Shown here one piece after another: positions 1 through 64,000 of a stretch of 64,000 nt of DNA; the stretch's first letter is position 1, and every line of letters begins with the position of its first letter. The stretch covers positions 576,001-640,000 of the forward strand of contig OZ244937.1 of assembly GCA_965222075.1 (NCBI GenBank), in the 5' to 3' direction. The stretch comes from Candidatus Latescibacterota bacterium. GTDB lineage: Bacteria; Latescibacterota; UBA2968; GCA-2709665. A program made the translations under genes and the position numbers. The notes below the pieces were generated by a model. That model ran no database searches. It saw only the letters and a list, made by a program, of their open reading frames with translations, and had not been told where the DNA came from.

Positions 1-87
1 GGTGTGGAGGCCGGTTGCGGTGTCGAGGCGGCCGTAGTTTTCAATGCCGATGTGGGTATCTGCAAGGTGCAGGAATGTGATTTGCAT
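1..87 (-). CDS. sbcD: SbcD/Mre11-family exonuclease, N-terminal fragment (runs off window start)
   Basis: Manual translation from ATG at 87: MQITFLHLADTHIGIENYGRLDTATGLHT, with the metallophosphoesterase DxH motif typical of SbcD. Not in the ORF track. Confidence 0.75.
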   Translation of the reverse strand, partial: MQITFLHLADTHIGIENYGRLDTATGLHT

Positions 88-160
88 AGGGAAGTCCACC
101 GCAGAGACGCAGAGGGCACGAGGAGAGGGATATGAGGGAGAAGAAATCGCTACAAGAGAA

Positions 161-188
161 TTTATACAGAAGGGGTTGAGGTTGTCAA
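161..188 (-). promoter_or_regulatory. Putative sigma70 promoter for sbcD
   Basis: Minus strand TTGACA-N16-TATAAA. Confidence 0.55.
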
Positions 189-270
189 GGGGTTTTGAAA
201 CACTTTTACCTGGGGTCAAAAAGTGCCCACACTGTTGATGGGGATCGCCTACAAGGGCCTTGTTGCGGTC

Positions 271-2103
271 CTATTTCAATGCCCCCAGTTCCACCTGGAC
301 GGCCCACGACGATGCCACACCCGTTTGGGTACGTTTGAGCGAATACCGGAGTTTTAAACGGATGTGCCGCCCGCCCCAGCCGAGGCGGACCCCGCCGGTC
401 TGTCCCCGGCCGGTGAGGACCTGGAGGCGGCTGCCGCCCCAGACGTCGGGTTCAAAGGTGTAGATGCGGGCGTCGTAGGCGGTGATGTGGAACAGCGCCG
501 CCCAGAGGGCCAGTTCCGGTCCGGGTCTGCGGCCGATGTTGAAGTTGATGCCGGCGGCCCGGCCGTGCCCCCGGCGGGATGGGGATGCGGCCCGGGCGCC
601 TTCGATCCACGCCTTGAGGCGTGCCCTGCCCCGTCGGTGGGTGAGGCGGATTTGGGCACGCCGGCGGATACGGGGGCCGATCTGGCCTGAGGCGCGTACG
701 GTTTTCCGCTGCGAGCCCAGGACAAGGCCCAGGGTGAGGCCCTGGAAGGGGCGGTGGGTGAAGTTGAGGCTGAACCGTTCGCCCCGGCCGGGGAGGGGGA
801 GTTGACCGGTGCGCCGGATGCGGCCGTGCCGGTCCAGCCCCGCCTCTATCCGGGTTTTTCTGCGCGGCTTCCAGACCGCGCCGACAAAGAGGCCCCATTC
901 GTTTTGAGGGGGGGTGCCGTAGGCGGAGGTGGCCGTGCCCCGAAGGGTCTGAAAACGGGGGCCGTAGCGCCGGGCGAGGGTAAGCAGGCGCAGGCCTTTG
1001 AATTGCACGGTGGAACCGGCCACCCAGGCCTGGTCTTGCCCCCCGGCAACTTCCCCGAAGAGGGTGAGGCGGTGGAGGCGCAGGTTCCAGTCGATGCCCA
1101 GGAGGCGGTGGTTCGGGTTGGTCTGGGCAAGGGGCGGGGTGAAGGCGGCCTGCAGGGCTGTGGTTGCGATTTCGCCAAAGGGGAGGTTGCAGTTGAGACG
1201 GAGTGCTGTGAGCTGCTCTTTGAGGGCGTCTTTTCGGTCCCGCTGGGTCTGGGTGACGTGCTGACCGCCCTCCCGGACACGGGCGTGTCCGGTCTCGTCA
1301 ACCGCCGCGTCCCAGGCGGTTCCGGAGAGGAGGAGGGTCCAGGTGAGACGACGGATTCGGCCTTCTGCGAAGAGCCCCCGGAGCGCTCCGTTTTCGGTGC
1401 TGGAGCGGTATCCGATTCGGCGGGTGCGGCGGGGTCTGGCCCAGGCCAGTCCGGTAGAGGCGCGGGTCTGTCGGCTGAAGATGAGGCCCTGGCCGAAGCC
1501 GGGACGGAAGTCGCCCAGGAGCAGGCGCGTTGTGCCCGGGACTTGGGAGACAGCGATGTATCCGCTCCAGAAGTCGACCAGGCCGGTCTCTCCGGGGTCC
1601 CGTTCGGTGAGGAGCGCGCCTGCTATCAGGTTGGCGATTCCGACCTCGGTGCGCTGGGCAATCCGCAGCTGGTTCCAGCGCTCCGGATGCTCCGGGGGGC
1701 GGGTGAGGCGCCACCGGGTCCGGCCGGATATCCGATGCCGTGCTGAGATGGAGAGGTAGGGACGGACCGCGTCCAGGGTTTCAGGGGAGATGCCCGGGAC
1801 GCGGAGGAGGTCGTCGATGCGGCGGAAGGGGCCTGCGCGATTTCGATAGGTTTCGATCTGTCGGGCGGTTTGGGCGGAGAGCCAGGGGAGGGCCTGCAGG
1901 TCACCTGCGGCGGCGCGGTTGAGATCGAGGCGAAGCCCTTCGAGGTCCTTCAGGAGGGCCTGATAGGCCTGGGCGTCTTCCGGGTCGGCAGCCGGGTATT
2001 CCTGGGCGCCTGGGGAGCCGATTGCTGCAAAGACAAAGATGAGGGCTGTCGTGAAAAGCCTTTTCAATCTGTACAGGGCCGGGTGAAAGAAAATGTCCCT
2101 CAT
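271..2103 (-). CDS. Secreted/outer-membrane protein with ComEA-type helix-hairpin-helix domain
   Basis: Signal-peptide-like N-terminus; HhH motif LDLNRA...LQALPWLS...GPFRRIDDLLRVPGIS; beta-rich C-terminus. AAGGAG RBS before ATG 2103 (ORF track start 2133). Confidence 0.75.
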   Translation of the reverse strand: MRDIFFHPALYRLKRLFTTALIFVFAAIGSPGAQEYPAADPEDAQAYQALLKDLEGLRLDLNRAAAGDLQALPWLSAQTARQIETYRNRAGPFRRIDDLLRVPGISPETLDAVRPYLSISARHRISGRTRWRLTRPPEHPERWNQLRIAQRTEVGIANLIAGALLTERDPGETGLVDFWSGYIAVSQVPGTTRLLLGDFRPGFGQGLIFSRQTRASTGLAWARPRRTRRIGYRSSTENGALRGLFAEGRIRRLTWTLLLSGTAWDAAVDETGHARVREGGQHVTQTQRDRKDALKEQLTALRLNCNLPFGEIATTALQAAFTPPLAQTNPNHRLLGIDWNLRLHRLTLFGEVAGGQDQAWVAGSTVQFKGLRLLTLARRYGPRFQTLRGTATSAYGTPPQNEWGLFVGAVWKPRRKTRIEAGLDRHGRIRRTGQLPLPGRGERFSLNFTHRPFQGLTLGLVLGSQRKTVRASGQIGPRIRRRAQIRLTHRRGRARLKAWIEGARAASPSRRGHGRAAGINFNIGRRPGPELALWAALFHITAYDARIYTFEPDVWGGSRLQVLTGRGQTGGVRLGWGGRHIRLKLRYSLKRTQTGVASSWAVQVELGALK

Positions 2104-2202
2104 GGTCTGGTCTCCTTCCGTGGCGGGGTGCATTCAGTACGTTGGGTATCAAGGGGTTATCTCCTTTTGTGGGGAAGAGGACGGTTTGTCCACCAGGGCG
2201 TG

Positions 2203-2219
2203 TGCAAGCCGGATGCCAG
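2203..2219 (-). promoter_or_regulatory. Putative sigma54 (-24/-12) promoter
   Basis: Minus strand CTGGCATCCGGCTTGCA with GG-N10-GC spacing. Confidence 0.6.
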
Positions 2220-2234
2220 CAGAAGGGAACGACC

Positions 2235-2282
2235 AAAAAAGAAAGGGGAGGACCCTGATGGTCTTCCCCTTTCCGGTTTTTT
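2235..2282 (-). terminator. Intrinsic terminator (possibly bidirectional)
   Basis: AAAGGGGAGGACC-ctgat-GGTCTTCCCCTTT hairpin flanked by A and T runs, downstream of the 2331 stop. Confidence 0.7.
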
Positions 2283-2288
2283 GATCGA

Positions 2289-2321
2289 CCTGCCTGCCGC
2301 GACGCTCGCGGCGCAGGCAGG
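2289..2321. repeat. 33-bp bulged palindromic element (copy 1)
   Basis: CCTGCCTGCCGCGACGCTCGCGGCGCAGGCAGG; same ends and length as copies at 10108 and 35308. Confidence 0.8.
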
Positions 2322-2330
2322 TGCCGCTGC

Positions 2331-4253
2331 CTACTGGTTGTCCACTGTGTCCTCGTCGGGCAGGGGGATAATTTTCCCCTTGCGAATGGTCAGCAAGTAC
2401 ATCCAGGCATTCTCGCGGTTGGCTTTGCCAAAGGCGATCTGGCCCGTTGCCGAGGGTATTCCGGAGAGGGATTCCAGCCTTTCGCGGAGTGTTTCCCTTG
2501 TCGTCCCACCGGCGGTGATGGCGCGCAGGACCGCCAGCATGGCATCGTAGCTGAGGGCTGCCACGATGCTCTGGTCTCTGCCAAACCGGGACCGAAAGGA
2601 ATCCACGAAGTTCCGGACGGATAAGTGTTTGCTCTGGTCGTGGTACCTGGCGACAAAGATCGCGCCTTCCACATAATCTCCGCCGTCGCGCGCCACTTCG
2701 GGGAAGTTCCACCCGTCGCTGCCCAGCAGCTGCGCCTGGATCCGGTGGAAGGCGACCTGGGGCGCTATGAGGAGCACGTCTTCACGCTCGCCGGCGATAA
2801 GGAAGCCGTCCAGGGTCTCCACGGGTTCCGGCTGGACAGTATCCGGATCGACCGGTACGGGCGGGGGTGGGGCCACGCGGATGCCGGCCAGGAGAAGCGA
2901 GTCGATTTCGCCGGCAAAGGTTTCGGGGATGCGGAGGGCCAGGCCGGCTTCTCGAATGCGTTCGAACTGCCCCCGGTAGTCGGTGGTTTCGGGTGCGTAC
3001 CATTCCTGCACGATCACTTCTGCGCCCAGTTCCTCGGCGCGGGCGGTGAATTCTCTGGTGATCCGGTCGCCGTAGGCGTCCCGGGTGGCGAGGGTGACCA
3101 GGGTTCGCAGGCCCAGCTTTCGGACGGCATAGTCGGCAATGCGCCGGCCCTGCGCGCCGGGCGTGGCGTTCATCTGGAAGATATAGGGGCTGATGGAGGC
3201 GATGCGGTCTTCGGAGGCTGTGGGGGCGATGAGGGGGATCTTGCGGTCGCCGGCCAAGAAGGCCATGGGGGTGGTTTCCTGGCTGGTGAGGGCGCCGATG
3301 ATGGCGATGACATCGTAGTGGTCGATGAGGCGCTTCGTGGCCAGCCCGGCCCGGATGACATCGCCTTCCGAATCTTCGATGACGAGGCCGACCTGGTCGC
3401 CGGAGGCGAGAGGGTTTTGCTCCCGCGCCAGCAGGATGCCATCCCTCAAATCCAGGCCCAGGGGGGTTTCCATGGGGCCGATAATACCCACTTTAAATCG
3501 GGCATGGGCGGGTTCGAGCGGCATTTCCGGGGGCAGGGCGTCTTTTTTTCCCGGGGCGGTTACCCCCTCTTTGGGCCGGGGCTTGAGTGTCTGTTGCGCG
3601 AGCGACGCCAGGCGTCCGTTGGGATACTGCTCCAGAAAGAGGGCCATTTTACGGATGCTCTCTTCCGGGCGGCCCAGTTTGCCGGGCCAGCGGGCCTGCC
3701 CGAAGGCGACGGCTTCTTCGACGATGGCCCGCCCGAAATCCGATTTGAGACGTGCGATGTCCTGGTCGGTGAGCCGGCCGGTGCCCGCCATTTGCCCGAG
3801 CCGATCCGCAGCCCGGGTTTTGAGACGGATGTCTGCTTTGCCGGTGAGGAGGCGGGCGTACTGTGCCGCAGCGCTGTAGGTCTGGCCCTGGTGAAAGTAG
3901 CAGTCTCCGATAACGAGATCGGCTTCGAGGAGATACCGGCTGGAGGGGAAGTGTTCGTAGAGTTCGTAGGCGGCGGCGATGGCCAGGTTGTATTTTTTGC
4001 GTTTGTAGTGGGATTTGGCCAGCATCAGTCTGGAGGCCGATGTGCGCTGGTTGGGGGGGTAGTGTTCGATGAGGTCCTGGAACCCCTGCCGAGCTTCCGG
4101 ATAGTTCCCGTGGATGTACCGGGTAAGCGCCCGCTGGAAGAGGGTTTCGGCCTCTCTGTTGAGGGTAAGCCCACCGGGTGGGGGAGAAGCAGCGTTGGCA
4201 GCGAAGGTGAGGAGGCCCATACAGAGGCAGAAGAGAGGGATTCGAGCCTTCAA
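2331..4253 (-). CDS. BamD-like TPR repeats fused to periplasmic type-1 ligand-binding domain (LppC/LpoA or LivK-like)
   Basis: Signal peptide; TPR helices (FQDLIEHYPPN, YEHFPSSRY); Peripla_BP-like motifs (IIGALTS, LGSDGW, ALSYDA). Confidence 0.75.
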   Translation of the reverse strand: MKARIPLFCLCMGLLTFAANAASPPPGGLTLNREAETLFQRALTRYIHGNYPEARQGFQDLIEHYPPNQRTSASRLMLAKSHYKRKKYNLAIAAAYELYEHFPSSRYLLEADLVIGDCYFHQGQTYSAAAQYARLLTGKADIRLKTRAADRLGQMAGTGRLTDQDIARLKSDFGRAIVEEAVAFGQARWPGKLGRPEESIRKMALFLEQYPNGRLASLAQQTLKPRPKEGVTAPGKKDALPPEMPLEPAHARFKVGIIGPMETPLGLDLRDGILLAREQNPLASGDQVGLVIEDSEGDVIRAGLATKRLIDHYDVIAIIGALTSQETTPMAFLAGDRKIPLIAPTASEDRIASISPYIFQMNATPGAQGRRIADYAVRKLGLRTLVTLATRDAYGDRITREFTARAEELGAEVIVQEWYAPETTDYRGQFERIREAGLALRIPETFAGEIDSLLLAGIRVAPPPPVPVDPDTVQPEPVETLDGFLIAGEREDVLLIAPQVAFHRIQAQLLGSDGWNFPEVARDGGDYVEGAIFVARYHDQSKHLSVRNFVDSFRSRFGRDQSIVAALSYDAMLAVLRAITAGGTTRETLRERLESLSGIPSATGQIAFGKANRENAWMYLLTIRKGKIIPLPDEDTVDNQ

Positions 4254-4281
4254 GGAGAGATCCTCAGGTGAGGTCGTTGAT

Positions 4282-4806
4282 TTATATGGAGAAGGTGTTG
4301 AAGTCTTCCGGGTGGATCTGTTGCAGGCGGTCCTGGAGGTCTCCCGGCTTTTGTCCGAGGGCCTCGGAGAGCTGCATCCGTTTTTCTACAACCGCTTCGG
4401 CTACGAAGATGGGCGCCTCGAATTTGAGGGCCAGAATGATGGAATCGCTTGATCGAGCGTCGACTTTGAGGGTGCCTGACCCGGACTTGAGGGAGAGCCT
4501 TGCCCGGTAGATATGGTCTTTCAGATCGGATATGACGGTCTGAACCACACGGGCGTTCAGACAGGATACGACCGTTTCCACCAGATCGTGGGAGAGGGGC
4601 CGCGGGGGACGGTTCGTGCCTGATGAGAGTTCAACAGCCAGGGCCAGCATCTCGTTGGTGCCGATCCAGATCGGGAGAATTCTGTCGCCGCCGATCTCCT
4701 GGAGAAGGACGACCGGCTCTCCGGTTTGTTGATCGATATAGAGTCCTGAGACCGATGCTTGAAACATATTGAATATTGCCAGAATTGGATATTGGAAAAT
4801 CTGCAA
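4282..4806 (-). CDS. Bifunctional nuclease family protein (DUF151)
   Basis: LPIWIG..E, RPLSHDL, VDARSSDSIILAL motifs; the start may lie further downstream. Confidence 0.85.
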   Translation of the reverse strand: MQIFQYPILAIFNMFQASVSGLYIDQQTGEPVVLLQEIGGDRILPIWIGTNEMLALAVELSSGTNRPPRPLSHDLVETVVSCLNARVVQTVISDLKDHIYRARLSLKSGSGTLKVDARSSDSIILALKFEAPIFVAEAVVEKRMQLSEALGQKPGDLQDRLQQIHPEDFNTFSI

Positions 4807-4864
4807 TCTTCAGTCTTCGATCTTCAATACGACGCGCTATTCCTATCTTTCCAAATGCAGTGCG

Positions 4865-4950
4865 AATATACGATTAAGCAACAGGCGGGTCAAGAAAAAA
4901 CACGGGCTTTCCGATTCTCCCTTGACGGTTGGATACCGATTGTCTATATT
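4865..4950. promoter_or_regulatory. Divergent sigma70 promoter pair (DUF151 gene / recG)
   Basis: Minus TTGACC-N17-TATATT (4893-4865); plus TTGACG-N17-TATATT (4922-4950). Confidence 0.65.
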
Positions 4951-5012
4951 CGCACAAGGTATTGTATTTTAAAAAACTATAGCCAGTATCGTCTCCTGGA
5001 TAGTCTCTTTGT

Positions 5013-7103
5013 ATGCTGCCTGAACTTTCATATCCTGTACGCTCCCTGCGGGGGATTGGCGAAAGGCGGGAAGCGCTGCTGCAAGAGGTCGGGATTTCGA
5101 CGGTTGCCGATCTGTTGCTCTTTCTGCCTTACCGGTACGTAGATCGCACCTGCCAGACCGGCATTGCCAGTCTGCGGGTAGATCAGGAAGCGACGGCCGT
5201 GGGACGGGTGGCCTCCATGGGGGTGGTTTCAGGCCGTCAGAAGCGGTTTGTGATGGGGGTGGAGGATGGATCGGGATGCCTCGACTGCGTCTGGTTCGCC
5301 GGATATACGTATTTCCGGCAGGCTTTTTCAAAGGGCGACCTGGTGGCTGTGGGGGGCAGGGTTTCCCGGTTTGGGCAGAAGCTGCAGATGGTCCACCCGG
5401 AGGTAGAGGTGCTCTTAGAGGGTGAGGATGAGGCCCGCCTGCATACGGGGCGCATCGTTCCGCTGTATACGACCAGCGCGCGGATGAAGGCGGAGCGGCT
5501 GAGCTCCCGGGGCCTGCGCAGGCTCATCTACGGTGCGCTGGAGGCGGTATCCGGGGATATTATCGACCCTCTGCCCCCCTCTGTTCGCACCCGGCGCGGC
5601 CTCCTGCCACTTGTTTTGACGATACGGACGATCCACTTTCCCGACTCGCACGAAGAGGTGGAGGCTGCGTGCCGTCGGCTGGCTTTCGACGAGTTGTTTA
5701 TTTTGCAGCTCCACCTGAGGGGACTGCAGCGGGCGCGTGAGGGCCAACCCGGACGTCCGCTTCGGGCGTGTGGGCCTCTGGCCGAAACGCTGATGACACA
5801 CCTGCCGTTCCAGTTGACCGGGGCCCAGCGCCGGGCTTTGGGGGAGATCTGGCGTGATCTTTCCCGGCCAGTGGCGATGCACCGGCTGCTGCAGGGAGAT
5901 GTGGGGTCAGGCAAGACGCTGGTGGCCCTGCTGGCGATGCTTTCAGCGGTGGAGGGTGGGGCGCAGGCGACCCTGATGGCGCCCACGGAGATCCTGGCCG
6001 AACAGCATGCAGGGGTGCTGCGTGAGCTGCTAACACCACTGGATCTGCCGGTATACCTCTTGACGGGGCGCCTTCGGCAGGCCCAACGGCGGGAGGCGCT
6101 GAAAGCCTTAGCGTGTGGGGATGCGCGGATTGTGGTGGGAACGCATGCGCTGCTGCGGGAGGATGTGGTTTTTGACGACCTGGGGATGGCTGTGGTAGAC
6201 GAGCAGCACCGGTTCGGGGTGCTCCAGCGGGCAGCGCTGAGGGAGAAGGGAGAGGGCGTCCACCTGCTGGTGATGACAGCGACCCCGATTCCCCGTTCCC
6301 TGGCGCTGACGCTGTATGGCGATCTGGATGTGACGGTCCTGGACGAACTGCCCCCGGGACGTGGGCCGGTGGTAACGGGCTGGCGTCTGGCAGCGGACCG
6401 CCACCGGGCGTTTTCTTTTTTGCGGGAGGAAATTGTTAAGGGGCGACAGGCCTATATCGTCTATCCCCTGATCGAGGAGTCGGGGGAGAGCGATATGAAG
6501 GCGGTAACCCAGGCCTTTGTGGATTTGCAGCAGGGGCCGCTTCGGGGGCTGCGCCTTGGGTTGCTGCACGGGCGACTGCCGGCGGATGAGAAAGAGGCGG
6601 TGATGTCGGGGTTTCGGGCAGGGCAGATCGATGCGCTGGTGTCCACCACGGTGATCGAGGTGGGAGTGGATGTGCCCGATGCCACGGTGATGCTGGTGGA
6701 ACATGCGGAGCGGTTCGGGCTTTCCCAACTCCACCAGCTCCGTGGACGTGTGGGCCGGGGGGCGCATGCCTCCTACTGCGTGCTGGTTGCCGATCCTGCG
6801 GGCGGTCTAACGCCTGAGGCACATGCCCGGCTGGATACGATGGCGCGGACAAGGGATGGGTTCGAAATTGCGGAGATGGATTTGCAGATCCGGGGACCGG
6901 GACAGATTTTTGGGACGCGGCAGGCCGGTTTTCCCGAGTTTCGGTTTGCCCATTTGGGGCGGGATGGGGATCTGGTGGTTCTGGCACGGAGAGAGGCGAA
7001 GGGCCTGCTGGATGCCGATCCAAAGCTCATGCATTTCGAACACCGGGAGTTGGCCCGGCGGGTGGAAGCAGTGGACCTGGGCGGAATGCGGATTGCGGGG
7101 TGA
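5013..7103 (+). CDS. recG: ATP-dependent DNA helicase RecG
   Basis: Wedge domain, LQGDVGSGKT, DEQHRFGV, MTATPIPR, QLHQLRGRVGRG, TRG motif. Confidence 0.97.
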   Translation: MLPELSYPVRSLRGIGERREALLQEVGISTVADLLLFLPYRYVDRTCQTGIASLRVDQEATAVGRVASMGVVSGRQKRFVMGVEDGSGCLDCVWFAGYTYFRQAFSKGDLVAVGGRVSRFGQKLQMVHPEVEVLLEGEDEARLHTGRIVPLYTTSARMKAERLSSRGLRRLIYGALEAVSGDIIDPLPPSVRTRRGLLPLVLTIRTIHFPDSHEEVEAACRRLAFDELFILQLHLRGLQRAREGQPGRPLRACGPLAETLMTHLPFQLTGAQRRALGEIWRDLSRPVAMHRLLQGDVGSGKTLVALLAMLSAVEGGAQATLMAPTEILAEQHAGVLRELLTPLDLPVYLLTGRLRQAQRREALKALACGDARIVVGTHALLREDVVFDDLGMAVVDEQHRFGVLQRAALREKGEGVHLLVMTATPIPRSLALTLYGDLDVTVLDELPPGRGPVVTGWRLAADRHRAFSFLREEIVKGRQAYIVYPLIEESGESDMKAVTQAFVDLQQGPLRGLRLGLLHGRLPADEKEAVMSGFRAGQIDALVSTTVIEVGVDVPDATVMLVEHAERFGLSQLHQLRGRVGRGAHASYCVLVADPAGGLTPEAHARLDTMARTRDGFEIAEMDLQIRGPGQIFGTRQAGFPEFRFAHLGRDGDLVVLARREAKGLLDADPKLMHFEHRELARRVEAVDLGGMRIAG

Positions 7104-7141
7104 TGGAAATTCTGCAATGGGTTGGGTGGGCGGGATTAGGG

Positions 7142-7170
7142 TTGACACCCCTGTGAATTTGTGGTAGATT
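7142..7170 (+). promoter_or_regulatory. Putative sigma70 promoter
   Basis: TTGACA-N17-TAGATT; supports the CDS start at 7227. Confidence 0.6.
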
Positions 7171-7226
7171 GTTCGCGGTATTTCAGGTTCCGGAGAGGGG
7201 CGTTTCGGATTTTGGAAGGGGATATT

Positions 7227-8189
7227 ATGCAATCGGGGGCGTGCAGGATCGCCCTGGTCGGCACGATTAATCGCGATACAATTCAAACGCCCGACGGGGT
7301 ACGCACCCACAGCTACGGCGGCATGCTCTACAGCATCCTCGCCTTAGCCGAGATCGCGGAGGCGGCGATCTACCCGATCTGCAATGTGGGCGAGGATGTG
7401 GAGGCGGCCGTTCGGGAACTGCTTGCCCCCTATTCTTCGGTTCGGTTTGACGGGATGCGGTTCGTTTCGGAGCAGAATCCCCACTGTTTCCTGGAGTACG
7501 ACGCAGAGGGGCACAAGCAGGAGACCCTCCTGGGCGGGGTTGTGCCGCTGACGGCTGACCGGATCGGTCCGTTTCTGGACTGCGATGCGGTTTGTTTCAA
7601 TTTTATTACCGGCATGGAGCTTTCGCTGGAGACGTTTCAGGAGGTCCAGGGCGCTGCGGTGGGGCTTATCTGTATGGATGTGCACAGCCTGACGCTGGGC
7701 ATTGACAGCAACCGCCGCCGGTTCTGGCGGGTTCCCCCGCAGTGGGAATCCTGGGTGGCCTGTGCCGATGTGGTACAGCTCAACGAACAGGAGGGGGCCT
7801 TATTGGCCGGTGAGACGCTGGATGGGGATTCGGCCTTCCGGCGTTTTGGGGAAAAGGTACTTTCCCTGGGGCCTGCCTCACTCCTGATGACCTGCGGCGA
7901 GCGGGGGTGCCGGACGGTTTACCGGAATGCGCGGGGGGAGGTTGAGGTTCAACGTTTTGGCCCCTCCCCGGTCGGGACGCCACAGGATGAGACCGGGTGC
8001 GGCGATGTGTTCCTGATAGGGTTTACCTGGGCGTATCTGCAAACGGGGGATTTTGCAGAGGCCAGCCGGTTTGCCAACCAGGTGGCGGGCATCAACTGCT
8101 GCCTGCGGGGGATCGAGGAGATCGGACAGATTGGCCGTTTTCCGGGTCCCGAAGGCCGCTTTGTTTCTTCATTCCCCCAAGAGGGATAG
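7227..8189 (+). CDS. PfkB-family carbohydrate kinase
   Basis: SYGG, LNEQE, DETGCGDVF (PfkB signature DxxGxGD). Confidence 0.85.
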   Translation: MQSGACRIALVGTINRDTIQTPDGVRTHSYGGMLYSILALAEIAEAAIYPICNVGEDVEAAVRELLAPYSSVRFDGMRFVSEQNPHCFLEYDAEGHKQETLLGGVVPLTADRIGPFLDCDAVCFNFITGMELSLETFQEVQGAAVGLICMDVHSLTLGIDSNRRRFWRVPPQWESWVACADVVQLNEQEGALLAGETLDGDSAFRRFGEKVLSLGPASLLMTCGERGCRTVYRNARGEVEVQRFGPSPVGTPQDETGCGDVFLIGFTWAYLQTGDFAEASRFANQVAGINCCLRGIEEIGQIGRFPGPEGRFVSSFPQEG

Positions 8190-8241
8190 AAAAGGTGTGG
8201 TGAAGCCCTGCCCCCTTTCTACACCAGAGGAGGTAAACGCG

Positions 8242-9216
8242 ATGCAACAGTACAATTTTCCAAGCAGACCGAATTTCGATCTGTCCCTGAACTCCCGGTA
8301 CATCTATTACGCGCTGGGGGTGATTGTGGTTCTCTGGTTGGCCAGCGGGATCTACATTGTCCGGGCCGACGAACAGGCGGTGGTGCTGCGGTTCGGACGG
8401 TCTATGGGGGTGGAGGAATCCGGACTTCACTACCACCTGCCCTGGCCCGTCGAAAGTGTTGAGATCGAACGGGTGACCGAGTTCAAACGGGAAGAGATCG
8501 GTTTCCGCACCATCGGGATGGACCCAACGCCGCGTTATCAACCGGTGGTCAGAGAAGCGCTGATGCTCACCGGAGACGAGAATATTGTGAGCGTGGAACT
8601 GATCGTGCAGTACCGTATTGGCGATATTGAGAAGTACCTTTTCAACGTGGACGGTCAGGGCCAGGCTGTCCGGAGTGTCGCGGAAGCCGCGCTGCGCCAG
8701 GTCATCGGCCGATCCACCATCGACGAGGTCCTTACCGAGGGCAAGTTCCAGATTCAGGGAGAGATCGAGGAACAGATCAAGGAAGTTTTTGAGCTTTACG
8801 GGATTGGGCTGCATGTGGAGGCGGTGAAACTTCAGACCGTATCGGTGCCCAGAGAGGTGGACCACGCCTTCAAGGATGTAGCCAGCGCTCGGGAAGACCG
8901 TGAGAAGCTCCGGAACGAGGCGGAGGCCTACCAGAACGAGGTTATCCCCAAGGCCCGGGGTGGGGCCGAAAAGATGATCCGGGAGGCGGAGGCCTACAAG
9001 GTGGAAAGGGTCAAGCGGTCTCAGGGAGATGCCGACCGCTTCCTGGTGGTTCTGAAGGAATACCGGAATGCCCGGGAGGTGACCGAGACCCGGCTTTATT
9101 TAGAGACGATGGAGAAGATCCTGCCGGGGATCCAGAAATATATTGTGGAATCCGGCGGCAAGGGAGGTGGCATTTTGAATGTCCTGCAGCTCCAGAAAAC
9201 GACAGGAGGGAAATAG
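8242..9216 (+). CDS. hflK: FtsH protease modulator HflK
   Basis: SPFH domain, MLTGDENIV, VTETRLYLETME; GGAGG RBS. Confidence 0.95.
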   Translation: MQQYNFPSRPNFDLSLNSRYIYYALGVIVVLWLASGIYIVRADEQAVVLRFGRSMGVEESGLHYHLPWPVESVEIERVTEFKREEIGFRTIGMDPTPRYQPVVREALMLTGDENIVSVELIVQYRIGDIEKYLFNVDGQGQAVRSVAEAALRQVIGRSTIDEVLTEGKFQIQGEIEEQIKEVFELYGIGLHVEAVKLQTVSVPREVDHAFKDVASAREDREKLRNEAEAYQNEVIPKARGGAEKMIREAEAYKVERVKRSQGDADRFLVVLKEYRNAREVTETRLYLETMEKILPGIQKYIVESGGKGGGILNVLQLQKTTGGK

Positions 9217-9218
9217 CC

Positions 9219-10079
9219 ATGAGAACGGCTGTGATTCTACTTGTGATTCTGATTCTGCTCGGGATTGCCGTTGATGCCGTATTTTTTATCGTGGATGAAC
9301 GGGAGCAGGTGGTGGTGACCCGGCTGGGAGAGCCGAAGCGTATTATACTGACCTCCGGAATCAGGTGGAAAGTGCCCTTTATCGAGCAGATCCACGTCTT
9401 CGATGATCGTCTACTTTTCAGCGATGCCGATCCGGCGCCCATTTATACAATGGACAAGAAAAATCTGATTGTGGACAATTTCGCCCGGTGGCGCATTGCA
9501 GATCCGCTCAAGTTCCTGCGGTCCGTACAGACGATTCGAGGCGCCCAGTCCCGCTTAGATGATATTATCTATGCTGCGGTGCGAGAGGAGCTGGGGCGGC
9601 GCGCCCTTTCAGAGATCGTCTCGGGCAACCGGCGGGAGATTATGCAGCGGGTCACGAAGCGGTCCCGGCAGGATGCCGAGGAGCTGGGCGTCGAGATTAT
9701 CGACGTGCGGATCAAGCGCGCCGACTTGCCGGAGGAGAACAAAAAGAATGTGTTCGATCGGATGCGGGCGGAGCGGTCCCGGCAGGCCAAGGAGTACCGC
9801 GCCGAAGGAGAGGAGATGGCGCTGAAGATCCGCGCGGAGACCGACCTGGAGGTGACGCGGCTCAAGTCCGGGGCATTTCAGAAATCGCAGTTGATCCGGG
9901 GGGAGGGAGACGCCGAGGCCCTGCGGATCTATGCCGATGCGTTCCTGCGAGATCCCAAGTTCTACGAATTTCAGCGCACCCTGGAGACCTACGAAAAGAC
10001 GCTGGGTGAGAATACTGTGGTTGTGCTGCCGTTGAGCATCGAGTTCTTCAAGTATCTCGGAACCGGAAAGAAAAAATGA
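9219..10079 (+). CDS. hflC: FtsH protease modulator HflC
   Basis: DKKNLIVDNF, DVRIKRADLP, RMRAER; follows hflK. Confidence 0.95.
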   Translation: MRTAVILLVILILLGIAVDAVFFIVDEREQVVVTRLGEPKRIILTSGIRWKVPFIEQIHVFDDRLLFSDADPAPIYTMDKKNLIVDNFARWRIADPLKFLRSVQTIRGAQSRLDDIIYAAVREELGRRALSEIVSGNRREIMQRVTKRSRQDAEELGVEIIDVRIKRADLPEENKKNVFDRMRAERSRQAKEYRAEGEEMALKIRAETDLEVTRLKSGAFQKSQLIRGEGDAEALRIYADAFLRDPKFYEFQRTLETYEKTLGENTVVVLPLSIEFFKYLGTGKKK

Positions 10080-11116
10080 GGACAGGGCATTCCGGCTGGT
10101 GGCGTGACCTGCCTGCGCCGTGCCTTGCTCGGCAGGCAGGGCTGCGTCTGCTGGATCTGCCCCTTGCGGGGAGGCAGAGACAGGCCGGGATGGTTCTGAT
10201 CTTTTGCCTTGTCATTTTCCTTCCTTTCAGCCTCTCTGCCCAGGGATGGTCCGAGCACCGGGCCGATGGCCTTCTGCTCCGGTTTCAGGAGCCCGACCGC
10301 GCGCTGGCCGGTGCGCTGTTAGGCGATTTGATTGCAGGGCGGGCGGAGATCGCGCGCAGGCTGGGGGGGGTCGCCCAGGTCCCCATAGCCGTGTACCTGG
10401 CCCCTTCGGAGGAGGTATTCAGGGCGCTGACGGGGGGACGAATTCCCCACTGGGGGGTGGGTTGCGCGTTTCCCGAAGCGGGGATCGTCGTGCTGCGGAA
10501 GCTGCCGGGACAGCCCGATGCGCTTCTACTTACCGCCCGGCATGAGATCTGCCACATTTTGCTGCACCACGCTGTGCCGGGAAGGGTGCCGGTCTGGTTC
10601 AACGAAGGGGTGGCGATGTGGGGCGCCCAGGAGTGGCGGTTGCGTCAGAGCGCCGAGGTCTTCTACGCGATGTTTTCGGGAGGGCTCGTTCCGCTTTCCG
10701 AGATTGAGGACGTGCTCAGCTTTTCATCGTCCCGGGCGCACCTGGCCTATACCGAGAGCCTCCTGGCCGTGGTCTATCTGATCCACTTGGGGGGGCCCGA
10801 TGCGGTGGGCCGGATGATTGCGGACCTGAGTTCCGGCACCCCGTTTGACGTTGCCCTCTACCGTGTAACCGGCTACACGCCCCGGCGGTTTGAAAAGATG
10901 TGGGCCGATTACGTGTGGGGGCGGTTCAGTCTGATATCGCTGATGATTGCTCCGGAGGCGCTCTGGTTTTACCTGGCGCTTCTCTTTTTGGCCGCCTATG
11001 TGGCCGTGCGCTACCGCAACCGGCGTACCGTGCGGCGCTGGGAAGACGAGGGCCCTGCAGAGGTCCTGCCCCTGCGGTTGCGCCTTCAGGTCCACCGGCG
11101 GGAGGACCGGCTGTGA
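10076..11116 (+). CDS. Peptidase MA-superfamily metalloprotease with C-terminal TM helix
   Basis: HEICH zinc motif, PVWFNEGVA, signal-like hydrophobic segment; ATGA overlap with hflC. Confidence 0.8.
   Translation: MRTGHSGWWRDLPAPCLARQAGLRLLDLPLAGRQRQAGMVLIFCLVIFLPFSLSAQGWSEHRADGLLLRFQEPDRALAGALLGDLIAGRAEIARRLGGVAQVPIAVYLAPSEEVFRALTGGRIPHWGVGCAFPEAGIVVLRKLPGQPDALLLTARHEICHILLHHAVPGRVPVWFNEGVAMWGAQEWRLRQSAEVFYAMFSGGLVPLSEIEDVLSFSSSRAHLAYTESLLAVVYLIHLGGPDAVGRMIADLSSGTPFDVALYRVTGYTPRRFEKMWADYVWGRFSLISLMIAPEALWFYLALLFLAAYVAVRYRNRRTVRRWEDEGPAEVLPLRLRLQVHRREDRL
10108..10140. repeat. 33-bp bulged palindromic element (copy 2), in-frame in the peptidase N-terminus
   Basis: CCTGCCTGCGCCGTGCCTTGCTCGGCAGGCAGG; a degenerate relative follows at about 10156-10184. 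Confidence 0.8.
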
Positions 11117-11703
11117 GGGTGGGTGTGACGGGGGGAATCGGCGCGGGGAAGAGCAGCGTTTGCCGGGTCTTTGAGGCCGAGGGGGCGCTGGTGGTTGAGG
11201 CGGATGCGGTGGGACACGAGACAGCGGCGGACCCGGCGGTGCTCCCGGAGCTGGTGGCGGCTTTCGGCGCGGATATCACAGATGGGGAAGGCCGGCTGGT
11301 GAGGCGTGAACTGGGTCGGCGTGCGTTCGTCTCAGAGGCATCTCGACAAAAGCTCAATACAATTGTATGGCCGGCGCTGAACGAGCGCCTTCAGGCATCC
11401 GTCCGGAAGGCCCTGGGAGAACGTCCCGACCGGCTGGTGGTGATTGACGCTGCCCTCCTGGTGGAGTGGGGCGATCCCACCTGCGACGCGCTGGTGGTGG
11501 TGACGGCCCCTCCGGAGGCGCGGGTGGCGCGGACGGTATCGCGGCTGGGGATTTCCAGGGCCCAGGCCGAGGCGCGGATGGCGTCTCAGCTTCCGGATGA
11601 GGAGAAGATCCGGGTTGCGGACTACGTGATTGTGAACGACGGCTCGTTAGCGGAACTGGAACGGAAGGCGCGGGAGGTGTGGAAGCAGATTGTGAAAGGT
11701 TGA
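11113..11703 (+). CDS. coaE: Dephospho-CoA kinase
   Basis: VGVTGGIGAGKS, R..LG...F, DAALLVE, RMASQ; GTGA overlap. Confidence 0.95.
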   Translation: MRVGVTGGIGAGKSSVCRVFEAEGALVVEADAVGHETAADPAVLPELVAAFGADITDGEGRLVRRELGRRAFVSEASRQKLNTIVWPALNERLQASVRKALGERPDRLVVIDAALLVEWGDPTCDALVVVTAPPEARVARTVSRLGISRAQAEARMASQLPDEEKIRVADYVIVNDGSLAELERKAREVWKQIVKG

Positions 11704-11750
11704 GTGGGGGCTGGATTCGAAGGGTCTTTGTCTGAGGAATTCGATTGCTT

Positions 11751-13085
11751 ATGAACTATACGCCGCATACCGATCAGGATATTCAGAAGATGCTCGATGT
11801 CATCGGGGTCGCGTCCACGGCCGACCTGTTTGCGCCGGTGCCCGAGAGCCTGCGGCTGAAGGGGCTGGACCTGCCTGCCGGGATCAGCGAGATGGAGGCG
11901 GTGGCCCTGGTTCAGGACTTGGCACGGTGGGTGAGAGAAGACGCCCCCGAACTCTCTTTTTTGGGGGGCGGGGCGTATGAGCATTTTACGCCCAGCGTGG
12001 TGGATGCGATGATTTCCCGGGGCGAGTTTTATACGGCCTATACGCCCTACCAGCCCGAGGTGAGTCAGGGGACGCTTCGGGCGATTTTTGAGTTTCAGAC
12101 GATGATCTGTGAACTGACGGGTATGGAGGTGGCCAACGCCTCGATGTACGACGGGTCGTCGGCCCTGGCCGAAGCGGTGATGATGGCCGTCCGGATTAAC
12201 GACGGGGGGCGGGTGCTTCTGCCAAGGAGCCTTCATCCTTTTTATCGGAGGGTGGTGGAGACCTATGTTCGGGGGATTGGACTGGAGATTGTGGAGATCC
12301 CATGGACGGGTGCGGGGACGCTGGATCTGCAACGCGTGGAGGAGGAACTGGGCGGTGCGGCGGCAGTGGTGGTACAGAATCCAAATTTCTTAGGCGTGCT
12401 GGAACCGTTAGAGGAGGTCGGGGCGCTTGTGAACCCAACGCCGACGGCCTACGTGGCGGCGGTGAATCCGATTTCACTGGGGGTGATCCGGCCGCCGGGG
12501 GATTTTGGGGCGGATATTGTGGTGGGCGACGGCCAGCCCCTGGGCCTGCCGCTGTCTTACGGGGGCCCCTATGTAGGGTTTTTTGCCACGCGTGAGCAGT
12601 ACGTCCGTCGGATGCCGGGGCGGGTGTGCGGGCAGACAACGGACGTGGATGGGAAACGGGGGTTTGTGCTGACGCTTCAGACGCGCGAACAGCACATCCG
12701 GCGGGAGCGGGCGATGTCCAATATCTGCACCAACCAGACGCTTTGCGCAACCGCGGCAACGGTCTATCTCTCGGCCCTGGGACCGCAGGGTTTACGCGAG
12801 GTGGGGCTTCTCAACTGGAATCGAAGCCACCGGGCGGCAGAGGGGCTGAACGCCCTGGACGGCGTGGGGCTGAAATTTTCGGGGGCGACGTTCAACGAGT
12901 TTGCGGTTGAGACCGACCGAAAGGCGTCTGAGGTCCTGGGGGCGTTGCGGGGGAAGGGGATTGCGGCCGGTATCGATCTGGGCCGTTTCTTCCCGGAACT
13001 GGATAGATGCATTTTGACCTGCGTGACCGAAACCAAGACCGAGGCGGATATCGAGCGCTTCGTGGCCGCCTGGAGGGAAGCGTAA
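11751..13085 (+). CDS. gcvPA: Glycine dehydrogenase subunit 1
   Basis: YTPYQPEVSQG, NASMYDG, TREQHIRRE..SNICTNQ. Confidence 0.97.
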   Translation: MNYTPHTDQDIQKMLDVIGVASTADLFAPVPESLRLKGLDLPAGISEMEAVALVQDLARWVREDAPELSFLGGGAYEHFTPSVVDAMISRGEFYTAYTPYQPEVSQGTLRAIFEFQTMICELTGMEVANASMYDGSSALAEAVMMAVRINDGGRVLLPRSLHPFYRRVVETYVRGIGLEIVEIPWTGAGTLDLQRVEEELGGAAAVVVQNPNFLGVLEPLEEVGALVNPTPTAYVAAVNPISLGVIRPPGDFGADIVVGDGQPLGLPLSYGGPYVGFFATREQYVRRMPGRVCGQTTDVDGKRGFVLTLQTREQHIRRERAMSNICTNQTLCATAATVYLSALGPQGLREVGLLNWNRSHRAAEGLNALDGVGLKFSGATFNEFAVETDRKASEVLGALRGKGIAAGIDLGRFFPELDRCILTCVTETKTEADIERFVAAWREA

Positions 13086-14536
13086 TGGATCGGGATCTTC
13101 TGATTTTTGAACGGGGCGAGGCAGGACGTCGATGCACGATTTTTCCCGATGCGGGCGATCCCGTTGTTCCCATTCCCGAGGGGATGCGGAGGGATAGGCA
13201 GCCGGCGCTACCGGAGGTGAGCGAACTGGAGATGGTGCGCCACTATGTGGGGCTGTCTTCGATGAATTTCAGCATCGATACGGTTTTCTATCCCCTCGGC
13301 TCGTGTACGATGAAGTACAATCCGAAAGTGCACGAGCGGGCCGCCCGCGTTCCCGAGATTGCAGGGATGCATCCCTTTGCGGACGGAGCGCAGGCGCAAC
13401 CGGCGCTCCGGGTGCTCTGGGAGATGGAGCAAGTGCTCAAAACCGTTACCGGTATGGACGGGTTTACGTTCCAGCCGGCGGCGGGCGCACAGGGAGAGTT
13501 TGTGGGAATTTCCCTGGTTGCGGCCTACCACCGGGCGATGGGCAACCAGAAGAAGGTAGTGCTGGTCCCGGATTCGGCGCACGGCACCAACCCGGCCACG
13601 GCGGCCATGTGCGGGTACTCGGTGGAGACGATCCGGTCGACGGACCGGGGTACGGTGGATGTGGACGATCTGGAGGCCAGGATGGGCGACGAGGTTGCCG
13701 CGCTGATGCTGACGAACCCCAATACCTTTGGGGTGTTTGAGGACGAGATCTTAGAGGTTGCACGGATCGTGCACAAGGGCGGCGGCCTTCTCTACTACGA
13801 CGGTGCGAATCTGAACGCCTTTCTGGGGCAGTGCCGTCCGGGCGATATGGGGTTCGACGTGGTCCACATCAATCTGCACAAGACCTTTACCACGCCCCAC
13901 GGGGGAGGGGGCCCCGGATCGGGACCGGTGGGGGTGAAGGATGCGCTGCTTCCCTACTTGCCGATTCCGGTGGTGGTGGAGGAGGAGGGGCGTTTCCGCC
14001 TCGATTTCGACCGGCCCGAGTCGATCGGCAAGACCAGCACGTTCTACGGGAACTTCGGCATGGTGATCCGGGCCTATGTGTATGCCCGGATGCTGGGCGC
14101 AGAAGGGATGCGTCGTACCAGCGAGATGGCGGTGCTGAATGCGAACTATATTGCAAAAAGGCTCGATTCCTATTACGACCGTCCCAAAAAGGCCCAGCCG
14201 ATGCACGAGATGGTTTTTTCGGCATCCCGGCAGAAACGCGAACACGGGGTGAGCGCGCTGGATATTGCCAAGCGGCTGATCGATTACGGCCATCATCCCC
14301 CAACGATCTACTTTCCTCTGCCCAATGTCGCTCCGGAAGCGATGCTGATTGAACCGACCGAGACCGAGAGCGTAGAACAGATCGATGACTTTGTTGAGGC
14401 AATGATCCGGATCGCAACAGAAGCGGCAGAGGACCCGGACCTGCTCCACGAGGCGCCCCACGATACACCGGTTCGAAGGCTGGACGAAGCCACGGCCGCC
14501 CGCAAGCCGGTGTTGAGGTGGAAACCGAAGCGGTGA
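13085..14536 (+). CDS. gcvPB: Glycine dehydrogenase subunit 2
   Basis: PLGSCTMKYNP, SAHGTNPA, PLP lysine motif NLHKTFTTPHGGGGPG. Confidence 0.97.
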   Translation: MDRDLLIFERGEAGRRCTIFPDAGDPVVPIPEGMRRDRQPALPEVSELEMVRHYVGLSSMNFSIDTVFYPLGSCTMKYNPKVHERAARVPEIAGMHPFADGAQAQPALRVLWEMEQVLKTVTGMDGFTFQPAAGAQGEFVGISLVAAYHRAMGNQKKVVLVPDSAHGTNPATAAMCGYSVETIRSTDRGTVDVDDLEARMGDEVAALMLTNPNTFGVFEDEILEVARIVHKGGGLLYYDGANLNAFLGQCRPGDMGFDVVHINLHKTFTTPHGGGGPGSGPVGVKDALLPYLPIPVVVEEEGRFRLDFDRPESIGKTSTFYGNFGMVIRAYVYARMLGAEGMRRTSEMAVLNANYIAKRLDSYYDRPKKAQPMHEMVFSASRQKREHGVSALDIAKRLIDYGHHPPTIYFPLPNVAPEAMLIEPTETESVEQIDDFVEAMIRIATEAAEDPDLLHEAPHDTPVRRLDEATAARKPVLRWKPKR

Positions 14537-14585
14537 AAGGACGGGGCAGAGGGCAAAAGACGGGATGCTGGCACCGCTCCTGAAT

Positions 14586-14987
14586 TTATGGCCCCGGACG
14601 GGTGATTTCGATCAGGTTGCCGTCGGGGTCCTGGCAGAAGACAAACCGGCTGCCTTCGTGCGGCCTTGTTCCGGGGCCTCCAACGATCCGGATCCATTCG
14701 CCGTCTAAAGATTTGAGCACCCGCTCGAAGTCTGAGACCTCAAACGCGATGTGGCGCCGGGACGGTCCGGGATGTTCTTCCGCTACCAGGAGGTGTACTT
14801 CCAGACCTCCGCATTGGTACCAGGCCCCTTCAAAGTCGTAATCGGGCCTGGGAATGGGCTCTAACCCGAGGAATTTCTCGTAGAAGGACCTGGCCCGATC
14901 CAGATCGCTCACCACCAGGGTGATGTGATGTACTCCCTTAATATCCAGGACTCTGTGGGTGGGCTCACCCTCTTTCAAGGCATCCAC
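14586..14987 (-). CDS. VOC/glyoxalase family protein
   Basis: HHITLVVSDL, HIAFEV, DPDGNLIE. Confidence 0.9.
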   Translation of the reverse strand: MDALKEGEPTHRVLDIKGVHHITLVVSDLDRARSFYEKFLGLEPIPRPDYDFEGAWYQCGGLEVHLLVAEEHPGPSRRHIAFEVSDFERVLKSLDGEWIRIVGGPGTRPHEGSRFVFCQDPDGNLIEITRPGP

Positions 14988-14991
14988 GGTT

Positions 14992-15873
14992 TCAGTTCTC
15001 CGTCAGATAGGTGCGAATTTTCCGCATCCGTGAAGGGTGTTTGAGCGTTGCTAAGGCCTTGTCCCGAATCTGCCGAACGCGCTCCTTGGTGAGACTGATC
15101 TGGTTGCCAATCTGTTCGAGTGTCATCGGCTCTTCGTCGTTGATCCCGAAGTAGAACCTCAGGACCTGGGCTTCCCGCGGTGAGAGCGTGTCGAGCACCG
15201 CCCGGACCTCATCGGCCATGGCCCGCTCCATCACCTCCACTTCCGGAGTCACCTGATCCTTGTCCGCCAGGATCTCAAGGAGGGAGGTGTTGGGGCCCTC
15301 CTCAAGCGGCGTATCGAGTGAGAGGTGCCACCGGGAGGCGTCGAAGAGGTCCTGGGCCTGTTTGGGGTGCATCTCCGCAGATTTGGCGATCTCTTCGATG
15401 CTGGGCTCCCGGCCCAGTTTCTGTTTGAGGCTTGAAGCGACGCGCTCCAGTCTGCAGAGGTGCTTGAGCTTGTTGACGGGAAGTCTGACCATGCGGGCCT
15501 TCTCGGCCAGCGCAGAGAGGATGCCCTGGCGTATCCACCAGACCGCGTAGGTTGTAAATTTTACACCCACCCCTCCGTCGTAACGCGTTGCGGCCCGGAC
15601 CAATCCCACGTTGCCTTCGGCAATCAGGTCTTCCAGGGGCAGCCCCCGCCCCTGGTATTCTTTGGCGATTGTGATCACAAACCGAAGATTCGATTCGACC
15701 ATCTGATTCAGGCTCTTGCGGTCTCCCGCTCGGATACTCTTGGCCAGTTCGACCTCCTCCTGGGGTGTCAGCAGGGCATTATAGGCGATATCCTTCAGGT
15801 AGAGTTCAAGCGCAGAGCGCCTCCGGCCGGTCGTTTCGGATCGGGTTTCTCGACTCATAAGCGTGGTAGGCAT
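14992..15873 (-). CDS. RNA polymerase sigma70-family factor (RpoD/RpoS-like, no region 1.1)
   Basis: NLRFV..IAK, DLIAEGNVGL, YAVWWIRQ, TKERVRQI. Confidence 0.92.
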   Translation of the reverse strand: MPTTLMSRETRSETTGRRRSALELYLKDIAYNALLTPQEEVELAKSIRAGDRKSLNQMVESNLRFVITIAKEYQGRGLPLEDLIAEGNVGLVRAATRYDGGVGVKFTTYAVWWIRQGILSALAEKARMVRLPVNKLKHLCRLERVASSLKQKLGREPSIEEIAKSAEMHPKQAQDLFDASRWHLSLDTPLEEGPNTSLLEILADKDQVTPEVEVMERAMADEVRAVLDTLSPREAQVLRFYFGINDEEPMTLEQIGNQISLTKERVRQIRDKALATLKHPSRMRKIRTYLTEN

Positions 15874-16018
15874 TGCTTTCCCCCGGAAAAGTAGGATCAT
15901 TTGGCAGTCACCTACAATTCTTCAGACACGATTTCTGCGGCCTTTCCCTGGCCTGTTGGAGGAGGGGCTGAGAGAAGGTCCGGAAATACGAATTTTGTGT
16001 GTATTGCCATCACAACAG

Positions 16019-16034
16019 GCAAACAGTGTACCAG
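16019..16034 (-). promoter_or_regulatory. Putative sigma54 promoter upstream of the sigma70 gene
   Basis: Minus strand CTGGTACACTGTTTGC, GG-N10-GC. Confidence 0.6.
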
Positions 16035-16100
16035 ATGCGTTCCAGGCATCTTCTGCAAGGCCTGGAACGTTTTAAAACCGGACATCAGAGATACGATACC

Positions 16101-16282
16101 TGTTGGGGAAAGGGGAGAAACAATCGCTGGGGAGAAGAAAGATCGCCCAATTCCTCATCACGTAAAGAGGAATGCCTGAAGGTGGAACCATTCGTTCCAT
16201 CTTGAGCCTGTTTGGCAGACGTCAAGATGGCCTTCAAGGCCAGCCATTTTGGACTTGTGGGGAAACAATAGGTGGGGAGAAG
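16101..16282. repeat. Imperfect direct repeat pair, candidate enhancer sites
   Basis: GGGGAGAAACAATCGCTGGGGAGAAG (~16112-16137) and GGGGAAACAATAGGTGGGGAGAAG (~16259-16282). Confidence 0.5.
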
Positions 16283-16459
16283 CAGGGAAGATAAGAGGAG
16301 CTGTCCAGGGGAACAAAATCAATACGTACGCGACGTGTGGCTTCTTTTCTCTTACACCTCCTTATCGTAGGCGTGATATAAAAAACGGTGTGGGATACCA
16401 AGATAAGGTATGAACTGCGATTTGTCAACAGAAGAATAGAGACGCCTTCCGGGATGTCG

Positions 16460-16493
16460 AAGGGCCGACTTCCGTGCTGGAGGTCGGCCCTTT
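16460..16493 (-). terminator. Hairpin downstream of ferritin
   Basis: AAGGGCCGACTTCC-gtgct-GGAGGTCGGCCCTT. Confidence 0.6.
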
Positions 16494-16512
16494 ACGTTTT
16501 GGGTTGCGACGC

Positions 16513-17019
16513 TTATTTCTCCATATCGTCGGCGTTTCGCTGGCCCATATCTCGGTCCAGCAGAAAGAGCCCGTTTCCGTCGTTGCCCACGAGTTTGAGT
16601 TTGTGGACGATCTCGTGGGCGGCCGCTTCCTCTTCTACCTGCTCGGTCACAAACCACTGCAGGAAAGTATTGGTGGCGTGATCGCGTTCCTCCAGGCTCA
16701 GGTCAACCAGATGGTTGATCTGGGCAGAGACTTCTTTTTCGTGTTCATAGGCATATTCGAACGCGGCCAGGGGGCTGTTCCATTTCAGGGAGGGCGCTTT
16801 CACTTCCCTCAGATCGATATTGCCTTCCCTATCGTTGATAAAGTCGTAGATTTTCATAGCATGTACCAGCTCTTCCCCGGCCTGTGCACGCATCCAGATT
16901 GCAAAACCGCCGAGGTTAATCGACTGGAAATGGGCAGACGTTGCCAGGTAGAGATACGCCGCGTAAAATTCAGCGTTGAGCTGCCCGTTTAACGCGTTCT
17001 GTATTTTATCGCTGATCAT
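16513..17019 (-). CDS. ftnA: Non-haem ferritin
   Basis: LNGQLNAEFYAAYLY, EELVHAMK, FLQWFVTEQVEEE ferroxidase motifs. Confidence 0.95.
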   Translation of the reverse strand: MISDKIQNALNGQLNAEFYAAYLYLATSAHFQSINLGGFAIWMRAQAGEELVHAMKIYDFINDREGNIDLREVKAPSLKWNSPLAAFEYAYEHEKEVSAQINHLVDLSLEERDHATNTFLQWFVTEQVEEEAAAHEIVHKLKLVGNDGNGLFLLDRDMGQRNADDMEK

Positions 17020-17091
17020 GACTTTCCCTTTTTGTGAATACGACCAACATGTATGATTAGACCTGAAATAGAATTACCAAGAGGGACCTTA

Positions 17092-17120
17092 ATTATACCA
17101 AAAAGGAGGAAGGAATCCAA
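17092..17120 (-). promoter_or_regulatory. Putative sigma70 promoter for ferritin
   Basis: Minus TTGGAT-N17-TATAAT. Confidence 0.45.
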
Positions 17121-17190
17121 CATATTTCATGGTCTTGATTTCAGCGGATGGTCGGTTCACGTCTCTCTTGCGCAGCGACCGGTACAACAT

Positions 17191-17232
17191 AAAAAAACCT
17201 CCCTGTTCTTCCACCTGAAGAATAGGGAGGTT
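17191..17232 (-). terminator. Intrinsic terminator of the TonB receptor gene
   Basis: Minus AACCTCCCTATTCTTC-aggtg-GAAGAACAGGGAGG followed by a T7 run. Confidence 0.8.
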
Positions 17233-17283
17233 CGGGCTAAGCGATAGAGGTTGTCTTGTCCGGGCAGGCAGCGCCGGGGTAAA

Positions 17284-19569
17284 TTAAAAGTCGGTCTTGA
17301 TGCCAGCCATAAACGTGCGGGGCATTCCGGGGCGCACGCCGGCCGGACGCCGGGCGGCGATATAGGTTTTGTTTGTCAGGTTCCTCACACCACCAAACAG
17401 TTTGGCCTTTGGCAAGAGGGCGACTTCAGTGGACGCATCAACCGTAAAGTGGGCCCGGGTGCTTTCCCCGGCAAGAACCGCGCCCGAGCCGGCTTTCGTG
17501 CGCATTCCGTCGGTGTATTTGGCGCTCAGGTCCACGCCCCACCGGCCGCTTTCAATGCCGAAGCCTGCGAAGATCTGGTGCCTGGGGATGTAGGGAATCT
17601 CGTCGCCGGTTTTCACGGTTCCCCAGGGTTCGAAATCGCTTTTGAAGTCGTGCCTGAATTCGGCGCTGGTGTAGGTGTAGGCGATGCGGAACGGAATAGA
17701 AAACAGCCCTCCGGAGGCGTTGGCCAGGTCGTAGTGCAGGCCCAATTCCACCCCTCTGGCGACGGCTTTTCCACCGTTAAACTGGTCTCCGGAACCGGTT
17801 CCCCCTGCGGCTGCCAGGTCCGCGCCCAGCAGGTTGCTGTAGTCGTTGAGGTAGACGACCGCCTGGGCGTTCAAGGCGCCTTTTCCGTAGCGGAGTCCCA
17901 GTTCGTAGTTGATACTGTTTTCCGGCCTGGTGCCATCTTTAGAGCCGGGAGGGGCAAATCCTTTGTGGATGCCGACAAATGCACTTGTAGATGGGCTGAA
18001 TCTGTAATTCAGGCCCAGGCCGGGGATCCAGACGTCTACGCTGTTTTCCCTCGTTTTGAGGCTGGAGCCGGTACGGTCCGGATCGTTTTTGCCATAGTCT
18101 TTGCGTTCGATTTTGACGTTCTCGTAACGAAGACCCGGAGTGGCCGACAGGTTGCCATAGATGAGTTTGTTGTGCAGGTAGGAAGCAAAGGCGGTTGCGG
18201 TTTCGATCCGATTGCTCTCCGTGCCCTTTGTGCCGACGCCGGCCAATTTCATCACTCCGTTGTCCATTTTATACAGGTCCACCCATTGGAACCGATCGAT
18301 CTGGTCTTTGTGGAATCGGAGGCCGACCTCCAGATGGTGTTTTAAGCTGCCGCGGTCGGTCTGAAGTCCAAAGACAGACTGGACGCCCTGGGCATAGTAG
18401 TCGCGGTTGTTTGCCTTGACCTCCAGGGCATTGTCGTTGGGGCTGGTGCTGCCGGTCACAATCGCATACTCGGCTGCGTGTTGGACGGGGTCTTCAAGGA
18501 TTGCCGCGATCTTTGTACGGTTGCCGTCGGCGGCTGCTCTGATCCTGTCCAGCTTATACCAGTTGCGGTGGAAGGTGTTGCGGTAGAAGATGGCTGTGAA
18601 GTCGAAGGAGCCGCCCGGCTGAACGAAGTACCGGACCTGGAGCTGCTCATGTTTCGTGTTCATCTGATCAACGTGGGATGCGGCGTAGCGGCGATAGGGG
18701 GTCACTTTGAAGTCCTCGTCGGTGAGTCCCAGGTAGGTCTCGTTGGAGACCTCGTCGGTCTGGCCCAGCTTGAGCATCAGTTCCTGATAGACTTCGGCGT
18801 CTCTGTCGGTGTTGAGGCGAAACTTGGCGATGTAATCTTTTTTGTCGAAGCCCGTGTTGCCCCCGCCGTCGAGATTTTTAAACCCGTCGGCCTTTGCCAG
18901 GTAGGCCTCAACCAGCCAGCCGAAGTTCCCGTAGGCGTCTCCCGCAGATGTCCGGATGTTGCGGGAGCTGTTTTCGCCGATCACGAGGTGTGCCCGCCCG
19001 GTGAGGTCGTAGGGTATGGGCGTTGAGAGCATGTTCAGGGCGCCGCCGGTGGTATAGGGGCCGTGCTTGATCTGGCTGGACCCCTTGCGGACTTCGATGC
19101 TTTGCATGCGGCCGGCGGTTGGGAAATAGTAAGCCGCCGGGGCCGCGTAGGGCGCCGGCGCCATCAGGATGCCGTCTTCCATCACGGTAATTTTCGAGCT
19201 GCGCTCCGAGCTGGTCCCTCGTATTCCGATGTTTGGGCGCAGGCCGTAGCCGTCTTCTTCCTGGAGGTTGACCCCGGGGATCTCCCGCAGGATGCGGTTG
19301 ATGTCGTTGTGGTTCTGTTTGTCCAGCCTGGCTTTGTCGATATAGTAAGCCGATCCCGGAATTTCGTCGATCTTGTCGGGGTCGCCGACGACCATCACGC
19401 GGTCGAGGATGATGACGTCCGGTTCGAGCTGTTTCCGGATTTCGGCCTGTGCCTCTTCCGATTTTTCAACCTGTTCCTGCTCTTTTTTTTGTTCTTTGGC
19501 TTCGGCCTGTACCTGTCCGATCAAGCCATACATCAGGATAAGGGATACGAAGATACGGACTTTCACCAT
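17284..19569 (-). CDS. TonB-dependent receptor, FecA-like
   Basis: Signal peptide; plug motifs EEDGYGLRPNIGIRG, APAPYAAPAAYYFP, IEVRKG; C-terminal Phe. Confidence 0.92.
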   Translation of the reverse strand: MVKVRIFVSLILMYGLIGQVQAEAKEQKKEQEQVEKSEEAQAEIRKQLEPDVIILDRVMVVGDPDKIDEIPGSAYYIDKARLDKQNHNDINRILREIPGVNLQEEDGYGLRPNIGIRGTSSERSSKITVMEDGILMAPAPYAAPAAYYFPTAGRMQSIEVRKGSSQIKHGPYTTGGALNMLSTPIPYDLTGRAHLVIGENSSRNIRTSAGDAYGNFGWLVEAYLAKADGFKNLDGGGNTGFDKKDYIAKFRLNTDRDAEVYQELMLKLGQTDEVSNETYLGLTDEDFKVTPYRRYAASHVDQMNTKHEQLQVRYFVQPGGSFDFTAIFYRNTFHRNWYKLDRIRAAADGNRTKIAAILEDPVQHAAEYAIVTGSTSPNDNALEVKANNRDYYAQGVQSVFGLQTDRGSLKHHLEVGLRFHKDQIDRFQWVDLYKMDNGVMKLAGVGTKGTESNRIETATAFASYLHNKLIYGNLSATPGLRYENVKIERKDYGKNDPDRTGSSLKTRENSVDVWIPGLGLNYRFSPSTSAFVGIHKGFAPPGSKDGTRPENSINYELGLRYGKGALNAQAVVYLNDYSNLLGADLAAAGGTGSGDQFNGGKAVARGVELGLHYDLANASGGLFSIPFRIAYTYTSAEFRHDFKSDFEPWGTVKTGDEIPYIPRHQIFAGFGIESGRWGVDLSAKYTDGMRTKAGSGAVLAGESTRAHFTVDASTEVALLPKAKLFGGVRNLTNKTYIAARRPAGVRPGMPRTFMAGIKTDF

Positions 19570-19607
19570 TTCACAAACCCTCCAGTTTTATGTGTAGCAG
19601 ACATATA

Positions 19608-19657
19608 TTTTATATATAAAACATTTGTAATATATAACATACTCTTCTGAATGTCAA
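19608..19657 (-). promoter_or_regulatory. sigma70 promoter with adjacent palindromic operator candidate
   Basis: Minus TTGACA-N17-TATATT (19657-19629); perfect palindrome TTTTATATATAAAA at 19608-19621. Confidence 0.55.
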
Positions 19658-19878
19658 CTAAAATTTGGATCGTTTTAAAATAAAAGTGGCTTATGCTAAT
19701 ATGTTGAACCGTTTTTCTGCGTATGGGTTCACGTCAATAAAGTGTTCACCGTATTGTTATGCAGGATTTCGTATTGGGGAAAAGTGTTGGAGAAGAGGCG
19801 GCTGTTGTATATTTTAGACTGGAAAGACCGTTACTGATTAAGATATTGAATGCAGGATCCGAACCAGGGGGCCTGGCT

Positions 19879-20868
19879 ATGGGCGATCCGTTGCGCGTTG
19901 CCGTTATTGGGGCCAGCGGGATCGGGCAGCACCATGCCCGGTGGTACCACCTCACAGGCTGTGAGGTGGCGGCCTTTGTGGGCACGTCGGAGGCTTCGTG
20001 TGAGAAGACGCGAGCCCGTCTTGAGGCCTATTTCGGGTTTGGAGGAAGGGCTTACCAGGATGTTTCCCAAATGCTTCGGGAGGAACGGCCCGACATTGTG
20101 GATGTGTCCAGTCCCTACAGCCTGCACCGGGAGCATGCCCTGGCTGCACTGGAGGCCGGGGCGCACGTGGTTTGTGAAAAGCCCCTCTGCTGGGACGAGA
20201 AAAAGGGTTTGGACCAGATCTTAGAAGATGGACGGGCCGTTGTGGAAGCTGCCGGGCGGGCCGGCCGCCTTCTGGGGGTGTCTGCTCAGTACCCGGCCGT
20301 TATCCCCACCTACCGGGAGTTTTACGAACGGGTGCGGGGGGGCTGGGGCAGGGTGGAGGAAATTTCTATGGAGATGGAGGTGATGGGGCGCACGGTGCCC
20401 AAGCGTTTTGAGAAGATCTGGATCGATGTGGGGTCGCACCCCTTAAGCCTGGTGATCGGCTTTTTGCCCGGAGGCCGGATCGATTATGATGCTGCAACGT
20501 GTGAGGTTACGGAATGGGAGAATCGCGCCCGTTTCGATTATGTGAGTTCTCAGGGGCGATGTGCGGTTGACATGGTGATGAGGACGGTTGCGGAGGGCCC
20601 CCCGGTGCGCCGGTTCGGGGTGAACGGTTTTCCCGTAGACTGGGAAGGGTATACGGACGAGGAGGGGGTCTATCGGGCCGTGCTCAAACAGGGCGAGGAA
20701 GAGGTCCTCTGCAAGGATTTCCTGCATGTGTTTATCGAGGAATTTGTCGCTGCGGTTGGGGGTGAAGGCGGGCGTGTGATTGTATCCGGCGAAGAGGGGC
20801 TCCAAAACCTGGAGTATCAGGTCGAACTCCTCCGCCGGGCTGAGGCTCACAGGATTGGTGAATGTTGA
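19879..20868 (+). CDS. Gfo/Idh/MocA-family oxidoreductase
   Basis: VAVIGASGIG, HVVCEKP, DVGSHP. Confidence 0.88.
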   Translation: MGDPLRVAVIGASGIGQHHARWYHLTGCEVAAFVGTSEASCEKTRARLEAYFGFGGRAYQDVSQMLREERPDIVDVSSPYSLHREHALAALEAGAHVVCEKPLCWDEKKGLDQILEDGRAVVEAAGRAGRLLGVSAQYPAVIPTYREFYERVRGGWGRVEEISMEMEVMGRTVPKRFEKIWIDVGSHPLSLVIGFLPGGRIDYDAATCEVTEWENRARFDYVSSQGRCAVDMVMRTVAEGPPVRRFGVNGFPVDWEGYTDEEGVYRAVLKQGEEEVLCKDFLHVFIEEFVAAVGGEGGRVIVSGEEGLQNLEYQVELLRRAEAHRIGEC

Positions 20869-20880
20869 TAGGGTTGAGAG

Positions 20881-21687
20881 ATGCCTCCAGGTGCCACAGC
20901 CGATATTGCTGTGATTATTACTTCCCATAACTACGGCCGGTATCTGGGGACCTGTTTGTGTTCGGTGGACTCGCAGACGCTGAGACCCAAAGAGATTCTG
21001 GTGGTAGACGACGCCAGCACGGATGGGACCGAGGCGGTGGTTCGGCAGTTTCCCGAGGCGCGCTATTACCGGGTTGCGTTTCAAAATGCGAATAGGGCGC
21101 GCAATTTCGGGTTTTCCAAGATGTCGTCCGAACTGGTCGTCTTTTTTGATGCAGACAACTATATGGAGCCCCATTTTCTGGAGACCCTCTACGGGGGTCT
21201 GGACGCAGATGGGGCTGTGGATTTTGTTTACTGTGACCGGATCAATTTTGGCGAGGGGGATGTTTCCTGGTATCCCGAATCGATGGGACGGTGGCGGGCG
21301 AGACCTTTTGATTCCGTGTTGTTGAGAGAACGCAATTATATCGATCTGGCATCCCTGCTTCGTGCCCGCTGTTTTCCCGGCTTTGACGAAGCCCTGCGGA
21401 GGTGCCAGGACTGGGATCTCTGGCTGAATATCGTGCTGAACCAGAGGGGAAGAGGGCGCTACGTGGCGGAGCCGCTTTTTTACTATCGGGTCCACGGCGC
21501 GAGTGTGAGCCGGCGGGAGGACCGGGACCGCGCGGTGTGGACGATCCGGCGTAAATACCGGCTGGGTCTTTTTTCTTCTCTGCCGGTGGTACGGGACGCT
21601 TTCTGGCTGTATCGTTTTTTGGGATGGCTGAAGCGGTCCTTTGGACGATTTTTCTCCGTTCGATATTCTCTCGGAAAATCACCATGA
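20881..21687 (+). CDS. Glycosyltransferase family 2
   Basis: HNYGRYL, VVDDASTD, FFDAD, QDWDLW. Confidence 0.9.
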   Translation: MPPGATADIAVIITSHNYGRYLGTCLCSVDSQTLRPKEILVVDDASTDGTEAVVRQFPEARYYRVAFQNANRARNFGFSKMSSELVVFFDADNYMEPHFLETLYGGLDADGAVDFVYCDRINFGEGDVSWYPESMGRWRARPFDSVLLRERNYIDLASLLRARCFPGFDEALRRCQDWDLWLNIVLNQRGRGRYVAEPLFYYRVHGASVSRREDRDRAVWTIRRKYRLGLFSSLPVVRDAFWLYRFLGWLKRSFGRFFSVRYSLGKSP

Positions 21688-21702
21688 TGGAGGAGATTTC
21701 CC

Positions 21703-22032
21703 ATGAGCGATCTGGTTGATCAGAGCCACAATATCAAGCCGAAGATGGAGGCAATGATCCAGACGGTTATCTTCATCCAGTCGGCCTATGCCCGGGCGCT
21801 TCTGGTAGACCGAAATGCGCTTCTGGCGTCTCAGACGGAAGAGGATACGGTCCGTTCCGAGTCGATCCTTCAGGAGGCCTTCACAACCGATGTGCGCCCG
21901 CTTCTGGCCCGCGTGCGAAAGGAGATGGGCCTGCACCCGGATCCTATGGCGGCCTACCGGGAGAGCGGCTATTTTGAGAAGATTGCAGAAGAACGCGTGG
22001 GCGAGCTGGAAGGCGCGGCCAGCTGGGGATAA
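21703..22032 (+). pseudogene. C-terminal fragment of an L-rhamnose isomerase (RhaI-like)
   Basis: DQSHNIKPK, AYARALLVDR, AFTTDVRPLL, DPMAAYRESGY, terminal WG; the catalytic barrel is absent. Confidence 0.7.
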
Positions 22033-22111
22033 TTGGTTGCGGAGTGCGGATTCTGCCGCTGCTTCCAGATAGGGAGGCAGCACCTTTTTAATAGAGTGAA
22101 GCGTTGTGGGG

Positions 22112-22672
22112 TCAAAATCCGAGGTGTTTCAGGAATTTTTGCCTTCCACCCGTCTTTTTTTCGCGGTTCCAGGATTTGACTTTCTCAAAGTAGGGGGTTT
22201 CCTCTTCTTCTTCCCACTTGCAGAGGGCTTTGATCTGTCCGGGGCTGTTGTAGCCGTCGAGTTCGTAGGGGCACTCGACGGAATTGCTGATGCTTAAGAG
22301 TTCGATATTTCCCTCAGCGTCGAATTCGATGTCGAAGGGGTAGCGGCGGCAGGTGACGGGGCGGTGTTCGTAGATGGTGCAGAGGTCGTCTTTCCCGAGG
22401 TACTGGCAGCCGTGATTGTTGCGGCGGAGGCCCATGATGCGCTGGCCGGATTTGAATTTGACCCATCCCGGATTGCGTTTGCTCCAGTCGATTTCATCCG
22501 GTTGGTAAAACCGGACGATTTGGGATGCCTCCTGGCTGGTGTGTGAGATGATGCGCCGTATGTCTTCATCCGTGACCAGGACAATCGGTTCCCGGCAGCA
22601 GTTTGCACAGCAGGTACACCGAAAGTTGAGCAGGTGTTTCCACGCTTTGGCCATGCCGTCTCCTTTATTCAC
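22112..22672 (-). CDS. YkgJ-family CxxCxxCC cysteine-cluster protein
   Basis: FRCTCCANCC, CQYL, CTIYEHRPVTCRRYPF. Confidence 0.9.
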   Translation of the reverse strand: MNKGDGMAKAWKHLLNFRCTCCANCCREPIVLVTDEDIRRIISHTSQEASQIVRFYQPDEIDWSKRNPGWVKFKSGQRIMGLRRNNHGCQYLGKDDLCTIYEHRPVTCRRYPFDIEFDAEGNIELLSISNSVECPYELDGYNSPGQIKALCKWEEEEETPYFEKVKSWNREKKTGGRQKFLKHLGF

Positions 22673-22719
22673 CCCTTGCTACTGAGATTTGAGATGTTGC
22701 GGATATCTCTATCTCTCCA

Positions 22720-22748
22720 AACATAGGCGAGGAAGGCGGAAGTGTCAA
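22720..22748 (-). promoter_or_regulatory. Putative sigma70 promoter
   Basis: Minus TTGACA-N17-TATGTT. Confidence 0.55.
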
Positions 22749-22946
22749 GAGGCATGATGGAGAGGGCCTTCGGATAGCGGCGAATTTTGTCTTTTACCTG
22801 CCCGGGGGGCTTGTTATATTTGAACGGGCAGCCCGTTTTGAAAATAGGGGCAGCAGGGCGTTGAAGTCCGGGTGGCGGGCGCTGATCGGGATGGGCATCG
22901 CGGCTGTGGGACTGGCGTTGATCAACCTGAAATAGAGGATCGTGAT

Positions 22947-23666
22947 ATGGCAGGGCCTGTTATCGGTATTACCACGAGTATGGATGCGGACAACGGGGAG
23001 ATTTCCCGGCAGGTTCTGGGTCACCATTACGTCAGAGCCGTGGAGCGCGCGGGTGGGTGCCCGCTTATTCTGCCCATGGTTGAACGCCGGGAGGCTTTGT
23101 GCCCTGTTCTGGAACTGCTGGACGGGCTCATCATCACCGGCGGTCCCGGGATTACCGACGGGCTTATCGGCCGGCTTCCGGACGATCTGCCGCCGGTTGC
23201 GCCGGAACGGGACCGGGCGGATACATGGGCCTTTGAGGGGGCCAACCGGAAGGGGCTCCCGATTCTGGGGATTTGCTACGGTATGCAGTTTATTAATGCG
23301 AGATTCGGGGGTACGATCTACGCCGATGTCCAAACACAGCTTCAGGTGCAGGCCCACTCTCCCAAACGCAACGGTGGGGTGGATGTCCGGCACGGGGTTA
23401 TTCCGGAGGGCGGCTCCTGCCTGGACAGGCTGGTGAGGCAGAGAGGCAGGCTTGTGGAGGTCAACAGTTATCACCTGCAGGCGGTGGGGCAACCGGGGAG
23501 GGGGTTGCGGGTTAACGCCCGGAGTACGGACGGGCTGATCGAAGGGATCGAAACCGAGGACGGGCGTATTTTGGGGGTGCAGTTTCACCCCGAAGGACTT
23601 TCCGGCACGGTGTGGGACAAGGTTTTTGACTATCTGATGGAGCGGGCCGGGAGAGAGAGGGTTTGA
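22947..23666 (+). CDS. Peptidase C26 / gamma-glutamyl-GABA hydrolase family (PuuD-like)
   Basis: PVIGIT, LGICYGMQ, VNSYHLQAV, GVQFHPE. Confidence 0.9.
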   Translation: MAGPVIGITTSMDADNGEISRQVLGHHYVRAVERAGGCPLILPMVERREALCPVLELLDGLIITGGPGITDGLIGRLPDDLPPVAPERDRADTWAFEGANRKGLPILGICYGMQFINARFGGTIYADVQTQLQVQAHSPKRNGGVDVRHGVIPEGGSCLDRLVRQRGRLVEVNSYHLQAVGQPGRGLRVNARSTDGLIEGIETEDGRILGVQFHPEGLSGTVWDKVFDYLMERAGRERV

Positions 23667-23712
23667 TTTGTGGGTGTTTGGTGCTGGCGCCCTGATGTGA
23701 AAGGATGATAAG

Positions 23713-24288
23713 GTGGGTGACCCTGCGGTGCAAATGACCGAAACGGATGGGAAGACCCCGGATCCATTCTGGACGGTTGCAAACTGTTGCAGCCTGCTCC
23801 GGGTTGTCCTGGCCTTTCCCGTCCTCTGGATGATCTGGAAGGGGCCTGAGTACCGATGGATCTTATTTGCCGTGGTTCTGGTGATGATTGCAACCGATGT
23901 TCTGGATGGATACCTTGCCAGATGGCGGGGTGAGATTACGCGGTGGGGGAAGATTCTGGATCCGGTGGCCGATAAGCTGGCGATCGATTCGATTGCGGTT
24001 GCGCTGGTGCTCGTCAAGGGGCTACCCTTATGGGTGGCCGTGGTGGTTGTGGGGCGGGATGTGTTGATTGTGCTGGGCGGGGTGCTGCTGGTGGCCCGGG
24101 AAAAGATCATGGTTGTTTCCAATATCTGGGGGAAGTTGACGACGCTGGTGATGAGTGTACTGCTGCTGGCTTACGCGATGGATGCGGAACCTGTAAAAGA
24201 ACCGTTGCTCGCGCTGGCGGCATTGCTGCTGCTGGCTTCTTCGGTGAGTTACGGGGTGCATTTTTTGCGGTTGATACGGAGGACGTGA
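23713..24288 (+). CDS. CDP-alcohol phosphatidyltransferase (PgsA-like)
   Basis: TDVLDGYLAR..GKILDPVADK. Confidence 0.9.
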   Translation: MGDPAVQMTETDGKTPDPFWTVANCCSLLRVVLAFPVLWMIWKGPEYRWILFAVVLVMIATDVLDGYLARWRGEITRWGKILDPVADKLAIDSIAVALVLVKGLPLWVAVVVVGRDVLIVLGGVLLVAREKIMVVSNIWGKLTTLVMSVLLLAYAMDAEPVKEPLLALAALLLLASSVSYGVHFLRLIRRT

Positions 24289-25016
24289 TGGGCGTTGTGG
24301 GTTGCAACGCCCCGTCGCTCGATGAGGTGAAGTTGCAGATCAGTGTGATTGTTCCCGCTGTAAACGAGGCAGAGACGATCGGGGGATGCCTGGCACAGTT
24401 CCGGGACGCCGGGGGGGTTGAGGTGGTGGTTGTGGACGGGGGAAGCAGCGATGGGACGAAGGAGGCGGTGAAAGCTTCGGGTGTCGCTGGCTGGCTGGCT
24501 TCACCCCAAAAGGGCCGGGCGTTTCAGATGAATTACGGGGCAGCGGCTACGTCGGGTGAGGTTTTGCTTTTTCTGCACGCCGATACGCACCTCCCCGGGG
24601 ATGGGCTGAAGCTGATTGCCGATTCTATGACCGATCCGGAGGTGGTGGGCGGACGGTTCCGCCTGGGGCTTTCGGAAGATACCTGGATGTTTCGGTTGAT
24701 TGCCCTGTTCAGCACGTTCAGGTCCCGGTATCTGGGCATTACGTATGGAGACCAGGGAATTTATGTGCGGCGATCTGTGTTTGACCGGATGGGGGGATTC
24801 CCTGCGCTTGAGATATTCGAGGATTCCGAGTTTTGCTCGGCGGCCTCCAGGCTGGGACGGTTTGTGATGCTGGACGCGCCTGTGTGCAGTTCCACCCGGC
24901 GGTGGCGGCGGTGGGGGGTGTTCGGGACGGTGGTCCGGATGTGGGCGCTCCGGCTGCTTTATATATGCTCTGTTTCCGATGACCGATTGAGCCGGAGGTA
25001 CCGGGATGTGCGGTAA
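24288..25016 (+). CDS. GT2 glycosyltransferase, TIGR04283-like
   Basis: VVDGGSSD, GRAFQMNYGA, FLHADT, YGDQG, FEDSE, SSTRRW. Confidence 0.85.
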   Translation: MGVVGCNAPSLDEVKLQISVIVPAVNEAETIGGCLAQFRDAGGVEVVVVDGGSSDGTKEAVKASGVAGWLASPQKGRAFQMNYGAAATSGEVLLFLHADTHLPGDGLKLIADSMTDPEVVGGRFRLGLSEDTWMFRLIALFSTFRSRYLGITYGDQGIYVRRSVFDRMGGFPALEIFEDSEFCSAASRLGRFVMLDAPVCSSTRRWRRWGVFGTVVRMWALRLLYICSVSDDRLSRRYRDVR

Positions 25017-25092
25017 GGCGCACGGCGTGCGCCCCTGGTTCGGGCATCGGCATAGCAGAGGGTGGAGCGGATTGCAACGATCGAGGGGCGAC

Positions 25093-26130
25093 ATGAAGCC
25101 GATCCGGCTGGGGTTTATCGGTCTGGGGCATATTACGACCCGTGCCCATCTGCCGCCGCTGGCGGAGATGGCAGAAGCGGGAGAGGTGGTGTTGCAGGCA
25201 TTCTGTGATGTAAACCGGGAAGCGGTGGAGGAACAGGCCAGTGCTTTTGGCGTCAAGGCGGTTTATACGGATCACCACGAGATGTTCGGGAAGGAGGCGC
25301 TGGACGGGGTTTATGTCTGTATTCCACCGACGCTACATACCGATGCGGAACGGATGGCTGCCGAGCAGGGGATCGCGCTGTTCGTGGAGAAGCCCCAGAC
25401 GTTAGATATCGCGCAGGCGGTGGCGTTTAACGAGGCGATTCGGAAGGCGGGGATCGTGTCGCAGGTGGGCTTTCTGAACCGCTACTATCCCTCGTCCGAG
25501 CGGGTGCGGGAGATGCTGGAGGAGCGGACGCCGAGGCATGCGCTTGTGCAGCTCCTCTACAGCGGCAAGCCGGTCCGGTACTGGACGAGCCGGTTCGAGC
25601 TGTGCGGCGGGTCGTTCGTGGAGAATACGATCCATATGGTGGACCTGCTGCGGTTTTTCCTGGGCGATATCGAGGCGGTGTCGGCATTTTATGTGGACCG
25701 GAAACCGGGAGAGGGGCCCGAGCCGATGGATCTGCCGCATGTGTACAATGTGAGCTACCGGTTCAGGAGCGGGGTCACGGCGAATGTGACGACCTCCCGG
25801 GTGCTGACGAATGTGTCGGTTTCCCGGCGGGAGATGCTGGTGGTGTCGGACGATTCGCTGATTGAATGGTCCGCACAACGCGTGGTGGAGAATGGCGAGA
25901 CGGTCTGGGAGATACCTGAGCGGTGCAATGCTTTTGCGGTTCAGGCCCGGGCGTTTGTAGAGGCGGTGCGGCGGGCAGATCCGGCGCTGACGAGGAGCCC
26001 CTATCCGGAGGCGTTGAACAGTTTAGCGGCAGTGTTGGGGGCGAATGTGTCGGCGGCAAAAGGTGGGGAATTGCTTCAATTGGACGATTTTATCGCAGGG
26101 ACTCAGGAGGCCGGACATGGCTGTGGATAG
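25093..26130 (+). CDS. Gfo/Idh/MocA-family oxidoreductase
   Basis: GFIGLGHI, FVEKP, ENTIHMVD. Confidence 0.88.
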   Translation: MKPIRLGFIGLGHITTRAHLPPLAEMAEAGEVVLQAFCDVNREAVEEQASAFGVKAVYTDHHEMFGKEALDGVYVCIPPTLHTDAERMAAEQGIALFVEKPQTLDIAQAVAFNEAIRKAGIVSQVGFLNRYYPSSERVREMLEERTPRHALVQLLYSGKPVRYWTSRFELCGGSFVENTIHMVDLLRFFLGDIEAVSAFYVDRKPGEGPEPMDLPHVYNVSYRFRSGVTANVTTSRVLTNVSVSRREMLVVSDDSLIEWSAQRVVENGETVWEIPERCNAFAVQARAFVEAVRRADPALTRSPYPEALNSLAAVLGANVSAAKGGELLQLDDFIAGTQEAGHGCG

Positions 26131-26491
26131 GCATTTTACTCCGAAAGAGGCGAACCGGACGCTTCCTCTGGTCAAGCGTATTGTGGCGGATATCCTGGAG
26201 ACCAGCGGGCGGATTCGGGAGATGGCGGAGGGGCTGGGCGAAGCGGCCAGGGACGATCCCGGCGTGAGGAAACAGATCGATGCGTTAAACGATCTGTTTG
26301 AGGAGTTGGAAGAGATCGGGTGCTCCTACAAGGATTGGAGCTTTTCGGTGGGGCTGGTCGATTTTCCCGCGATGATCAACGGGAAAGAGGTGGAGCTCTG
26401 CTGGCGGAGCGATGAGCCGGAAATTGTTTATTATCACGGTCCGGAAGGGTATGTGGGCCGCAAGCCGATTCCAAACGAATACCTGGAGTAG
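26117..26491 (+). CDS. DUF2203-family protein
   Basis: FTPKEANRTLPLV, GLVDFP, LCWRSDEPEI..YH. Confidence 0.85.
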   Translation: MAVDRHFTPKEANRTLPLVKRIVADILETSGRIREMAEGLGEAARDDPGVRKQIDALNDLFEELEEIGCSYKDWSFSVGLVDFPAMINGKEVELCWRSDEPEIVYYHGPEGYVGRKPIPNEYLE

Positions 26492-26503
26492 AGGAGGTTA
26501 TCC

Positions 26504-26842
26504 ATGACGGTTGAAGAACTGGTTGGACGGTTTCCGGAGATTCCGGGAGATCTGCATTCGGAGCCGCTGGTCGCCCAGTTTGCAGAGGCTTTTGACGGTC
26601 TGCTGTGGGTGGCCAACAAGCCGAGCGCATGTTCGACCCAGCACGATGCGGGCAACCACTATTATCTCAAGCTTGTCGGTCCGATGGATATCTACCGGTA
26701 CGGGCTTTATACGCGGGAGAAGGTGCTGGGCGAGATCAAAGGCCTTCTGGATCGATACAGGGCCGCCCCGGACGGATTTGCGCAGAGCCTGCTTCCGGCG
26801 GATACGGGCGTGCAGGAGGTTAAAGGACCGGGATGTGAGTGA
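26504..26842 (+). CDS. Hypothetical protein
   Basis: GGAGG RBS, operon packing; no recognised motif. Confidence 0.7.
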   Translation: MTVEELVGRFPEIPGDLHSEPLVAQFAEAFDGLLWVANKPSACSTQHDAGNHYYLKLVGPMDIYRYGLYTREKVLGEIKGLLDRYRAAPDGFAQSLLPADTGVQEVKGPGCE

Positions 26843-28244
26843 GGCTGGTGTGACTGAACGGGATCTCCCTTTTTTGACAGCTGCGGAGCTGGCGTTGCTC
26901 TACCGCGGGGGCGAGGTGTCTCCGGTGGAGGTGGCAGAGGCGTTTCTGGTGCGAATCGAGAAGTACAGGGCCGAAACGGCGGCCTATATTACGGTGACGG
27001 CGGAGCGTGCGCGTGCGGACGCAAAGGCGGCCGAGACGGCGCTGAGGGCGGGGAACGATCTGGGGCCGCTGCACGGGATTCCGGTGGCATTGAAGGATCT
27101 GTGTGATACGGCAGGCATCCGGACGACGTCGGGCGCGGCGATCCGGACCGACTCTGTGCCGGAACGGTCTTCCAGGGTGGCGACCAAACTGGCGCAGGCA
27201 GGGACGGTGCTGCTGGGCAAGACCAATATGGTTGAGTTCGCGTTCGGCCCTTTTGGGCTGAACCCGCACTTTGGCACGCCGCCCAACCCGTGGGATGCAG
27301 AGCGGGTGCCGGGGGGGTCCAGCAGCGGATCGGGCGTGGCCGTGGCTGCGGGGCTGGCCACGGCGGCGATTGGGACCGATACGGGGGGATCGGTGCGCAT
27401 TCCAGCAGCGTTCTGCGGGATTACGGGACTGAAGACCACCGTGGGACGGGTGAGCAGGGCGGGGGTGACGCCGTTGAGCGGGACGCTGGATACGGTGGGG
27501 CCGATGGTGCGGTGTGTGGAGGATGCGGCACTGGTGTTTTCGGCGATTGCGGGGCCGGACCCGGCAGATCCGTCCACGTTGCGCTGTCCGACCGGGGATG
27601 TGCTGGCGGGGTTGAAACGGGTGGTGGGGGGGATGCGGGTGGGGGTGGTCCGCGCGCCTTTTTTCGAGGGGGCCGATCCGGAGGTCGTCTCTGCGGTGGA
27701 GGCAGCGGCGCAGGTGTTTTCCGGTCTGGGCGTTCTGGTGGAGGAGATGGCGTTTCCAGAGGCCCGACAGACCGCTGAGGAGGACGATAACCTGGTGTTG
27801 ATGCGGGCGGAAGGATACGCGGTCCACCAGCAGGCGCTGGCCGAATCGGGGGAGGCGTTTGCGCCCCGGGTGCGCCAACGGCTCGAACAGGGCGAAGCGG
27901 TTTCGGCTGCGGATTATATCGAGATCGTCCGGCGTCGGGGGCCGATGATGCGGTCTGCCCGGGAGCGGTTGGCAGGGGTAGAGGCCGTGGTGGGTCCCAC
28001 GATGCTTACGCCCGCGCCCAGGCTGGCGGACCTGGAGGCAGGCGAGCCGATCCGGCTGGATACACGGGTTGTGAACTGGCTGGGGCTGTGCGCGATTTCA
28101 ATGCCCTGCGGGTTCACGTCACAGGGGCTTCCGGTGGGGCTGCAACTGATCGGGAAGCCGTTCGACGAAGCGACGATTCTGCGGCTGGCCTATGCCTACC
28201 AGCAGGCGACGTCGTGGCATGCGCGCAGGCCGCCGGGATTTTGA
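26835..28244 (+). CDS. Amidase signature family (GatA/AtzE-like)
   Basis: GPLHGIPVALKD, GGSSSGS, GTDTGGSVRIPA. Confidence 0.93.
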   Translation: MSEAGVTERDLPFLTAAELALLYRGGEVSPVEVAEAFLVRIEKYRAETAAYITVTAERARADAKAAETALRAGNDLGPLHGIPVALKDLCDTAGIRTTSGAAIRTDSVPERSSRVATKLAQAGTVLLGKTNMVEFAFGPFGLNPHFGTPPNPWDAERVPGGSSSGSGVAVAAGLATAAIGTDTGGSVRIPAAFCGITGLKTTVGRVSRAGVTPLSGTLDTVGPMVRCVEDAALVFSAIAGPDPADPSTLRCPTGDVLAGLKRVVGGMRVGVVRAPFFEGADPEVVSAVEAAAQVFSGLGVLVEEMAFPEARQTAEEDDNLVLMRAEGYAVHQQALAESGEAFAPRVRQRLEQGEAVSAADYIEIVRRRGPMMRSARERLAGVEAVVGPTMLTPAPRLADLEAGEPIRLDTRVVNWLGLCAISMPCGFTSQGLPVGLQLIGKPFDEATILRLAYAYQQATSWHARRPPGF

Positions 28245-28345
28245 AGGGGAGGAGACAGACGGGGGATACGATGGCGAACATTCTGGTTCCCAAGAACCGG
28301 ATGTAACGGTCCGAATTTGAATGTGTTCCGTTTCCGGAGGGAGGC

Positions 28346-29935
28346 GTGATTATGCTGGTGGGATATGTGAGCGACGAACGGTATATTGCCCTGTCCGATG
28401 TGCAGCTTGAGTTTGTAAACGACTCGGGCGCAGTGGCGGCGTGTTCCCGGGCGTCGGGTGCGGTTTACGTGGATGTAACGCCGGGACCCTACCGGGTCAC
28501 CCTGGCCAGGGAAGGGTTCGGGTCCAAGATCGTGCAGATGGAGGTTGAAGAAGATAAGCCCTACCATTTCCGGCTGCTGCCGGACTGCCTGCTGGGGTAT
28601 ATGTGGCCCAGATGCGTCAAGTCGGGAGAGAGGTCCGAGTTCCGCGTGCATTCGGCGAAGGCGTACAAGTTGGAGCTGTGGCGGTACGGGTGGAAGAAGG
28701 CGTTCATCCGCACGATCGGATGGTACGACGAGCACGGGCCCCGGGCGACGGTACAGCTTTCTCCCGATGGGGATTATACGCAGACGGGGGTTCAGTGGAA
28801 TAAGTTCGGCTATACCAGCCCGAGCCACAAGCAGTACGTGGAGGCGCCCGGGCGATCCGGGCTTTATTATTTTCACGCGAAGACCGAATCGGGCGATTTC
28901 TTTTCTTTTCCGTGGGTGGTGGCGCCGGCCGATCCGACGGCGAAGATCGCGGTGCTGGCGTCGGATATTACCTGGTGTACGTACAACAATTTCGGCGGGC
29001 GGAGCAATTATATCCATCCGGACAGGCTGCCGCCGACACCCACGATCAACGCGCGTCTGGAACTGAAGCGATATACGGACCCGGAGCACATCAATTACGA
29101 TGCGGAGGAGTACCTGCCGCTGTCGTTCGACCGGCCGGAGCCGATCAACCACGTTCCGGAAGCGGTGCAGGTGACCGATCCGATCGAGGGACGGGCGGCG
29201 TGCCATGTTGCGCCTGCGGAGTGGCGGCTGCTGGGGTGGATGGAGCGGGAAGGATTTGCGTACGATTACTATTCTGAGACGCAGTTTCATTTTGGAAAGC
29301 TGAATCTGAACGATTATAAGATTCTGGTGATCAGCACCCATCCGGAGTACTGGTCCAGAAAGATGTACCTGGCGCTCAAGTCGTGGGTGTTTGAGCGGGG
29401 CGGCCGGCTGCTTTATCTGGGCGGAAACGGGGTGAACTGCGAGGTTGAGTTCCTGGATGAGTCGACGATGGTCGTCCACAACGGGTACCGCCGGCAGCAG
29501 CGGGAGGAGGGGTTCGAGAGCCGGCTTCACATGCGGCTTGAGTCGGAGGCCAACCTGCTGGGGGTGGTGTTTACCGATTCGGGCATTATGACCAGCGCGC
29601 CCTATCGCGTGATCGACGCGTCGCACTGGGTGTTTGAAGGCACCGACCTGAAGGAGGGCGATTTGTTCGGCGAGAAGAGCCTGCACGTGCGCGTGCCCGG
29701 CGGGGCTTCGGGACACGAGACGGATAAGATTTCAGCGAGTTCGCCCAGGAACGTCCACCTGCTGGCCAGGGGCACCAATATCGACAACGGGGGCGCGGAG
29801 ATCGTGATCCACGAGCCGGAGGGGGGAGGCGCGGTTTTTTCGGTGGGATCGATTACGTATCCCAGTTCGATCCTGGTGGACGATGCGGTTTCCAGAATTA
29901 CGGCGAATGTGCTGCGGCGGTTTCTTGAGGGATGA
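28346..29935 (+). CDS. N,N-dimethylformamidase large-subunit-like protein with N-terminal carboxypeptidase-regulatory-like domain
   Basis: SGLYYFH, TWCTYNNFGGRSNY, STHPEYWS, YLGGN, GHETD, VFSVGSI. Confidence 0.75.
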   Translation: MIMLVGYVSDERYIALSDVQLEFVNDSGAVAACSRASGAVYVDVTPGPYRVTLAREGFGSKIVQMEVEEDKPYHFRLLPDCLLGYMWPRCVKSGERSEFRVHSAKAYKLELWRYGWKKAFIRTIGWYDEHGPRATVQLSPDGDYTQTGVQWNKFGYTSPSHKQYVEAPGRSGLYYFHAKTESGDFFSFPWVVAPADPTAKIAVLASDITWCTYNNFGGRSNYIHPDRLPPTPTINARLELKRYTDPEHINYDAEEYLPLSFDRPEPINHVPEAVQVTDPIEGRAACHVAPAEWRLLGWMEREGFAYDYYSETQFHFGKLNLNDYKILVISTHPEYWSRKMYLALKSWVFERGGRLLYLGGNGVNCEVEFLDESTMVVHNGYRRQQREEGFESRLHMRLESEANLLGVVFTDSGIMTSAPYRVIDASHWVFEGTDLKEGDLFGEKSLHVRVPGGASGHETDKISASSPRNVHLLARGTNIDNGGAEIVIHEPEGGGAVFSVGSITYPSSILVDDAVSRITANVLRRFLEG

Positions 29936-29951
29936 AAGGAGTGTTGTTCCG

Positions 29952-30842
29952 ATGCTGTTCGACACCCATACGAATCTTATGTGGTATCCCGACCACCTGT
30001 CCGATGAGTTCGTGGCGTTTGCGCTGGCGGCCAAGAGGGCGAAGATGCGGCTTTCGCCGGATGTGTATTATCCAGACGATGCGGAGGATGAACGGAATGC
30101 GTTTGACTCCAGGCCGGAGCAGCTACTGGCGGCCACCGACGATTGTGACAGGGTGATTGTGTTTGGGATAAAAGCCCCCTACTGCGGGATCGATGTGTCG
30201 CAGGATCTGGTGGCGGATTTTGTAAAAGAAAACGCGGACCGCTTTATCGGCTGGTGTTCGGTTGATCCGACCGACGATGACTGTATCGATCAGCTCGTTT
30301 ACAACGTGGAGACGCTGGGGCTGAGGGGGCTGAAGGTGGCGCCGATTTACCAGAACTGGGACCCCCAGGACCCAAAGCATCTTCCGTTTTTCAAGAAGGC
30401 CGAGTCGCTCGGCATTCCGGTGAATATCCATCAGGGTACGTCGTTCGTCCGGCCCGGCCCGTTGAAGTACGCCAATCCGATTCAACTGGAGGATATCGCG
30501 ATTGCCTGCCCGGAGCTGCGGATGATTATTTCCCATATGGGACACCCCTGGGAGGACGAGTGCGTGGTGCTGATCCGAAAACACCCGAACCTCTATACCA
30601 ATGTTTCGGCGCTGCATTATCGCCCCCGGCGTCATTACCAGGCGTTTATGTCGGCAATTGAGTACGGGGTAGAGCACAAACTGATTTTCGGATCGGACTT
30701 CCCTTCGGCAACGCCGGCACAGGTGATTGCCGGACAGTGGAAAGTAAACGAGGTTGTGGAAGGGACGCATTTCCCCCGGGTTCCGGATGAGGTGATTCAC
30801 AATATTATTTATGAGAACTGGAAGCAGGTGCTTGAGGTGTAA
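29952..30842 (+). CDS. Amidohydrolase family (Amidohydro_2)
   Basis: DTHT, GLRGLK, IHQG, SHMGHP, FGSDFP. Confidence 0.88.
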   Translation: MLFDTHTNLMWYPDHLSDEFVAFALAAKRAKMRLSPDVYYPDDAEDERNAFDSRPEQLLAATDDCDRVIVFGIKAPYCGIDVSQDLVADFVKENADRFIGWCSVDPTDDDCIDQLVYNVETLGLRGLKVAPIYQNWDPQDPKHLPFFKKAESLGIPVNIHQGTSFVRPGPLKYANPIQLEDIAIACPELRMIISHMGHPWEDECVVLIRKHPNLYTNVSALHYRPRRHYQAFMSAIEYGVEHKLIFGSDFPSATPAQVIAGQWKVNEVVEGTHFPRVPDEVIHNIIYENWKQVLEV

Positions 30843-30872
30843 ATCCCAAATCCGCAATCGAACGGAGGTGTT

Positions 30873-32108
30873 ATGAGCCGATTGTATTATAGCGAAGCGG
30901 GGCGGGTGATTCCCGCCCTGTGCGAGGAGTTGACGGCGTTTCGCAGGGCGCGGAAGGGGTTGCGTCTGCCTGCGACGGGGGACGCGGGACAGGTCTACGT
31001 TCTGGCCCGGTCGTATCCGAACAACGAGAAGCCGCTCCGGATGGCGGTGAACGGGGAAGAGGCAGCGGCCATCGAACCGGCGCGTCCGGCGTATTACTGG
31101 TACGAGGTTCCGGTGGCAGCGGACCGGCTTGTGGAGGGGGAGAATACGTTTGCGTTCTGGACCGATTCCACGGCGATGAACAGCTGGTCGCTGGCGCTTG
31201 AGCCGGGACATGCGGAACCGGAGAGTTCGATCAGCGACGACGAGGGAAAGACCTGGCGGAACGAGCAGATGGCGTACTTAAATGCGGTACGGGGAGAGTA
31301 TGTGGTGCGGGTGCGGCTGGCCGAAGGGGAGGATCCGGCGCCGCCATCCATGGTCTGGGAAGATCAGGGCCATCCGAAACTCGGGTCGCTGCGGAAGATC
31401 CTGCCGCCGGTGGCCCGCGACCAGGGGCCGCTGCTGAAACGCGTGCGGGCGCTGTCGGCCTGGCTGGCGTCGAGCTGGGAGCATACGAATTCGATGAGAG
31501 CCGCGCAGTACGGGCCGTGGGACGCGGAGACGATTCTGGCCTGGGGAGCGGCGCAGGACGGGCACAACGGCAAGCGGCCGGTTGTGATGTGCGTGCACTA
31601 TGCAGCGGCTTTTGTGAGCTGCGCCCAGGCAGTGGGGATTCCGGCGCGGTGCGCCGTGCTGACGGAGGCGGTCAACGGCTCCAACGGGCATTTTGTGACG
31701 GAGGTCTGGTTCGAGGACGAGGGCAAGTGGGTGGTGGTGGACCCGAATGCGGATGCGATGTTCTGGAAGGACGGGGTGCCACTTTCGATGTCGGAGGTCC
31801 AGGAGGCAGGGTCGGATCTGGGCGGGTTGATCCAGTGGGGGAGCGGCAGCGCGTTTCAGCGCACGTTTCCCCATATGGTCGATTTTGTCGAAAACAATCT
31901 GGAGAAGGGGGTCTGCTTCGGCCACCGCAGTGTGTGGTTTCGATCAGACCTGCTGTCCCGCCCGGAGTTCTCGCCGCCGGGGCACGGGGCGCTGTCTTAC
32001 TGCGAGACCGGGCTGGTGTGGGAGAAGCGCGACTTAGAACGCGGGTTCGGAATGTTTCCCCATTTTGGGGATGCGGCGTATTTTAACGCGCCGCCGGGTT
32101 ATCCTTAG
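30873..32108 (+). CDS. Transglutaminase-like domain protein
   Basis: Cys-His-Asp triad: MCVHYA, GHFVTEVW, WVVVDP. Confidence 0.75.
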   Translation: MSRLYYSEAGRVIPALCEELTAFRRARKGLRLPATGDAGQVYVLARSYPNNEKPLRMAVNGEEAAAIEPARPAYYWYEVPVAADRLVEGENTFAFWTDSTAMNSWSLALEPGHAEPESSISDDEGKTWRNEQMAYLNAVRGEYVVRVRLAEGEDPAPPSMVWEDQGHPKLGSLRKILPPVARDQGPLLKRVRALSAWLASSWEHTNSMRAAQYGPWDAETILAWGAAQDGHNGKRPVVMCVHYAAAFVSCAQAVGIPARCAVLTEAVNGSNGHFVTEVWFEDEGKWVVVDPNADAMFWKDGVPLSMSEVQEAGSDLGGLIQWGSGSAFQRTFPHMVDFVENNLEKGVCFGHRSVWFRSDLLSRPEFSPPGHGALSYCETGLVWEKRDLERGFGMFPHFGDAAYFNAPPGYP

Positions 32109-33028
32109 GGGGCCTGGTTCACCATCTCGATGCCCAGGGCCTCCAGGGCGGTCCGGATTTCGGCGCGTGCGTTGGGAGAGGCGTCCACCCTGGGAGGGCG
32201 CACCGGGCCGCCGGCGAGACCGACCAGGTCGAGGGCGGTTTTGGGTACCGTGGCGTCTCCATAGGCCAGGCGGAGCCTTTCCAGGGGCGCCAGCCGGGTC
32301 TGGATTTCGACCATGCGGGGCCAGTCCTGCCGGAGGGCGGACCGGTGCAGGTCGAGTTCGTATTTCGGGGCGAAGTTGGTGAATCCGGTGGTGAAGCCTT
32401 CAATGCCGGCCTGGTAGCGGAAGTGGAGCACACCGGGGTCGTGGCGTTTGTTGCCGATCCAGACGAAGCGGTTTCCAAGCAGTTTGATGGCTTTGAAGAG
32501 GTTGTGTGGGGTGTGGCAGGGGTCTTTGATCCCGATGATGCGGTCGATTTCGGCGAGGCGGGCGAAGAATTCCGGGGGCCAGGCCTGGGTGTTGTAGGGT
32601 AAGAAGGGGACGTCCGAAGCGTCGGCCAGGGTTTGATAGTAGGCGAAGACGCCTTCCAGGTCTTTGGGAACCATGTTGCGGATGAAGGGGGCCATGGCAA
32701 GCATGACACGCGCGTCCATTTTCTCGTAGCGGGGTGCCAGCGCCAGGGCGGCGTTGAGGTTTCCAGGCAGCGTGGGGAGGATGAGGGCCCGGTCGCCGGC
32801 AAGGTCGAGCGCCGTCTGGGCGAGGGTAAGGAGTTCGACATCGGTGAGGGCCTCGATTTCGCCCGTGCCCCCGCCGATGTTGATGACCTGCACGCCGTTT
32901 TCGATGAGAAAAGCAAGGTTGCGGGCCAGGCCGTCCAGGTCGAGTTGAGACAGGTCGTCCCGTTTAAACGGGGTAACGGCGAAGGCGTGTACGTTTCTGA
33001 GTTTCTGTCTCAGATCTTCCGGGAACAT
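32105..33028 (-). CDS. DHDPS/NAL-family aldolase or dehydratase (KdgD-like)
   Basis: VTPF, GGTGE, LPYN, IGIKD. Confidence 0.85.
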   Translation of the reverse strand: MFPEDLRQKLRNVHAFAVTPFKRDDLSQLDLDGLARNLAFLIENGVQVINIGGGTGEIEALTDVELLTLAQTALDLAGDRALILPTLPGNLNAALALAPRYEKMDARVMLAMAPFIRNMVPKDLEGVFAYYQTLADASDVPFLPYNTQAWPPEFFARLAEIDRIIGIKDPCHTPHNLFKAIKLLGNRFVWIGNKRHDPGVLHFRYQAGIEGFTTGFTNFAPKYELDLHRSALRQDWPRMVEIQTRLAPLERLRLAYGDATVPKTALDLVGLAGGPVRPPRVDASPNARAEIRTALEALGIEMVNQAP

Positions 33029-33243
33029 GGGATCTCCTTTTGAGAAAATTTCAATTTGGCCCTGTGGTCGGCCGGAAGGCCGTGCTCCGGGTACAAACGG
33101 TGCAGGGCCTTGACGCCTGCTGCCTCTGAGATCTCGGTTGAGGGTGTGCGAGGCGTCTTCCAATATAAGAAATATGTTGCAGAATGAGGGTCGAAAGTTA
33201 TTATCCTGATCTGCAGGGGCCTGCCCCTGTGAGGAGGTTAGAT

Positions 33244-34239
33244 ATGATGAAGATAGGTACCCGAATCAGCCCCGACTGGCTGGACCGGCCGGACGACCTG
33301 AAGTTTTTAAAGCAGATCGGCGTGGACTGTGTGGATATCACGTTCGACATTTTCCCCGGGTGTAAAGAGGCAAGCGGACGGCTCAACCGGGAGGGCGTGG
33401 AACAGGTGGTGGAGGCGCTGGACCGCGCCGGGCTTCCGATCGAGCGCGCCACTTCTCTGGGCACCTATACAGGGGCGACTTTCTCAGGCGAGCCGGGTTC
33501 GGAACAGGAGATCGACAATCTGGTCCACAATGTCCGGATCTGCGGAGCGTTCAACATGCCCGTTATGGGGGTGCAGTGCTTCCAGGCAGGGCAGTTCGGG
33601 AAATTCGACGTGGAGATGCACAGTATGGTTGAAGGCCGTGGGGGATACCGTCACTTGAAGATGGACCTTTCGCAGGTGCTGGATCAACCCCCGCCACCCG
33701 GGGCGCCTACGCACGAGGAGGTGTGGGAGCGGACGTTGAAGATCTTTCGAGCGGTGGTGCCTGAGGCGGAGAGCGCGGGGGTGAAGATTGCAATGCACGG
33801 GAACGATCCGCCGGTGCCGAGCATTTGCGGGGTGCCGCAGGTTCTGTACGATTTCGACGCGTTCGACCGGCTGTTTTCGGAGGTGCCGTCTCCAAACAAC
33901 GGGATGACGTTCTGCGTGGGCACCCGGTACGAGTCGGGACAGGATGTGTTCGAGGGGATCAGGCGCTTTGGGGCACAGGGCAAGATTTTTCACGTGCACT
34001 TCCGCAATGTGAAGGGGACGATTCCCCAGACCGGGGGATACGCAGAGGTGATTCCGGACGATGGCGACCTGAATATGTACGAGGTGGCGAAGGGGCTGCA
34101 CGAGGTGGGATACGAAGGCGCGATCGATTACGACCACATTATGCGGCTTTCGACGGACGGGCCGGAGGGGCGGGAGTACATCGCCTTCTGCGTGGGCCAT
34201 ATGCGGGGCATTCTGCAGGCGCTGGAGAGCGGCCGTTGA
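33244..34239 (+). CDS. Mannonate dehydratase (UxuA)-family protein
   Basis: GRGGY, MHGNDPP, GMTFCVG, HFRNV, DYDH. Confidence 0.82.
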   Translation: MMKIGTRISPDWLDRPDDLKFLKQIGVDCVDITFDIFPGCKEASGRLNREGVEQVVEALDRAGLPIERATSLGTYTGATFSGEPGSEQEIDNLVHNVRICGAFNMPVMGVQCFQAGQFGKFDVEMHSMVEGRGGYRHLKMDLSQVLDQPPPPGAPTHEEVWERTLKIFRAVVPEAESAGVKIAMHGNDPPVPSICGVPQVLYDFDAFDRLFSEVPSPNNGMTFCVGTRYESGQDVFEGIRRFGAQGKIFHVHFRNVKGTIPQTGGYAEVIPDDGDLNMYEVAKGLHEVGYEGAIDYDHIMRLSTDGPEGREYIAFCVGHMRGILQALESGR

Positions 34240-34279
34240 CCAATGTCGACCGCCGGGGATTTTAAGCCGGTTTCTCGGG

Positions 34280-35035
34280 TCACCCTCGCCCGATGTAGGG
34301 CATCTTCGTGGCCATGACGGTTATGAATTGTACATTCGCATCCAGGGGGAGACTGGCCATGTACACGACGGCGCGTGCCACGTCATCTGCGTCCATTCTC
34401 GGCTCAACCGCGACAGATCCATGAGCCTGCGGAACGCCCGCGTTCATTCGTTCTGTCCGCTCGGTTGCCGCGTTGCCGATGTCGATCTGGCCGCATGCAA
34501 TATCGTACTTGCGTCCATCCAGAGATGTTGATCTGGTAAGGCCTGTTATCGCATGCTTGGTGGCCGTATAGGGCGCGGAGTATACCCGTGGGACATGCGC
34601 TGATACGGAGCCGTTATTGATGATGCGCCCCCCCCCGGGCTGCTGATCCTTCATGATCTTGAACGCTTCCTGGGTGCACAGAAATGTGCCGGTCAGGTTG
34701 GTATCTACGACCAATTTCCATTGCTCGTAGGTGAGATCTTCCAGGGGTATGGGCGGTGCGCCGATTCCCGCATTGTTGAACAGAAGGTCGAGCCTGCCAA
34801 AGGTCTCTTGCGTTTTGGCGAACAGGGCTCGAACGGAGGCGATATCCGTCACATCCGTGCGCACCACCAGCGCTCGGGAGCCGGCCGATGCCTCCCTGGC
34901 GGTCGTTTCCAAAGCCTCCACACGACGACCTGCCAGGACAACGGAATACCCCTCGTGAAGAAGCGCAAGCGATGTTCGCTTGCCAATGCCAGATCCCGCA
35001 CCTGTAACAATAGCAATCTTGCTGGGAGAACGCAT
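34280..35035 (-). CDS. Short-chain dehydrogenase/reductase
   Basis: [24 protein letters not shown]; AGGAGG 8 nt upstream. Confidence 0.92.
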
Positions 35036-35244
35036 CTGCCATACCTCCTGATTGTGAGAATCCAGACCGCTGTTACGGAGCCGTTCAGAACCAGAACCCA
35101 TCACGTCCGAGAAATCGGCATAACTTATCGACTAAGCCCCCGGACAAACCGGGGGTCTCAAAGCGGTTGACAATTTTAGAAATATTCGAGAGCCTTCCAA
35201 TGTGAACCATCCAAAGCTCACAGAAAGGGAAAGGAGAGGCTGTC

Positions 35245-35460
35245 GTGAGCAACGTTCAGAGTATACGCCACACGGTCTGGGAATGCAAGTATCATTCCTG
35301 TCTGCCTCCTGCCTGCGCAGTGCCCTGCGCTGCAGGCAGGTCGGCACAGGCAGGTGGTATGGATTCCGAAATGCCGAAGGCAAGCGCTGTATGGACAGCT
35401 TCGCCAGTATGTGGGAGGAGTTCTTCGAGAGCTGGTGCGTCAACGAGAGAGTCGGGTGGC
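35245..35460 (+). pseudogene. tnpA: Y1 transposase TnpA fragment, frameshifted and truncated
   Basis: Removing 35297-35354 gives HTVWECKYHLVWIPKCRRQALYGQLRQYVGGVLRELVRQRESRV; no HUH motif follows. Confidence 0.85.
35297..35354. repeat. Nested palindromic elements (33-bp copy 35308-35340 inside a 25-bp copy)
   Basis: CCTGTCTGCCT[CCTGCCTGCGCAGTGCCCTGCGCTGCAGGCAGG]TCGGCACAGGCAGG. Confidence 0.85.
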
Positions 35461-35583
35461 GTAAAGGTCCGCCCAGCCCCGCACAAGAAAACATTTGACA
35501 ATAACTGAAAACAACTACAAACTACATGGCTATTATGAGTTATCCTGGGCAAAAATCACTTTGCAGTTGGAAAGGTATATTCG

Positions 35584-35784
35584 ATGGATGAAAAACCGGG
35601 CGGTGTACTGACCATCAAGGAGCTGTCTGTCTACCTGAGAATTCCGATGTCAACACTCTACAAACTTGTGCGGGAAGGCAAGATTCCTTCCCAAAAGGTA
35701 GGGCGCCATTGGCGTTTTCGAAAAGAAACCATTGATCGGTGGTTGGACGAAACATGGGCGAAAGAACCGAAACCCGAAGGATAA
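35584..35784 (+). CDS. Excisionase-like HTH_17 DNA-binding protein
   Basis: LTIKELSVYLRI..STLYKL..EGKIPSQKVGRHWRF. Confidence 0.88.
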   Translation: MDEKPGGVLTIKELSVYLRIPMSTLYKLVREGKIPSQKVGRHWRFRKETIDRWLDETWAKEPKPEG

Positions 35785-35789
35785 GAGTG

Positions 35790-36266
35790 ATGGCGGAACC
35801 CCTTGCAGACCAAATCATGCGAAAGGTCAAACAGACCGCCGAGCTCTATCACCGGCTGATATTGGTCGTCGCACCGGCAGGCGCAGGCAAAACCACTGCG
35901 TTGCAGGATGTGCGGGATCGCACTGGTGCGCCCCTGGTAAATGTCAACCTCGAGCTTTCTCGCCGGATGCTGGAGTTGACCAAGCGCCAGCGGGCCTTAC
36001 AGCTGCCTCGTCTTCTCCGAGCGATCGTCAGCAGAGGCGGCGATGAGACGATCCTGCTCGACAACATTGAAGTCACCTTCGACACTGCTCTGAAACAGGA
36101 TCCGCTTCGACTGCTCCAGGGACTCTCCCGCAACAAGACCGTGGTGGCCGCATGGAACGGCACCATCGTTGAACATTCTTTGATCTATGCCGCTCCGGCC
36201 CACCCGGAGTACAGACGCTATCCAATGCAGGATTTTCTGGTGGCAAGCCCGGACGTGACAATATGA
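35790..36266 (+). CDS. brxF: BREX type 3 P-loop protein BrxF
   Basis: [49 protein letters not shown]; position before brxC. Confidence 0.88.
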
Positions 36267-36300
36267 AGACAACAAATTCCACTGCGAGGGAGCAGATACG

Positions 36301-39300
36301 ATGAAATACGGCGACCTGATCCAGTTTGAGCCCATCGAGTCCGTGATCCAATTGCGGGACGCCGACGAAGCGACTGCAGCTCGACAGCTTGTGGAGACCT
36401 ACGTCATATCCGGGGAGATGGCGGAAAAACTGGTGGGCCTGGTCATTCCTCAGCTGCAGTTTGAGCGACCCACCGACAACAAAGGCCTTCTGGTAGTCGG
36501 CAACTACGGCACGGGCAAGTCCCACTTCATGTCAGTAATCTCCGGGCTTGCGGAGAATACCGACCTCGCAGCCAGTCTCAACAATGCCGACGTGGCAGAC
36601 GCTGCCGGAAAAATCGGCGGACGGTTCAAGGTGATCCGCACCGAGATCGGAGCCACCACCATGTCCCTGCGGGACATCCTCGTGGCCGAGTTGGAGGAGC
36701 ATCTTGCGGCGATGGGCGTGAGTTACAGTTTCCCCTCCGCCGACCAGGTATCCAACAACAAACGATCTTTTGAAGAAATGATGACCGCTTTCCACCAGGA
36801 GTTCCCTGACCACGGCCTGCTCCTCGTGGTGGACGAGTTGCTTGATTATCTGCGCGCCCGCAAGGACCAGGAACTCATCCTGGACCTGAACTTCCTTCGT
36901 GAAATCGGCGAGGTTTGCAAAGACCTGCGCTTCCGCTTCATGGCCGGCGTCCAAGAAGCCATCTTCGATAGTCCCCGATTTTCCTTCGTGGCCGACAGTA
37001 TCCGCCGGGTGAAGGATCGGTTTGAGCAAGTACTCATCGCCCGAAAAGACGTCAAGTTCGTAGTAGCTGAGCGGCTGCTCAAGAAGACCGGCGAACAACA
37101 GGCCAGGATACGCCAGTACCTGACACCCTTCAGCAAGTTCTACGGCAACATGAACGAGCGCATAGACGAGTTCGTCCGCCTCTTTCCGGTGCATCCAGAC
37201 TATATCGATACCTTTGAACGGGTGACCGCCGTGGAGAAGCGCGAGGTGCTGAAAACTCTCTCTCTATCCATGAAGAAAATGCTCAACCAGGACATACCGG
37301 ACGACTGTCCCGGGCTCATTGCCTACGACACCTACTGGACAAACCTCCGCGAGAACCCCTCGTTTCGTGCTGTTCCGGATATCAGGGCGGTCATCGACTG
37401 CAGCCAGGTGCTGGAGTCCCGCATCCAGCAGGCATTCACGCGCCCAGCCTATAAACCCATGGCGATGCAGCTCATCCATGCCCTTTCGGTACACCGGCTT
37501 ACCACCGGTGACATCTACGCCACCCTGGGCGCAACGGCCAGGGAGTTGCGTGACGGGCTTTGCCTCTATCAACCGGGCATTGAGGGTTTGGGCGGCGACC
37601 CGGCCGACAATCTGCTCACGCAGGTGGAGACCGTTCTCCGGGAAATCCACAGGACGGTCAACGGGCAATTCATTTCATCGAACTTGGACAACCGGCAGTT
37701 CTATCTCGACCTGAAGAAGACCGACGACTTTGACGCGCTGATCGAAAGGCGTGCCGAGAGCCTCGACGCCTCCCAACTGGATCGTTACTACTACGAGGCC
37801 CTGAAACGGGTCATGGAATGTACGGACCAGACCTACGTGACCGGCTACAAGATCTGGCAGCACGAGCTGGAGTGGTTGGAGCGGAAGGCAGCACGGCAGG
37901 GGTATCTCTTCTTCGGCGCGCCCAACGAACGCTCCACCGCCGTTCCACCGCGGGACTTTTACCTCTATTTCATCCAGCCCTTTGATGCGCCGCATTTCAA
38001 GGATGAAAAAAACTCCGACGAGTTGTTCCTGCGGCTCACCAACACGGGCGACGAATTCCGCACTGCACTCAGAAATTACGCCGCGGCCCTGGACCTGGCT
38101 TCCACTTCATCGGGGCACGCCAAGTCCACCTACGAGTCCAAGTCATCCCATTTTCTGCGGGAACTGGTGCAGTGGCTGCAGAAGCATATGGCAGATGCCT
38201 TCAAGGTCACCTACCAGGGGCGCACCAAGTCGCTCATCGAATGGGCCAAAGGCAAGTCGATCCGGGAACTGTCTGGCATTGGCTCCCATGAGCGCATCAA
38301 CTTCCGTGACCTCGTCAACATTATCGCCGGCGTCTGCCTGGGAGCGCACTTCCGGGATCGGGCACCTGAATATCCCTTCTTCTCGGTGCTCATCACCGGG
38401 TCCAACCGGGACCAGGCCGCACAAGATGCCCTGCGCGCTATTGCCGGCCAGAACCGCACCAAACAGGCGACAGCAGTACTGGATGCGCTCGAACTGCTCG
38501 ACGGCGAACGCTTCGATCCTGACAACTCCAAGTACGCCAAACACATCCTCGCACTGCTTAAGCAGAAAGGCCACGGCCAAGTGGTCAATCGCTCCGAGCT
38601 GATTCACGACGACAAGGGTGTGGAATACATGGACAAGGACCGGCAGCGTCTGGAACCCGAATGGGTTGCTGTCATCCTGGCCGCGCTGGTCTATTCCGGC
38701 GATCTGGTTCTCGCCATTCCGGGCAAAAAGTTCGACGCCATCGGCCTACCGCAGTTGGCAGGGTTCGGCATGGGCGAACTCGCACATTTCAAACACATTG
38801 AGCAGCCCAAGGACTGGGACCTTCCCGCGCTCAAGGCCCTGTTTGAACTGCTCCGTCTCACGCCCGGCTTGGCGCAATTAGTCACCCAGAGCAAGGAGGA
38901 ACCGGTCCAACAGTTGCAGAAAGTCATTTCCGAATTGGTGGAAAAATTGGTGCTTCTGCAGCAGAGCCTGCAAAGCGGTCTGATCTTCTGGGGCCGTAAC
39001 CTGCTGGCCGAGGAAGAGACACAGAAACTTCGCACCCGGCTCGACGAGACCAAGACCTTCCTGGAATCGCTCCAGGCCTATACCTCGCCCGGCAAGCTCA
39101 AGAACTTCCGCTACGATGCCCAGGAGGTCGCGTCCCATCGGGATGGGCTCAATTCCCTGGCCGAGATCGAATCCCTCCAGGAACTGGTGGCCGATCTCGG
39201 CACTACTGCGTCCTTCCTCTCCACCGCCGAGCAGGTGCTGCCTGCGGAACACGAGTGGGTGGGCAAGACGAAAGAGGCGCGTGATGAGGTTCTCGCCCAA

Positions 39301-40029
39301 CTCGGCGATCCGGCCAAGCGCGGCGGCGCCACATTCCGCCAGCAGACCCAGCGCAAATTGGCTGACCTCAAGACGGCATATCTACAGACCTATCTGGGGC
39401 TGCACACGAAGGCGCGGCTGGGCGTGAACGAGGACAAGCGCAAGATCGAGCTGATGAGCGACGAGCGGCTCAAGTTGCTGCAGAAGCTATCCACCATTGA
39501 GTTGATGCCCCGCCAGCATCTGACCGATTTTCAAAATCGTCTGGCCAGATTGAAGAGTTGCTTTGCCCTCATAGAACAAGAGATGGACGCCGCGCCCGTC
39601 TGCCCGCATTGTGGCTTCAAACCAAGCGTGGAGCCGGCCACCACTCCTGCGGGAACGGTGCTGAATGGTTTGGACGACGAACTGGACAAACTGGTCGCAG
39701 ACTGGACCCAAACGCTACTGACCAACCTGGAGGACCCGACTACAAAGGGCAACCTGGATCTGCTCAGGCCCGAACCCAAAAAGCTGGTGAACGGCTTCAT
39801 CGACAAACGGGTTCTGCCGGACGAACTCGACCAGGACTTCATCCGTGCCCTGGACGAGGTGCTTTCCGAGCTCCAGAAGGTACCGGTCAAAACCGCTAAC
39901 CTGCGCGCCGCCCTGCTCTCCGGAGGCTCACCGGCAACGCCGGCGGAAATGAAGAAACGTTTCGAGGACTACCTGGATGAACTAACCAGGGGCAAAGAGC
40001 CGGGCAAGGTGAGGATTGTATTGGAGTAA
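36301..40029 (+). CDS. brxC: BREX type 3 ATPase BrxC (DUF6079)
   Basis: [13 protein letters not shown], Walker A GNYGTGKS, Walker B LVVDE, FPVHP, C-terminal CPHC; 1242 aa. Confidence 0.88.
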
Positions 40030-41006
40030 GAAACGGGGCGCATGTGGCGTTCCGATTTGAAAGAACGATTCCGCCATACTGACCAAGCTACTGACCAACC
40101 CGGTGGCCTTGGGGCGAACTTGGTCACTTCTCCGCTAACCGAGAAGGCGGACTTGTGCAGTGATCAAGTTGGTCTATGGGCGGCAACTTGTTCACTGCAC
40201 AAGTTGAATCAAAACGGGGATGAGAATGACTGGCAACTACGATGAACAGAATCTATTCGACCTGGAGCCTTCCGCCAAGCCGCAGGGGCCGGTGGAATGC
40301 CTGGGCATGACCTTCGAAAACGACGAGAAACGCCGGGAGTATTTCCTGGGGAAACTGCGCGAGAAGCTTAAGGACCCGGAGTTCCGCAAGATCGAGGGAT
40401 TCCCCATTGGCGAGGACGAGGACATCCTGGCACTGTCCGATCCGCCGTATTATACCGCTTGTCCGAATCCTTTCATTGAGGATTTCATCAAGCACTATGG
40501 GAAGCCGTATGACCCGGTTATCGATGATTATCGGCGAGAGCCATTTGCTTCGGATGTGAGCGAGGGAAAGAACGACCCGATCTATAACGTTCACTCCTAT
40601 CACACGAAGGTGCCACATAAGGCTGTCATGCGGTATATCCTTCACTATACACAACCAGGAGATGTCGTTTTTGATGGTTTTGGTGGTACTGGTATGGCTG
40701 GGGTGGCAGCCCAATTATGCGGTAACCGCAGTGTCGTTGAGAGGCTTGGCCTCAGAATTGAGAAAGACGGCACAATTGTTGACGAAAAAGGTCATGCATG
40801 CGCAGTACTTGGTCGACGAAAAACAATCATTAGCGATCTTTCCCCCCTGGCGACCTATGTGTCATCACGATATAACGACTTTGATTCCTCTCAGTATTCG
40901 GACAAGAAATGTCATGATCTAATCAACTCGCTCGAAGCAGATTTCCAAGATTTATACAACACAACAAATCCCCATTCTGGCAGTTCTGGGCGTGCACTTT
41001 TCTATG

Positions 41007-42566
41007 GGGTGTAGCCTCGTTTTTACGCTGCGATTCTGTGAATTGTTATAGGTGTGGTTTGCTGCAGGTACCAGTTCCAGAAAGCATCCCATCGTTTCGA
41101 TTGAACGAGGACTCGTAGGTTGAGGATCCGCTGGCCGCCTTCTCGAGTCCAGCGCATGCCGCTTCTTTTAAGCCGGTGGCCAACGATGGTCTTGGCAGCG
41201 GCCTCCACAGGGCCACTGGCAATGATCAACCCCAAGGCGTGATAGCGAGCGTATTCCATTTTGTCCCGGTTGTTGCGGAAGTAGCCCAGTTCGACGCTCG
41301 CTTGGCGATAGCGTTTTGATCCGCTTGGCAGTTTGCGGCGGTGGTAGGATAGGGAGCGGATCAGGCCCTTTATGGCATTGGGTTCATGGCGCAATTTGTG
41401 CCGCCAAGATCGGTACCAGCGATCTGCTTTCGCCGAGGCCTTGCCGAAAAGATGCTCGGCGGCCTTGGACAGGTGGTGCGCTGCGTGATAGAAGTCCAGA
41501 ATGCGGGTGAACCCGTCGAACACACTTTGCTGGTCTACAGTATGCCAGATCGCTCGTTTGCCGTCGGCCAACACGACCCGGTGGTCATAGCTTCCCTGCT
41601 GCAAGGCCTTTGCCGTCTGGTCCACCAAGCCGTTGACCAGGGTCTCCATCTTCGTCTCGGGCATACGCGCGGCATAGCGCACGTCAACGCGTTGGGGCTC
41701 TTCCGTCTCCGGATGCAGCGGCGTCAGGTAGGTGGCGACCATGCCCACACCCGCCTCCTTCCAGGCCGTGGGCGCGCTGTTGGTGTCCCTATCCATCGGT
41801 CGTTGGGGTGGACGCCCGCGCTTGGGCGCTGGTTCCCGCAAGGGCACGGTGACCCCGTCCCAACTCACCACCAGGGTGTCGGCTTGGGCATTTAGGGGCG
41901 CCGCCTCTTGCAAGGCCAACTCGAGCTGTTGGGTACCGTCCTCGGCACACTGCCCGACGGTGGTCAACAGGTGCTGAATCGCGGTGCGGGAAGGCGGCTC
42001 GGGCAGCACTTCAGCCAAGCTGTCCTCCACTTCGGCCGGGACCAGGCGGGCACTTAGAAACGCCGTCACGCGCTCCAGCGCCGGTACCATGAAACGATTC
42101 ACCATGCCGCAGCGCTCATCCAAAGGCACCCGGCTTGCCCCGCCCCGGTCGTGCTGATACAGCCGTCGTGGCATCACAACCTTGCCCCACAGGGTCATCC
42201 ACTCCTTGTTGACCACTTGCTTGAATCGGTATACCCGATCCTCACTTACCACCGTCTCGTCCGCGATCTCACAGGCCTGCGCCAGGTGTTGGAACCCAGC
42301 CCGACCGATGTCGTCCAAAGAGGCTCGAAGCTCGTCCATCACCTCGCCGAATGCCTCTGGTCCTGATTGCTCCGACTGCAGGTGTTGCTCCCACTGGAGG
42401 ACATTTTCTTGCAATTTCGCTATACAAGCACTCAGATTCTGTGTATCTTCCATCTGGGACCCCCTTCCGGGTTTTGGGCTTAAGTGTATACACCCAAAAA
42501 TACATTCGTACCCGGATTTGGGGGCCCTCTTTTTGAAAAAAGCTGCGTAAATCAAAACCTACACCC
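41007..42566 (-). mobile_element. Insertion sequence, ISKra4/ISLre2-like (Mutator-type DDE), 1560 bp
   Basis: Imperfect terminal IRs GGGTGTAG-N7-TTTACGCWGC; 8-bp TSD TTTCTATG at 40999-41006 and 42567-42574. Confidence 0.92.
41023..42453 (-). CDS. ISKra4-like DDE transposase
   Basis: VSWDG, LADG, LDFYHA..HL, SGPVEAAAK..VGHRLKRSGMRW; likely start MEDTQ at 42453. Confidence 0.88.
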   Translation of the reverse strand: MEDTQNLSACIAKLQENVLQWEQHLQSEQSGPEAFGEVMDELRASLDDIGRAGFQHLAQACEIADETVVSEDRVYRFKQVVNKEWMTLWGKVVMPRRLYQHDRGGASRVPLDERCGMVNRFMVPALERVTAFLSARLVPAEVEDSLAEVLPEPPSRTAIQHLLTTVGQCAEDGTQQLELALQEAAPLNAQADTLVVSWDGVTVPLREPAPKRGRPPQRPMDRDTNSAPTAWKEAGVGMVATYLTPLHPETEEPQRVDVRYAARMPETKMETLVNGLVDQTAKALQQGSYDHRVVLADGKRAIWHTVDQQSVFDGFTRILDFYHAAHHLSKAAEHLFGKASAKADRWYRSWRHKLRHEPNAIKGLIRSLSYHRRKLPSGSKRYRQASVELGYFRNNRDKMEYARYHALGLIIASGPVEAAAKTIVGHRLKRSGMRWTREGGQRILNLRVLVQSKRWDAFWNWYLQQTTPITIHRIAA

Positions 42567-44576
42567 TTTCTATGTATGGTCCGATGTATTCTCATGTCCC
42601 GATTGCACTTATTCCTCAAGTTTATTCGAATTTGCAGTAGACCAATCTACATACAAGCTAAAGAATAGTTTTCTCTGTCCTTCGTGTAACGCTGAGCTTG
42701 CCAAGGAGAATCTGGACCGCGTTTGGACGACACAAACTAGGCAGGTTGGTGATGGGTTCGCAAAGGTGGCGAAATGCCAACTTGTACAAGTCTGCGCAAA
42801 ATTTGGTGACCGCACCGTTCGATTTTCTCCAACGCAGTATGACCGTGATGTGCTCAAATCTGCCGAACGAAGGGGATTCGATTGGGTCCCTAAAAAAGAA
42901 TTTCCACTTGGTCGGCAAACGCGCAAAGTAAAATCAGGCTCAGGAATAGCCACAATCGCACAGATGTTTACACCTCGTGCGCTTGCTATTATTAGTCGTG
43001 CTTGGAGTCAGATCACTGAGGTAGAACGGAGCGCTTATAATTCCCCGGCTCTCTTCTTGCTTTCTTCAACTCTAACACTTCTCTCGAAACGAGAACGCTA
43101 CCGAGATGGAACAGGAAAGGGGGCGCAGTCGGGAACCCTTTACGTTCCGTCGCTTCAGATAGAGAAGAATGCGTTTGACGTTATCGAGAGAAAGAGAAAA
43201 ACGTTTGCGGCGCTGAACCTCAAGACGAAGCGGTGCAACGCAGTCGTCACCTGCCAATCTCACAACGACCTACGAAACATAGCGTCAAATTCAATTGACT
43301 ACATCTTCACTGATCCACCGTTCGGTGAATCACTCCAGTACGGCGAGCTCAATTTCTTTCATGAGGCCTGGTTCCGTATTCACACTCGGTTGGAGAATGA
43401 TTGTGTACTTAACTACGTTCATGAGAAGGATTTAGAATTCTACAAGAGGCTAATGTCCGGAGCTTTTGGCGAGGCATATAGAATCCTCAAGCCAGGAAGG
43501 TGGATAACTGTAGAGTTCCACAACTCACAAAACAGTGTATGGATAGCAATACAAGAAGCTCTTTGGCATGCAGGATTCACTATCGCTGATGTTCGAGTAT
43601 TGGACAAGAAGCAAGGCACATTCAATGTTGTTAATCGAGCTGGTGCCGTTAAACAAGACCTCGTGATTTCTGCTTACAAACCGAACGGCGGTTTGGAGGA
43701 ACGTTTCAAGATTACTGCCGGGACGGAAGATGGACTATGGGACTTTGTCCGAACCCACCTGAAACAGCTTCCGGTTTTCGTTTCCAAGGACAGTCAAGCT
43801 GAAGTCATTGCGGAACGGCAGAACTTCCTACTCTTCGACCGCATGGTGGCTTTCCATGTCCAGCGTGGTGTAACGGTTCCCATGTCAGCAGCGGAGTTCT
43901 ACGCTGGCCTGGAACAACGCTTTCCTCTGCGCGACGGTATGTATTTCCTACCCGACCAGGCTGCGGAGTACGACAGAAAACGGATGACGGTCAAGGAGGT
44001 TCTCCAGCTTCAGTTTTTCGTTTCCGACGAGACATCGGCCATCCAGTGGCTCAAGCAGCAGCTTACCAAGAAGCCCCAGACCTTCCAGGACATCCATCCG
44101 CAGTTCCTGAAGAAAATTGGCGGCTGGCAGAAGCATGAAAAGGCTCTGGAGCTTTTCGAACTGCTGGAGCAGAACTTCCTGTGCTACGACGGCAGGGGCG
44201 AAGTGCCCAGCCAGATTCATAGCTACCTCTCCTCGAACTTCAAGGAGCTGCGCAATCTTAAAAAGGACGATCCCGCGCTAAAGGCAAAGGGTAAGAACCG
44301 CTGGTACGTGCCCGATCCGAACAAGGCCGGTGACCTGGAGAAGCTCCGCGAACGAACCCTGATGCGCGAGTTCGAGGAGTACCGTGAATCCAAACAGAGA
44401 CGCCTGAAGGTGTTTCGCCTCGAAGCCGTCCGCGCTGGATTCAAAAAGGCATGGCAGGAACGCGACTACACCACCATCATCGCCGTAGCTCAAAAAATAC
44501 CCGAAAACATTCTACAGGAAGACACCAAGCTTCTTATGTGGTACGACCAGGCGGTAACACGAACGGGAGATGAGGC

Positions 44577-47345
44577 ATGAAAGAGCGGAGATGGAACGGT
44601 GCGCGATGGTGGAAGTGTGATTTTCACACGCATACCCCGGCCTCCAACGATTATGGAAAGGGCCAGAATCAGACGGCTCTTCAGAAACGATCCGCTAAGG
44701 AATGGCTGCTCGACTATATGCGTGCCGGCGTCGATTGCATTGCGATCACAGACCATAACACCGGGGCGTGGATTGATTGTGTCAAGGTAGCACTCGGTGA
44801 ACTCGAATCAGAGAATCCGGAGGGTTTCAGACCGCTTCACGTTTTCCCGGGCGTGGAGATTTCGGTCAGCGGCGGCGTACATCTATTGGCAATTCTGGGG
44901 TGCGATAAGAAAACGTCGGACATCGACTCACTGCTCGGTGCCGTTGGATTTCCTTCTGAACACAAAGGTTCAAGCGACGCCGTCACAACAAAGTCGTTTA
45001 TTGATGTGGTCGAAACGACCGTATCGAACGGTGGCATCCCAATTCCCGCCCATGTGGATGAAGAAAACGGGCTTTTTCGATTCCAGGGGACGACATTACA
45101 GCAAATATTGCAGTGCAAGGACATTTTCGCCATAGAGCTACGGGATCCGGCGTATCAGAAACCACAGCTTTACGTCAGCGAAAAACTGCGCTGGACTGAA
45201 ATACTCGGCTCGGACGCCCATCATCCCTCTGGTGGCGCGGGACGGTCATATCCGGGCAGTCACTTCACCTGGATCAAGATGGGGTCGCCCAGTATTGAGG
45301 GGGTGCGGTTAGCCTTATTGGACGGTGCGCTTTCCGTACGCCGGTCCGACCAGGATACGGATGACCCAAACGAACACGCGCCGTTTGCGTTGGATTCTAT
45401 TGAGGTTTCACAAGCACGCTACATGGGTCATTCCCAATCCTTCACTATTGGGTTCAACCCCTGGTTCAACGCTATCATCGGAGGCCGGGGCACAGGTAAA
45501 TCGACTGTTGTCGAGTTCCTTCGTATTGCCCTTCGACGGGAGGCTGAATTGCCGGAGACGTTGCAACCGGAGTTTGAACAGTATAACCGAGTCTATCAAG
45601 ACCGAGAAGACAGCGGACTGCTTACAGAAGATGCTGCCATCCGAGTGATTTGTCGGAAAGACGGCGACCGGTTTCGCGTCCAGTGGAATTCGGTCGGCGA
45701 CCTTGAACCTATCGAACGAGAAGTAAATGGACAATGGCGACGTACAGAAGGCGATATTCAGCAACGATTTCCCGTGCGAATCTACAGCCAGAAGCAAGTG
45801 TTCCAACTTGCCAAAACGCCGCTTGCGTTGCTTAAAGTTATCGATGAGGCCCCCGATGTCGATCAGCATTCCTGGTCTGAAAAATGGAAGATACAGGAAA
45901 GCCGGTTTCTTTCCCTGCGCGCCAGAGCCAGAGAAATCACGGCAGGTCTTGCAGAGGAACCGCGTCTTCGGGGGGAGTTGGACGACGTCAAACGAAAGCT
46001 GGATATCTTTGAACAGTCGGGACACGCCGAGATCCTTAAGGCCTTTCAAGAACGGACCCGCCAACAGCGAGAGGTCGCGGAGTGGGAAAAAAGCTGGACT
46101 GGTGTAGGAACGCGGTTGCGTAAAGTCGCGGCCTCAATCGTGCCGGATCATTTGGATGAGACCTCTTTCAACTCAGATTTAGCCTCAGACCATGAATTGC
46201 GAGGGCGCGCCGCCAAGACGCACAACCACTTGGATGAAATCCGCAAATCGGTCGAAGATCTTGCATCGAAAGCGGATAAAGTTGTCGCCGAGTGGCGAGA
46301 AAGCAAGGATGATTCATCTTGGAAACAGAGCGTTGATGCTGCCACGCAAGCCTACCAGGAATTGACAGAGAATCTGTCTCAAAAAGGGGCCGGCGACCCT
46401 GCGGCTTACGGCGAATTCGTACAGCGTCGGCAAGTCATTGAGCAGCGGCTGAAGGAACTGGACGAGCGAAAAAAACAGGTTGATGATCTGAACGGTGAGG
46501 CAGATACGTGCTTGCAGCATTTGCTGGAAATTCGCCGGGAGTTGACTGCGTCTCGACGAAAGTTCCTCAAGGCCGTCCTGAGCGGCAACCAGTATGTCCA
46601 GATACAGGTTGTTCCTTATGGAGCGTACGAAATGGTCGAAAGCGAGTTTCGACGATTACTCCAAAGAGGAGACGGAGGTTTTGAGAAAGACATCGGGTCG
46701 CCGAATGGCGGGGGATTGCTTGGTGAACTTTATAGGAACGGCAATGGTGCCGAGGATGTTGAACAGAATCTTGCGAGCATCAAGGACAAGATCAGGAAGA
46801 TTATCTTGAAACAATACGATACGGGAGCATTGGCAGACAAACGTTTCGCGACCCACATTGACAGACTCCCGCCCGAAGCCATTGACCGCCTCGACCTGTG
46901 GTTTCCGGAAGATTCTTTAGAGGTTCAATACAGCGCAATGGGCGATGGACAGCGTTTCCGGTCAATACAGGAAGGCTCGCCCGGCCAGAAGACCGCGGCG
47001 CTCCTGGCTTTTCTGCTTTCCTACGGTGATGAACCACTGATTATGGACCAGCCGGAGGACGATTTGGACAACCACCTGATCTATGACTTGATCGTAACCC
47101 AATTGCGGGAGGTCAAACGCCGTCGACAGGTCATTGTGGTCACGCACAACGCGAATATCGTCGTCAATGGTGACGCCGAATTGGTAGTAGCCCTCGCCGC
47201 GCGTGGCGGGGAAACACAGAAAGAGTGCGAAGGCAGTCTGCAGGAGCAACAGGTAAGAGAGACGATTTGTGCAGTGATGGAGGGTGGACGCAAGGCCTTT
47301 GAAGATCGCTACCGGCGCATCGCACTGGAAGGACGCCATGTTTAA
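44577..47345 (+). CDS. PHP phosphoesterase fused to coiled-coil ABC/SMC-like ATPase (Ppl/TrlF-like)
   Basis: PHP motifs DFHTHT, ITDHN, GVEI, AHVD, GSDAH; Walker A GGRGTGKS, signature SPGQ, Walker B MDQPEDDLD, H-loop VTHN. Confidence 0.85.
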   Translation: MKERRWNGARWWKCDFHTHTPASNDYGKGQNQTALQKRSAKEWLLDYMRAGVDCIAITDHNTGAWIDCVKVALGELESENPEGFRPLHVFPGVEISVSGGVHLLAILGCDKKTSDIDSLLGAVGFPSEHKGSSDAVTTKSFIDVVETTVSNGGIPIPAHVDEENGLFRFQGTTLQQILQCKDIFAIELRDPAYQKPQLYVSEKLRWTEILGSDAHHPSGGAGRSYPGSHFTWIKMGSPSIEGVRLALLDGALSVRRSDQDTDDPNEHAPFALDSIEVSQARYMGHSQSFTIGFNPWFNAIIGGRGTGKSTVVEFLRIALRREAELPETLQPEFEQYNRVYQDREDSGLLTEDAAIRVICRKDGDRFRVQWNSVGDLEPIEREVNGQWRRTEGDIQQRFPVRIYSQKQVFQLAKTPLALLKVIDEAPDVDQHSWSEKWKIQESRFLSLRARAREITAGLAEEPRLRGELDDVKRKLDIFEQSGHAEILKAFQERTRQQREVAEWEKSWTGVGTRLRKVAASIVPDHLDETSFNSDLASDHELRGRAAKTHNHLDEIRKSVEDLASKADKVVAEWRESKDDSSWKQSVDAATQAYQELTENLSQKGAGDPAAYGEFVQRRQVIEQRLKELDERKKQVDDLNGEADTCLQHLLEIRRELTASRRKFLKAVLSGNQYVQIQVVPYGAYEMVESEFRRLLQRGDGGFEKDIGSPNGGGLLGELYRNGNGAEDVEQNLASIKDKIRKIILKQYDTGALADKRFATHIDRLPPEAIDRLDLWFPEDSLEVQYSAMGDGQRFRSIQEGSPGQKTAALLAFLLSYGDEPLIMDQPEDDLDNHLIYDLIVTQLREVKRRRQVIVVTHNANIVVNGDAELVVALAARGGETQKECEGSLQEQQVRETICAVMEGGRKAFEDRYRRIALEGRHV

Positions 47346-48594
47346 CAGCCTGGAAGAACTGCTGCAGAAGATACGCCTTGGAGAAGATACTTCGCTGGAA
47401 CTCAAGGCCGTCCGGTTCAGGGGCGGGCGGGTTTCCGATCCGAGTCGCAATGCTCTGGCCGACGAGCTGGCGGCTATCGCCAATACGCACGACGGTGTGC
47501 TTGTTCTGGGTGTGGACGACAAGACGCGAGACATCGTCGGCATTCCGATAGATGGCCTCGAAACCGTTGAACGCTATGTCTATGAAATCTGCAATGAGAG
47601 CATCAAACCGCCTGTTTTGTTCCGCTCGTTTCGCATGCAACTTCCCGACAGTACCGGTGCTTTGCAAGCGGTGCTCAAAATAGAGATTCCACGCAGTCTT
47701 TTCGTTCACAACAGTTCAGGGAGATATTTCTATCGGCAAGGAAGTTCAATACGAGAGATGCCCTCCGATTACCTGGCACGGCTGTTTCAGCAGCGAAGCC
47801 AGGCCCGCTTGATTCGATTCGAGGAACAGCCGGTACCGCAATCGGGTATCGACGATTTATCGGAAAAACTGTGGACCAACTATACATCACGATCCGATGA
47901 ATCCGATGACATCGTGCTCCTTAAACGCGGTCTTTTGTCGAAGGAAGAAGGCGGTGCAGTGCGGGCTTCGGTCGCCGGTGTTTTGTTCTGCTGCGGGGAG
48001 CCAGAGCGCTTTTTGCCCAATGCCTATATTGAAGCCGTGCGCTATCGCGGGAAAAAGCAGGATTCCAATTATCAGGTAGACGCCCAAAAAATTTACGGCC
48101 CGCTGAATCAACAGATTGAACAAGCAATGACCTTTCTCAGGAAAAACCAGACGGTCTCAGCCGTAAAAATTCCGCATCGGGTCGAAGTGCAGCAGTTCAG
48201 CGAAAGAGCGGTTTTTGAAGCGATTGTCAATGCTGTGGCTCACCGCGATTATTCCATTTTCGCCTCGAAAATACGGTTCTTTATGTTTGAAGATCGGTTG
48301 GAAATCTACTCGCCAGGCACTCTCCCGAATACCGTGACCATTGACAGCATCTCCCTCCGTCAGGCTACCCGAAACGAACTGATTACCAATCTGCTTGCAG
48401 AGACGTCAGTGGCGGAAACGGTCGGCAATGTGGGACGTAGTTTTTATATGGAAAAGCGGGGCGAGGGTGTTCCAATCATTTTAGACGAGAGTGAAAAACT
48501 TTCCGGAAAGAAGCCAGTTTATCGACTTATTGACGACTCCGAACTGTTACTAACCATTTTTTCGGGGAGTATGGAACGTGCGGATGAGCATTGA
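47338..48594 (+). CDS. Schlafen/AlbA_2 domain plus HATPase_c_4 (RecG-C-like) protein
   Basis: GEDTSLELK, AAIANT, LVLGVDD; EAIVNAVAHRDY, LEIYSPG, RN, MEKRGEG. Confidence 0.85.
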   Translation: MFNSLEELLQKIRLGEDTSLELKAVRFRGGRVSDPSRNALADELAAIANTHDGVLVLGVDDKTRDIVGIPIDGLETVERYVYEICNESIKPPVLFRSFRMQLPDSTGALQAVLKIEIPRSLFVHNSSGRYFYRQGSSIREMPSDYLARLFQQRSQARLIRFEEQPVPQSGIDDLSEKLWTNYTSRSDESDDIVLLKRGLLSKEEGGAVRASVAGVLFCCGEPERFLPNAYIEAVRYRGKKQDSNYQVDAQKIYGPLNQQIEQAMTFLRKNQTVSAVKIPHRVEVQQFSERAVFEAIVNAVAHRDYSIFASKIRFFMFEDRLEIYSPGTLPNTVTIDSISLRQATRNELITNLLAETSVAETVGNVGRSFYMEKRGEGVPIILDESEKLSGKKPVYRLIDDSELLLTIFSGSMERADEH

Positions 48595-48627
48595 TGCAAG
48601 CGGTTGATGTTCAGGATCGGATGCACA

Positions 48628-50634
48628 ATGAGTAACTGGCGCGACCAGATCCTAAAAGAATTTACTCCCAACGTAGCCCCTCTGACCCTGGTCGCCGACC
48701 CTGATGGGCTGCTTTTGGAAGAAGGTATTCTTGCGGGTATACGCGAGCGGGGCTTTGAACTGATTCCGTTCGAGGACCCTATCGCCTTTCGGTATGCCTA
48801 CGAATCCAGGTTCCGTTCCCGCTGGGACCAGGGTGAGCAGACGGACTTGGTGGTCGTACTGCACTCCGCGGCGAGCGATCTCAACTGCTTGCCATACGAC
48901 CTGCTCCAAGCCGGTCGTCGGCTGTCGTTCAGCCTTGGCGAGATTTTTCCCAACCTGAGCTACCCCATTATTACCGCCCTGGACCGTAGAGATCTGGACG
49001 CGCTCTACGAAGCTCAGAAGCGGCACGCTCCCGGTGTGCTGGGCGATAACGCCACAAAGGAATTTGTTCTGCGGCATGTTTTCGAAATTGCACCGGAGCT
49101 CATCAGAAAGCCGTCCGATCTGCTGCGCGTGCTCCTGCGTCGCCATTACCGGAAACAGCGCATCCCGGCTCTGCTTGATGAACGCTTTGTTCAGGTTCTC
49201 CGCCAACAGGACGGTTTTGATGATTGGCCCCTCGAAACGATCATCCCGGATCGGGAGGCTTTTTTCGCCTTTCTCCAGGAACGCTGGCCCACCTTTCTCA
49301 ATCGGTCGGCAAAACAGGATAGCACTGGTGTTCACGAGGATGAGAAACCCTACGGCTTTGAGTTCCCCGGTCCTTCGGATTTGCCCTTCGACCATGATGA
49401 CATTCGTGTCTACATCGACAACCTGTTCCTTGAAGGGCTTCTCGAACCCGTACCCCACGAGCAAGCCGAATCCTTGTCGAACTCCTGGCTCGCCATTGGC
49501 ATCCGGACGGACGACCAGGCGGACCGGACGCGCCGGGTGGATGGTCTCCTCAAAGCCTTGGCATCCGACATTCCGAAGGAGGACACGCGGCACGACGACT
49601 GGTTCCGCTTCGCCGGAACCTGGGCCGAACTGGTTGTTCTGGCTCTGGATTCGGATGCGATGTTGCCGGAGCCAGCCCGTCAGAAGATAGAAGCGCTCCA
49701 AGCTCAAATCGATGCCACGCTCCTGCCCTGGCTGACAAAACGCTACGCGGGGTTAGCCAACCTGCCGCCGGTTCCGCCGGTCATGCTTCACCACATTCCT
49801 CGCTTTCTTTCCAGGCACATCAACGACGCCAAGAAACACAAGGTGGCGCTCGTCCTGGTGGACGGCCTTTCGCTGGATCAGTGGATCGTAATCCGAAAGG
49901 AGCTTGCCAGGCAACGCCCCAAATATCGGTTCCGGGAAAACGCAGTGATTGCCTGGATTCCGACCATCACGTCTGTTTCGCGTCAGGCGGCCTTTGCAGG
50001 AAAGCCACCCATCTATTTTCCGAACAGCATCCATACGACGGACAAAGAGCCGGCATTGTGGGCGCAATTCTGGGTGGACCAGGGGTTGACACAGCAAGAA
50101 ATCGCATACGCCAGGGGGCTGGGTGACGGCCCCCTGGAAAGTGTGGAGGAGATTGTTGCCCGGCCAAGGACACGCGTCGTCGGTCTGGTTGTCGATAAGG
50201 TGGACAAAATCATGCACGGCATGGAACTCGGCGCTGCGGGGATGCACAACCAGGTCCGACAGTGGGCCCGTCAAGGGTTCATAGCGAATCTTGTCGATCT
50301 GCTTCTGGAAAACGGATTCCGTGTCTACCTGGCTTCGGATCATGGAAACATCGAGGCGGCCGGGTGTGGCCGTCCTGCTGAGGGAGCCGTTGCCGACGTG
50401 CGCGGTGAGCGCGCTCGAATTTACCCCGAACCATTGCTGCGCGATCAGGTCAAAGAGCGATTTCCAGAAGCTATTGATTGGCCACCAATTGGACTGCCGG
50501 AAGACTATTGGCCTCTGCTCGGCCCCGGCCGCTCCGCGTTTGTACGTGAGACCGAGCGCCTTGTCGGTCACGGCGGAGCATCGCTTGAAGAACTGGTCGT
50601 CCCTCTTGTTCAAATCGAAAGGAGGGACACATGA
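48628..50634 (+). CDS. pglZ: BREX type 3 phosphodiesterase PglZ
   Basis: WRDQILKEF..TLVADPDGLL, LVLVDGL, PTITSVSRQ, ASDHGN, HGGASLEE. Confidence 0.92.
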   Translation: MSNWRDQILKEFTPNVAPLTLVADPDGLLLEEGILAGIRERGFELIPFEDPIAFRYAYESRFRSRWDQGEQTDLVVVLHSAASDLNCLPYDLLQAGRRLSFSLGEIFPNLSYPIITALDRRDLDALYEAQKRHAPGVLGDNATKEFVLRHVFEIAPELIRKPSDLLRVLLRRHYRKQRIPALLDERFVQVLRQQDGFDDWPLETIIPDREAFFAFLQERWPTFLNRSAKQDSTGVHEDEKPYGFEFPGPSDLPFDHDDIRVYIDNLFLEGLLEPVPHEQAESLSNSWLAIGIRTDDQADRTRRVDGLLKALASDIPKEDTRHDDWFRFAGTWAELVVLALDSDAMLPEPARQKIEALQAQIDATLLPWLTKRYAGLANLPPVPPVMLHHIPRFLSRHINDAKKHKVALVLVDGLSLDQWIVIRKELARQRPKYRFRENAVIAWIPTITSVSRQAAFAGKPPIYFPNSIHTTDKEPALWAQFWVDQGLTQQEIAYARGLGDGPLESVEEIVARPRTRVVGLVVDKVDKIMHGMELGAAGMHNQVRQWARQGFIANLVDLLLENGFRVYLASDHGNIEAAGCGRPAEGAVADVRGERARIYPEPLLRDQVKERFPEAIDWPPIGLPEDYWPLLGPGRSAFVRETERLVGHGGASLEELVVPLVQIERRDT

Positions 50635-51413
50635 ACGGACGGAAAACTCAGATCGGCTTCAGCCAACGTATCCGACTTGAGTGGTTCGAACAAACAGCCA
50701 ATTTGATACTTGCTGGGAACGACAAGACCATAATCAACGATACACTCCAGGATCTATTGCGGGACAAGGTATCCGTCGGTGGTAAATCCATTAGGGGCAA
50801 CAGGGAAAGGGTAATTACTATTCTGTTGAAGACTTGGCTCACCGTTTCTCGTGAACTGGAACAGCTACGGGACGAGGGCCTGGAAATACTCCAGGGTCTC
50901 CCCCGCAAAGACAGAATTGCTGTTCACTGGGCTATGGCGCTGGCAGCTTATCCCTTTTGGGGCGTGGTCGCCGCGCACACGGGCAGGCTCTTGCGGCTTC
51001 AAGGAACAGCCGCGGCAGCGCATGTTCAGCGACGGATCAAGGAGGAATACGGAGAACGCGAAACCGCATCACGGGCTGCTCGGCGTGTGCTTCGTTCGTT
51101 CATCGATTGGGGTGTCTTGAACGAGACGAATGACAAAGGCGTCTATGAACAAGGGAAACAATACTCGGTTGAGGAACCCAGGCTCATCGCCTGGATGGTG
51201 GAGGCGTCTCTCCGTGCTCGTTCGAACGGTTCTGCCGCTATAAGAGACCTGCTAGACAGTCCAAGCATCTTTCCATTCCACCTGGCCCACATCTCAGCCG
51301 AGCATGTGGCATCCCTCTCACCTCGCCTGGATATCCTACGGCACGGTCTGGATGATGATCTTGTGATGCTGTGTGAAGAAGGTCAGGCCGGCGTGAAGAG
51401 AGGGGCAAAATGA
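50631..51413 (+). CDS. brxA: BREX type 3 BrxA-like protein
   Basis: QIGFSQRIRLEW, AAYPFW, YGERET..RAARRVLRSFIDWGV; terminal operon position, ATGA overlap. Confidence 0.7.
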   Translation: MNGRKTQIGFSQRIRLEWFEQTANLILAGNDKTIINDTLQDLLRDKVSVGGKSIRGNRERVITILLKTWLTVSRELEQLRDEGLEILQGLPRKDRIAVHWAMALAAYPFWGVVAAHTGRLLRLQGTAAAAHVQRRIKEEYGERETASRAARRVLRSFIDWGVLNETNDKGVYEQGKQYSVEEPRLIAWMVEASLRARSNGSAAIRDLLDSPSIFPFHLAHISAEHVASLSPRLDILRHGLDDDLVMLCEEGQAGVKRGAK

Positions 51414-51455
51414 CCTTTACTGTCTGCCCTTCAGAGCAGATGGGGTGGGAGTGGA

Positions 51456-52262
51456 ATGGCCAATTTCTTTGAACAGGTTCAAGAAAAGGTCGAGCGTCGG
51501 ATTTCTAAACGTGTGCTCAAGGCCGTCGCGTCTCTGTTTACTGCCTCCCTCCTGCTGATGGTCCTGGGAGGGACCGCCGCCACCTTGGAATACCGGACCA
51601 ACTGGATTGCAAAGTGGGTCGGCAATGTGTTAACAGATACCAATGCCCGCCGGCGCACAGTAGGAGGTGTCTGGGTGCAGCTTCGGGCGCGGGCGGAGGC
51701 GCAGGAGACGTTCGACGGTGGGGCAGCGGTTTCTCTGCCCGAAAGTAGAGAGGGGCTTCCGGAGGCGGTCTCGGCCGGCCGGTTTGAGATGGAGCGGGTA
51801 CCGGAAACGGGGATGCCCGGGTTCGTGGCGGTCTGGCGGACTCCCATTGGCTCAGGAGAGCAGCGGGATATGCCTGAATTGGTGGAGAGTCTGCGGATTT
51901 TCCGGGCGGGTCTGGCGCTGCTGGAGGCAGCCGCGCTTCCGGATGTGCGGTATCGAGGGCGGGTGCAGCAGGAGGTTGCAGCGCTCTACCGGCAGGTGGG
52001 GGGGGTGGACGAAGTGGTGCAGGTCGCTGCGGATTCGGTGGTGGCGGCGGTTGCTGCGGAACTGGCACGGGAGATTACGGACCGGCTGCGGCGTGAGGAG
52101 CAGGCGGTGGTGCTAAAGGATTATCGGGCCGGTCGCGTGGGCCAGATCCTCCTGCAGCGGGGGCTGGGGCGCTATGAGGGGGAGGTCTCCTACCATGACC
52201 CGGAAACACCAGGCGTAAGCTTTGAGATTGCGCCGGAACAGGTAGCCCGGATTTTCCGGTGA
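51456..52262 (+). CDS. Hypothetical membrane-anchored protein
   Basis: N-terminal hydrophobic helix, host-like codon usage. Confidence 0.65.
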   Translation: MANFFEQVQEKVERRISKRVLKAVASLFTASLLLMVLGGTAATLEYRTNWIAKWVGNVLTDTNARRRTVGGVWVQLRARAEAQETFDGGAAVSLPESREGLPEAVSAGRFEMERVPETGMPGFVAVWRTPIGSGEQRDMPELVESLRIFRAGLALLEAAALPDVRYRGRVQQEVAALYRQVGGVDEVVQVAADSVVAAVAAELAREITDRLRREEQAVVLKDYRAGRVGQILLQRGLGRYEGEVSYHDPETPGVSFEIAPEQVARIFR

Positions 52263-52277
52263 GGCAGGGATCATCCT

Positions 52278-52289
52278 GGGGGGGGGGGG
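52278..52289 (+). repeat. Intergenic G12 homopolymer
   Basis: ATCCT-G12-AGGAT just upstream of the PBP1A start. Confidence 0.8.
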
Positions 52290-52299
52290 AGGATTTTCC

Positions 52300-54411
52300 G
52301 TGCAGATCCGTAAACATAAAATGTCAAAGCGTTTTACTGTCCCTGTCTGGGCCAGATTGGCCCTGGTCCTGACAGCCGATGTGCTGCTCATCGGGACGAT
52401 GGGCTTCCTGTGGGTTGTTATGACCCTACCCCGAATCCCGGAAGATCCGGAGGCGCTGGGCGTTCAGCCGGGGGTGAAGATCTACGCGGATTCGGGGGAA
52501 CTGCTCTACACGTTCAACCGGCGTATGAAGGGGGTGACGCTGGAGGAGGTAAGCCCCTTTTTTATTCAGGCGGTGCTGGCGACGGAGGACCAGGCGTTTT
52601 ACCGACATCGCGGGTTCAGCGTCAGGGCGATTCTGGGGGCGTTCTACGACAATTTGCGCCACATGCGGAAGGTGAGAGGTGGGAGCACGATTACCCAGCA
52701 GATTGTAAAGAACCTCTTTCTGTCGCGGGAGAAGACCTATATCCGGAAGCTGAAAGAGGTCCTGCTGGCGGTGCAGCTTGAGACGATGTTTGAGCGGCGG
52801 TACGGGGAGGGCTACAAGCGGAAGCTGCTGGAACTCTATATGAACGGGAGTTTCTACGGGACGAACGCATACGGGGTAGAGGACGCGGCGCAGACCTATT
52901 TCGGAAAACGGGCGGCGGACCTGAATCTGCAGGAGGCGGCAGTGCTGGCGGGGCTGCCGAATGCGCCAAGCGCGCTGAGCCCGTTCCGGGAGGGGGGGGA
53001 GCATACGATGCAGAGGATGAGGCACGTGTTGCGGCGGATGCGGGCGGCAGGGTTTATCACGCAGGAGGAAATGGACCGGGCGGTGAAGATGCCGCCGGCG
53101 TTTGCATCGGAGCGGAGGCCCCGCAACCGGACGCCCTATTTTGTAGAGACGATCAAGGCGAAAGTGGTCCGGCAGTGGGGGCGTTCTGCGCTCAGTTTTG
53201 GGGGGTTGAATATCTATACGACGCTGGACCTGAAGATGCAGAAGGCTGCGGAGCAGGCGGTGGCCGAGGGGCTTGCGGACCTGGACGGGCGGCTGGGGTT
53301 TCCGGATTACCGGGAGGTGTCGAAGGCGGAACGGGCGGACTACGTTCAGGGGGCGTTGATCTGTCTGGACCCCAAAACGGGCTATGTGAGGGCAATGGTG
53401 GGGGGGCGAGATATCTTTATGAGCTATTACAACCGGGCAACGACGGCACGGCGGCAGCCGGGGTCGGGGTTCAAGCCGGTGGTCTACCTGGCTGCGTTTA
53501 CCGCAGGGAAGGTGACGCCGGTGTCGCTGTTTGCGGACGAGCCCCGGACCTATGTGGTGAACCGGCGGCGGTGGTCGCCGAAGAATTTTAAGGACCAGTA
53601 CCTGGGGATGACGACGGCGGCCTGGGCACTGATCCGGTCGGCGAATGCAACAAGCGTGCAGGTGGCGCAACGGGTCGGACCGGAGCGGGTAGCTGCGATG
53701 GGGAAACGGCTGGGCATCCGGAGTCCGCTGGGCGCCTATCCGAGCCTTGCGCTGGGGACGGAAGAGGTGACGCTGCTGGACATGGCGTCGGCATTTGGGA
53801 CGGTTGCGAACTACGGCATCCGGGTGGAGCCGACGTTTGTCCGGTTGGTCGAGGACCTGGAGGGGCGGCCCGTGTACCGGCACCGGGTGCGTCGGGAGCC
53901 GGTGCTGGCGGCGGCGGATGCGTACGTGATGATCCGGCTGATGCAGAATGTGGTGGACCGGGGGACGGGACGGGCGGTGCGAGCGGCAGGGTTCAGGAGG
54001 CCGGCGGCGGGTAAGACGGGGACAACAAACGACAATACGGACGCCTGGTTTACGGGGTTTACACCGGAGCTGGTGGTCAGCGTATGGGTGGGGTTCGACC
54101 GGCGAGAGGGAAAGCGGAGGCTGGTGGAGGCACGCACCCGGCGCCAGATTACGGGGGGCAGCGGCGCAGCGCCGATCTGGGCGGCGTTTATGAAAGCGGT
54201 TGCGGCCGATCGCGCGGCCAAAGCCTTCTGGACGCCGGCAGGGGTACGGGATGTGGTTGTGGATGCTCGTACCGGGGTCGCCGTTGATGCGGACACGCTG
54301 TCTGAGCATCTACCGATCCGGATTGCACTGCCGGAGGGCGTCTGGCCAAATACACCGGAAGAGGCGGCGGGATTTCAGGGGGCGGACAGCAGCGTGAAGC
54401 GTGAACGATAA
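52300..54411 (+). CDS. Class A penicillin-binding protein (PBP1A family)
   Basis: TM anchor, EDQAFY, GGSTITQQ, SGFK (SxxK), SAN, KTG. Confidence 0.95.
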   Translation: MQIRKHKMSKRFTVPVWARLALVLTADVLLIGTMGFLWVVMTLPRIPEDPEALGVQPGVKIYADSGELLYTFNRRMKGVTLEEVSPFFIQAVLATEDQAFYRHRGFSVRAILGAFYDNLRHMRKVRGGSTITQQIVKNLFLSREKTYIRKLKEVLLAVQLETMFERRYGEGYKRKLLELYMNGSFYGTNAYGVEDAAQTYFGKRAADLNLQEAAVLAGLPNAPSALSPFREGGEHTMQRMRHVLRRMRAAGFITQEEMDRAVKMPPAFASERRPRNRTPYFVETIKAKVVRQWGRSALSFGGLNIYTTLDLKMQKAAEQAVAEGLADLDGRLGFPDYREVSKAERADYVQGALICLDPKTGYVRAMVGGRDIFMSYYNRATTARRQPGSGFKPVVYLAAFTAGKVTPVSLFADEPRTYVVNRRRWSPKNFKDQYLGMTTAAWALIRSANATSVQVAQRVGPERVAAMGKRLGIRSPLGAYPSLALGTEEVTLLDMASAFGTVANYGIRVEPTFVRLVEDLEGRPVYRHRVRREPVLAAADAYVMIRLMQNVVDRGTGRAVRAAGFRRPAAGKTGTTNDNTDAWFTGFTPELVVSVWVGFDRREGKRRLVEARTRRQITGGSGAAPIWAAFMKAVAADRAAKAFWTPAGVRDVVVDARTGVAVDADTLSEHLPIRIALPEGVWPNTPEEAAGFQGADSSVKRER

Positions 54412-54518
54412 AATATGAGGAGATGAGGTTCTGCTTGACAGAATGGATTTCGTTTGCGAGTATTCTACAGTTCAATTATATACTGGATTTGCGGCCAGAG
54501 TGTCGCTTTTGAGTGAGT

Positions 54519-55136
54519 ATGGATGCTGGTGAGGATATACAGAACGTCCTGATCCAGCCCGAGGCCATCCGGAAGAAGGTGCAGGCCCTTGGGCGGCAGA
54601 TCTCCGAAGACTACGGCACCCGGACCTGTCTGCCTGCCCGCCTGTCTGCCGGCTTGGCACAGGCAGCGCAGCGCGGCAGGCAGGCCGATTCGGTGGTACT
54701 CATCGGCATTTTAAAAGGCGCCATGTTCTTTCTGGCCGACCTGGCCCGAGCGATTACAAGCCCGGTCGAGATCGAGCTGATGTCGATTTCCAGCTACGGT
54801 TTTTCCACCCGGAGTTCCGGGGTCGTGCGCATCCTCAAGGATCTGGACGTTAGCATTACGGACCGCCATGTTCTGATCGTTGAGGATATTGTCGATACCG
54901 GCCTTACCCTGAGCTACCTGCTGTGCAACCTCCAGGCCAGACACCCCAAAAGCCTCAGGGTATGCACGCTCCTGGACAAGCCTGCCCGCCGGTCTGTGGA
55001 TGTCTCGATCGCCTATTTGGGATTTACGATTCCGGACGAATTCGTGGTGGGGTACGGGCTCGATTTTAACCAGCGGTACCGAAATCTGCCTTTTATCGGC
55101 GTTCTCAAAGCCGAATGCTACGGGTTGGACGAATAA
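54519..55136 (+). CDS. hpt: Hypoxanthine phosphoribosyltransferase with 20-aa insertion
   Basis: [34 protein letters not shown]. Confidence 0.95.
54625..54684. repeat. Nested palindromic elements, 60 bp in-frame inside hpt
   Basis: CCTGTCTGCCTGCCCG[CCTGTCTGCCGGCTTGGCACAGGCAG]CGCAGCGCGGCAGGCAGG. Confidence 0.85.
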
Positions 55137-55137
55137 G

Positions 55138-56052
55138 ATGGTGAACGCGGTGAACAGGTCTGCCGGGACAAGGTTGCAGGACGCTTTGCAACAGGAGAAG
55201 CCGCTACAGGTGGTGGGGACGGTTAACGCCCTGACTGCCCTGATGGCGAAACGCGCCGGGTTTTGCGCTATCTATCTGTCAGGCTCTGGCGTGGCCGGCG
55301 CGTCATACGGATTGCCCGACCTGGGCATCACAACCCTGGACAATGTGGCAGAAGACGCGCGCCGGATTACGGATGCGGTTGAGCTGCCCCTGCTGGTTGA
55401 CGTAGACACAGGCTTTGGCGGCACGGCGTTCTCTGTTGGCCGAACGGTTCAGACGCTTGAAAAGGTCGGCGCAGCAGCGGTTCACATCGAAGACCAGGTC
55501 GTTCAAAAGCGCTGCGGTCACCGCCCCGGAAAGAGGATTGTTTCGGCCGGGGAGATGTGTGACCGCATAAAAGCAGCCGTAGACGCCCGTTCCGATCCTG
55601 ATTTTATGGTGATGGCACGGACGGATGCTTTCGCTATCGAAGGCCTGGAGGGTGCCTTAGAGCGGGCAAGCCTGTATGTTGAAGCCGGTGCGGATGGTAT
55701 TTTCGTAGAGGCGTTGCAGGCACTGGATCACTACAGGGCATTTACAAAGGGACTTTCCGTGCCTGTGCTGGCAAATCTCACGGAATTCGGAAAAACGCCT
55801 CTGTTTACATTAGAGGAGATGCGGCGTGTTGGCGCTGCCATGGTCCTCTATCCGCTCACGGCGTTCCGGGTGATGAACAGGGCTGCTGAAGGCGCATACC
55901 GGACCATTCGAAAAGAGGGCACGCAAGCGTCTTTGATGGATAGGATGCAGACGCGGGAAGAATTGTACGATCTGCTGGACTACTATTGGTATGAGGAACT
56001 CGTAGACCGGCTTTACGGCAATCAGATAAACGGAGAGGATGAGGATGAGTGA
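55138..56052 (+). CDS. prpB: 2-methylisocitrate lyase
   Basis: [30 protein letters not shown]. Confidence 0.95.
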
Positions 56053-57172
56053 AAAAACAGAGACTGCGACGGCTGTTGGGCTGCGCGGTGTTAAGGCGGG
56101 CAATACGGCGATTTGCACGGTAGGCGCAGAGGGACACGGGCTTCACTATCGCGGGTATTCGATTGAGGATCTTGCGAGCAAGAGCAGTTTTGAAGAGGTG
56201 GCTTACCTGCTTATTCACGGTGAACTCCCAACGCGCGCCCGGCTTGAGGCGTGGAGCCGTGAGATAGGGGAGAACCGCCGGCTGCCGGATATGGTGAAGA
56301 CGGTGCTGTCCACGTTTCCTTCTGACGCGCATCCAATGGATGTCTTGCGGACAGGGGTCTCCGCGCTGGGGATTGCAGAACCTGAGCAGGGTCTCGAAGA
56401 TGGGAAGAGATCCGCCGTTTGCCTGTTGGGCGCGCTTCCCTCTATGCTGGGCTACTGGTACCTGAGTTCACGCGGTAAAGAGGCGCCCCTTGATGTTGAG
56501 GTAGAGCGTCACGCCGATTATGTGATGCGAATGTTAAAGGGAGATTCACCTACCCAGCTTGAATGCCGGATGATGGACAATTCTCTCATTCTGTACGCAG
56601 AACACGAATTCAATGCCTCGACATTCACGGCTCGCGTGTGCGCTTCGACGCTGGCCGATTTCTGCTCCTGCATCGCCGGGGCCATCGGCACGTTGAGCGG
56701 GCCGCTGCACGGCGGCGCAAACGAACAGGCCATGGCGCTTATCTCTCGTTTTGAAGATCCCGAAGATGCGGCTCGGGGCGTGCGGGAAATGCTTGCCCGG
56801 AAGGAGAGAATTATGGGGTTCGGGCACGGGGTGTACAGGGTGAGAGATCCCCGGAACGGCGTTATCAAAGCGTGGGCTCGAAAGGTATCAGAAGCCAGAG
56901 GTGATATGAAGCTGTTCGAGATTTCCGAGGCGATTGAAAACGTGATGTGGGAAGAGAAACGCCTGTTTCCCAATCTGGACTATTACTCGGCTACGGCTTA
57001 CCATATGGCTGGAATCGATACGTTGCTGTTTACGCCGATATTTGTTATCAGTAGAATCAGTGGATGGGCCGCGCACGTGATTGAACAGCGCGCGGACAAC
57101 AAATTGATCCGCCCTCTGGCGAATTACACAGGGCCTGAGAATCGAGCCTATGTCCCGGTAGATGAACGTTGA
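56045..57172 (+). CDS. prpC: 2-methylcitrate synthase
   Basis: [28 protein letters not shown]; context with prpB and prpD. Confidence 0.92.
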
Positions 57173-57181
57173 AGCAGGGAT

Positions 57182-58642
57182 ATGACAGTGCCTGAGCCCT
57201 CCCTCAACATCCGGCAGCCTCCCGACCGGGAAATGGTCGATATTGCCCGTTACGTCCTGAGTTGCCGAATTGAGTCGGAAGAGGCTTATCACACAGCGCG
57301 GCACTGCCTGATGGACAGTATCGGCTGTGGCGTTCTTGCTTTGGGGTTTCCCCAGTGCCGAAAGATGCTGGGACCGATTGTGCCGGGCGCCATTGTTCCC
57401 AACGGTGTCCGCGTGCCCGGTACCGAGTTTGAGCTGGATCCTATCACGGCGGCTTTCAACATCGGTACGATGATCCGCTGGCTGGACTTCAACGACACGT
57501 GGCTGGCCGCCGAATGGGGGCATCCTTCCGACAATTTGGGGGCCGTTCTGGCTGTTGCCGATTGGGTGTCGCGAAAAGACGCCGCGAATGGATTGGAGCC
57601 CCTCAAGGTGAAAGACGTGCTCACCGCCATGGTTAAAGCATACGAGATTCAAGGCGTTATGGCTCTGGAAAACAGCTTCAACCAGCGGGGCCTGGACCAC
57701 GTCATTCTCGTCAAGCTGGCAAGTAGTGCCGTTGCGGCAGGGATGCTTGGTTGTGATGAGGAACAGGTGATCAATGCGATCTCCCAGGTCTGGTGCGACA
57801 TTGGCCCTCTGCGGACGTATCGCCACGCGCCCAATACCGGGTCTCGAAAAGGTTGGGCCGCCGGCGATGCCACCGGGCGCGGTGTTTTTCTTGCATTTCA
57901 GGCGGCACGGGGAGAAATGGGCTATCCGACGGTTCTGACGGCCCCGAATTGGGGATTCTACGATCGGATCTGGGGAGGAGAACGGTTCACGTTCCAGCGG
58001 CCCTACGGGTCATACGTGATGGAACACGTGCTTTTCAAGGTCTCCTACCCGGCGGAATTCCATGCCCAAACGGCGGTCGGTGCGGCAATCGAGCTCCACC
58101 CTCAGGTTGCAGGACGATTGGACGAGGTTGAACGTGTGGAAATCACGACCCATGAGGCTGCCATACGTATTATTGACAAAAGGGGGCCCCTGCACAACCC
58201 TGCAGACCGCGATCACTGCCTCCAGTATATGACGGCCATCGGGTTGATATCCGGAGATCTCAGGGCGGAAGACTACGGTGAGGAACGGGCGGCAGATTCT
58301 CGTGTTGACGGTCTGAGAGAAAAGATGGAGGTCGTTGAGAACCCTGAGTTCACCAGGGACTATCACGACCCCGGGAAGCGGTCCATCGCCAATACCGTAC
58401 AGGTGTTTTTTAAAGGGGGCGCTTCAACGGAGGCCGTCACCGTGGAGTATCCGATCGGACACCGGCGACGACGCAGGGAGGCCATCCCCTTACTGGAAGA
58501 TAAGTTTAAAAATAATATGGCAACAGGATTCTCTCCCGATCGTGTGCAGGAGCTTCTTGAGCTGTTCAGGGATCAACGCGGGTTGGAAGAGATGTCGGTG
58601 CCCCTTTTTATGGGGTTGCTGCAGGGTAGGGAAGGCCGATGA
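57182..58642 (+). CDS. prpD: 2-methylcitrate dehydratase
   Basis: [36 protein letters not shown]. Confidence 0.96.
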
Positions 58643-59691
58643 ATACAGCGACGCAATGGCTCGGACGGGGCGAGCGGGCTCCGGATTTTGTCCTGCCGAT
58701 TCAGAATGGCACGCCGACGCGTTTTTATTCCAGGGCGGGAGGGGGAGCCACTGTGCTCCTCTTTTGTGACGCAGATGACACGTTGCTGCGCTTTTCTGAG
58801 GCGCTTGGCGATTGTGCGTCCGGTGCGGTGTCGATTTTTGCGGTAAAGCGCGCTGAGGCCGAGCCGCAGGTTCCCACCGGGCAGGCGATTCCCTTTCCGG
58901 TCTTTTCGGATACCGAAGGGAAGGTGAGGGCGGCGTATCGGCTGGGAGATGAGGGCAAAACGGTGCTCTTTGTGTTCGATCCGAACCTGCGAGCGCTCGG
59001 GTCGCTTGCCTTAAAGGACGCCCGGGTCGCAGCGCAGAAGGCGGTTTCTCTCTTAGACGCTTCCCTGCCCCGGGTCGAGCCCTTAGAGATTGTGACTCAG
59101 GCGCCGGTGCTGCTTATTCCCAACGTGCTGGATGAGGAGGTCTGTGAGTTCCTGATGGGCGTGTGGGAGAATCAGGGCAACGTGGAGACCGGGGTGGAGC
59201 AGTCGCGCGGGGACCGGCGGGTGGATACGGTCGACGATGAAAACAAACGCCGCCGTGACCACGTGGTAACCGATGAGAAGCTCCTGAGGCTCCTTTCATC
59301 GACGATTGGGCGGCGGGTGATGCCGGAGGTTTACAAGGCTTTTGCGTTTCGGGCCACGCGCTTTGAAGGCTTCAAGATTGCCTGTTACGATGCCGCAACG
59401 GGCGGCTTTTTTCACGCCCATCGCGACAACCTGAGCCCCTCTACCGCGCACCGCCGCTTCGCGCTGACCCTGAATCTGAACGAGGGTTACGCGGGTGGGT
59501 ACCTGAGGTTCCCGGAATACGGGCCGCACCTGTACCGGCCGGAGGCCGGGGGGGCGATTTTGTTTTCCTCTTCGCACCTTCACGAAGTGACGGAAGTGAC
59601 CGAAGGACGGCGCTTTACGCTGCTCTCTTTTCTCTTTGGAGAGGGGGATGTTCGAGCGTCCCGGGAGGCGCCGGGGGAGGGGTCTGCATGA
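58639..59691 (+). CDS. AhpC/TSA-like fold fused to 2OG-Fe(II) oxygenase
   Basis: [16 protein letters not shown]; HRDN...HEV...R facial triad. Confidence 0.82.
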
Positions 59692-59701
59692 AGGGTAAAG
59701 C

Positions 59702-60559
59702 GTGAAGTGTGAAGAGATCCGGATCCGGCGGATGCGGCGGGCGGATGTCCCGACGGGGATGCGGTTCAAGGCGCTGGCGGGATGGAACCAGACCGAGCAG
59801 GACTGGGAGCGGTTTTTGGCCCTTTCTCCACAGGGGTGTTTTGTCGCGGAGGTGGGGGGGGAGCCGGTGGGGACGGTGGTGACAGTGGTCTTTGAGGGGC
59901 GCTGCGGCTGGGTGGCGATGGTGCTGGTGCCTCCGGAGCGGCGGCGGTGCGGGATTGGAACGGCCATGCTGCACCACGGCATTGCGCATTTGAGGTTGGA
60001 GGGGGTGGCGGTGGTGAAGTTGGATGCGACACCCACGGGGCGGAAGGTGTATCTGCCGCTGGGGTTTGTGGACGAGTACGGGCTGGAGCGGCGGGAAGGG
60101 CAGGGGCAGAGGTGCGCCTGGCAGTGGGTGCGGCCGATGCAGGTACAGGATCTGGGAGGGGTGATTGCCTTAGATACGCCGGCGTACGGTGTGAACCGGG
60201 GGGAACTGCTCCGCTGTCTGTTCCAGGATTCGGAGGGGGGGTGTGGGATATACCCGGGCCTGGACGGTGAGCTTCTGGGTTATGTGATGCTGCGCCCTGG
60301 AAGCGATGCCTACCAGATCGGGCCGCTGGTGGCGCAGACGGAGCAGGCGGGGAGAGACCTGTTCTGCTGGGCGCTGGACCGGCTGGCCGGAGAGGCGGTT
60401 TTTTTCGATGTGCCGCTGGAAAATCGAGCGGGGGTGGCCCTGGCGGAGGCGCACGGGTTTGTCGTGCAGCGGAAGTTTACGCGGATGTACCTGGGAGACG
60501 ATCCATGCGGGGGTGAGCCGACATGGGTGTACGCGACGTCGGGGCCGGAGAAGGGATAA
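59702..60559 (+). CDS. Tandem GNAT acetyltransferase
   Basis: GWNQ, RRCGIG, LDATPTGRKVY, IGPLVA. Confidence 0.88.
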   Translation: MKCEEIRIRRMRRADVPTGMRFKALAGWNQTEQDWERFLALSPQGCFVAEVGGEPVGTVVTVVFEGRCGWVAMVLVPPERRRCGIGTAMLHHGIAHLRLEGVAVVKLDATPTGRKVYLPLGFVDEYGLERREGQGQRCAWQWVRPMQVQDLGGVIALDTPAYGVNRGELLRCLFQDSEGGCGIYPGLDGELLGYVMLRPGSDAYQIGPLVAQTEQAGRDLFCWALDRLAGEAVFFDVPLENRAGVALAEAHGFVVQRKFTRMYLGDDPCGGEPTWVYATSGPEKG

Positions 60560-60658
60560 GGGTGGCGTAGGGCACCAAAAATCGCGGTGGTAGAGCCGTG
60601 AATCGGGCAAAAAGCCCCGGCCTTTTTGAGCAGGGGTTGACCATCCGGACGGGAGGTT

Positions 60659-61720
60659 TTGGTGAAAGCAGTCGAGCGGCTCAAAGCATCCCAAAGGCGC
60701 GTTGAGGCTGGATTGCGGCCGATTCTGGGGATCACGATGGGGGATGCCTGCGGTATTGGCGCCGAGGTGATTGTGAAGGCTCTGAGCAATCCCGAGGTCT
60801 ATCGGTTCTGCCGACCCCTGGTGATCGGTCATCCGGCGATCTTGGAGGCGAACCTGAAATTTGCGGGACGGCCGCTGGAGGTCCCAACGGTGGCGTCTCC
60901 AGAGGCGGGGGCTTACCGATGGGGGGCGATCGATACCTGGAGCCCGGTGGATGTGGATCTTTCGCAGATCCGGACGGGGAGGGTCTGTCCGGAGGCGGGG
61001 CGGGCAGCGGTGGAATGGGTGGCGGCAGCCGTGGACTTAGCGATGGCCGGGCGGATCGATGGGGTGGTGACGGCACCTCTGAACAAGGAGGCAATGAACC
61101 GGGCCGGGTTCCCCTATGCGGGGCACACGGAGCTGCTGGCCGATCGGACAGCGTCGCAAAAGGTCCGGCTCATGCTGGCGTCGGAGCGGCTGAACGTGGC
61201 GCACGTGACCGGGCATGTCGCCCTGGACAGTGTTAAGGCGCATCTGACGCAGAAACGGGTGTTCGATACGATTGCGCTGGTGCGGCAGGCCTTAAAAGAT
61301 ATGGGGCGACCCAACCTCCGGATTGCCGTGTGCGGCTTCAACCCCCACGCAGGCGAGTCGGGCCTGTTCGGCGATGAGGATGCGGAGGTTATCCTCCCGG
61401 CGGTGGAACAGGCAAGGCGCGCAGGGTGGGATGTGATGGGCCCCCTACCGCCTGATACGACGTTTTTTAAGGCCTACGACGGGAAGTTTGACGCGGTGGT
61501 GGCGATGTACCACGATCAGGGACACATTCCGGTCAAGCTGGTGGCTTTCGACGAGGCGGTGAACGTGACGCTGGGACTCCCGATTGTGCGCACGTCGGTG
61601 GACCACGGGACGGCGTTCGATATTGCCGGAAAAGGCGTGGCCGATGAGAGGAACATGCTGCAGGCCATCCGGATGGGGACACGGCTGGTGGCAAGGCGGG
61701 CGATGCGTGGTGAGTTGTGA
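60659..61720 (+). CDS. pdxA: 4-hydroxythreonine-4-phosphate dehydrogenase family (PdxA/PdxA2)
   Basis: TMGDACGIGAE, GHTE, NPHAGE, MYHDQGH, RTSVDHGTAFDIAG. Confidence 0.93.
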   Translation: MVKAVERLKASQRRVEAGLRPILGITMGDACGIGAEVIVKALSNPEVYRFCRPLVIGHPAILEANLKFAGRPLEVPTVASPEAGAYRWGAIDTWSPVDVDLSQIRTGRVCPEAGRAAVEWVAAAVDLAMAGRIDGVVTAPLNKEAMNRAGFPYAGHTELLADRTASQKVRLMLASERLNVAHVTGHVALDSVKAHLTQKRVFDTIALVRQALKDMGRPNLRIAVCGFNPHAGESGLFGDEDAEVILPAVEQARRAGWDVMGPLPPDTTFFKAYDGKFDAVVAMYHDQGHIPVKLVAFDEAVNVTLGLPIVRTSVDHGTAFDIAGKGVADERNMLQAIRMGTRLVARRAMRGEL

Positions 61721-61782
61721 GGTACAGCCGCCCCACCGTTTGCGGCTTCTACTCACGACTCGCCAGGGGCAGGGACAGGGGC

Positions 61783-62160
61783 CTATTCCATTCCCGCGAT
61801 GAAGTCCATCGAGACGAGGTTGGCCCCGATGTCCGAGAAGATGGGGGTGCGCGCGGGCCGGTTTTCAGGGAAGAATTCGCCGTATGCCTCGTTGAAGTCC
61901 GCAAAGAGCGACCGGTCTTGCAGGATGACGGTGACCTTGACGATATTGTCCAGGGAGGTGCCCGCGTCTTCGAGGATGGCGGAGACGTTGGTGAGGATGC
62001 GTTTTGTCTGGGCTTTGACGTCGCCCGTTTCGGGCTGGCCGGTTTCGGGATCGACGGGGCCCTGTGCGGAGATGAAGATGAGGTCTCCATAGATGACGGC
62101 CTGGGAGTAAGGGAATTTGGGGATGGGACCCCGCTGGCTGGTGAAGGGACGTTTTTTCAT
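61783..62160 (-). CDS. RidA/YjgF-family protein
   Basis: PYSQA, SAQGP, VKVTV, NEAYGEFF..RPAR. Confidence 0.9.
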   Translation of the reverse strand: MKKRPFTSQRGPIPKFPYSQAVIYGDLIFISAQGPVDPETGQPETGDVKAQTKRILTNVSAILEDAGTSLDNIVKVTVILQDRSLFADFNEAYGEFFPENRPARTPIFSDIGANLVSMDFIAGME

Positions 62161-62321
62161 GCGTGTTCTCCAGGGTAAGGGTTGGCAACCGGTAGGATCA
62201 AGATAAAGCGGAACACGCTCCGGACGGAGAGATTGCCGAGCGAAGGCAGGGCATGACCGTGGAGGAAGTCTTCATGGTTGCGAAGTCGAAGGAGGGATGA
62301 GGGGACACAGGTGGTTGCTTT

Positions 62322-63008
62322 TTACTTTGCCTTCTGTAGATTGAAGCTGTATCCTACGCCTCTGACGGTCGTGATGGCTTTTCCCATTTCACCGAGTTTG
62401 GATCTGAGACGGCGGATGTGAACGTCTATGGTACGTACGCCGCCGTAGTAATCATAGTCCCAGATGCTGTCTAAGAGGTCGGCGCGCGTGAAGACGCGTC
62501 CCTGGTGGGTGATCAGGTGTTTGAGGAGTTCGTATTCTTTCAGGGTCAGGACAATAACAACCCCCTTTACCCGGACTTCGTACCGCACAAGGTTGATGAC
62601 CAGGTCGCCGACCTTGAAGATATGTTCATCGTCCGGCCTGTGCCACAGCGCCAGACGGAGGCGGGCCTCTATTTCTCCAGGGCTGTAAGGTTTGAAGATA
62701 AAGTCGTCAATACCAAGTGAGAAGTCCAGGTTGAGCGCGGTTGTTTCGTCGGCAACCACCAGGAGGGGTGCCTTCCGGGTCTGGCTGTGCTGCCGCAGGT
62801 ATTGTACGGTTTGGGCCAGGGTGTCGACCGGGGTTTCCAGGTCGATCACGATCAGATTGACCTGGTCTGTGATGGGATTGTCCAACTCCAGGGGGCGTTC
62901 CGGGTTGTCTATTCCAAGCAGGTGCTGGACCGTGTGCCCGATGTATTCCAGGTCCGATTTCAACTTTGCGCCGTGGGTCTCGTCGGCCAGCAGAAGGATG
63001 TTGGGCAT
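62322..63008 (-). CDS. OmpR-family response regulator (GlnR-like wHTH)
   Basis: DDFIFKPY, LTLKEYELL, DYYGGVRTIDVHIRRLRSKLG, TVRGVGY. Confidence 0.9.
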   Translation of the reverse strand: MPNILLLADETHGAKLKSDLEYIGHTVQHLLGIDNPERPLELDNPITDQVNLIVIDLETPVDTLAQTVQYLRQHSQTRKAPLLVVADETTALNLDFSLGIDDFIFKPYSPGEIEARLRLALWHRPDDEHIFKVGDLVINLVRYEVRVKGVVIVLTLKEYELLKHLITHQGRVFTRADLLDSIWDYDYYGGVRTIDVHIRRLRSKLGEMGKAITTVRGVGYSFNLQKAK

Positions 63009-63108
63009 AAGCCATTTGCACTGGGTCGAGGGTTGGTCTCTGCCTCTGGGGGAGGAGGGACAGAGGGAGGGGTATAAAGGGGGCTGAGCGCTCCACCCAC
63101 GTGTGCAA

Positions 63109-63136
63109 AGTATAGCGTTCAGGTCCGGTTTGTCAA
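63109..63136 (-). promoter_or_regulatory. Putative sigma70 promoter of the response regulator
   Basis: Minus TTGACA-N16-TATACT. Confidence 0.6.
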
Positions 63137-63196
63137 GGGATATCTGCCCTCTGGTCCGATGCCCGGGACGGTTTGGAGGGCCGAAAATAAGAGGTG

Positions 63197-63239
63197 AAAA
63201 AGAGGGAGCTGAAGATGTGTACCTTCAACTCCCTCTTTT
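63197..63239 (-). terminator. Strong hairpin with T-run
   Basis: Minus AAAAGAGGGAGTTGAAG-gtacacat-CTTCAGCTCCCTCTTTTT. Confidence 0.7.
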
Positions 63240-63254
63240 ATTTCCCACAGTAAT

Positions 63255-63357
63255 AATATAACAAAAAACCGCCAAAAAGTCAAGCATATAAATTACTTAT
63301 AAACAGATGTTTATACAATAATTTTTCGTTGACTTTATACGTTGGATAACTTATCTT
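63255..63357. promoter_or_regulatory. Divergent sigma70 promoters
   Basis: Minus TTGACT-N17-TATATT (63283-63255); plus TTGACT-N17-TATCTT (63329-63357). Confidence 0.62.
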
Positions 63358-63422
63358 TTATCGTCTGAGAACGGGCAGGTAGCCCGGAACGTGACCGTCG
63401 GTTTCTCTCATAAGGAGGGCGT

Positions 63423-64000
63423 ATGGTTCAGGAAACGCTTGCTGGTACGCAGCAGAGATGCGAGGTGTGCGGGGCGGATATTTCCGAGGTGCGTCTGAAG
63501 GTGGTGCCAAACGTGCGGACCTGCATCACGTGTCAGAGAAAGCTGGAGAAGAAGCCTGGAGATGGTCATCTGAATCGGTCAGGGGCTTCACGGACAACGG
63601 TTACCCAGAGGTCGGACGCCGAAGCGCGCGATACGCTTCAAGTGGAAGGCAGCCAGGTGGTTGTGGGGCGCTGGTCGGGAAATCTTATGGATCTTGTTGC
63701 GCAGGGCGATGCGCTGCGCAACAAGGTGCGGTCGGGGAAGAAAGGGGAGGCCCGGGCGCTGGTCCGGGGCCTGCCGGTGGAGGCGCAGGCGGCGCTGGTG
63801 GCGATGGGCGAAGATCCGGAGGAGCTGCTATCGCTTACCGGGGTGGACGATTCGGGCGGGCCGGCCTACAGCACGCAGGTGGTGGCGATGCTGCCGTCGG
63901 AGCTGCTGTCGGGGTTAATTTCTATCGATGTGGAGGAGAGGAAGTTCAACACGGAGCTGATCCGGGCGATGTCGCCGGAGGCTTTCCGGCGTACGATGGG
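63423..64000 (+). CDS. Protein with N-terminal DksA/TraR C4 zinc finger (runs off window end)
   Basis: TAAGGAGG RBS; manual translation MVQETLAGTQQRCEVCGADISEVRLKVVPNVRTCITCQRKLE..., open to 64000. Not in the ORF track. Confidence 0.75.
   Translation, partial: MVQETLAGTQQRCEVCGADISEVRLKVVPNVRTCITCQRKLEKKPGDGHLNRSGASRTTVTQRSDAEARDTLQVEGSQVVVGRWSGNLMDLVAQGDALRNKVRSGKKGEARALVRGLPVEAQAALVAMGEDPEELLSLTGVDDSGGPAYSTQVVAMLPSELLSGLISIDVEERKFNTELIRAMSPEAFRRTM

Follow-up and report, generated by a model that had tools for sequence, protein, structure and literature searches.

The genome of this Candidatus Latescibacterota bacterium (5.36 Mb) carries a family of very short palindromic sequences that we interpret, with reasonable but by no means complete confidence, as a selfish, non-autonomous miniature insertion element which is recognised as a hairpin, moved in trans and tolerated within coding sequences. 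Insertion leaves no target-site duplication and falls between a purine and a pyrimidine, the self-complementary steps G^C and A^T being the commonest. The tested insertions in this genome postdate the split from its congener, and different sub-types have burst in different genomes of a single bacterial order.

The pattern CCTGYCT-N5-30-AGRCAGG matches the genome 263 times, and 243 of these matches are minimal copies. In three genomes simulated with a 5th-order Markov model, the same pattern occurred 7, 3 and 6 times. The window (the whole 64-kb stretch of DNA that was analysed) contains six, compared with a mean of 0.01 in 100 dinucleotide shuffles. If one substitution per terminus is tolerated, the census rises to 334 hairpin-like minimal copies; its control, the genome read backwards, gave 59 hairpin-like hits, which were not collapsed to minimal copies. 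The genome total is about 250 to 330 copies of a hairpin-forming element. The shuffles, the simulations and the backwards census together rule out chance or a compositional artefact, and the initial annotation, which had proposed a dispersed, non-autonomous and very small insertion element, was right in this respect.

Copies are 19 to 44 nt long with modes at 33 and 27 nt, and a 25-nt class persists (17 copies). All carry CCTG and CAGG ends, by construction of the search. One terminus reads CCTGYCTG and the other CAGRCAGG (extended form CCTGCCTGY...AGRCAGG), and neither a GTAG nor a CGTC tag occurs in the extended termini. Between the conserved ends lie a 2-nt bulge and a variable but compensating inner stem-loop, each copy forming one imperfect palindrome. 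Position 9 (C/T) is coupled to position -5 (G/A), with 129 cases of CG, 97 of TA and three exceptions. The covariation of the inner stems noted at the outset was confirmed using 41 distinct 33-mers: 93.7% of inner-stem cells are paired, a value which drops to 31-41% when the partner is slid by 1 to 3 columns, and at several positions the pair takes three or four different Watson-Crick forms. The outer stem, a constant 7 bp next to a 2-nt bulge, was also described initially and is the minimum-free-energy fold of the GC-type. This fold does not apply to the GT-type, whose structure is displaced by four bases and leaves over a 5' CCTG tail. An asymmetry in G.T wobbles was dropped as a sign of one functional strand because the orientation rule itself rewards wobbles.

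The copies found in the window, together with the genes that host them, are listed in the table. All four loci read as first reported.

Features of the element family in the window (positions counted from the first nucleotide of the window)
Feature	Position	Strand	Context
33-nt GC-type copy	2289..2321	-	intergenic; DNA fold -16.1 kcal/mol, z -4.4 to -4.7
33-nt GC-type copy	10108..10140	+	between hflC (9231-10079) and the likely true start of the next gene (10190)
Degenerate hairpin-like stretch, possible decayed copy	10141..10176	.	adjoins the 33-mer 10108-10140
Match to the termini pattern, non-member	23416..23450	+	no architecture match
Truncated IS200/IS605-type tnpA remnant hosting nested copies	35246..35460	+	edge of BREX-3 island
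25-nt GT-type copy, split in its loop by a nested 33-mer	35297..35354 (35297-35307 + 35341-35354)	-	
33-nt GC-type copy within the loop of the preceding 25-nt copy	35308..35340	+	
Hypoxanthine phosphoribosyltransferase gene (hpt) with composite	54519..55136	+	NCBIfam TIGR01203, E 1.7e-62
60-nt composite of nested copies	54625..54684 (inner copy 54641-54666)	.	in frame in hpt

The copy at 2289 lies 9 nt past the stop codon of a BamD/TPR-like gene (2331-4220, minus strand) and is adjoined by a terminator-like hairpin. It is missing in the congener G001, where the gap of 36 nt corresponds to its 33 nt plus 3 ragged bases, and its sequence has five identical occurrences among the matches in viral contigs. 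The copy at 10108 is missing both in G001 and in G004, a member of the sister genus, with larger, ragged gaps. A degenerate copy had been proposed near 10156. In G004 the stretch concerned is indeed missing along with the 33-mer. It has ragged boundaries, however, only its 3' part is kept in G001, and it is no more than a possible member of the family. The match at 23416 was left out of the family because there is no hairpin there. The nested 33-mer at 35308 has five occurrences in the genome. With its host copy it makes up an insert of 58 nt that interrupts and frameshifts the N-terminal coding part of the tnpA remnant (direct reading ...HTVWECKYH, then the insert, then (L)VWIPKCRRQALYGQ...), a remnant which is below detection by Pfam Y1_Tnp.

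Insertion was examined at 27 loci, 17 of which have alignable flanks in G001, G004 or both. The element is absent at all 17. The gap fits the element within 0-2 bases of boundary ambiguity at 12 of these and is ragged at the other five; three of the 17 comparisons are between an IS copy and its G004 paralogues rather than between orthologous sites. No copy was found in any G001 or G004 locus scanned, and locus L119, which contains three copies, has no counterpart that we could find in either genome. An additional empty site is provided by G009 relative to G021. Target duplication was seen at none of the 12 clean empty sites, in agreement with the initial proposal of duplication-free insertion. 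Of 222 copies, 198 have a purine at position -1 and 195 have a pyrimidine at +1. The target as a whole is symmetric, C-N-S-R^Y-S-N-G, with an excess of the self-complementary G^C and A^T steps. Of the 155 copies whose flanks are unique, 89 have complementary bases at -1 and +1, compared with 60.6 in permutations (maximum 81), and there is no excess at 2 bp or more. Since flank complementarity goes beyond chance only at the first base pair, insertion into pre-existing palindromes can be ruled out.

For placement in the genome, genes were called with a crude home-made finder. On these calls, 149 of the 243 copies (61%) are intergenic and 91 (approximately 37%) lie in ORFs. As non-coding DNA makes up 13% of the genome, intergenic copies are enriched roughly tenfold per base. 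Intergenic DNA, dead IS elements, other repeats, genes and the element's own copies all serve as insertion hosts. For example, 16 of the 243 copies sit inside another copy, one site of a MITE-like repeat holds three different sub-types, and copies cluster in defunct DDE transposase genes, which belong to unrelated IS elements that have ends of their own. Copies are not concentrated in convergent gaps, which hold 13 in 67.6 kb compared with 43 in the 153 kb of divergent gaps. Bias is absent with respect to both the replication strand (leading/lagging 104 versus 118, p 0.38) and the direction of transcription (45 and 39 copies in the two orientations within genes, 39 and 44 between tandem genes). 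The 40 pairs of neighbours separated by at most 300 nt comprise 24 direct, 10 inverted and 6 unoriented pairs; they show no fixed spacing, being scattered from 0 to 292 nt, and REPIN-like doublets are thus absent.

Copies in genes usually add a predicted 7 to 20 amino acids in frame. Their lengths are divisible by 3 in 43 of 45 cases (genes scoring at least 100) compared with 113 of 149 intergenic copies (Fisher p 0.002), an enrichment which the initial annotation had suggested looking for. Much of this 3n signal is, however, sub-family structure, since 76% of the intergenic copies are likewise 3n. Stop triplets on either strand are depleted, occurring in 20 of 124 distinct sequences where 42-56 would be expected. 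The host genes include hpt, purL (two copies), a 1921-aa UvrA-like gene (two loci), two acrB genes, a hydantoinase and a molybdenum hydroxylase.

The case of hpt bears out the earlier view that the element adds in-frame peptides to real proteins. The composite lengthens a surface loop by 20 residues. In G001 the hpt gene has a clean empty site, ...CAGA^CCGATG..., and the element is missing from G004 too. The gene is 618 nt long here compared with 525-537 nt in the first ten matches listed, which are from relatives in other phyla. The same hpt loop received a second, independent insertion in another genus (hpt of G020 compared with the empty G002). In public sequencing runs, contigs of the near-identical strains X1 and X19 span the insert, which is retained, and near-identical strains show a 3-nt GGC indel within the element. 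No piece spans the site in the more distant strain X2, and the contigs of X23 end at the element. An empty hpt allele within the population was not seen in these contigs, an observation with no bearing on activity.

Copy number varies from 0 to 284 per genome within the order, which is represented by about 53 complete genomes, and is at most 8 elsewhere in our sample of the phylum. Relatives can differ sharply: G024 has 132 copies and its 20 congeners have 10 or fewer, G000 has 244 and G001 has 24, and G003 has 161 and G007 has 3. The dominant sub-types differ, for example between G003, G019 and G000. In viral contigs there are 127 matches at 119 loci, and some have exactly the sequence of a copy in this genome; phages or prophages carrying copies may spread them.

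The initial annotation had linked the hairpins to HUH/Y1 systems (IS200/IS605 and REP-RAYT) and suggested that a RAYT or Y1 gene might be flanked by them. The tests made here did not support this part. The genome contains two RAYT-like genes and one intact IS200 tnpA; RAYT X lies at genome coordinates 3242104-3242871 and a second Y1-like protein is encoded at 1858864-1859472. In the genomes examined, however, these hairpins do not flank any Y1 or RAYT gene. A single CCTG element lies beside such a gene, in G021, and it is an insertion which G009 does not have. Each RAYT-like gene has flanking REPs of its own, of the GTAGCGCAAAC type for X, the CGAGGGCAGGATGCCCTCG type for Y and the form GGTGG-GGCAGACATTCCTGTCTGCC for Z, all of them GTAG- or GTGG-tagged. 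RAYT X seemed promising because it is present in G000, G009 and G019. It was rejected as the driver in view of its own GTAG REPs and was not found in G021, G003, G002 or G024. RAYT Z was rejected since both the gene and its REP are absent from this genome, despite a 10-mer common to the GT-type. The intact IS200 tnpA (genome coordinates 2071880-2072323) has unrelated end hairpins and no copies nearby, and element number does not track that of IS200: matches to Y1_Tnp (IS200-type) number 32 in G004 and 75 in G038, which hold only 2 and 1 elements respectively. The target of IS608 is a one-sided tetranucleotide, in contrast to the symmetric R^Y target seen here, and the lack of replication-strand bias also speaks against the link. 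Within family f1, the 14 genomes with a RAYT-like gene contain 2-284 copies and the eight without one contain 0-6. This co-occurrence is weak support for a Y1 enzyme and is confounded by relatedness. G024 carries 132 copies with no RAYT-like match even at E 0.01. None of the Y1, RAYT and IS200 genes, nor any gene in the copy clusters, could be linked to the copies as a mobilising enzyme.

These results bear on several other explanations. A classical REP family, in which a cognate RAYT (TnpA-REP) cuts and rejoins single-stranded DNA at the replication fork as has been suggested for GTAG REPs and REPINs, would account for a bulged imperfect palindrome of 20-40 nt with a conserved foot tetranucleotide, hundreds of copies and several sub-families. 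Most relatives with many copies have RAYT-like genes, as does this genome, the 10-mer CCTGTCTGCC is common to the GT-type and the REP of RAYT type Z, and REPs within genes as well as 'double-foot' REPs, with a tag at both ends, have been reported (PMC3733652, PMC6006769). We nevertheless judge this unlikely: the tag is CCTG/CAGG rather than GTAG, GTGG or CGTC, each RAYT found has other cognate REPs at its flanks, type Z does not occur here, G024 does without a RAYT-like gene, and REPIN-like doublets, convergent-gap enrichment and strand bias are all lacking. A MITE moved in double-stranded form by cut-and-paste or copy-in, with a dimeric enzyme that reads terminal inverted repeats of 8-9 bp and makes a blunt cut at a short symmetric site, seems to us improbable, although the terminal repeats CCTGYCTG/CAGRCAGG are perfect, the target is symmetric with its excess of G^C and A^T, the two orientations are equally frequent and duplication is absent, as a blunt cut would predict. 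An enzyme reading the terminal repeats alone would have no need of the compensating changes that keep the inner palindrome, and no candidate gene is linked, the genes in the clusters being dead DDE transposases of unrelated IS elements. Moreover, known DDE transposases make staggered cuts and generate target duplications.

It is also conceivable that no dedicated enzyme is involved. Hairpin oligonucleotides from host processing of palindromes (for example, by fork hairpin nucleases) would be captured at breaks, or would arise by template switching, and the complementarity of the arms would be remade by fold-back synthesis rather than kept by selection. This would agree with the failure to find a cognate enzyme, with blunt, duplication-free insertion at loosely defined sites and with arms that remain near-perfect complements despite sequence turnover. 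We consider it very improbable, however, as the conserved termini, a bulge that is always 2 nt and the stability of the two sub-types all point to specific recognition, and bursts of a single sub-type in single genomes, with almost none in close relatives, resemble an activity that is switched on and off. We know of no documented host process that yields hundreds of identical insertions. We give even less credence to a motif beneficial to the host and kept by selection, such as a binding site for a protein, a structure that stabilises or terminates transcripts, or a signal for the nucleoid or for replication. The concentration of 61% of copies in 13% of the genome and the location of some directly after stop codons (for example, that at 2289) might suggest such a role, with which REPs have been credited (PMC3733652). 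Against it, the copies prefer neither gene orientation nor convergent gaps, none of the 17 positions tested is common even within the genus, copies lie inside dead IS elements and inside each other, and the whole window gave no Rfam match at the gathering score on either strand.

In the selfish element that we favour, lineages with a length of 3n and no stop codon on either strand would survive landing in genes and, as the genome is about 87% coding, the family would thereby have drifted to that form. Intragenic copies would simply be translated as 7-20 extra residues in tolerant loops. The least certain part concerns the enzyme, which would act in trans and would recognise the hairpin or cruciform form, and selection on single-stranded DNA structure is plausible. 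A HUH/Y1 (RAYT-like) nuclease would be the leading known candidate, while a dimeric, blunt-cutting enzyme would fit the symmetric target and symmetric ends equally well. More tentatively, the family could be a distinct RAYT-free class of minimal hairpin transposons, inserted bluntly at R^Y by an enzyme or host pathway with no previous connection to repeat movement, whose lineage has evolved to be coding-proof, although we regard this as rather doubtful. Such a 3n, stop-free lineage would, as a consequence, be a steady source of short peptide insertions in conserved proteins, both in this order and in its phages.

The movement of very short palindromic repeats has long been an open question, notably for the CGTC REPs and the small dispersed repeats (SDRs) of cyanobacteria, neither of which is known to have an associated transposase. 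The present family provides an unusually clean natural experiment, with recent base-precise insertions, empty sites in a congener, copies in viral contigs and sister genomes that contrast 0 with more than 100 copies (for example, G024 and its genus, or G000 and G001). With the precise insertions, the contrasts in copy number and the viral copies, the enzyme can be sought directly by gene presence and absence. The counts also illustrate how the coding density of a host may shape a selfish element (3n lengths and avoidance of stops). The addition of loops of 7-20 residues to housekeeping enzymes, twice independently in the same loop of hpt, has a bearing on the origin of indels in protein loops. 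From a practical viewpoint, gene prediction, start-site assignment and sequence alignment in this clade will be disturbed by the copies.

In comparison with known systems, the element works like a REP or other very small dispersed repeat, yet tests of membership do not place it with the REP/RAYT systems. Like REPs, BIMEs and REPINs (PMC3733652, PMC6006769 and Bertels & Rainey 2011, PMC3116915), it is a GC-rich bulged palindrome of 20-40 nt with a foot tetranucleotide, present in hundreds of copies and several sub-families per genome with a patchy distribution, and some REP copies are also in frame inside genes, repair genes included. CGTC-tagged REPs are likewise described as lacking a dedicated transposase (Di Nocera et al. 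2013, PMC3733652; Quentin et al. 2018, PMC6006769). The CCTG and CAGG tags do not appear in the text of PMC3733652. The literature search, by terminal sequence and for intragenic 3n REPs, did not find the family; REPs in ORFs are listed in the supplements of PMC3733652. The differences are the CCTG/CAGG tag, the lack of a RAYT flanked by elements and of REPIN doublets, the 37% of copies in ORFs, the fact that on our gene calls neither the 3' side of genes nor convergent gaps are evidently favoured, the nesting of copies, and a length and stop content biased to coding compatibility.

With the IS200/IS605 group the element has in common a plausible recognition as a hairpin and the absence of target duplication, and an IS200-type tnpA is present in this genome. 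It differs in that the whole element is one hairpin and has no separate left and right ends, the hairpins at the ends of the IS200 copy in this genome are unrelated to it, and IS200-rich relatives are nearly free of copies. The target is symmetric rather than one-sided over 4-5 nt, and there is no strand bias, the criterion for which (orientation tied to the lagging-strand template) was taken from PMC6006769. DDE-type MITEs measure 70-300 bp compared with 19-44 nt here, where terminal inverted repeats are present but duplication is not.

Rickettsia palindromic elements (RPEs) are much longer, about 100-150 bp. They also reside in frame in genes that are still functional, adding peptide segments, and are CGTC-tagged (PMC3733652). 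Unlike the present family, RPEs are limited to an obligate intracellular lineage.

SDRs are mobile modules of about 21-27 nt with conserved ends, hairpin potential and nested copies. To our knowledge they have no known enzyme, and we know of no in-frame gene residence or 3n bias among them. They were reportedly described in Nostoc and other cyanobacteria by Elhai et al. 2008 (Genome Res 18:1484). One of them, SDR5, inserts precisely between the third and fourth bases of HIP1 (PMC4390886). The resemblance, which is functional only, extends to precise, duplication-free insertion at a short palindromic site. SDRs are from another phylum and unrelated in sequence; in the present family the target is a loose R^Y step rather than one fixed octamer, and copies frequently reside in frame in conserved genes with a bias towards lengths of 3n.

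The hairpin elements (19 to 44 nt, with CCTG and CAGG ends) are a real, mobile and recent family. Direct reading of the sequence at the four window loci agrees with the initial annotation, and copy number is above random expectation. The pattern CCTGYCT-N5-30-AGRCAGG matches six times in the window compared with an average of 0.01 over 100 dinucleotide shuffles, and 263 times in the whole host genome (a single contig of 5.36 Mb with 59.3% G+C) compared with 7, 3 and 6 in three fifth-order Markov simulations. The window covers bases 576001-640000 of that contig. A match at window 23416-23450 was excluded from the family because it forms no hairpin. Genome-wide, match lengths peak at 33 (93 matches), 27 (54), 30 (20), 25 (17) and 36 nt (13). 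If a minimal copy is taken as a match enclosing no smaller match, 243 of the 263 qualify. A relaxed census that tolerates one substitution in each terminus but keeps only hairpins counts 334 minimal copies; as its control, the reversed genome sequence yields 59 hairpin-like hits, a figure before any reduction to minimal copies.

Evidence of recent insertion comes from 20-kb stretches compared with G001, a member of the same genus (approximately 88-96% nucleotide identity over matched stretches), and G004, from a sister genus. Twenty-seven element loci were inspected. Ten lack alignable flanks (for another stretch, L119, neither relative has a counterpart), and the element is missing in all 17 that have them in at least one relative, three of these being an IS copy compared with its G004 paralogues rather than orthologous sites. 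At 12 of the 17 the gap matches the element apart from 0-2 ambiguous bases at its boundaries; at five it is ragged (window 2289 and 10108; genome 1990253, 2055206 and 2059151). The G001 and G004 loci scanned contain no element copies. In hpt, ...CGGA[60 nt]CCGAT... here corresponds to ...CAGA^CCGAT... in the relative; similarly, ...TTGCCGG[36 nt]TCCGC... has the empty form ...TTGCCGGTCCGC... A 33-nt copy nested in a 27-nt copy is lacking from both relatives as a single 60-nt block. Empty sites also exist in G009 for a G021 copy lying 10 nt past a RAYT gene, and in G002 for a 30-nt copy in the hpt of G020. No compared site carries a target duplication; insertion without duplication, as originally proposed, is borne out.

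Orientation was assigned to 222 of the 243 minimal copies using an architecture rule of our own. The common layout is CCTG, CCTGY, inner stem, loop, inner stem, AG, RCAGG, with two deep sub-types: Y=C with R=G (129 copies) and Y=T with R=A (97), only three being mixed. The 7-bp outer stem and 2-nt bulge described in the initial annotation hold for the GC-type, whose minimum-free-energy DNA fold combines them with a 7-bp inner stem (-16.1 kcal/mol, z approximately -4.5), but not for the GT-type, where that register gives a C.A mismatch and the fold moves four bases, leaving a CCTG tail. The linked Y/R change fits this shifted register; with two states only, the existence of two old lineages may explain it equally well. 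Compensation is seen in the inner stems: in 41 distinct 33-mers, 93.7% of cells pair compared with 31-41% after the partner is shifted one to three columns, and up to four Watson-Crick types (CG, AT, GC and TA) are seen at individual pairs. The 18 distinct 27-mers behave likewise. The window as a whole gave no match to any Rfam family.

The flanks are also constrained. Purines occupy position -1 in 198 of the 222 oriented copies and pyrimidines occupy +1 in 195; weaker preferences further out mirror each other, C at -4 corresponding to G at +4 and the absence of A at -2 to that of T at +2. Both flanking bases are found in the empty sites and are therefore part of the target, not of the element. 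In the 155 copies whose flanks are unique, -1 and +1 complement each other 89 times compared with 60.6 by permutation (maximum 81), and complementarity of at least 2 bp shows no excess (17 compared with 22.4 expected). Insertion thus targets a short symmetric step, in most cases G^C or A^T, and a pre-existing palindrome is ruled out.

Our own codon-usage gene finder, which is crude (4096 genes, 86.8% of the genome), places 149 minimal copies between genes, 91 within ORFs and three at gene edges, an approximately tenfold per-base enrichment in non-coding DNA. Copies cluster in decayed transposase genes (DDE_Tnp_1, DDE_Tnp_4 and UPF0236/ISKra4-like), and 16 of the 243 are nested inside another copy. 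One site in a separate, genome-wide MITE-like repeat of approximately 190 nt (51 copies, as matches to a 30-nt core) is a hot spot, hosting three element sub-types in different repeat copies; in G001 many copies of this repeat lie at contig ends. Orientation shows no bias relative to replication (104 compared with 118, with GC skew defining the origin and terminus) or gene sense (45 and 39), nor does it between tandem genes (39 and 44). Convergent gaps are not enriched and neighbouring copies form no fixed-spacing doublets. An element-interrupted IS200 tnpA remnant marks the left edge of a lower-GC BREX-3 island in the window.

Within genes, the initial annotation had proposed the addition of peptides to proteins and suggested testing for an excess of lengths divisible by three, and both hold. 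The host genes are real and conserved, and include hpt, purL (two copies), a 1921-residue UvrA-like protein (two loci), two AcrB-type pumps, hydantoinase/oxoprolinase, a TPP enzyme, a molybdenum hydroxylase subunit, zinc alcohol dehydrogenase and hsdR. Length is divisible by three in 81 of 91 ORF copies (Fisher p 0.012 against intergenic copies), and the share increases with gene support, to 60/64 in genes scoring at least 40 (p 0.0019) and 43/45 in those scoring at least 100 (p 0.002). The intergenic value, 113/149, implies that the whole family is already biased. Stop triplets on either strand occur in 20 of 124 distinct sequences compared with 42-56 in shuffles (minimum 30). The 75 oriented in-gene copies of such length start at codon position 3 in 43 cases (giving the peptide Leu-Pro-Ala...Gln-Ala-Gly), position 1 in 19 and position 2 in 13. 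In a genome that is 87% coding, lineages able to survive insertion would leave more descendants, and we infer that the family has thereby become coding-compatible. The 25 + 33 = 58 nt pair that frameshifts the IS200-type tnpA remnant in the window is no counterexample, since that gene was already dead.

The same hpt loop has received two independent insertions, of 60 nt here and 30 nt in G020. In genus g2 (L086, L088, L089, L091 and L099) it carries an extra segment of 16-20 residues in five of five genomes examined; recognisable element termini were not found in this segment, which may represent an ancient insertion that has decayed or ordinary loop variation. Contigs from two public runs of near-identical strains have an extra GGC at window 54665, an in-frame 3-nt length variant within the element; the public runs gave no direct sign that the family is active at present.

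Among 168 genomes of the phylum, more than 20 copies per genome occur in one order only. Close relatives of copy-rich genomes hold 0-16, and other orders at most eight, including some true members (for example, in G138). The dominant sub-type differs from genome to genome. On viral contigs, a stricter pattern gave 127 matches at 119 loci, with 3-5 copies on several contigs; 104 of the 127 have lengths divisible by three and some are identical to copies in the host genome. In G081, from the same class, the control pattern (that of the element reversed, uncomplemented) matches 55 times and the pattern itself never, presumably reflecting a separate hairpin repeat family.

Conservation of the hairpin points to an enzyme that reads structure, but none was identified using Pfam Y1_Tnp, protein searches or inspection of flanks. 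The initial annotation had likened the hairpins to HUH/Y1 substrates and suggested looking for a RAYT, Y1 or other nuclease gene flanked by them. Y1_Tnp finds one intact and one broken IS200-type tnpA in the host genome; the intact gene was rejected as driver, its end hairpins being unrelated to the element and no copies lying nearby. G004 and G038 have 32 and 75 such matches and only two elements and one, respectively. Three RAYT-like types (X, Y and Z) were found, each with its own REPs and none flanked by the elements. Within family f1, copy number is 2-284 in the 14 genomes that have a RAYT-like match (E ≤1e-8) and 0-6 in the eight that lack one, a loose association confounded by relatedness, the relatives not being independent. 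It is broken by G024, with 132 copies and no RAYT-like match even at E 0.01. Together with the lack of strand bias, these observations, the f1 association apart, speak against the HUH/Y1 link. A dimeric blunt-cutting enzyme accounts for the symmetric ends, the symmetric target and the lack of strand bias no less well than a single-strand mechanism of the IS608 kind.

Type Z REPs and the GT-type element share the 10-mer CCTGTCTGCC, which makes common ancestry possible; type Z was rejected as driver here, both it and its REP being missing from the host genome. The type X module (1.25 kb) is 82-83% identical in nucleotide sequence to its counterparts in G009 and G017, which have different genomic surroundings, and was therefore probably transferred horizontally; hpt protein identity between the genera concerned is only approximately 58%. 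Its REP has only 3+3 copies in the host genome. A second Y1-like gene, for which Pfam gives no match at E ≤1e-4, lies directly 5' of an hsdR-like type I restriction gene, preceded by one or two truncated duplicates.

Location of associated features, and genomes carrying them
Feature	Location	Genomes	Remarks
BREX-3 island	window 35787-52000		53-58% G+C
BrxF (BREX-3)	window 35787-36266		
BrxC-like gene (BREX-3)	window 36301-40029		
ISKra4-family transposase	window 41023-42453		
TrlF/Ppl-type anti-phage ATPase	window 44577-47345		
MITE-like repeat (examples)	L114:3941-4168; L115:16545-16742; L116:4838-5083		
Second Y1-like gene	genome 1857878-1859472		gene itself at 1858864-1859472; 202 aa; HIH and YxxNP motifs
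RAYT type X	genome 3242104-3242871	host; G009, G017, G012, G019	GTAG-CGCAAAC... REPs
Type X REPtron	genome 3241486-3242936 (L202), outside window	host	RAYT-like gene and small upstream ORF between ~120-nt direct repeats, two GTAG-tagged hairpins each
RAYT type Y		G002, G009, G018, G020, G021	CGAGGGCAGGATGCCCTCG REPs
RAYT type Z		G001, G003, G013-15, G018	GGTGG-GGCAGACATTCCTGTCTGCC REPs
Canonical REPtrons	L191-L195, L220-L229	G013, G014, G015, G001, G003, G018	RAYT and several GGTGG-GGCAGACATTCCTGTCTGCC
105-284 elements, family f1		G000, G009, G021, G003, G019, G002	
105-284 elements, family f2		G024	
22-88 elements		G020, G018, G001, G013, G017	

Among the papers listed by a literature search, none contained the terminal sequences of the family or such a length bias for intragenic REPs, although the supplementary tables of PMC3733652 might list comparable intragenic cases. 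The closest described kinds, all of which the family resembles in how it works, are REPs, REPINs (PMC3116915), Rickettsia palindromic elements and the cyanobacterial small dispersed repeats (SDRs; PMC4390886). PMC3733652 and PMC6006769 describe CGTC REPs without a transposase, REPs within genes and 'double-foot' REPs. The family differs from REPs in its tag and in lacking both a cognate RAYT and REPIN doublets, and from MITEs in target duplication and size. It belongs with the REP/SDR kind, as a member for which no driver was identified and which has an unusually clear coding-compatible design.

Follow-up and report, generated by a model that had tools for sequence, protein, structure and literature searches.

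PrrC is a latent, tRNA-directed anticodon nuclease that is encoded in type I R-M systems. Gao et al. in 2020 are said to have described Ppl as a single-gene PHP-ATPase anti-phage system. In the available text of a further study, Ppl acts as a 3'-5' exonuclease on ssDNA, is inhibited by NTP and senses the 3'-OH ends of DNA (PMC12904381). The trlR-trlF-trlG operon of Photorhabdus laumondii, located between polA and dsbA, was reported by Hapeshi et al. 2020 (PMC7554251) in connection with a temperature-restriction phenotype; a Y. ruckeri plasmid is named in the part of that article at hand, where phage goes unmentioned. For pSlfn proteins, the available text of Taboada et al. (bioRxiv 10.1101/2025.07.24.666596) describes tRNA cleavage with an Ex4(E/D)xK site and gives the fusion of Slfn with a histidine-kinase-like part as the commonest architecture (34%), and no partner of the ATPase, PHP or BREX kind is named in its accessible main text. 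The core type 3 BREX genes are given as brxF, brxC, pglXI, pglZ and brxA in the accessible part of PMC12839542 (NAR 2026), whose main text, to that extent, leaves PHP and Ppl unmentioned. PMC8565338 defines Hma and mentions neither Ppl nor Schlafen nor embedded genes. Our literature search found no published link between Schlafen and a PHP + ABC ATPase and none joining Schlafen, Ppl and defence in bacteria; a modularity-network preprint (10.1101/2025.09.30.679545) mentions PHP solely for another system.

The locus described here lies in a window of 64,000 nucleotides (the whole stretch of DNA analysed) from a Candidatus Latescibacterota bacterium, and it is a clear example of known systems, not a new BREX subtype or a new kind of system. 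All five core genes listed in the accessible text of PMC12839542 are represented. Between pglXI and pglZ lies a pair of genes that, judged by its sequence, is the already described TrlF-TrlG operon first reported from Photorhabdus. As in that operon, in the text at hand, a large PHP protein (there called histidinol phosphatase) is followed by an AlbA_2 + HATPase_c_4 protein mis-annotated as RecG. The Photorhabdus operon, however, has trlR upstream and sits between polA and dsbA, whereas the window pair is inside BREX, is devoid of trlR and has a trlF that starts on the pglXI stop codon. Window TrlF shares the PHP + ABC-ATPase architecture of Ppl but, at 595.5 bits, falls short of the NCBIfam Ppl model (NF042955, cut-off 1000), and its gene is nearly always accompanied by one for a Schlafen, whereas Ppl is reported to work alone. 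Window TrlG carries the Ex4(E/D)xK site of the pSlfn proteins, the genes of which lie in defence islands, but the systems proven in the available text of that preprint (10.1101/2025.07.24.666596) have Slfn fused to DUF262 or to an Ig-like part and do not belong to the kinase-like class. The accessible part of PMC12839542 also places Schlafen-HisK-wHTH genes and other nucleases inside BREX loci; that Schlafen, however, has a wHTH and is closer to a gene found between brxC and pglXI in relatives of the window locus than to the 418-aa TrlG. The arrangement resembles PrrC and PARIS in that a gene for a putative latent, tRNA-directed nuclease lies inside or beside a restriction-type system. PARIS (AriA-AriB) is moreover an ABC ATPase and nuclease pair, and the TrlF alignment profile matches AriA chains weakly (E 4e-5). 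The nuclease fold differs: Schlafen in the window, an anticodon nuclease in PrrC and TOPRIM in AriB.

Results

Open reading frame coordinates and family scans gave the order brxF, brxC, pglXI, the 922-aa PHP/ABC ATPase gene (trlF), the 418-aa AlbA_2/HATPase_c_4 gene (trlG), pglZ and brxA, all on the forward strand. brxF, for the BREX-3 P-loop protein, spans 35790-36266 (NF033453 191.5 bits, cut-off 50; PDLC02496 254 bits); its longest reading frame runs from 35739, and the family model fits the ATG at 35790. brxC (36301-40029, 1242 aa) matched PDLC02482 over its full length with 2064 bits and PF19557 (DUF6079) with 1886 bits. The BREX-3 phosphatase gene pglZ (48628-50634) scored 883.7 bits with NF033449 (cut-off 250) and 1057 bits with PDLC02558, and brxA (50631-51413) 341 bits with PDLC02444. 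Family models thereby recover BrxF, the BrxC/PglY ATPase, a PglZ of the BREX-3 kind and BrxA; an intact PglXI and a BrxHII SNF2 helicase between pglXI and pglZ were not found. The first-pass annotation had described this helicase-less order, and every one of its coordinates was right. The trlF ATG at 44577 overlaps the pglXI TGA (44578-44580) as ATGA, trlF and trlG share 8 bp (47338-47345), and 33 bp (48595-48627) lie between the trlG stop and the pglZ ATG, where brxHII would be located.

pglXI had been annotated as disrupted and is indeed a split gene, but a single recent insertion accounts for this and the frame is otherwise whole. The 5' part (40220-41006), which in a frame check comprises codons 1-262 and one base, matched PDLC02541 positions 3-241 with 368 bits, and the 3' part (42575-44580) matched positions 250-918 with 938.5 bits. 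They are separated by an ISKra4-like insertion sequence of 1560 bp on the minus strand (41007-42566; NF033572 192.3 bits, below the cut-off of 205), which ends in 25-nt imperfect terminal inverted repeats (41007-41031 and 42542-42566) and is flanked by an exact 8-bp target-site duplication, TTTCTATG (40999-41006 and 42567-42574). Its transposase is encoded on the minus strand at 41023-42453, or up to 42555 when counted from the first TTG. In the list of reading frames, the 5' piece covers 40220-41014, although the stretch that ends at the insertion stops at 41006, and the 3' frame begins within the insertion at 42484 and ends at 44580. Four copies of the element were found in the genome, with nucleotide identities of 100, 100, 99.9 and 92.9%. 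Virtual excision yields a 930-aa PglXI frame that aligns without gaps to PglXI of a relative (L119) with 90% identity. The insertion is polymorphic: near-identical DNA of other samples keeps the empty site, contigs of runs X2 and X3 joining 40998 to 42567. These empty-site alleles come from two other studies, and the break is a very recent insertion by an active ISKra4-like element and not long-term decay. An Rfam scan of positions 34000-53000 gave no match at E up to 0.1, so the interruption is neither a group II intron nor any other known RNA. As the element lies upstream in the same operon, transcription of trlFG may be cut off.

The 922-aa product of trlF (44577-47345) combines a PHP phosphoesterase with an SMC/Rad50-like ABC ATPase, in line with its initial annotation. 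With 641.2 bits for NF045780 (cut-off 350) and an end-to-end match to the PADLOC Ppl model (488 bits, positions 4-892 of 894), it is predicted by curated cut-offs to be a Ppl relative of the TrlF family. The PHP ligands, Walker A/B, Q-loop, signature and H-loop are conserved across 25 sequences, and SMC/Rad50 heads and a PHP esterase are among the matches of the family profile to solved structures. The 418-aa TrlG (47338-48594) joins a Schlafen/AlbA_2 domain (PF04326, 55.9 bits, cut-off 25.3) to a GHKL-type HATPase_c_4 domain (PF13749, 68 bits). The ExxxxExK motif proposed for this protein is present as E16, E21 and K23, and an alignment places these residues and a GVDD stretch opposite ESASIEFK and GVDD in the solved Schlafen chain 5yd0. 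Across 25 sequences, this Ex4(E/D)xK site keeps E16 and K23 without exception and E21 with a conservation of at least 90%; two further boxes, NAxxHRDY and GxG, are invariant. The family profile also matched chains of SLFN14, SLFN12, SLFN11 and SLFN5 (E 3e-10 to 6e-6). All PHP, ABC and Schlafen motifs are kept in the window proteins, and dN/dS of trlF and trlG is 0.14-0.26.

The window has the hallmark of the TRL module, a TrlF-family PHP/AAA-like ATPase with an AlbA_2/HATPase_c_4 partner directly downstream. No TrlR-like small regulator lies upstream of trlF, because trlF overlaps the pglXI stop and leaves no room for it. Whether the two genes ever co-occur elsewhere had been raised at the outset: of 29 other TrlF loci sampled in the phylum, 28 have a TrlG homologue directly downstream, mostly outside BREX, and pairs outside BREX are carried by plasmids of Pseudomonas, Yersinia ruckeri and Burkholderia thailandensis. 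These proteobacterial plasmid copies have only 26-28% identity to window TrlG; the genes that they overlap, those on the Y. ruckeri plasmids among them, carry a TrlF-family annotation. Next to the Hma helicase HmaA, the window genome has another adjacent pair, with identities of 27% and 29%. A TrlG-type gene of this genome also lies in a type I R-M locus, in addition to those inside BREX-3 and by Hma. The genome also contains a solitary TrlF paralogue (L007), whereas TrlF is otherwise nearly always paired.

A profile search detected no brxHII in the locus or in the genome assembly, the stated completeness of which is 97.6%. The best match to the BrxHII model PDLC02500 reached 373 bits over the helicase core only (positions 87-639 of 933), against 1592 bits for a true BrxHII. 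This protein, encoded at another place in the genome, is an HmaA-like SNF2 helicase and was rejected as BrxHII. Such loss is common: brxHII is missing in 22 of 73 informative related loci, 11 of which keep remnants. This frequency lies near that of PMC12839542, the available text of which reports BrxHII in only 702 taxa (77% of type 3 systems) and so implies its absence in 23%. The window's architecture, but with an uninterrupted pglXI frame, occurs in G107, G050 and L034. Helicase-less type 3 loci in which pglXI is intact are common, so loci with an intact pglXI do not all retain the helicase gene. At least 17 kinds of defence system occupy the pglXI-pglZ interval across 77 related loci, including Gabija, Kiwa, SIR2-HerA, Dsr1, DRT UG5, PsyrTA, IetAS, AbiU, HEC-02/03/05, PDC-S19 and PDC-S28, and this interval is a cargo hotspot for varied defence systems. 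The suggestion of an embedded module stands in the sense of cargo, that is, a conserved autonomous pair in a slot that elsewhere receives other systems.

The pglXI-trlF and Slfn-pglZ junctions are homologous in an alignment of five genomes (the window, G107, G050, G059 and G146), and the identity profile of the shared block is a mosaic with blocks of 94-100%. This pattern indicates that brxHII was deleted in an ancestor of the window's cassette lineage and that the block from the 3' part of pglXI through trlF and trlG to the 5' part of pglZ has apparently been shuffled among BREX-3 loci through recombination in its flanks. Duplicated pglXI tails and brxHII heads were also seen as marks of recombination in the interval.

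Discussion

We consider the locus to be a type 3 BREX that has been eroded twice and that houses, in the pglXI-pglZ slot, an intact and self-sufficient TrlF-TrlG defence cassette independent of BREX, a reading to which we give a probability of about 75%. TrlF would act as a sensor that keeps TrlG in check. A phage cue would then release the TrlG Schlafen RNase, which through its Ex4ExK site would cut tRNA and cause a growth arrest amounting to abortive infection; the PHP nuclease of TrlF might also attack phage DNA. Under this proposal TrlFG would not replace BrxHII and would operate independently of BREX. In the available text of PMC7554251, the growth arrest of Photorhabdus is relieved by mutations in trlG and by none in trlF, and it is from the absence of trlF mutants in this one published screen that a sensing and restraining role of TrlF is suggested.

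Compatible with this explanation is the possibility, which we hold only tentatively, that BrxHII is dispensable, and that a helicase-less type 3 BREX, irrespective of its cargo, still methylates and perhaps restricts. The frequent absence of the helicase gene, both in our loci and in the 77% figure of PMC12839542 (available text), is consistent with this. The PglZ tree implies at least 8-12 changes of brxHII state, although as a FastTree of a recombining locus it makes the count of independent losses approximate. Moreover, every visible BREX gene remains open in 11 of the 13 helicase-less loci examined, and the remaining BREX genes of such loci show a dN/dS of 0.09-0.18. The divergence behind these values may, however, predate each loss of brxHII. 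By analogy with the type 1 protein BrxL, loss of BrxHII may end restriction while methylation lasts for some time.

A guard comparable to PrrC was also proposed by the first-pass annotation, and we regard such a guard, of the PrrC or PARIS kind, as unlikely. TrlFG would here be coupled to BREX and would fire when a phage inhibitor, such as a DNA mimic of the Ocr type, blocks BREX. In its favor, PMC12839542, in its accessible part, proposes BREX-embedded effectors as backups and links Schlafen-HisK-wHTH genes to BREX or BREX-related loci in at least 1017 taxa, and the TrlG-type genes of the window genome lie in or beside three systems, BREX-3, Hma and type I R-M. A guard of the PrrC kind would, however, regularly accompany the system that it guards. 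The idea loses weight from the finding that pglXI or pglZ flanks just 5 of 30 sampled TrlF loci, the window included (4 of 29 without it), and that 24 of the 29 other pairs lack any BREX flank. In addition, a slot that takes at least 17 unrelated systems makes position alone no sign of coupling, and the cassette persists in the window though its BREX is doubly disabled.

The junction common to five genomes suggests a recombining cassette by which brxHII is overwritten. In its full form this reading, which seems to us doubtful, would make the start of pglZ, and not that of brxHII, the right homology arm of the cassette, brxHII being overwritten at each entry, and would have the block spread a selected, helicase-less BREX-3 with TrlF-TrlG as a PARIS-like backup. 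TrlF would in that case restrain the Schlafen tRNase, which a phage cue or a block of BREX would set free.

Plain decay, in which the whole locus including the cassette is a dead remnant, is improbable. It draws on the missing brxHII, the interrupted pglXI and the lack in the window of the Schlafen-wHTH gene present between brxC and pglXI in 18 of 28 related loci. Single in-frame stops in relatives of the same architecture (BrxC in L118, TrlF in L119) show that some of these loci are decaying. Against it, the other window ORFs are all open with every catalytic motif conserved, dN/dS is well below 1, most helicase-less loci keep their visible BREX genes free of stops, and the insertion is recent and polymorphic. 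Of the decay first envisaged, the part concerning brxHII holds, given the remnants in 11 loci, and the part concerning pglXI does not.

The notion of a helicase-independent BREX-3 subtype, in which TrlF (ATPase and nuclease) with TrlG took over the job of BrxHII and is now core, could appeal to the exact brxHII position with operon-like overlaps, to the recurrence of the architecture with open pglXI and to the low dN/dS of helicase-less loci, but it is very improbable: TrlF-family genes coexist with brxHII in L085 (TrlF and Slfn adjoining an intact 951-aa BrxHII), L037 and L018, brxHII remnants follow the pair in the closest relatives, L034 (model positions 5-35) and L078 (5-177 and 865-926, directly behind an 80%-identical Slfn), most pairs have no BREX flank, and other helicase-less loci hold unrelated cargo or, in L023 with its 92-bp gap, none. 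Because L085 has the pair beside an intact brxHII, TrlFG is cargo and not a helicase substitute.

One gene pair ties together three literatures, namely the Photorhabdus temperature-restriction operon trlFG, the Ppl nuclease-ATPase and the bacterial Schlafen tRNases, and it is seen here as mobile cargo in BREX-3, beside the Hma helicase and, in part, in type I R-M loci. For the evolution of BREX-3, the pglXI-pglZ interval emerges as a recombination hotspot from which brxHII has been deleted repeatedly; were the overwriting cassette true, it would mean the spread of a helicase-less but still selected BREX-3 form. Should TrlFG turn out to be an anti-phage system of two genes, with an ABC ATPase keeping a Schlafen RNase in check, it would provide a mechanism for the commonest class of bacterial Schlafen proteins.

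Results

Genes of the type 3 BREX locus were called from the ORF list together with Pfam, PADLOC and NCBIfam scans, which bore out the gene order and all junctions proposed in the first-pass annotation. The locus opens with brxF (35790-36266; NF033453, 191.5 bits, cut-off 50) and brxC (36301-40029; PDLC02482, 2064 bits), and pglXI is present as two ORFs, a 5' piece (40220-41014) covering positions 3-241 of PDLC02541 and a 3' piece (42484-44580) covering positions 250-918. The pglXI stop overlaps (ATGA) the start of trlF (44577-47345), encoding a 922-aa PHP/ABC-ATPase, which in turn overlaps by 8 bp trlG (47338-48594), encoding a 418-aa AlbA_2/HATPase_c_4 protein. A 33-bp spacer (48595-48627) leads to pglZ (48628-50634; NF033449, 883.7 bits, cut-off 250) and brxA (50631-51413; PDLC02444, 341 bits). 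A 268-aa ORF directly 3' of brxA (51456-52262) had no Pfam, PADLOC or NCBIfam match. The locus scan likewise confirmed that the helicase is missing between pglXI and pglZ. Across the whole genome, the best match of the BrxHII model PDLC02500 scored 373 bits, was confined to the helicase core and belonged to an HmaA-like SNF2 helicase elsewhere (HmaA 538 bits), against 1592 bits for the true BrxHII of a related locus; such core-only matches are generic, since the model also matches 14 of 14 control genomes.

The interruption of pglXI is a single insertion sequence (IS) of 1560 bp (41007-42566) with imperfect terminal inverted repeats of 25 nt; it lies between two identical 8-bp copies of its target, TTTCTATG (40999-41006 and 42567-42574). 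Its ORF, on the minus strand, matches an ISKra4 transposase model at 192 bits, slightly below the cut-off of 205. Four copies occur in the genome (100, 100, 99.9 and 92.9% nucleotide identity), and the element is therefore active. Virtual excision by script of the IS and one duplication copy restored an open pglXI frame of 930 aa, whose product aligns without gaps to the PglXI of related locus L119 at 90% identity. When public contigs were aligned to 40300-43300, those of sequencing run X1, possibly the source sample, spanned both IS junctions, and two runs belonging to other studies, X2 and X3, each had a contig that joined 40998 to 42567, omitting the 1568 bases of the IS and one duplication copy. 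The insertion is thus polymorphic across samples. One ISKra4-like copy (G000:C1:3028543-3031553) lies in or adjoining a transposase that is more distantly related to its own, pieces of which (31% and 51% identity) are found on both sides; the elements appear nested.

With 641 bits, the trlF product exceeds the cut-off (350) of the NCBIfam model "TrlF family AAA-like ATPase", and it falls below that of the NCBIfam Ppl model (595.5 bits vs 1000); the PADLOC Ppl model covers it end to end at 488 bits. In an alignment of 25 family members, the following motifs were invariant or nearly so: the PHP metal ligands D15, H17, H19, E94, H102, H159 and D213, the Walker A motif (G302-S309), the Q-loop (Q405), the signature (S801, G803, Q804), Walker B (D824, E827) and the H-loop (H857). 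Among solved structures, the TrlF family profile matched the heads of SMC and Rad50 proteins as well as a single PHP phosphoesterase. TrlG combines a Schlafen/AlbA_2 domain with a GHKL-type HATPase_c_4 domain, and its family profile matches solved SLFN14, SLFN12, SLFN11 and SLFN5 chains. The ExxxxExK motif noted earlier was recovered as E16/E21/K23, and in a single-sequence alignment EDTSLELK and GVDD of TrlG align with ESASIEFK and GVDD of chain 5yd0.

The genome encodes three TrlF-family proteins above the cut-off. The second trlF has a TrlG paralogue 9 bp downstream (27% and 29% identity); this pair (L006, G000:C1:5221000-5233500) lies downstream of an HmaA-like SNF2/NOV_C helicase (HmaA 538 bits), of an NsnB/HEC-03B-like ATPase that has a partner of 173 aa, and of a fragment of DUF1016_N (PDC-S02). 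The third (L007, G000:C1:1546583-1549264; 37% identity, PADLOC Ppl 377 bits) is solitary: its neighbours encode an ABC transporter on one side and a PhyH dioxygenase on the other, with no Schlafen gene beside it. A further TrlG-like Schlafen gene (587 aa, 45% identity to that of the window) occurs in a type I R-M locus (L008, G000:C1:1837800-1850900), where it and an adjoining HEC-01A-like ABC ATPase (576 bits) are found between hsdM and an hsdS fused to a Polbeta nucleotidyltransferase domain.

TrlF matches over the cut-off were present in 44 of 168 genomes of the phylum. The two genes do co-occur elsewhere: in 28 of the 29 best TrlF loci of the phylum (the window's own left out), a TrlG homologue stands directly downstream of TrlF; L106 had none within its 1.5-kb flank. 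Copies are cut short in L113 and L116, and trlF carries a stop codon in L101 and L111. Flanking pglXI or pglZ sequence was seen in just 4 of these 29 loci. In a plasmid collection the window TrlG matched 26 records; on plasmids of Pseudomonas and of Yersinia ruckeri the matches overlap with genes that bear the annotation "TrlF family AAA-like ATPase", and on a plasmid of Burkholderia thailandensis the pair stands by itself, adjoining a relaxase (53.5% identity). By these genomic comparisons, trlFG is a conserved and autonomous module.

The pglXI-pglZ slot was surveyed in 77 related loci from many phyla, retrieved with the window PglZ (61-88% identity). BREX genes were mapped, the ORFs between pglXI and pglZ clustered, and 57 cluster representatives scanned. 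Loci of this survey were picked by PglZ similarity and those of the phylum survey by TrlF score; percentages describe these samples and not all type 3 BREX. The biggest cluster is BrxHII, a gene of ~930-950 aa that ends 8 bp into pglZ. PADLOC systems in the slot comprise Gabija, Kiwa, SIR2-HerA, Dsr1, DRT UG5-nitrilase, PsyrTA, IetAS, AbiU, HEC-02, HEC-03, HEC-05, PDC-S19, PDC-S28, PDC-M34, PDC-M45, ThsA-like and TIR proteins, beside a Mrr-STAND NTPase, a HEPN_AbiU2 protein and several unknowns. Close TrlF-TrlG pairs (76-83% identity to that of the window) occupy the slot of L034 and L078 and distant ones that of L018, L042 and L085; L037 has TrlF without TrlG, and L051 and L043 a TrlG-like gene without TrlF. 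All slot TrlF-family genes checked were over the TrlF cut-off. TrlF and TrlG coexist with an intact 951-aa BrxHII in L085, TrlF with an intact BrxHII in L037, and the pair with a split BrxHII in L018.

Other cargo recurred. Small genes between brxHII and pglZ (for example L041:315-695 and L013:9549-9968) include a 126-aa PD-(D/E)XK_3 protein in 6 loci and a 139-aa "23S rRNA intervening sequence" four-helix protein in 4. A three-gene cargo of an HEC-03B/NsnB-like ATPase, HEC-03A and a 229-aa RNA ligase (PF09414) was seen in L031 (4579-7201), L065, L072, L074 and L083; the position of an RNA ligase beside what is presumed to be a nuclease system points to a partner in repair or immunity. The brxC-pglXI interval is a second variable slot, holding in 18 of 28 related loci a 503-634-aa Schlafen/AlbA_2, HATPase_c_4 and Fic-like_C (wHTH) gene or its remnant (genes in L119:5992-7896 and L009:4635-6146, remnants in L029, L034 and L118), probably the Schlafen-HisK-wHTH gene that PMC12839542 describes in BREX loci. 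The window's brxC-pglXI gap (40030-40219; about 194 bp) holds no trace of it.

Searches by tblastn with a BrxHII representative, with seven rows re-labelled by eye, scored brxHII as intact in 30 of the 77 loci, split in 5, partly visible at a contig end in 16, a remnant only in 11, absent in 11 and of unknown state in 4, so that it is lost in 22 of 73 informative loci. Remnants are N-terminal stubs (L014, L028, L020, L049, L074, L024, L032, L034), a C-terminal stub (L009) or internal deletions (L016, L078), and these different shapes record several separate deletions. On a FastTree phylogeny of 75 PglZ the present/lost label requires 12 changes, and well-supported branches alone force at least 8, counts that are approximate because the locus recombines. 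Visible BREX genes were stop-free in 11 of the 13 helicase-less loci examined, with single stops in brxC of L118 and trlF of L119, and dN/dS between the window and helicase-less loci was 0.09-0.18 for brxC and pglZ.

Relatives with intact pglXI do not all retain brxHII: the full order brxF-brxC-pglXI-trlF-trlG-pglZ-brxA without brxHII, with pglXI in one open frame, is found in genomes G107 (L118) and G050 (L119). L034 is arranged likewise over its visible part, with a BrxHII stub of 31 residues left ahead of pglZ; in L078 the pair is followed by the internally deleted BrxHII. In G146 and G059 the flanks of the pair consist only of the last ~30 pglXI codons and the first 34-127 pglZ codons. The junction of TrlG stop, spacer and pglZ start is homologous in the window, G107, G050, G059 and G146, and that of pglXI end and trlF start in these and L034. 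The nucleotide identity profile of the window is a mosaic: with G107 it shares 94-100% over a stretch that begins at the 3' end of pglXI and reaches halfway into trlF, vs 73-79% in pglZ; with G050 the values are 92-97% for pglXI, about 75-80% for trlF and 94-95% for the 3' end of trlG. Some loci carry a duplicated pglXI tail (L020, L033, L043, L121) or a duplicated BrxHII head (L017, L059, L072), and these resemble scars left when cassettes were exchanged. Within trlF (45275-45875), stretches are 99-100% identical to the copy of G107, a genome labelled "same class", whereas flanking BREX genes share 44-82%; this indicates that distant hosts exchanged the DNA very recently.

Discussion

The trlFG genes are intact, tightly coupled and mobile, with conserved catalytic motifs. 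TrlF is named after the "temperature restriction locus" trlR-trlF-trlG of Photorhabdus laumondii (PMC7554251), whose TrlG, mis-annotated there as RecG, has the same AlbA_2 and HATPase_c_4 domains. In that study, which makes no mention of phage, trlG point mutations, stops and IS insertions permit growth at 36 °C, and TrlG is the growth-arresting component. The roughly 30 heat-tolerant clones included no trlF mutant, which fits a restraining role of TrlF better than an activating one. A review describes E. coli Ppl as an exonuclease that acts 3'-5' on ssDNA; bound NTPs inhibit it, and 3'-OH ends activate it (PMC12904381). Bacterial Schlafens are reported to cut tRNA via Ex4(E/D)xK and cause abortive infection; their commonest class is the kinase-like fusion, whereas the two systems shown to defend do not belong to it (bioRxiv 10.1101/2025.07.24.666596). 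Of the earlier proposals, that of an embedded module is supported in the sense of cargo. As to how the pair works, TrlF might sense a DNA or nucleotide cue, and TrlG would be restrained by TrlF until that cue. We regard this mechanism as tentative, at somewhat under even odds.

The proposal of simple decay stands in part. The disruption of pglXI is real and relatives have lost brxHII leaving remnants, but the IS copies, the restored frame and the empty-site contigs make the break a recent event and not a long decay of pglXI. The remaining proposal, a helicase-independent BREX subtype, was not borne out in the sense of the pair taking the place of the helicase, since TrlF and TrlG coexist with BrxHII, intact or split, and the pair is one cargo among many.

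For each part of the locus, earlier work has described the kind to which it belongs: Ppl-type nuclease-ATPases, the TrlFG operon in 2020, bacterial Schlafens in 2025, and, in 2026, both type 3 BREX that lacks the helicase and BREX loci with embedded effectors. Helicase-less systems are on record because BrxHII is reported in 702 taxa, only 77% of type 3 systems (PMC12839542). A literature search, covering the main texts of PMC12839542 and bioRxiv 10.1101/2025.07.24.666596, found no paper that names a PHP-ATPase as partner of a BREX-linked Schlafen or TrlFG as an anti-phage system.

To conclude, we give a probability of about 0.75-0.8 to the structural and evolutionary account of this locus, which comprises the IS break, the identity of the genes, the module, the slot, the loss of brxHII and the shared architecture. 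One ancestral deletion may have joined trlG to pglZ, and the joined pglXI/trlFG/pglZ block might now move among type 3 BREX loci via recombination in its flanks. Wherever such a block lands, it would remove brxHII.
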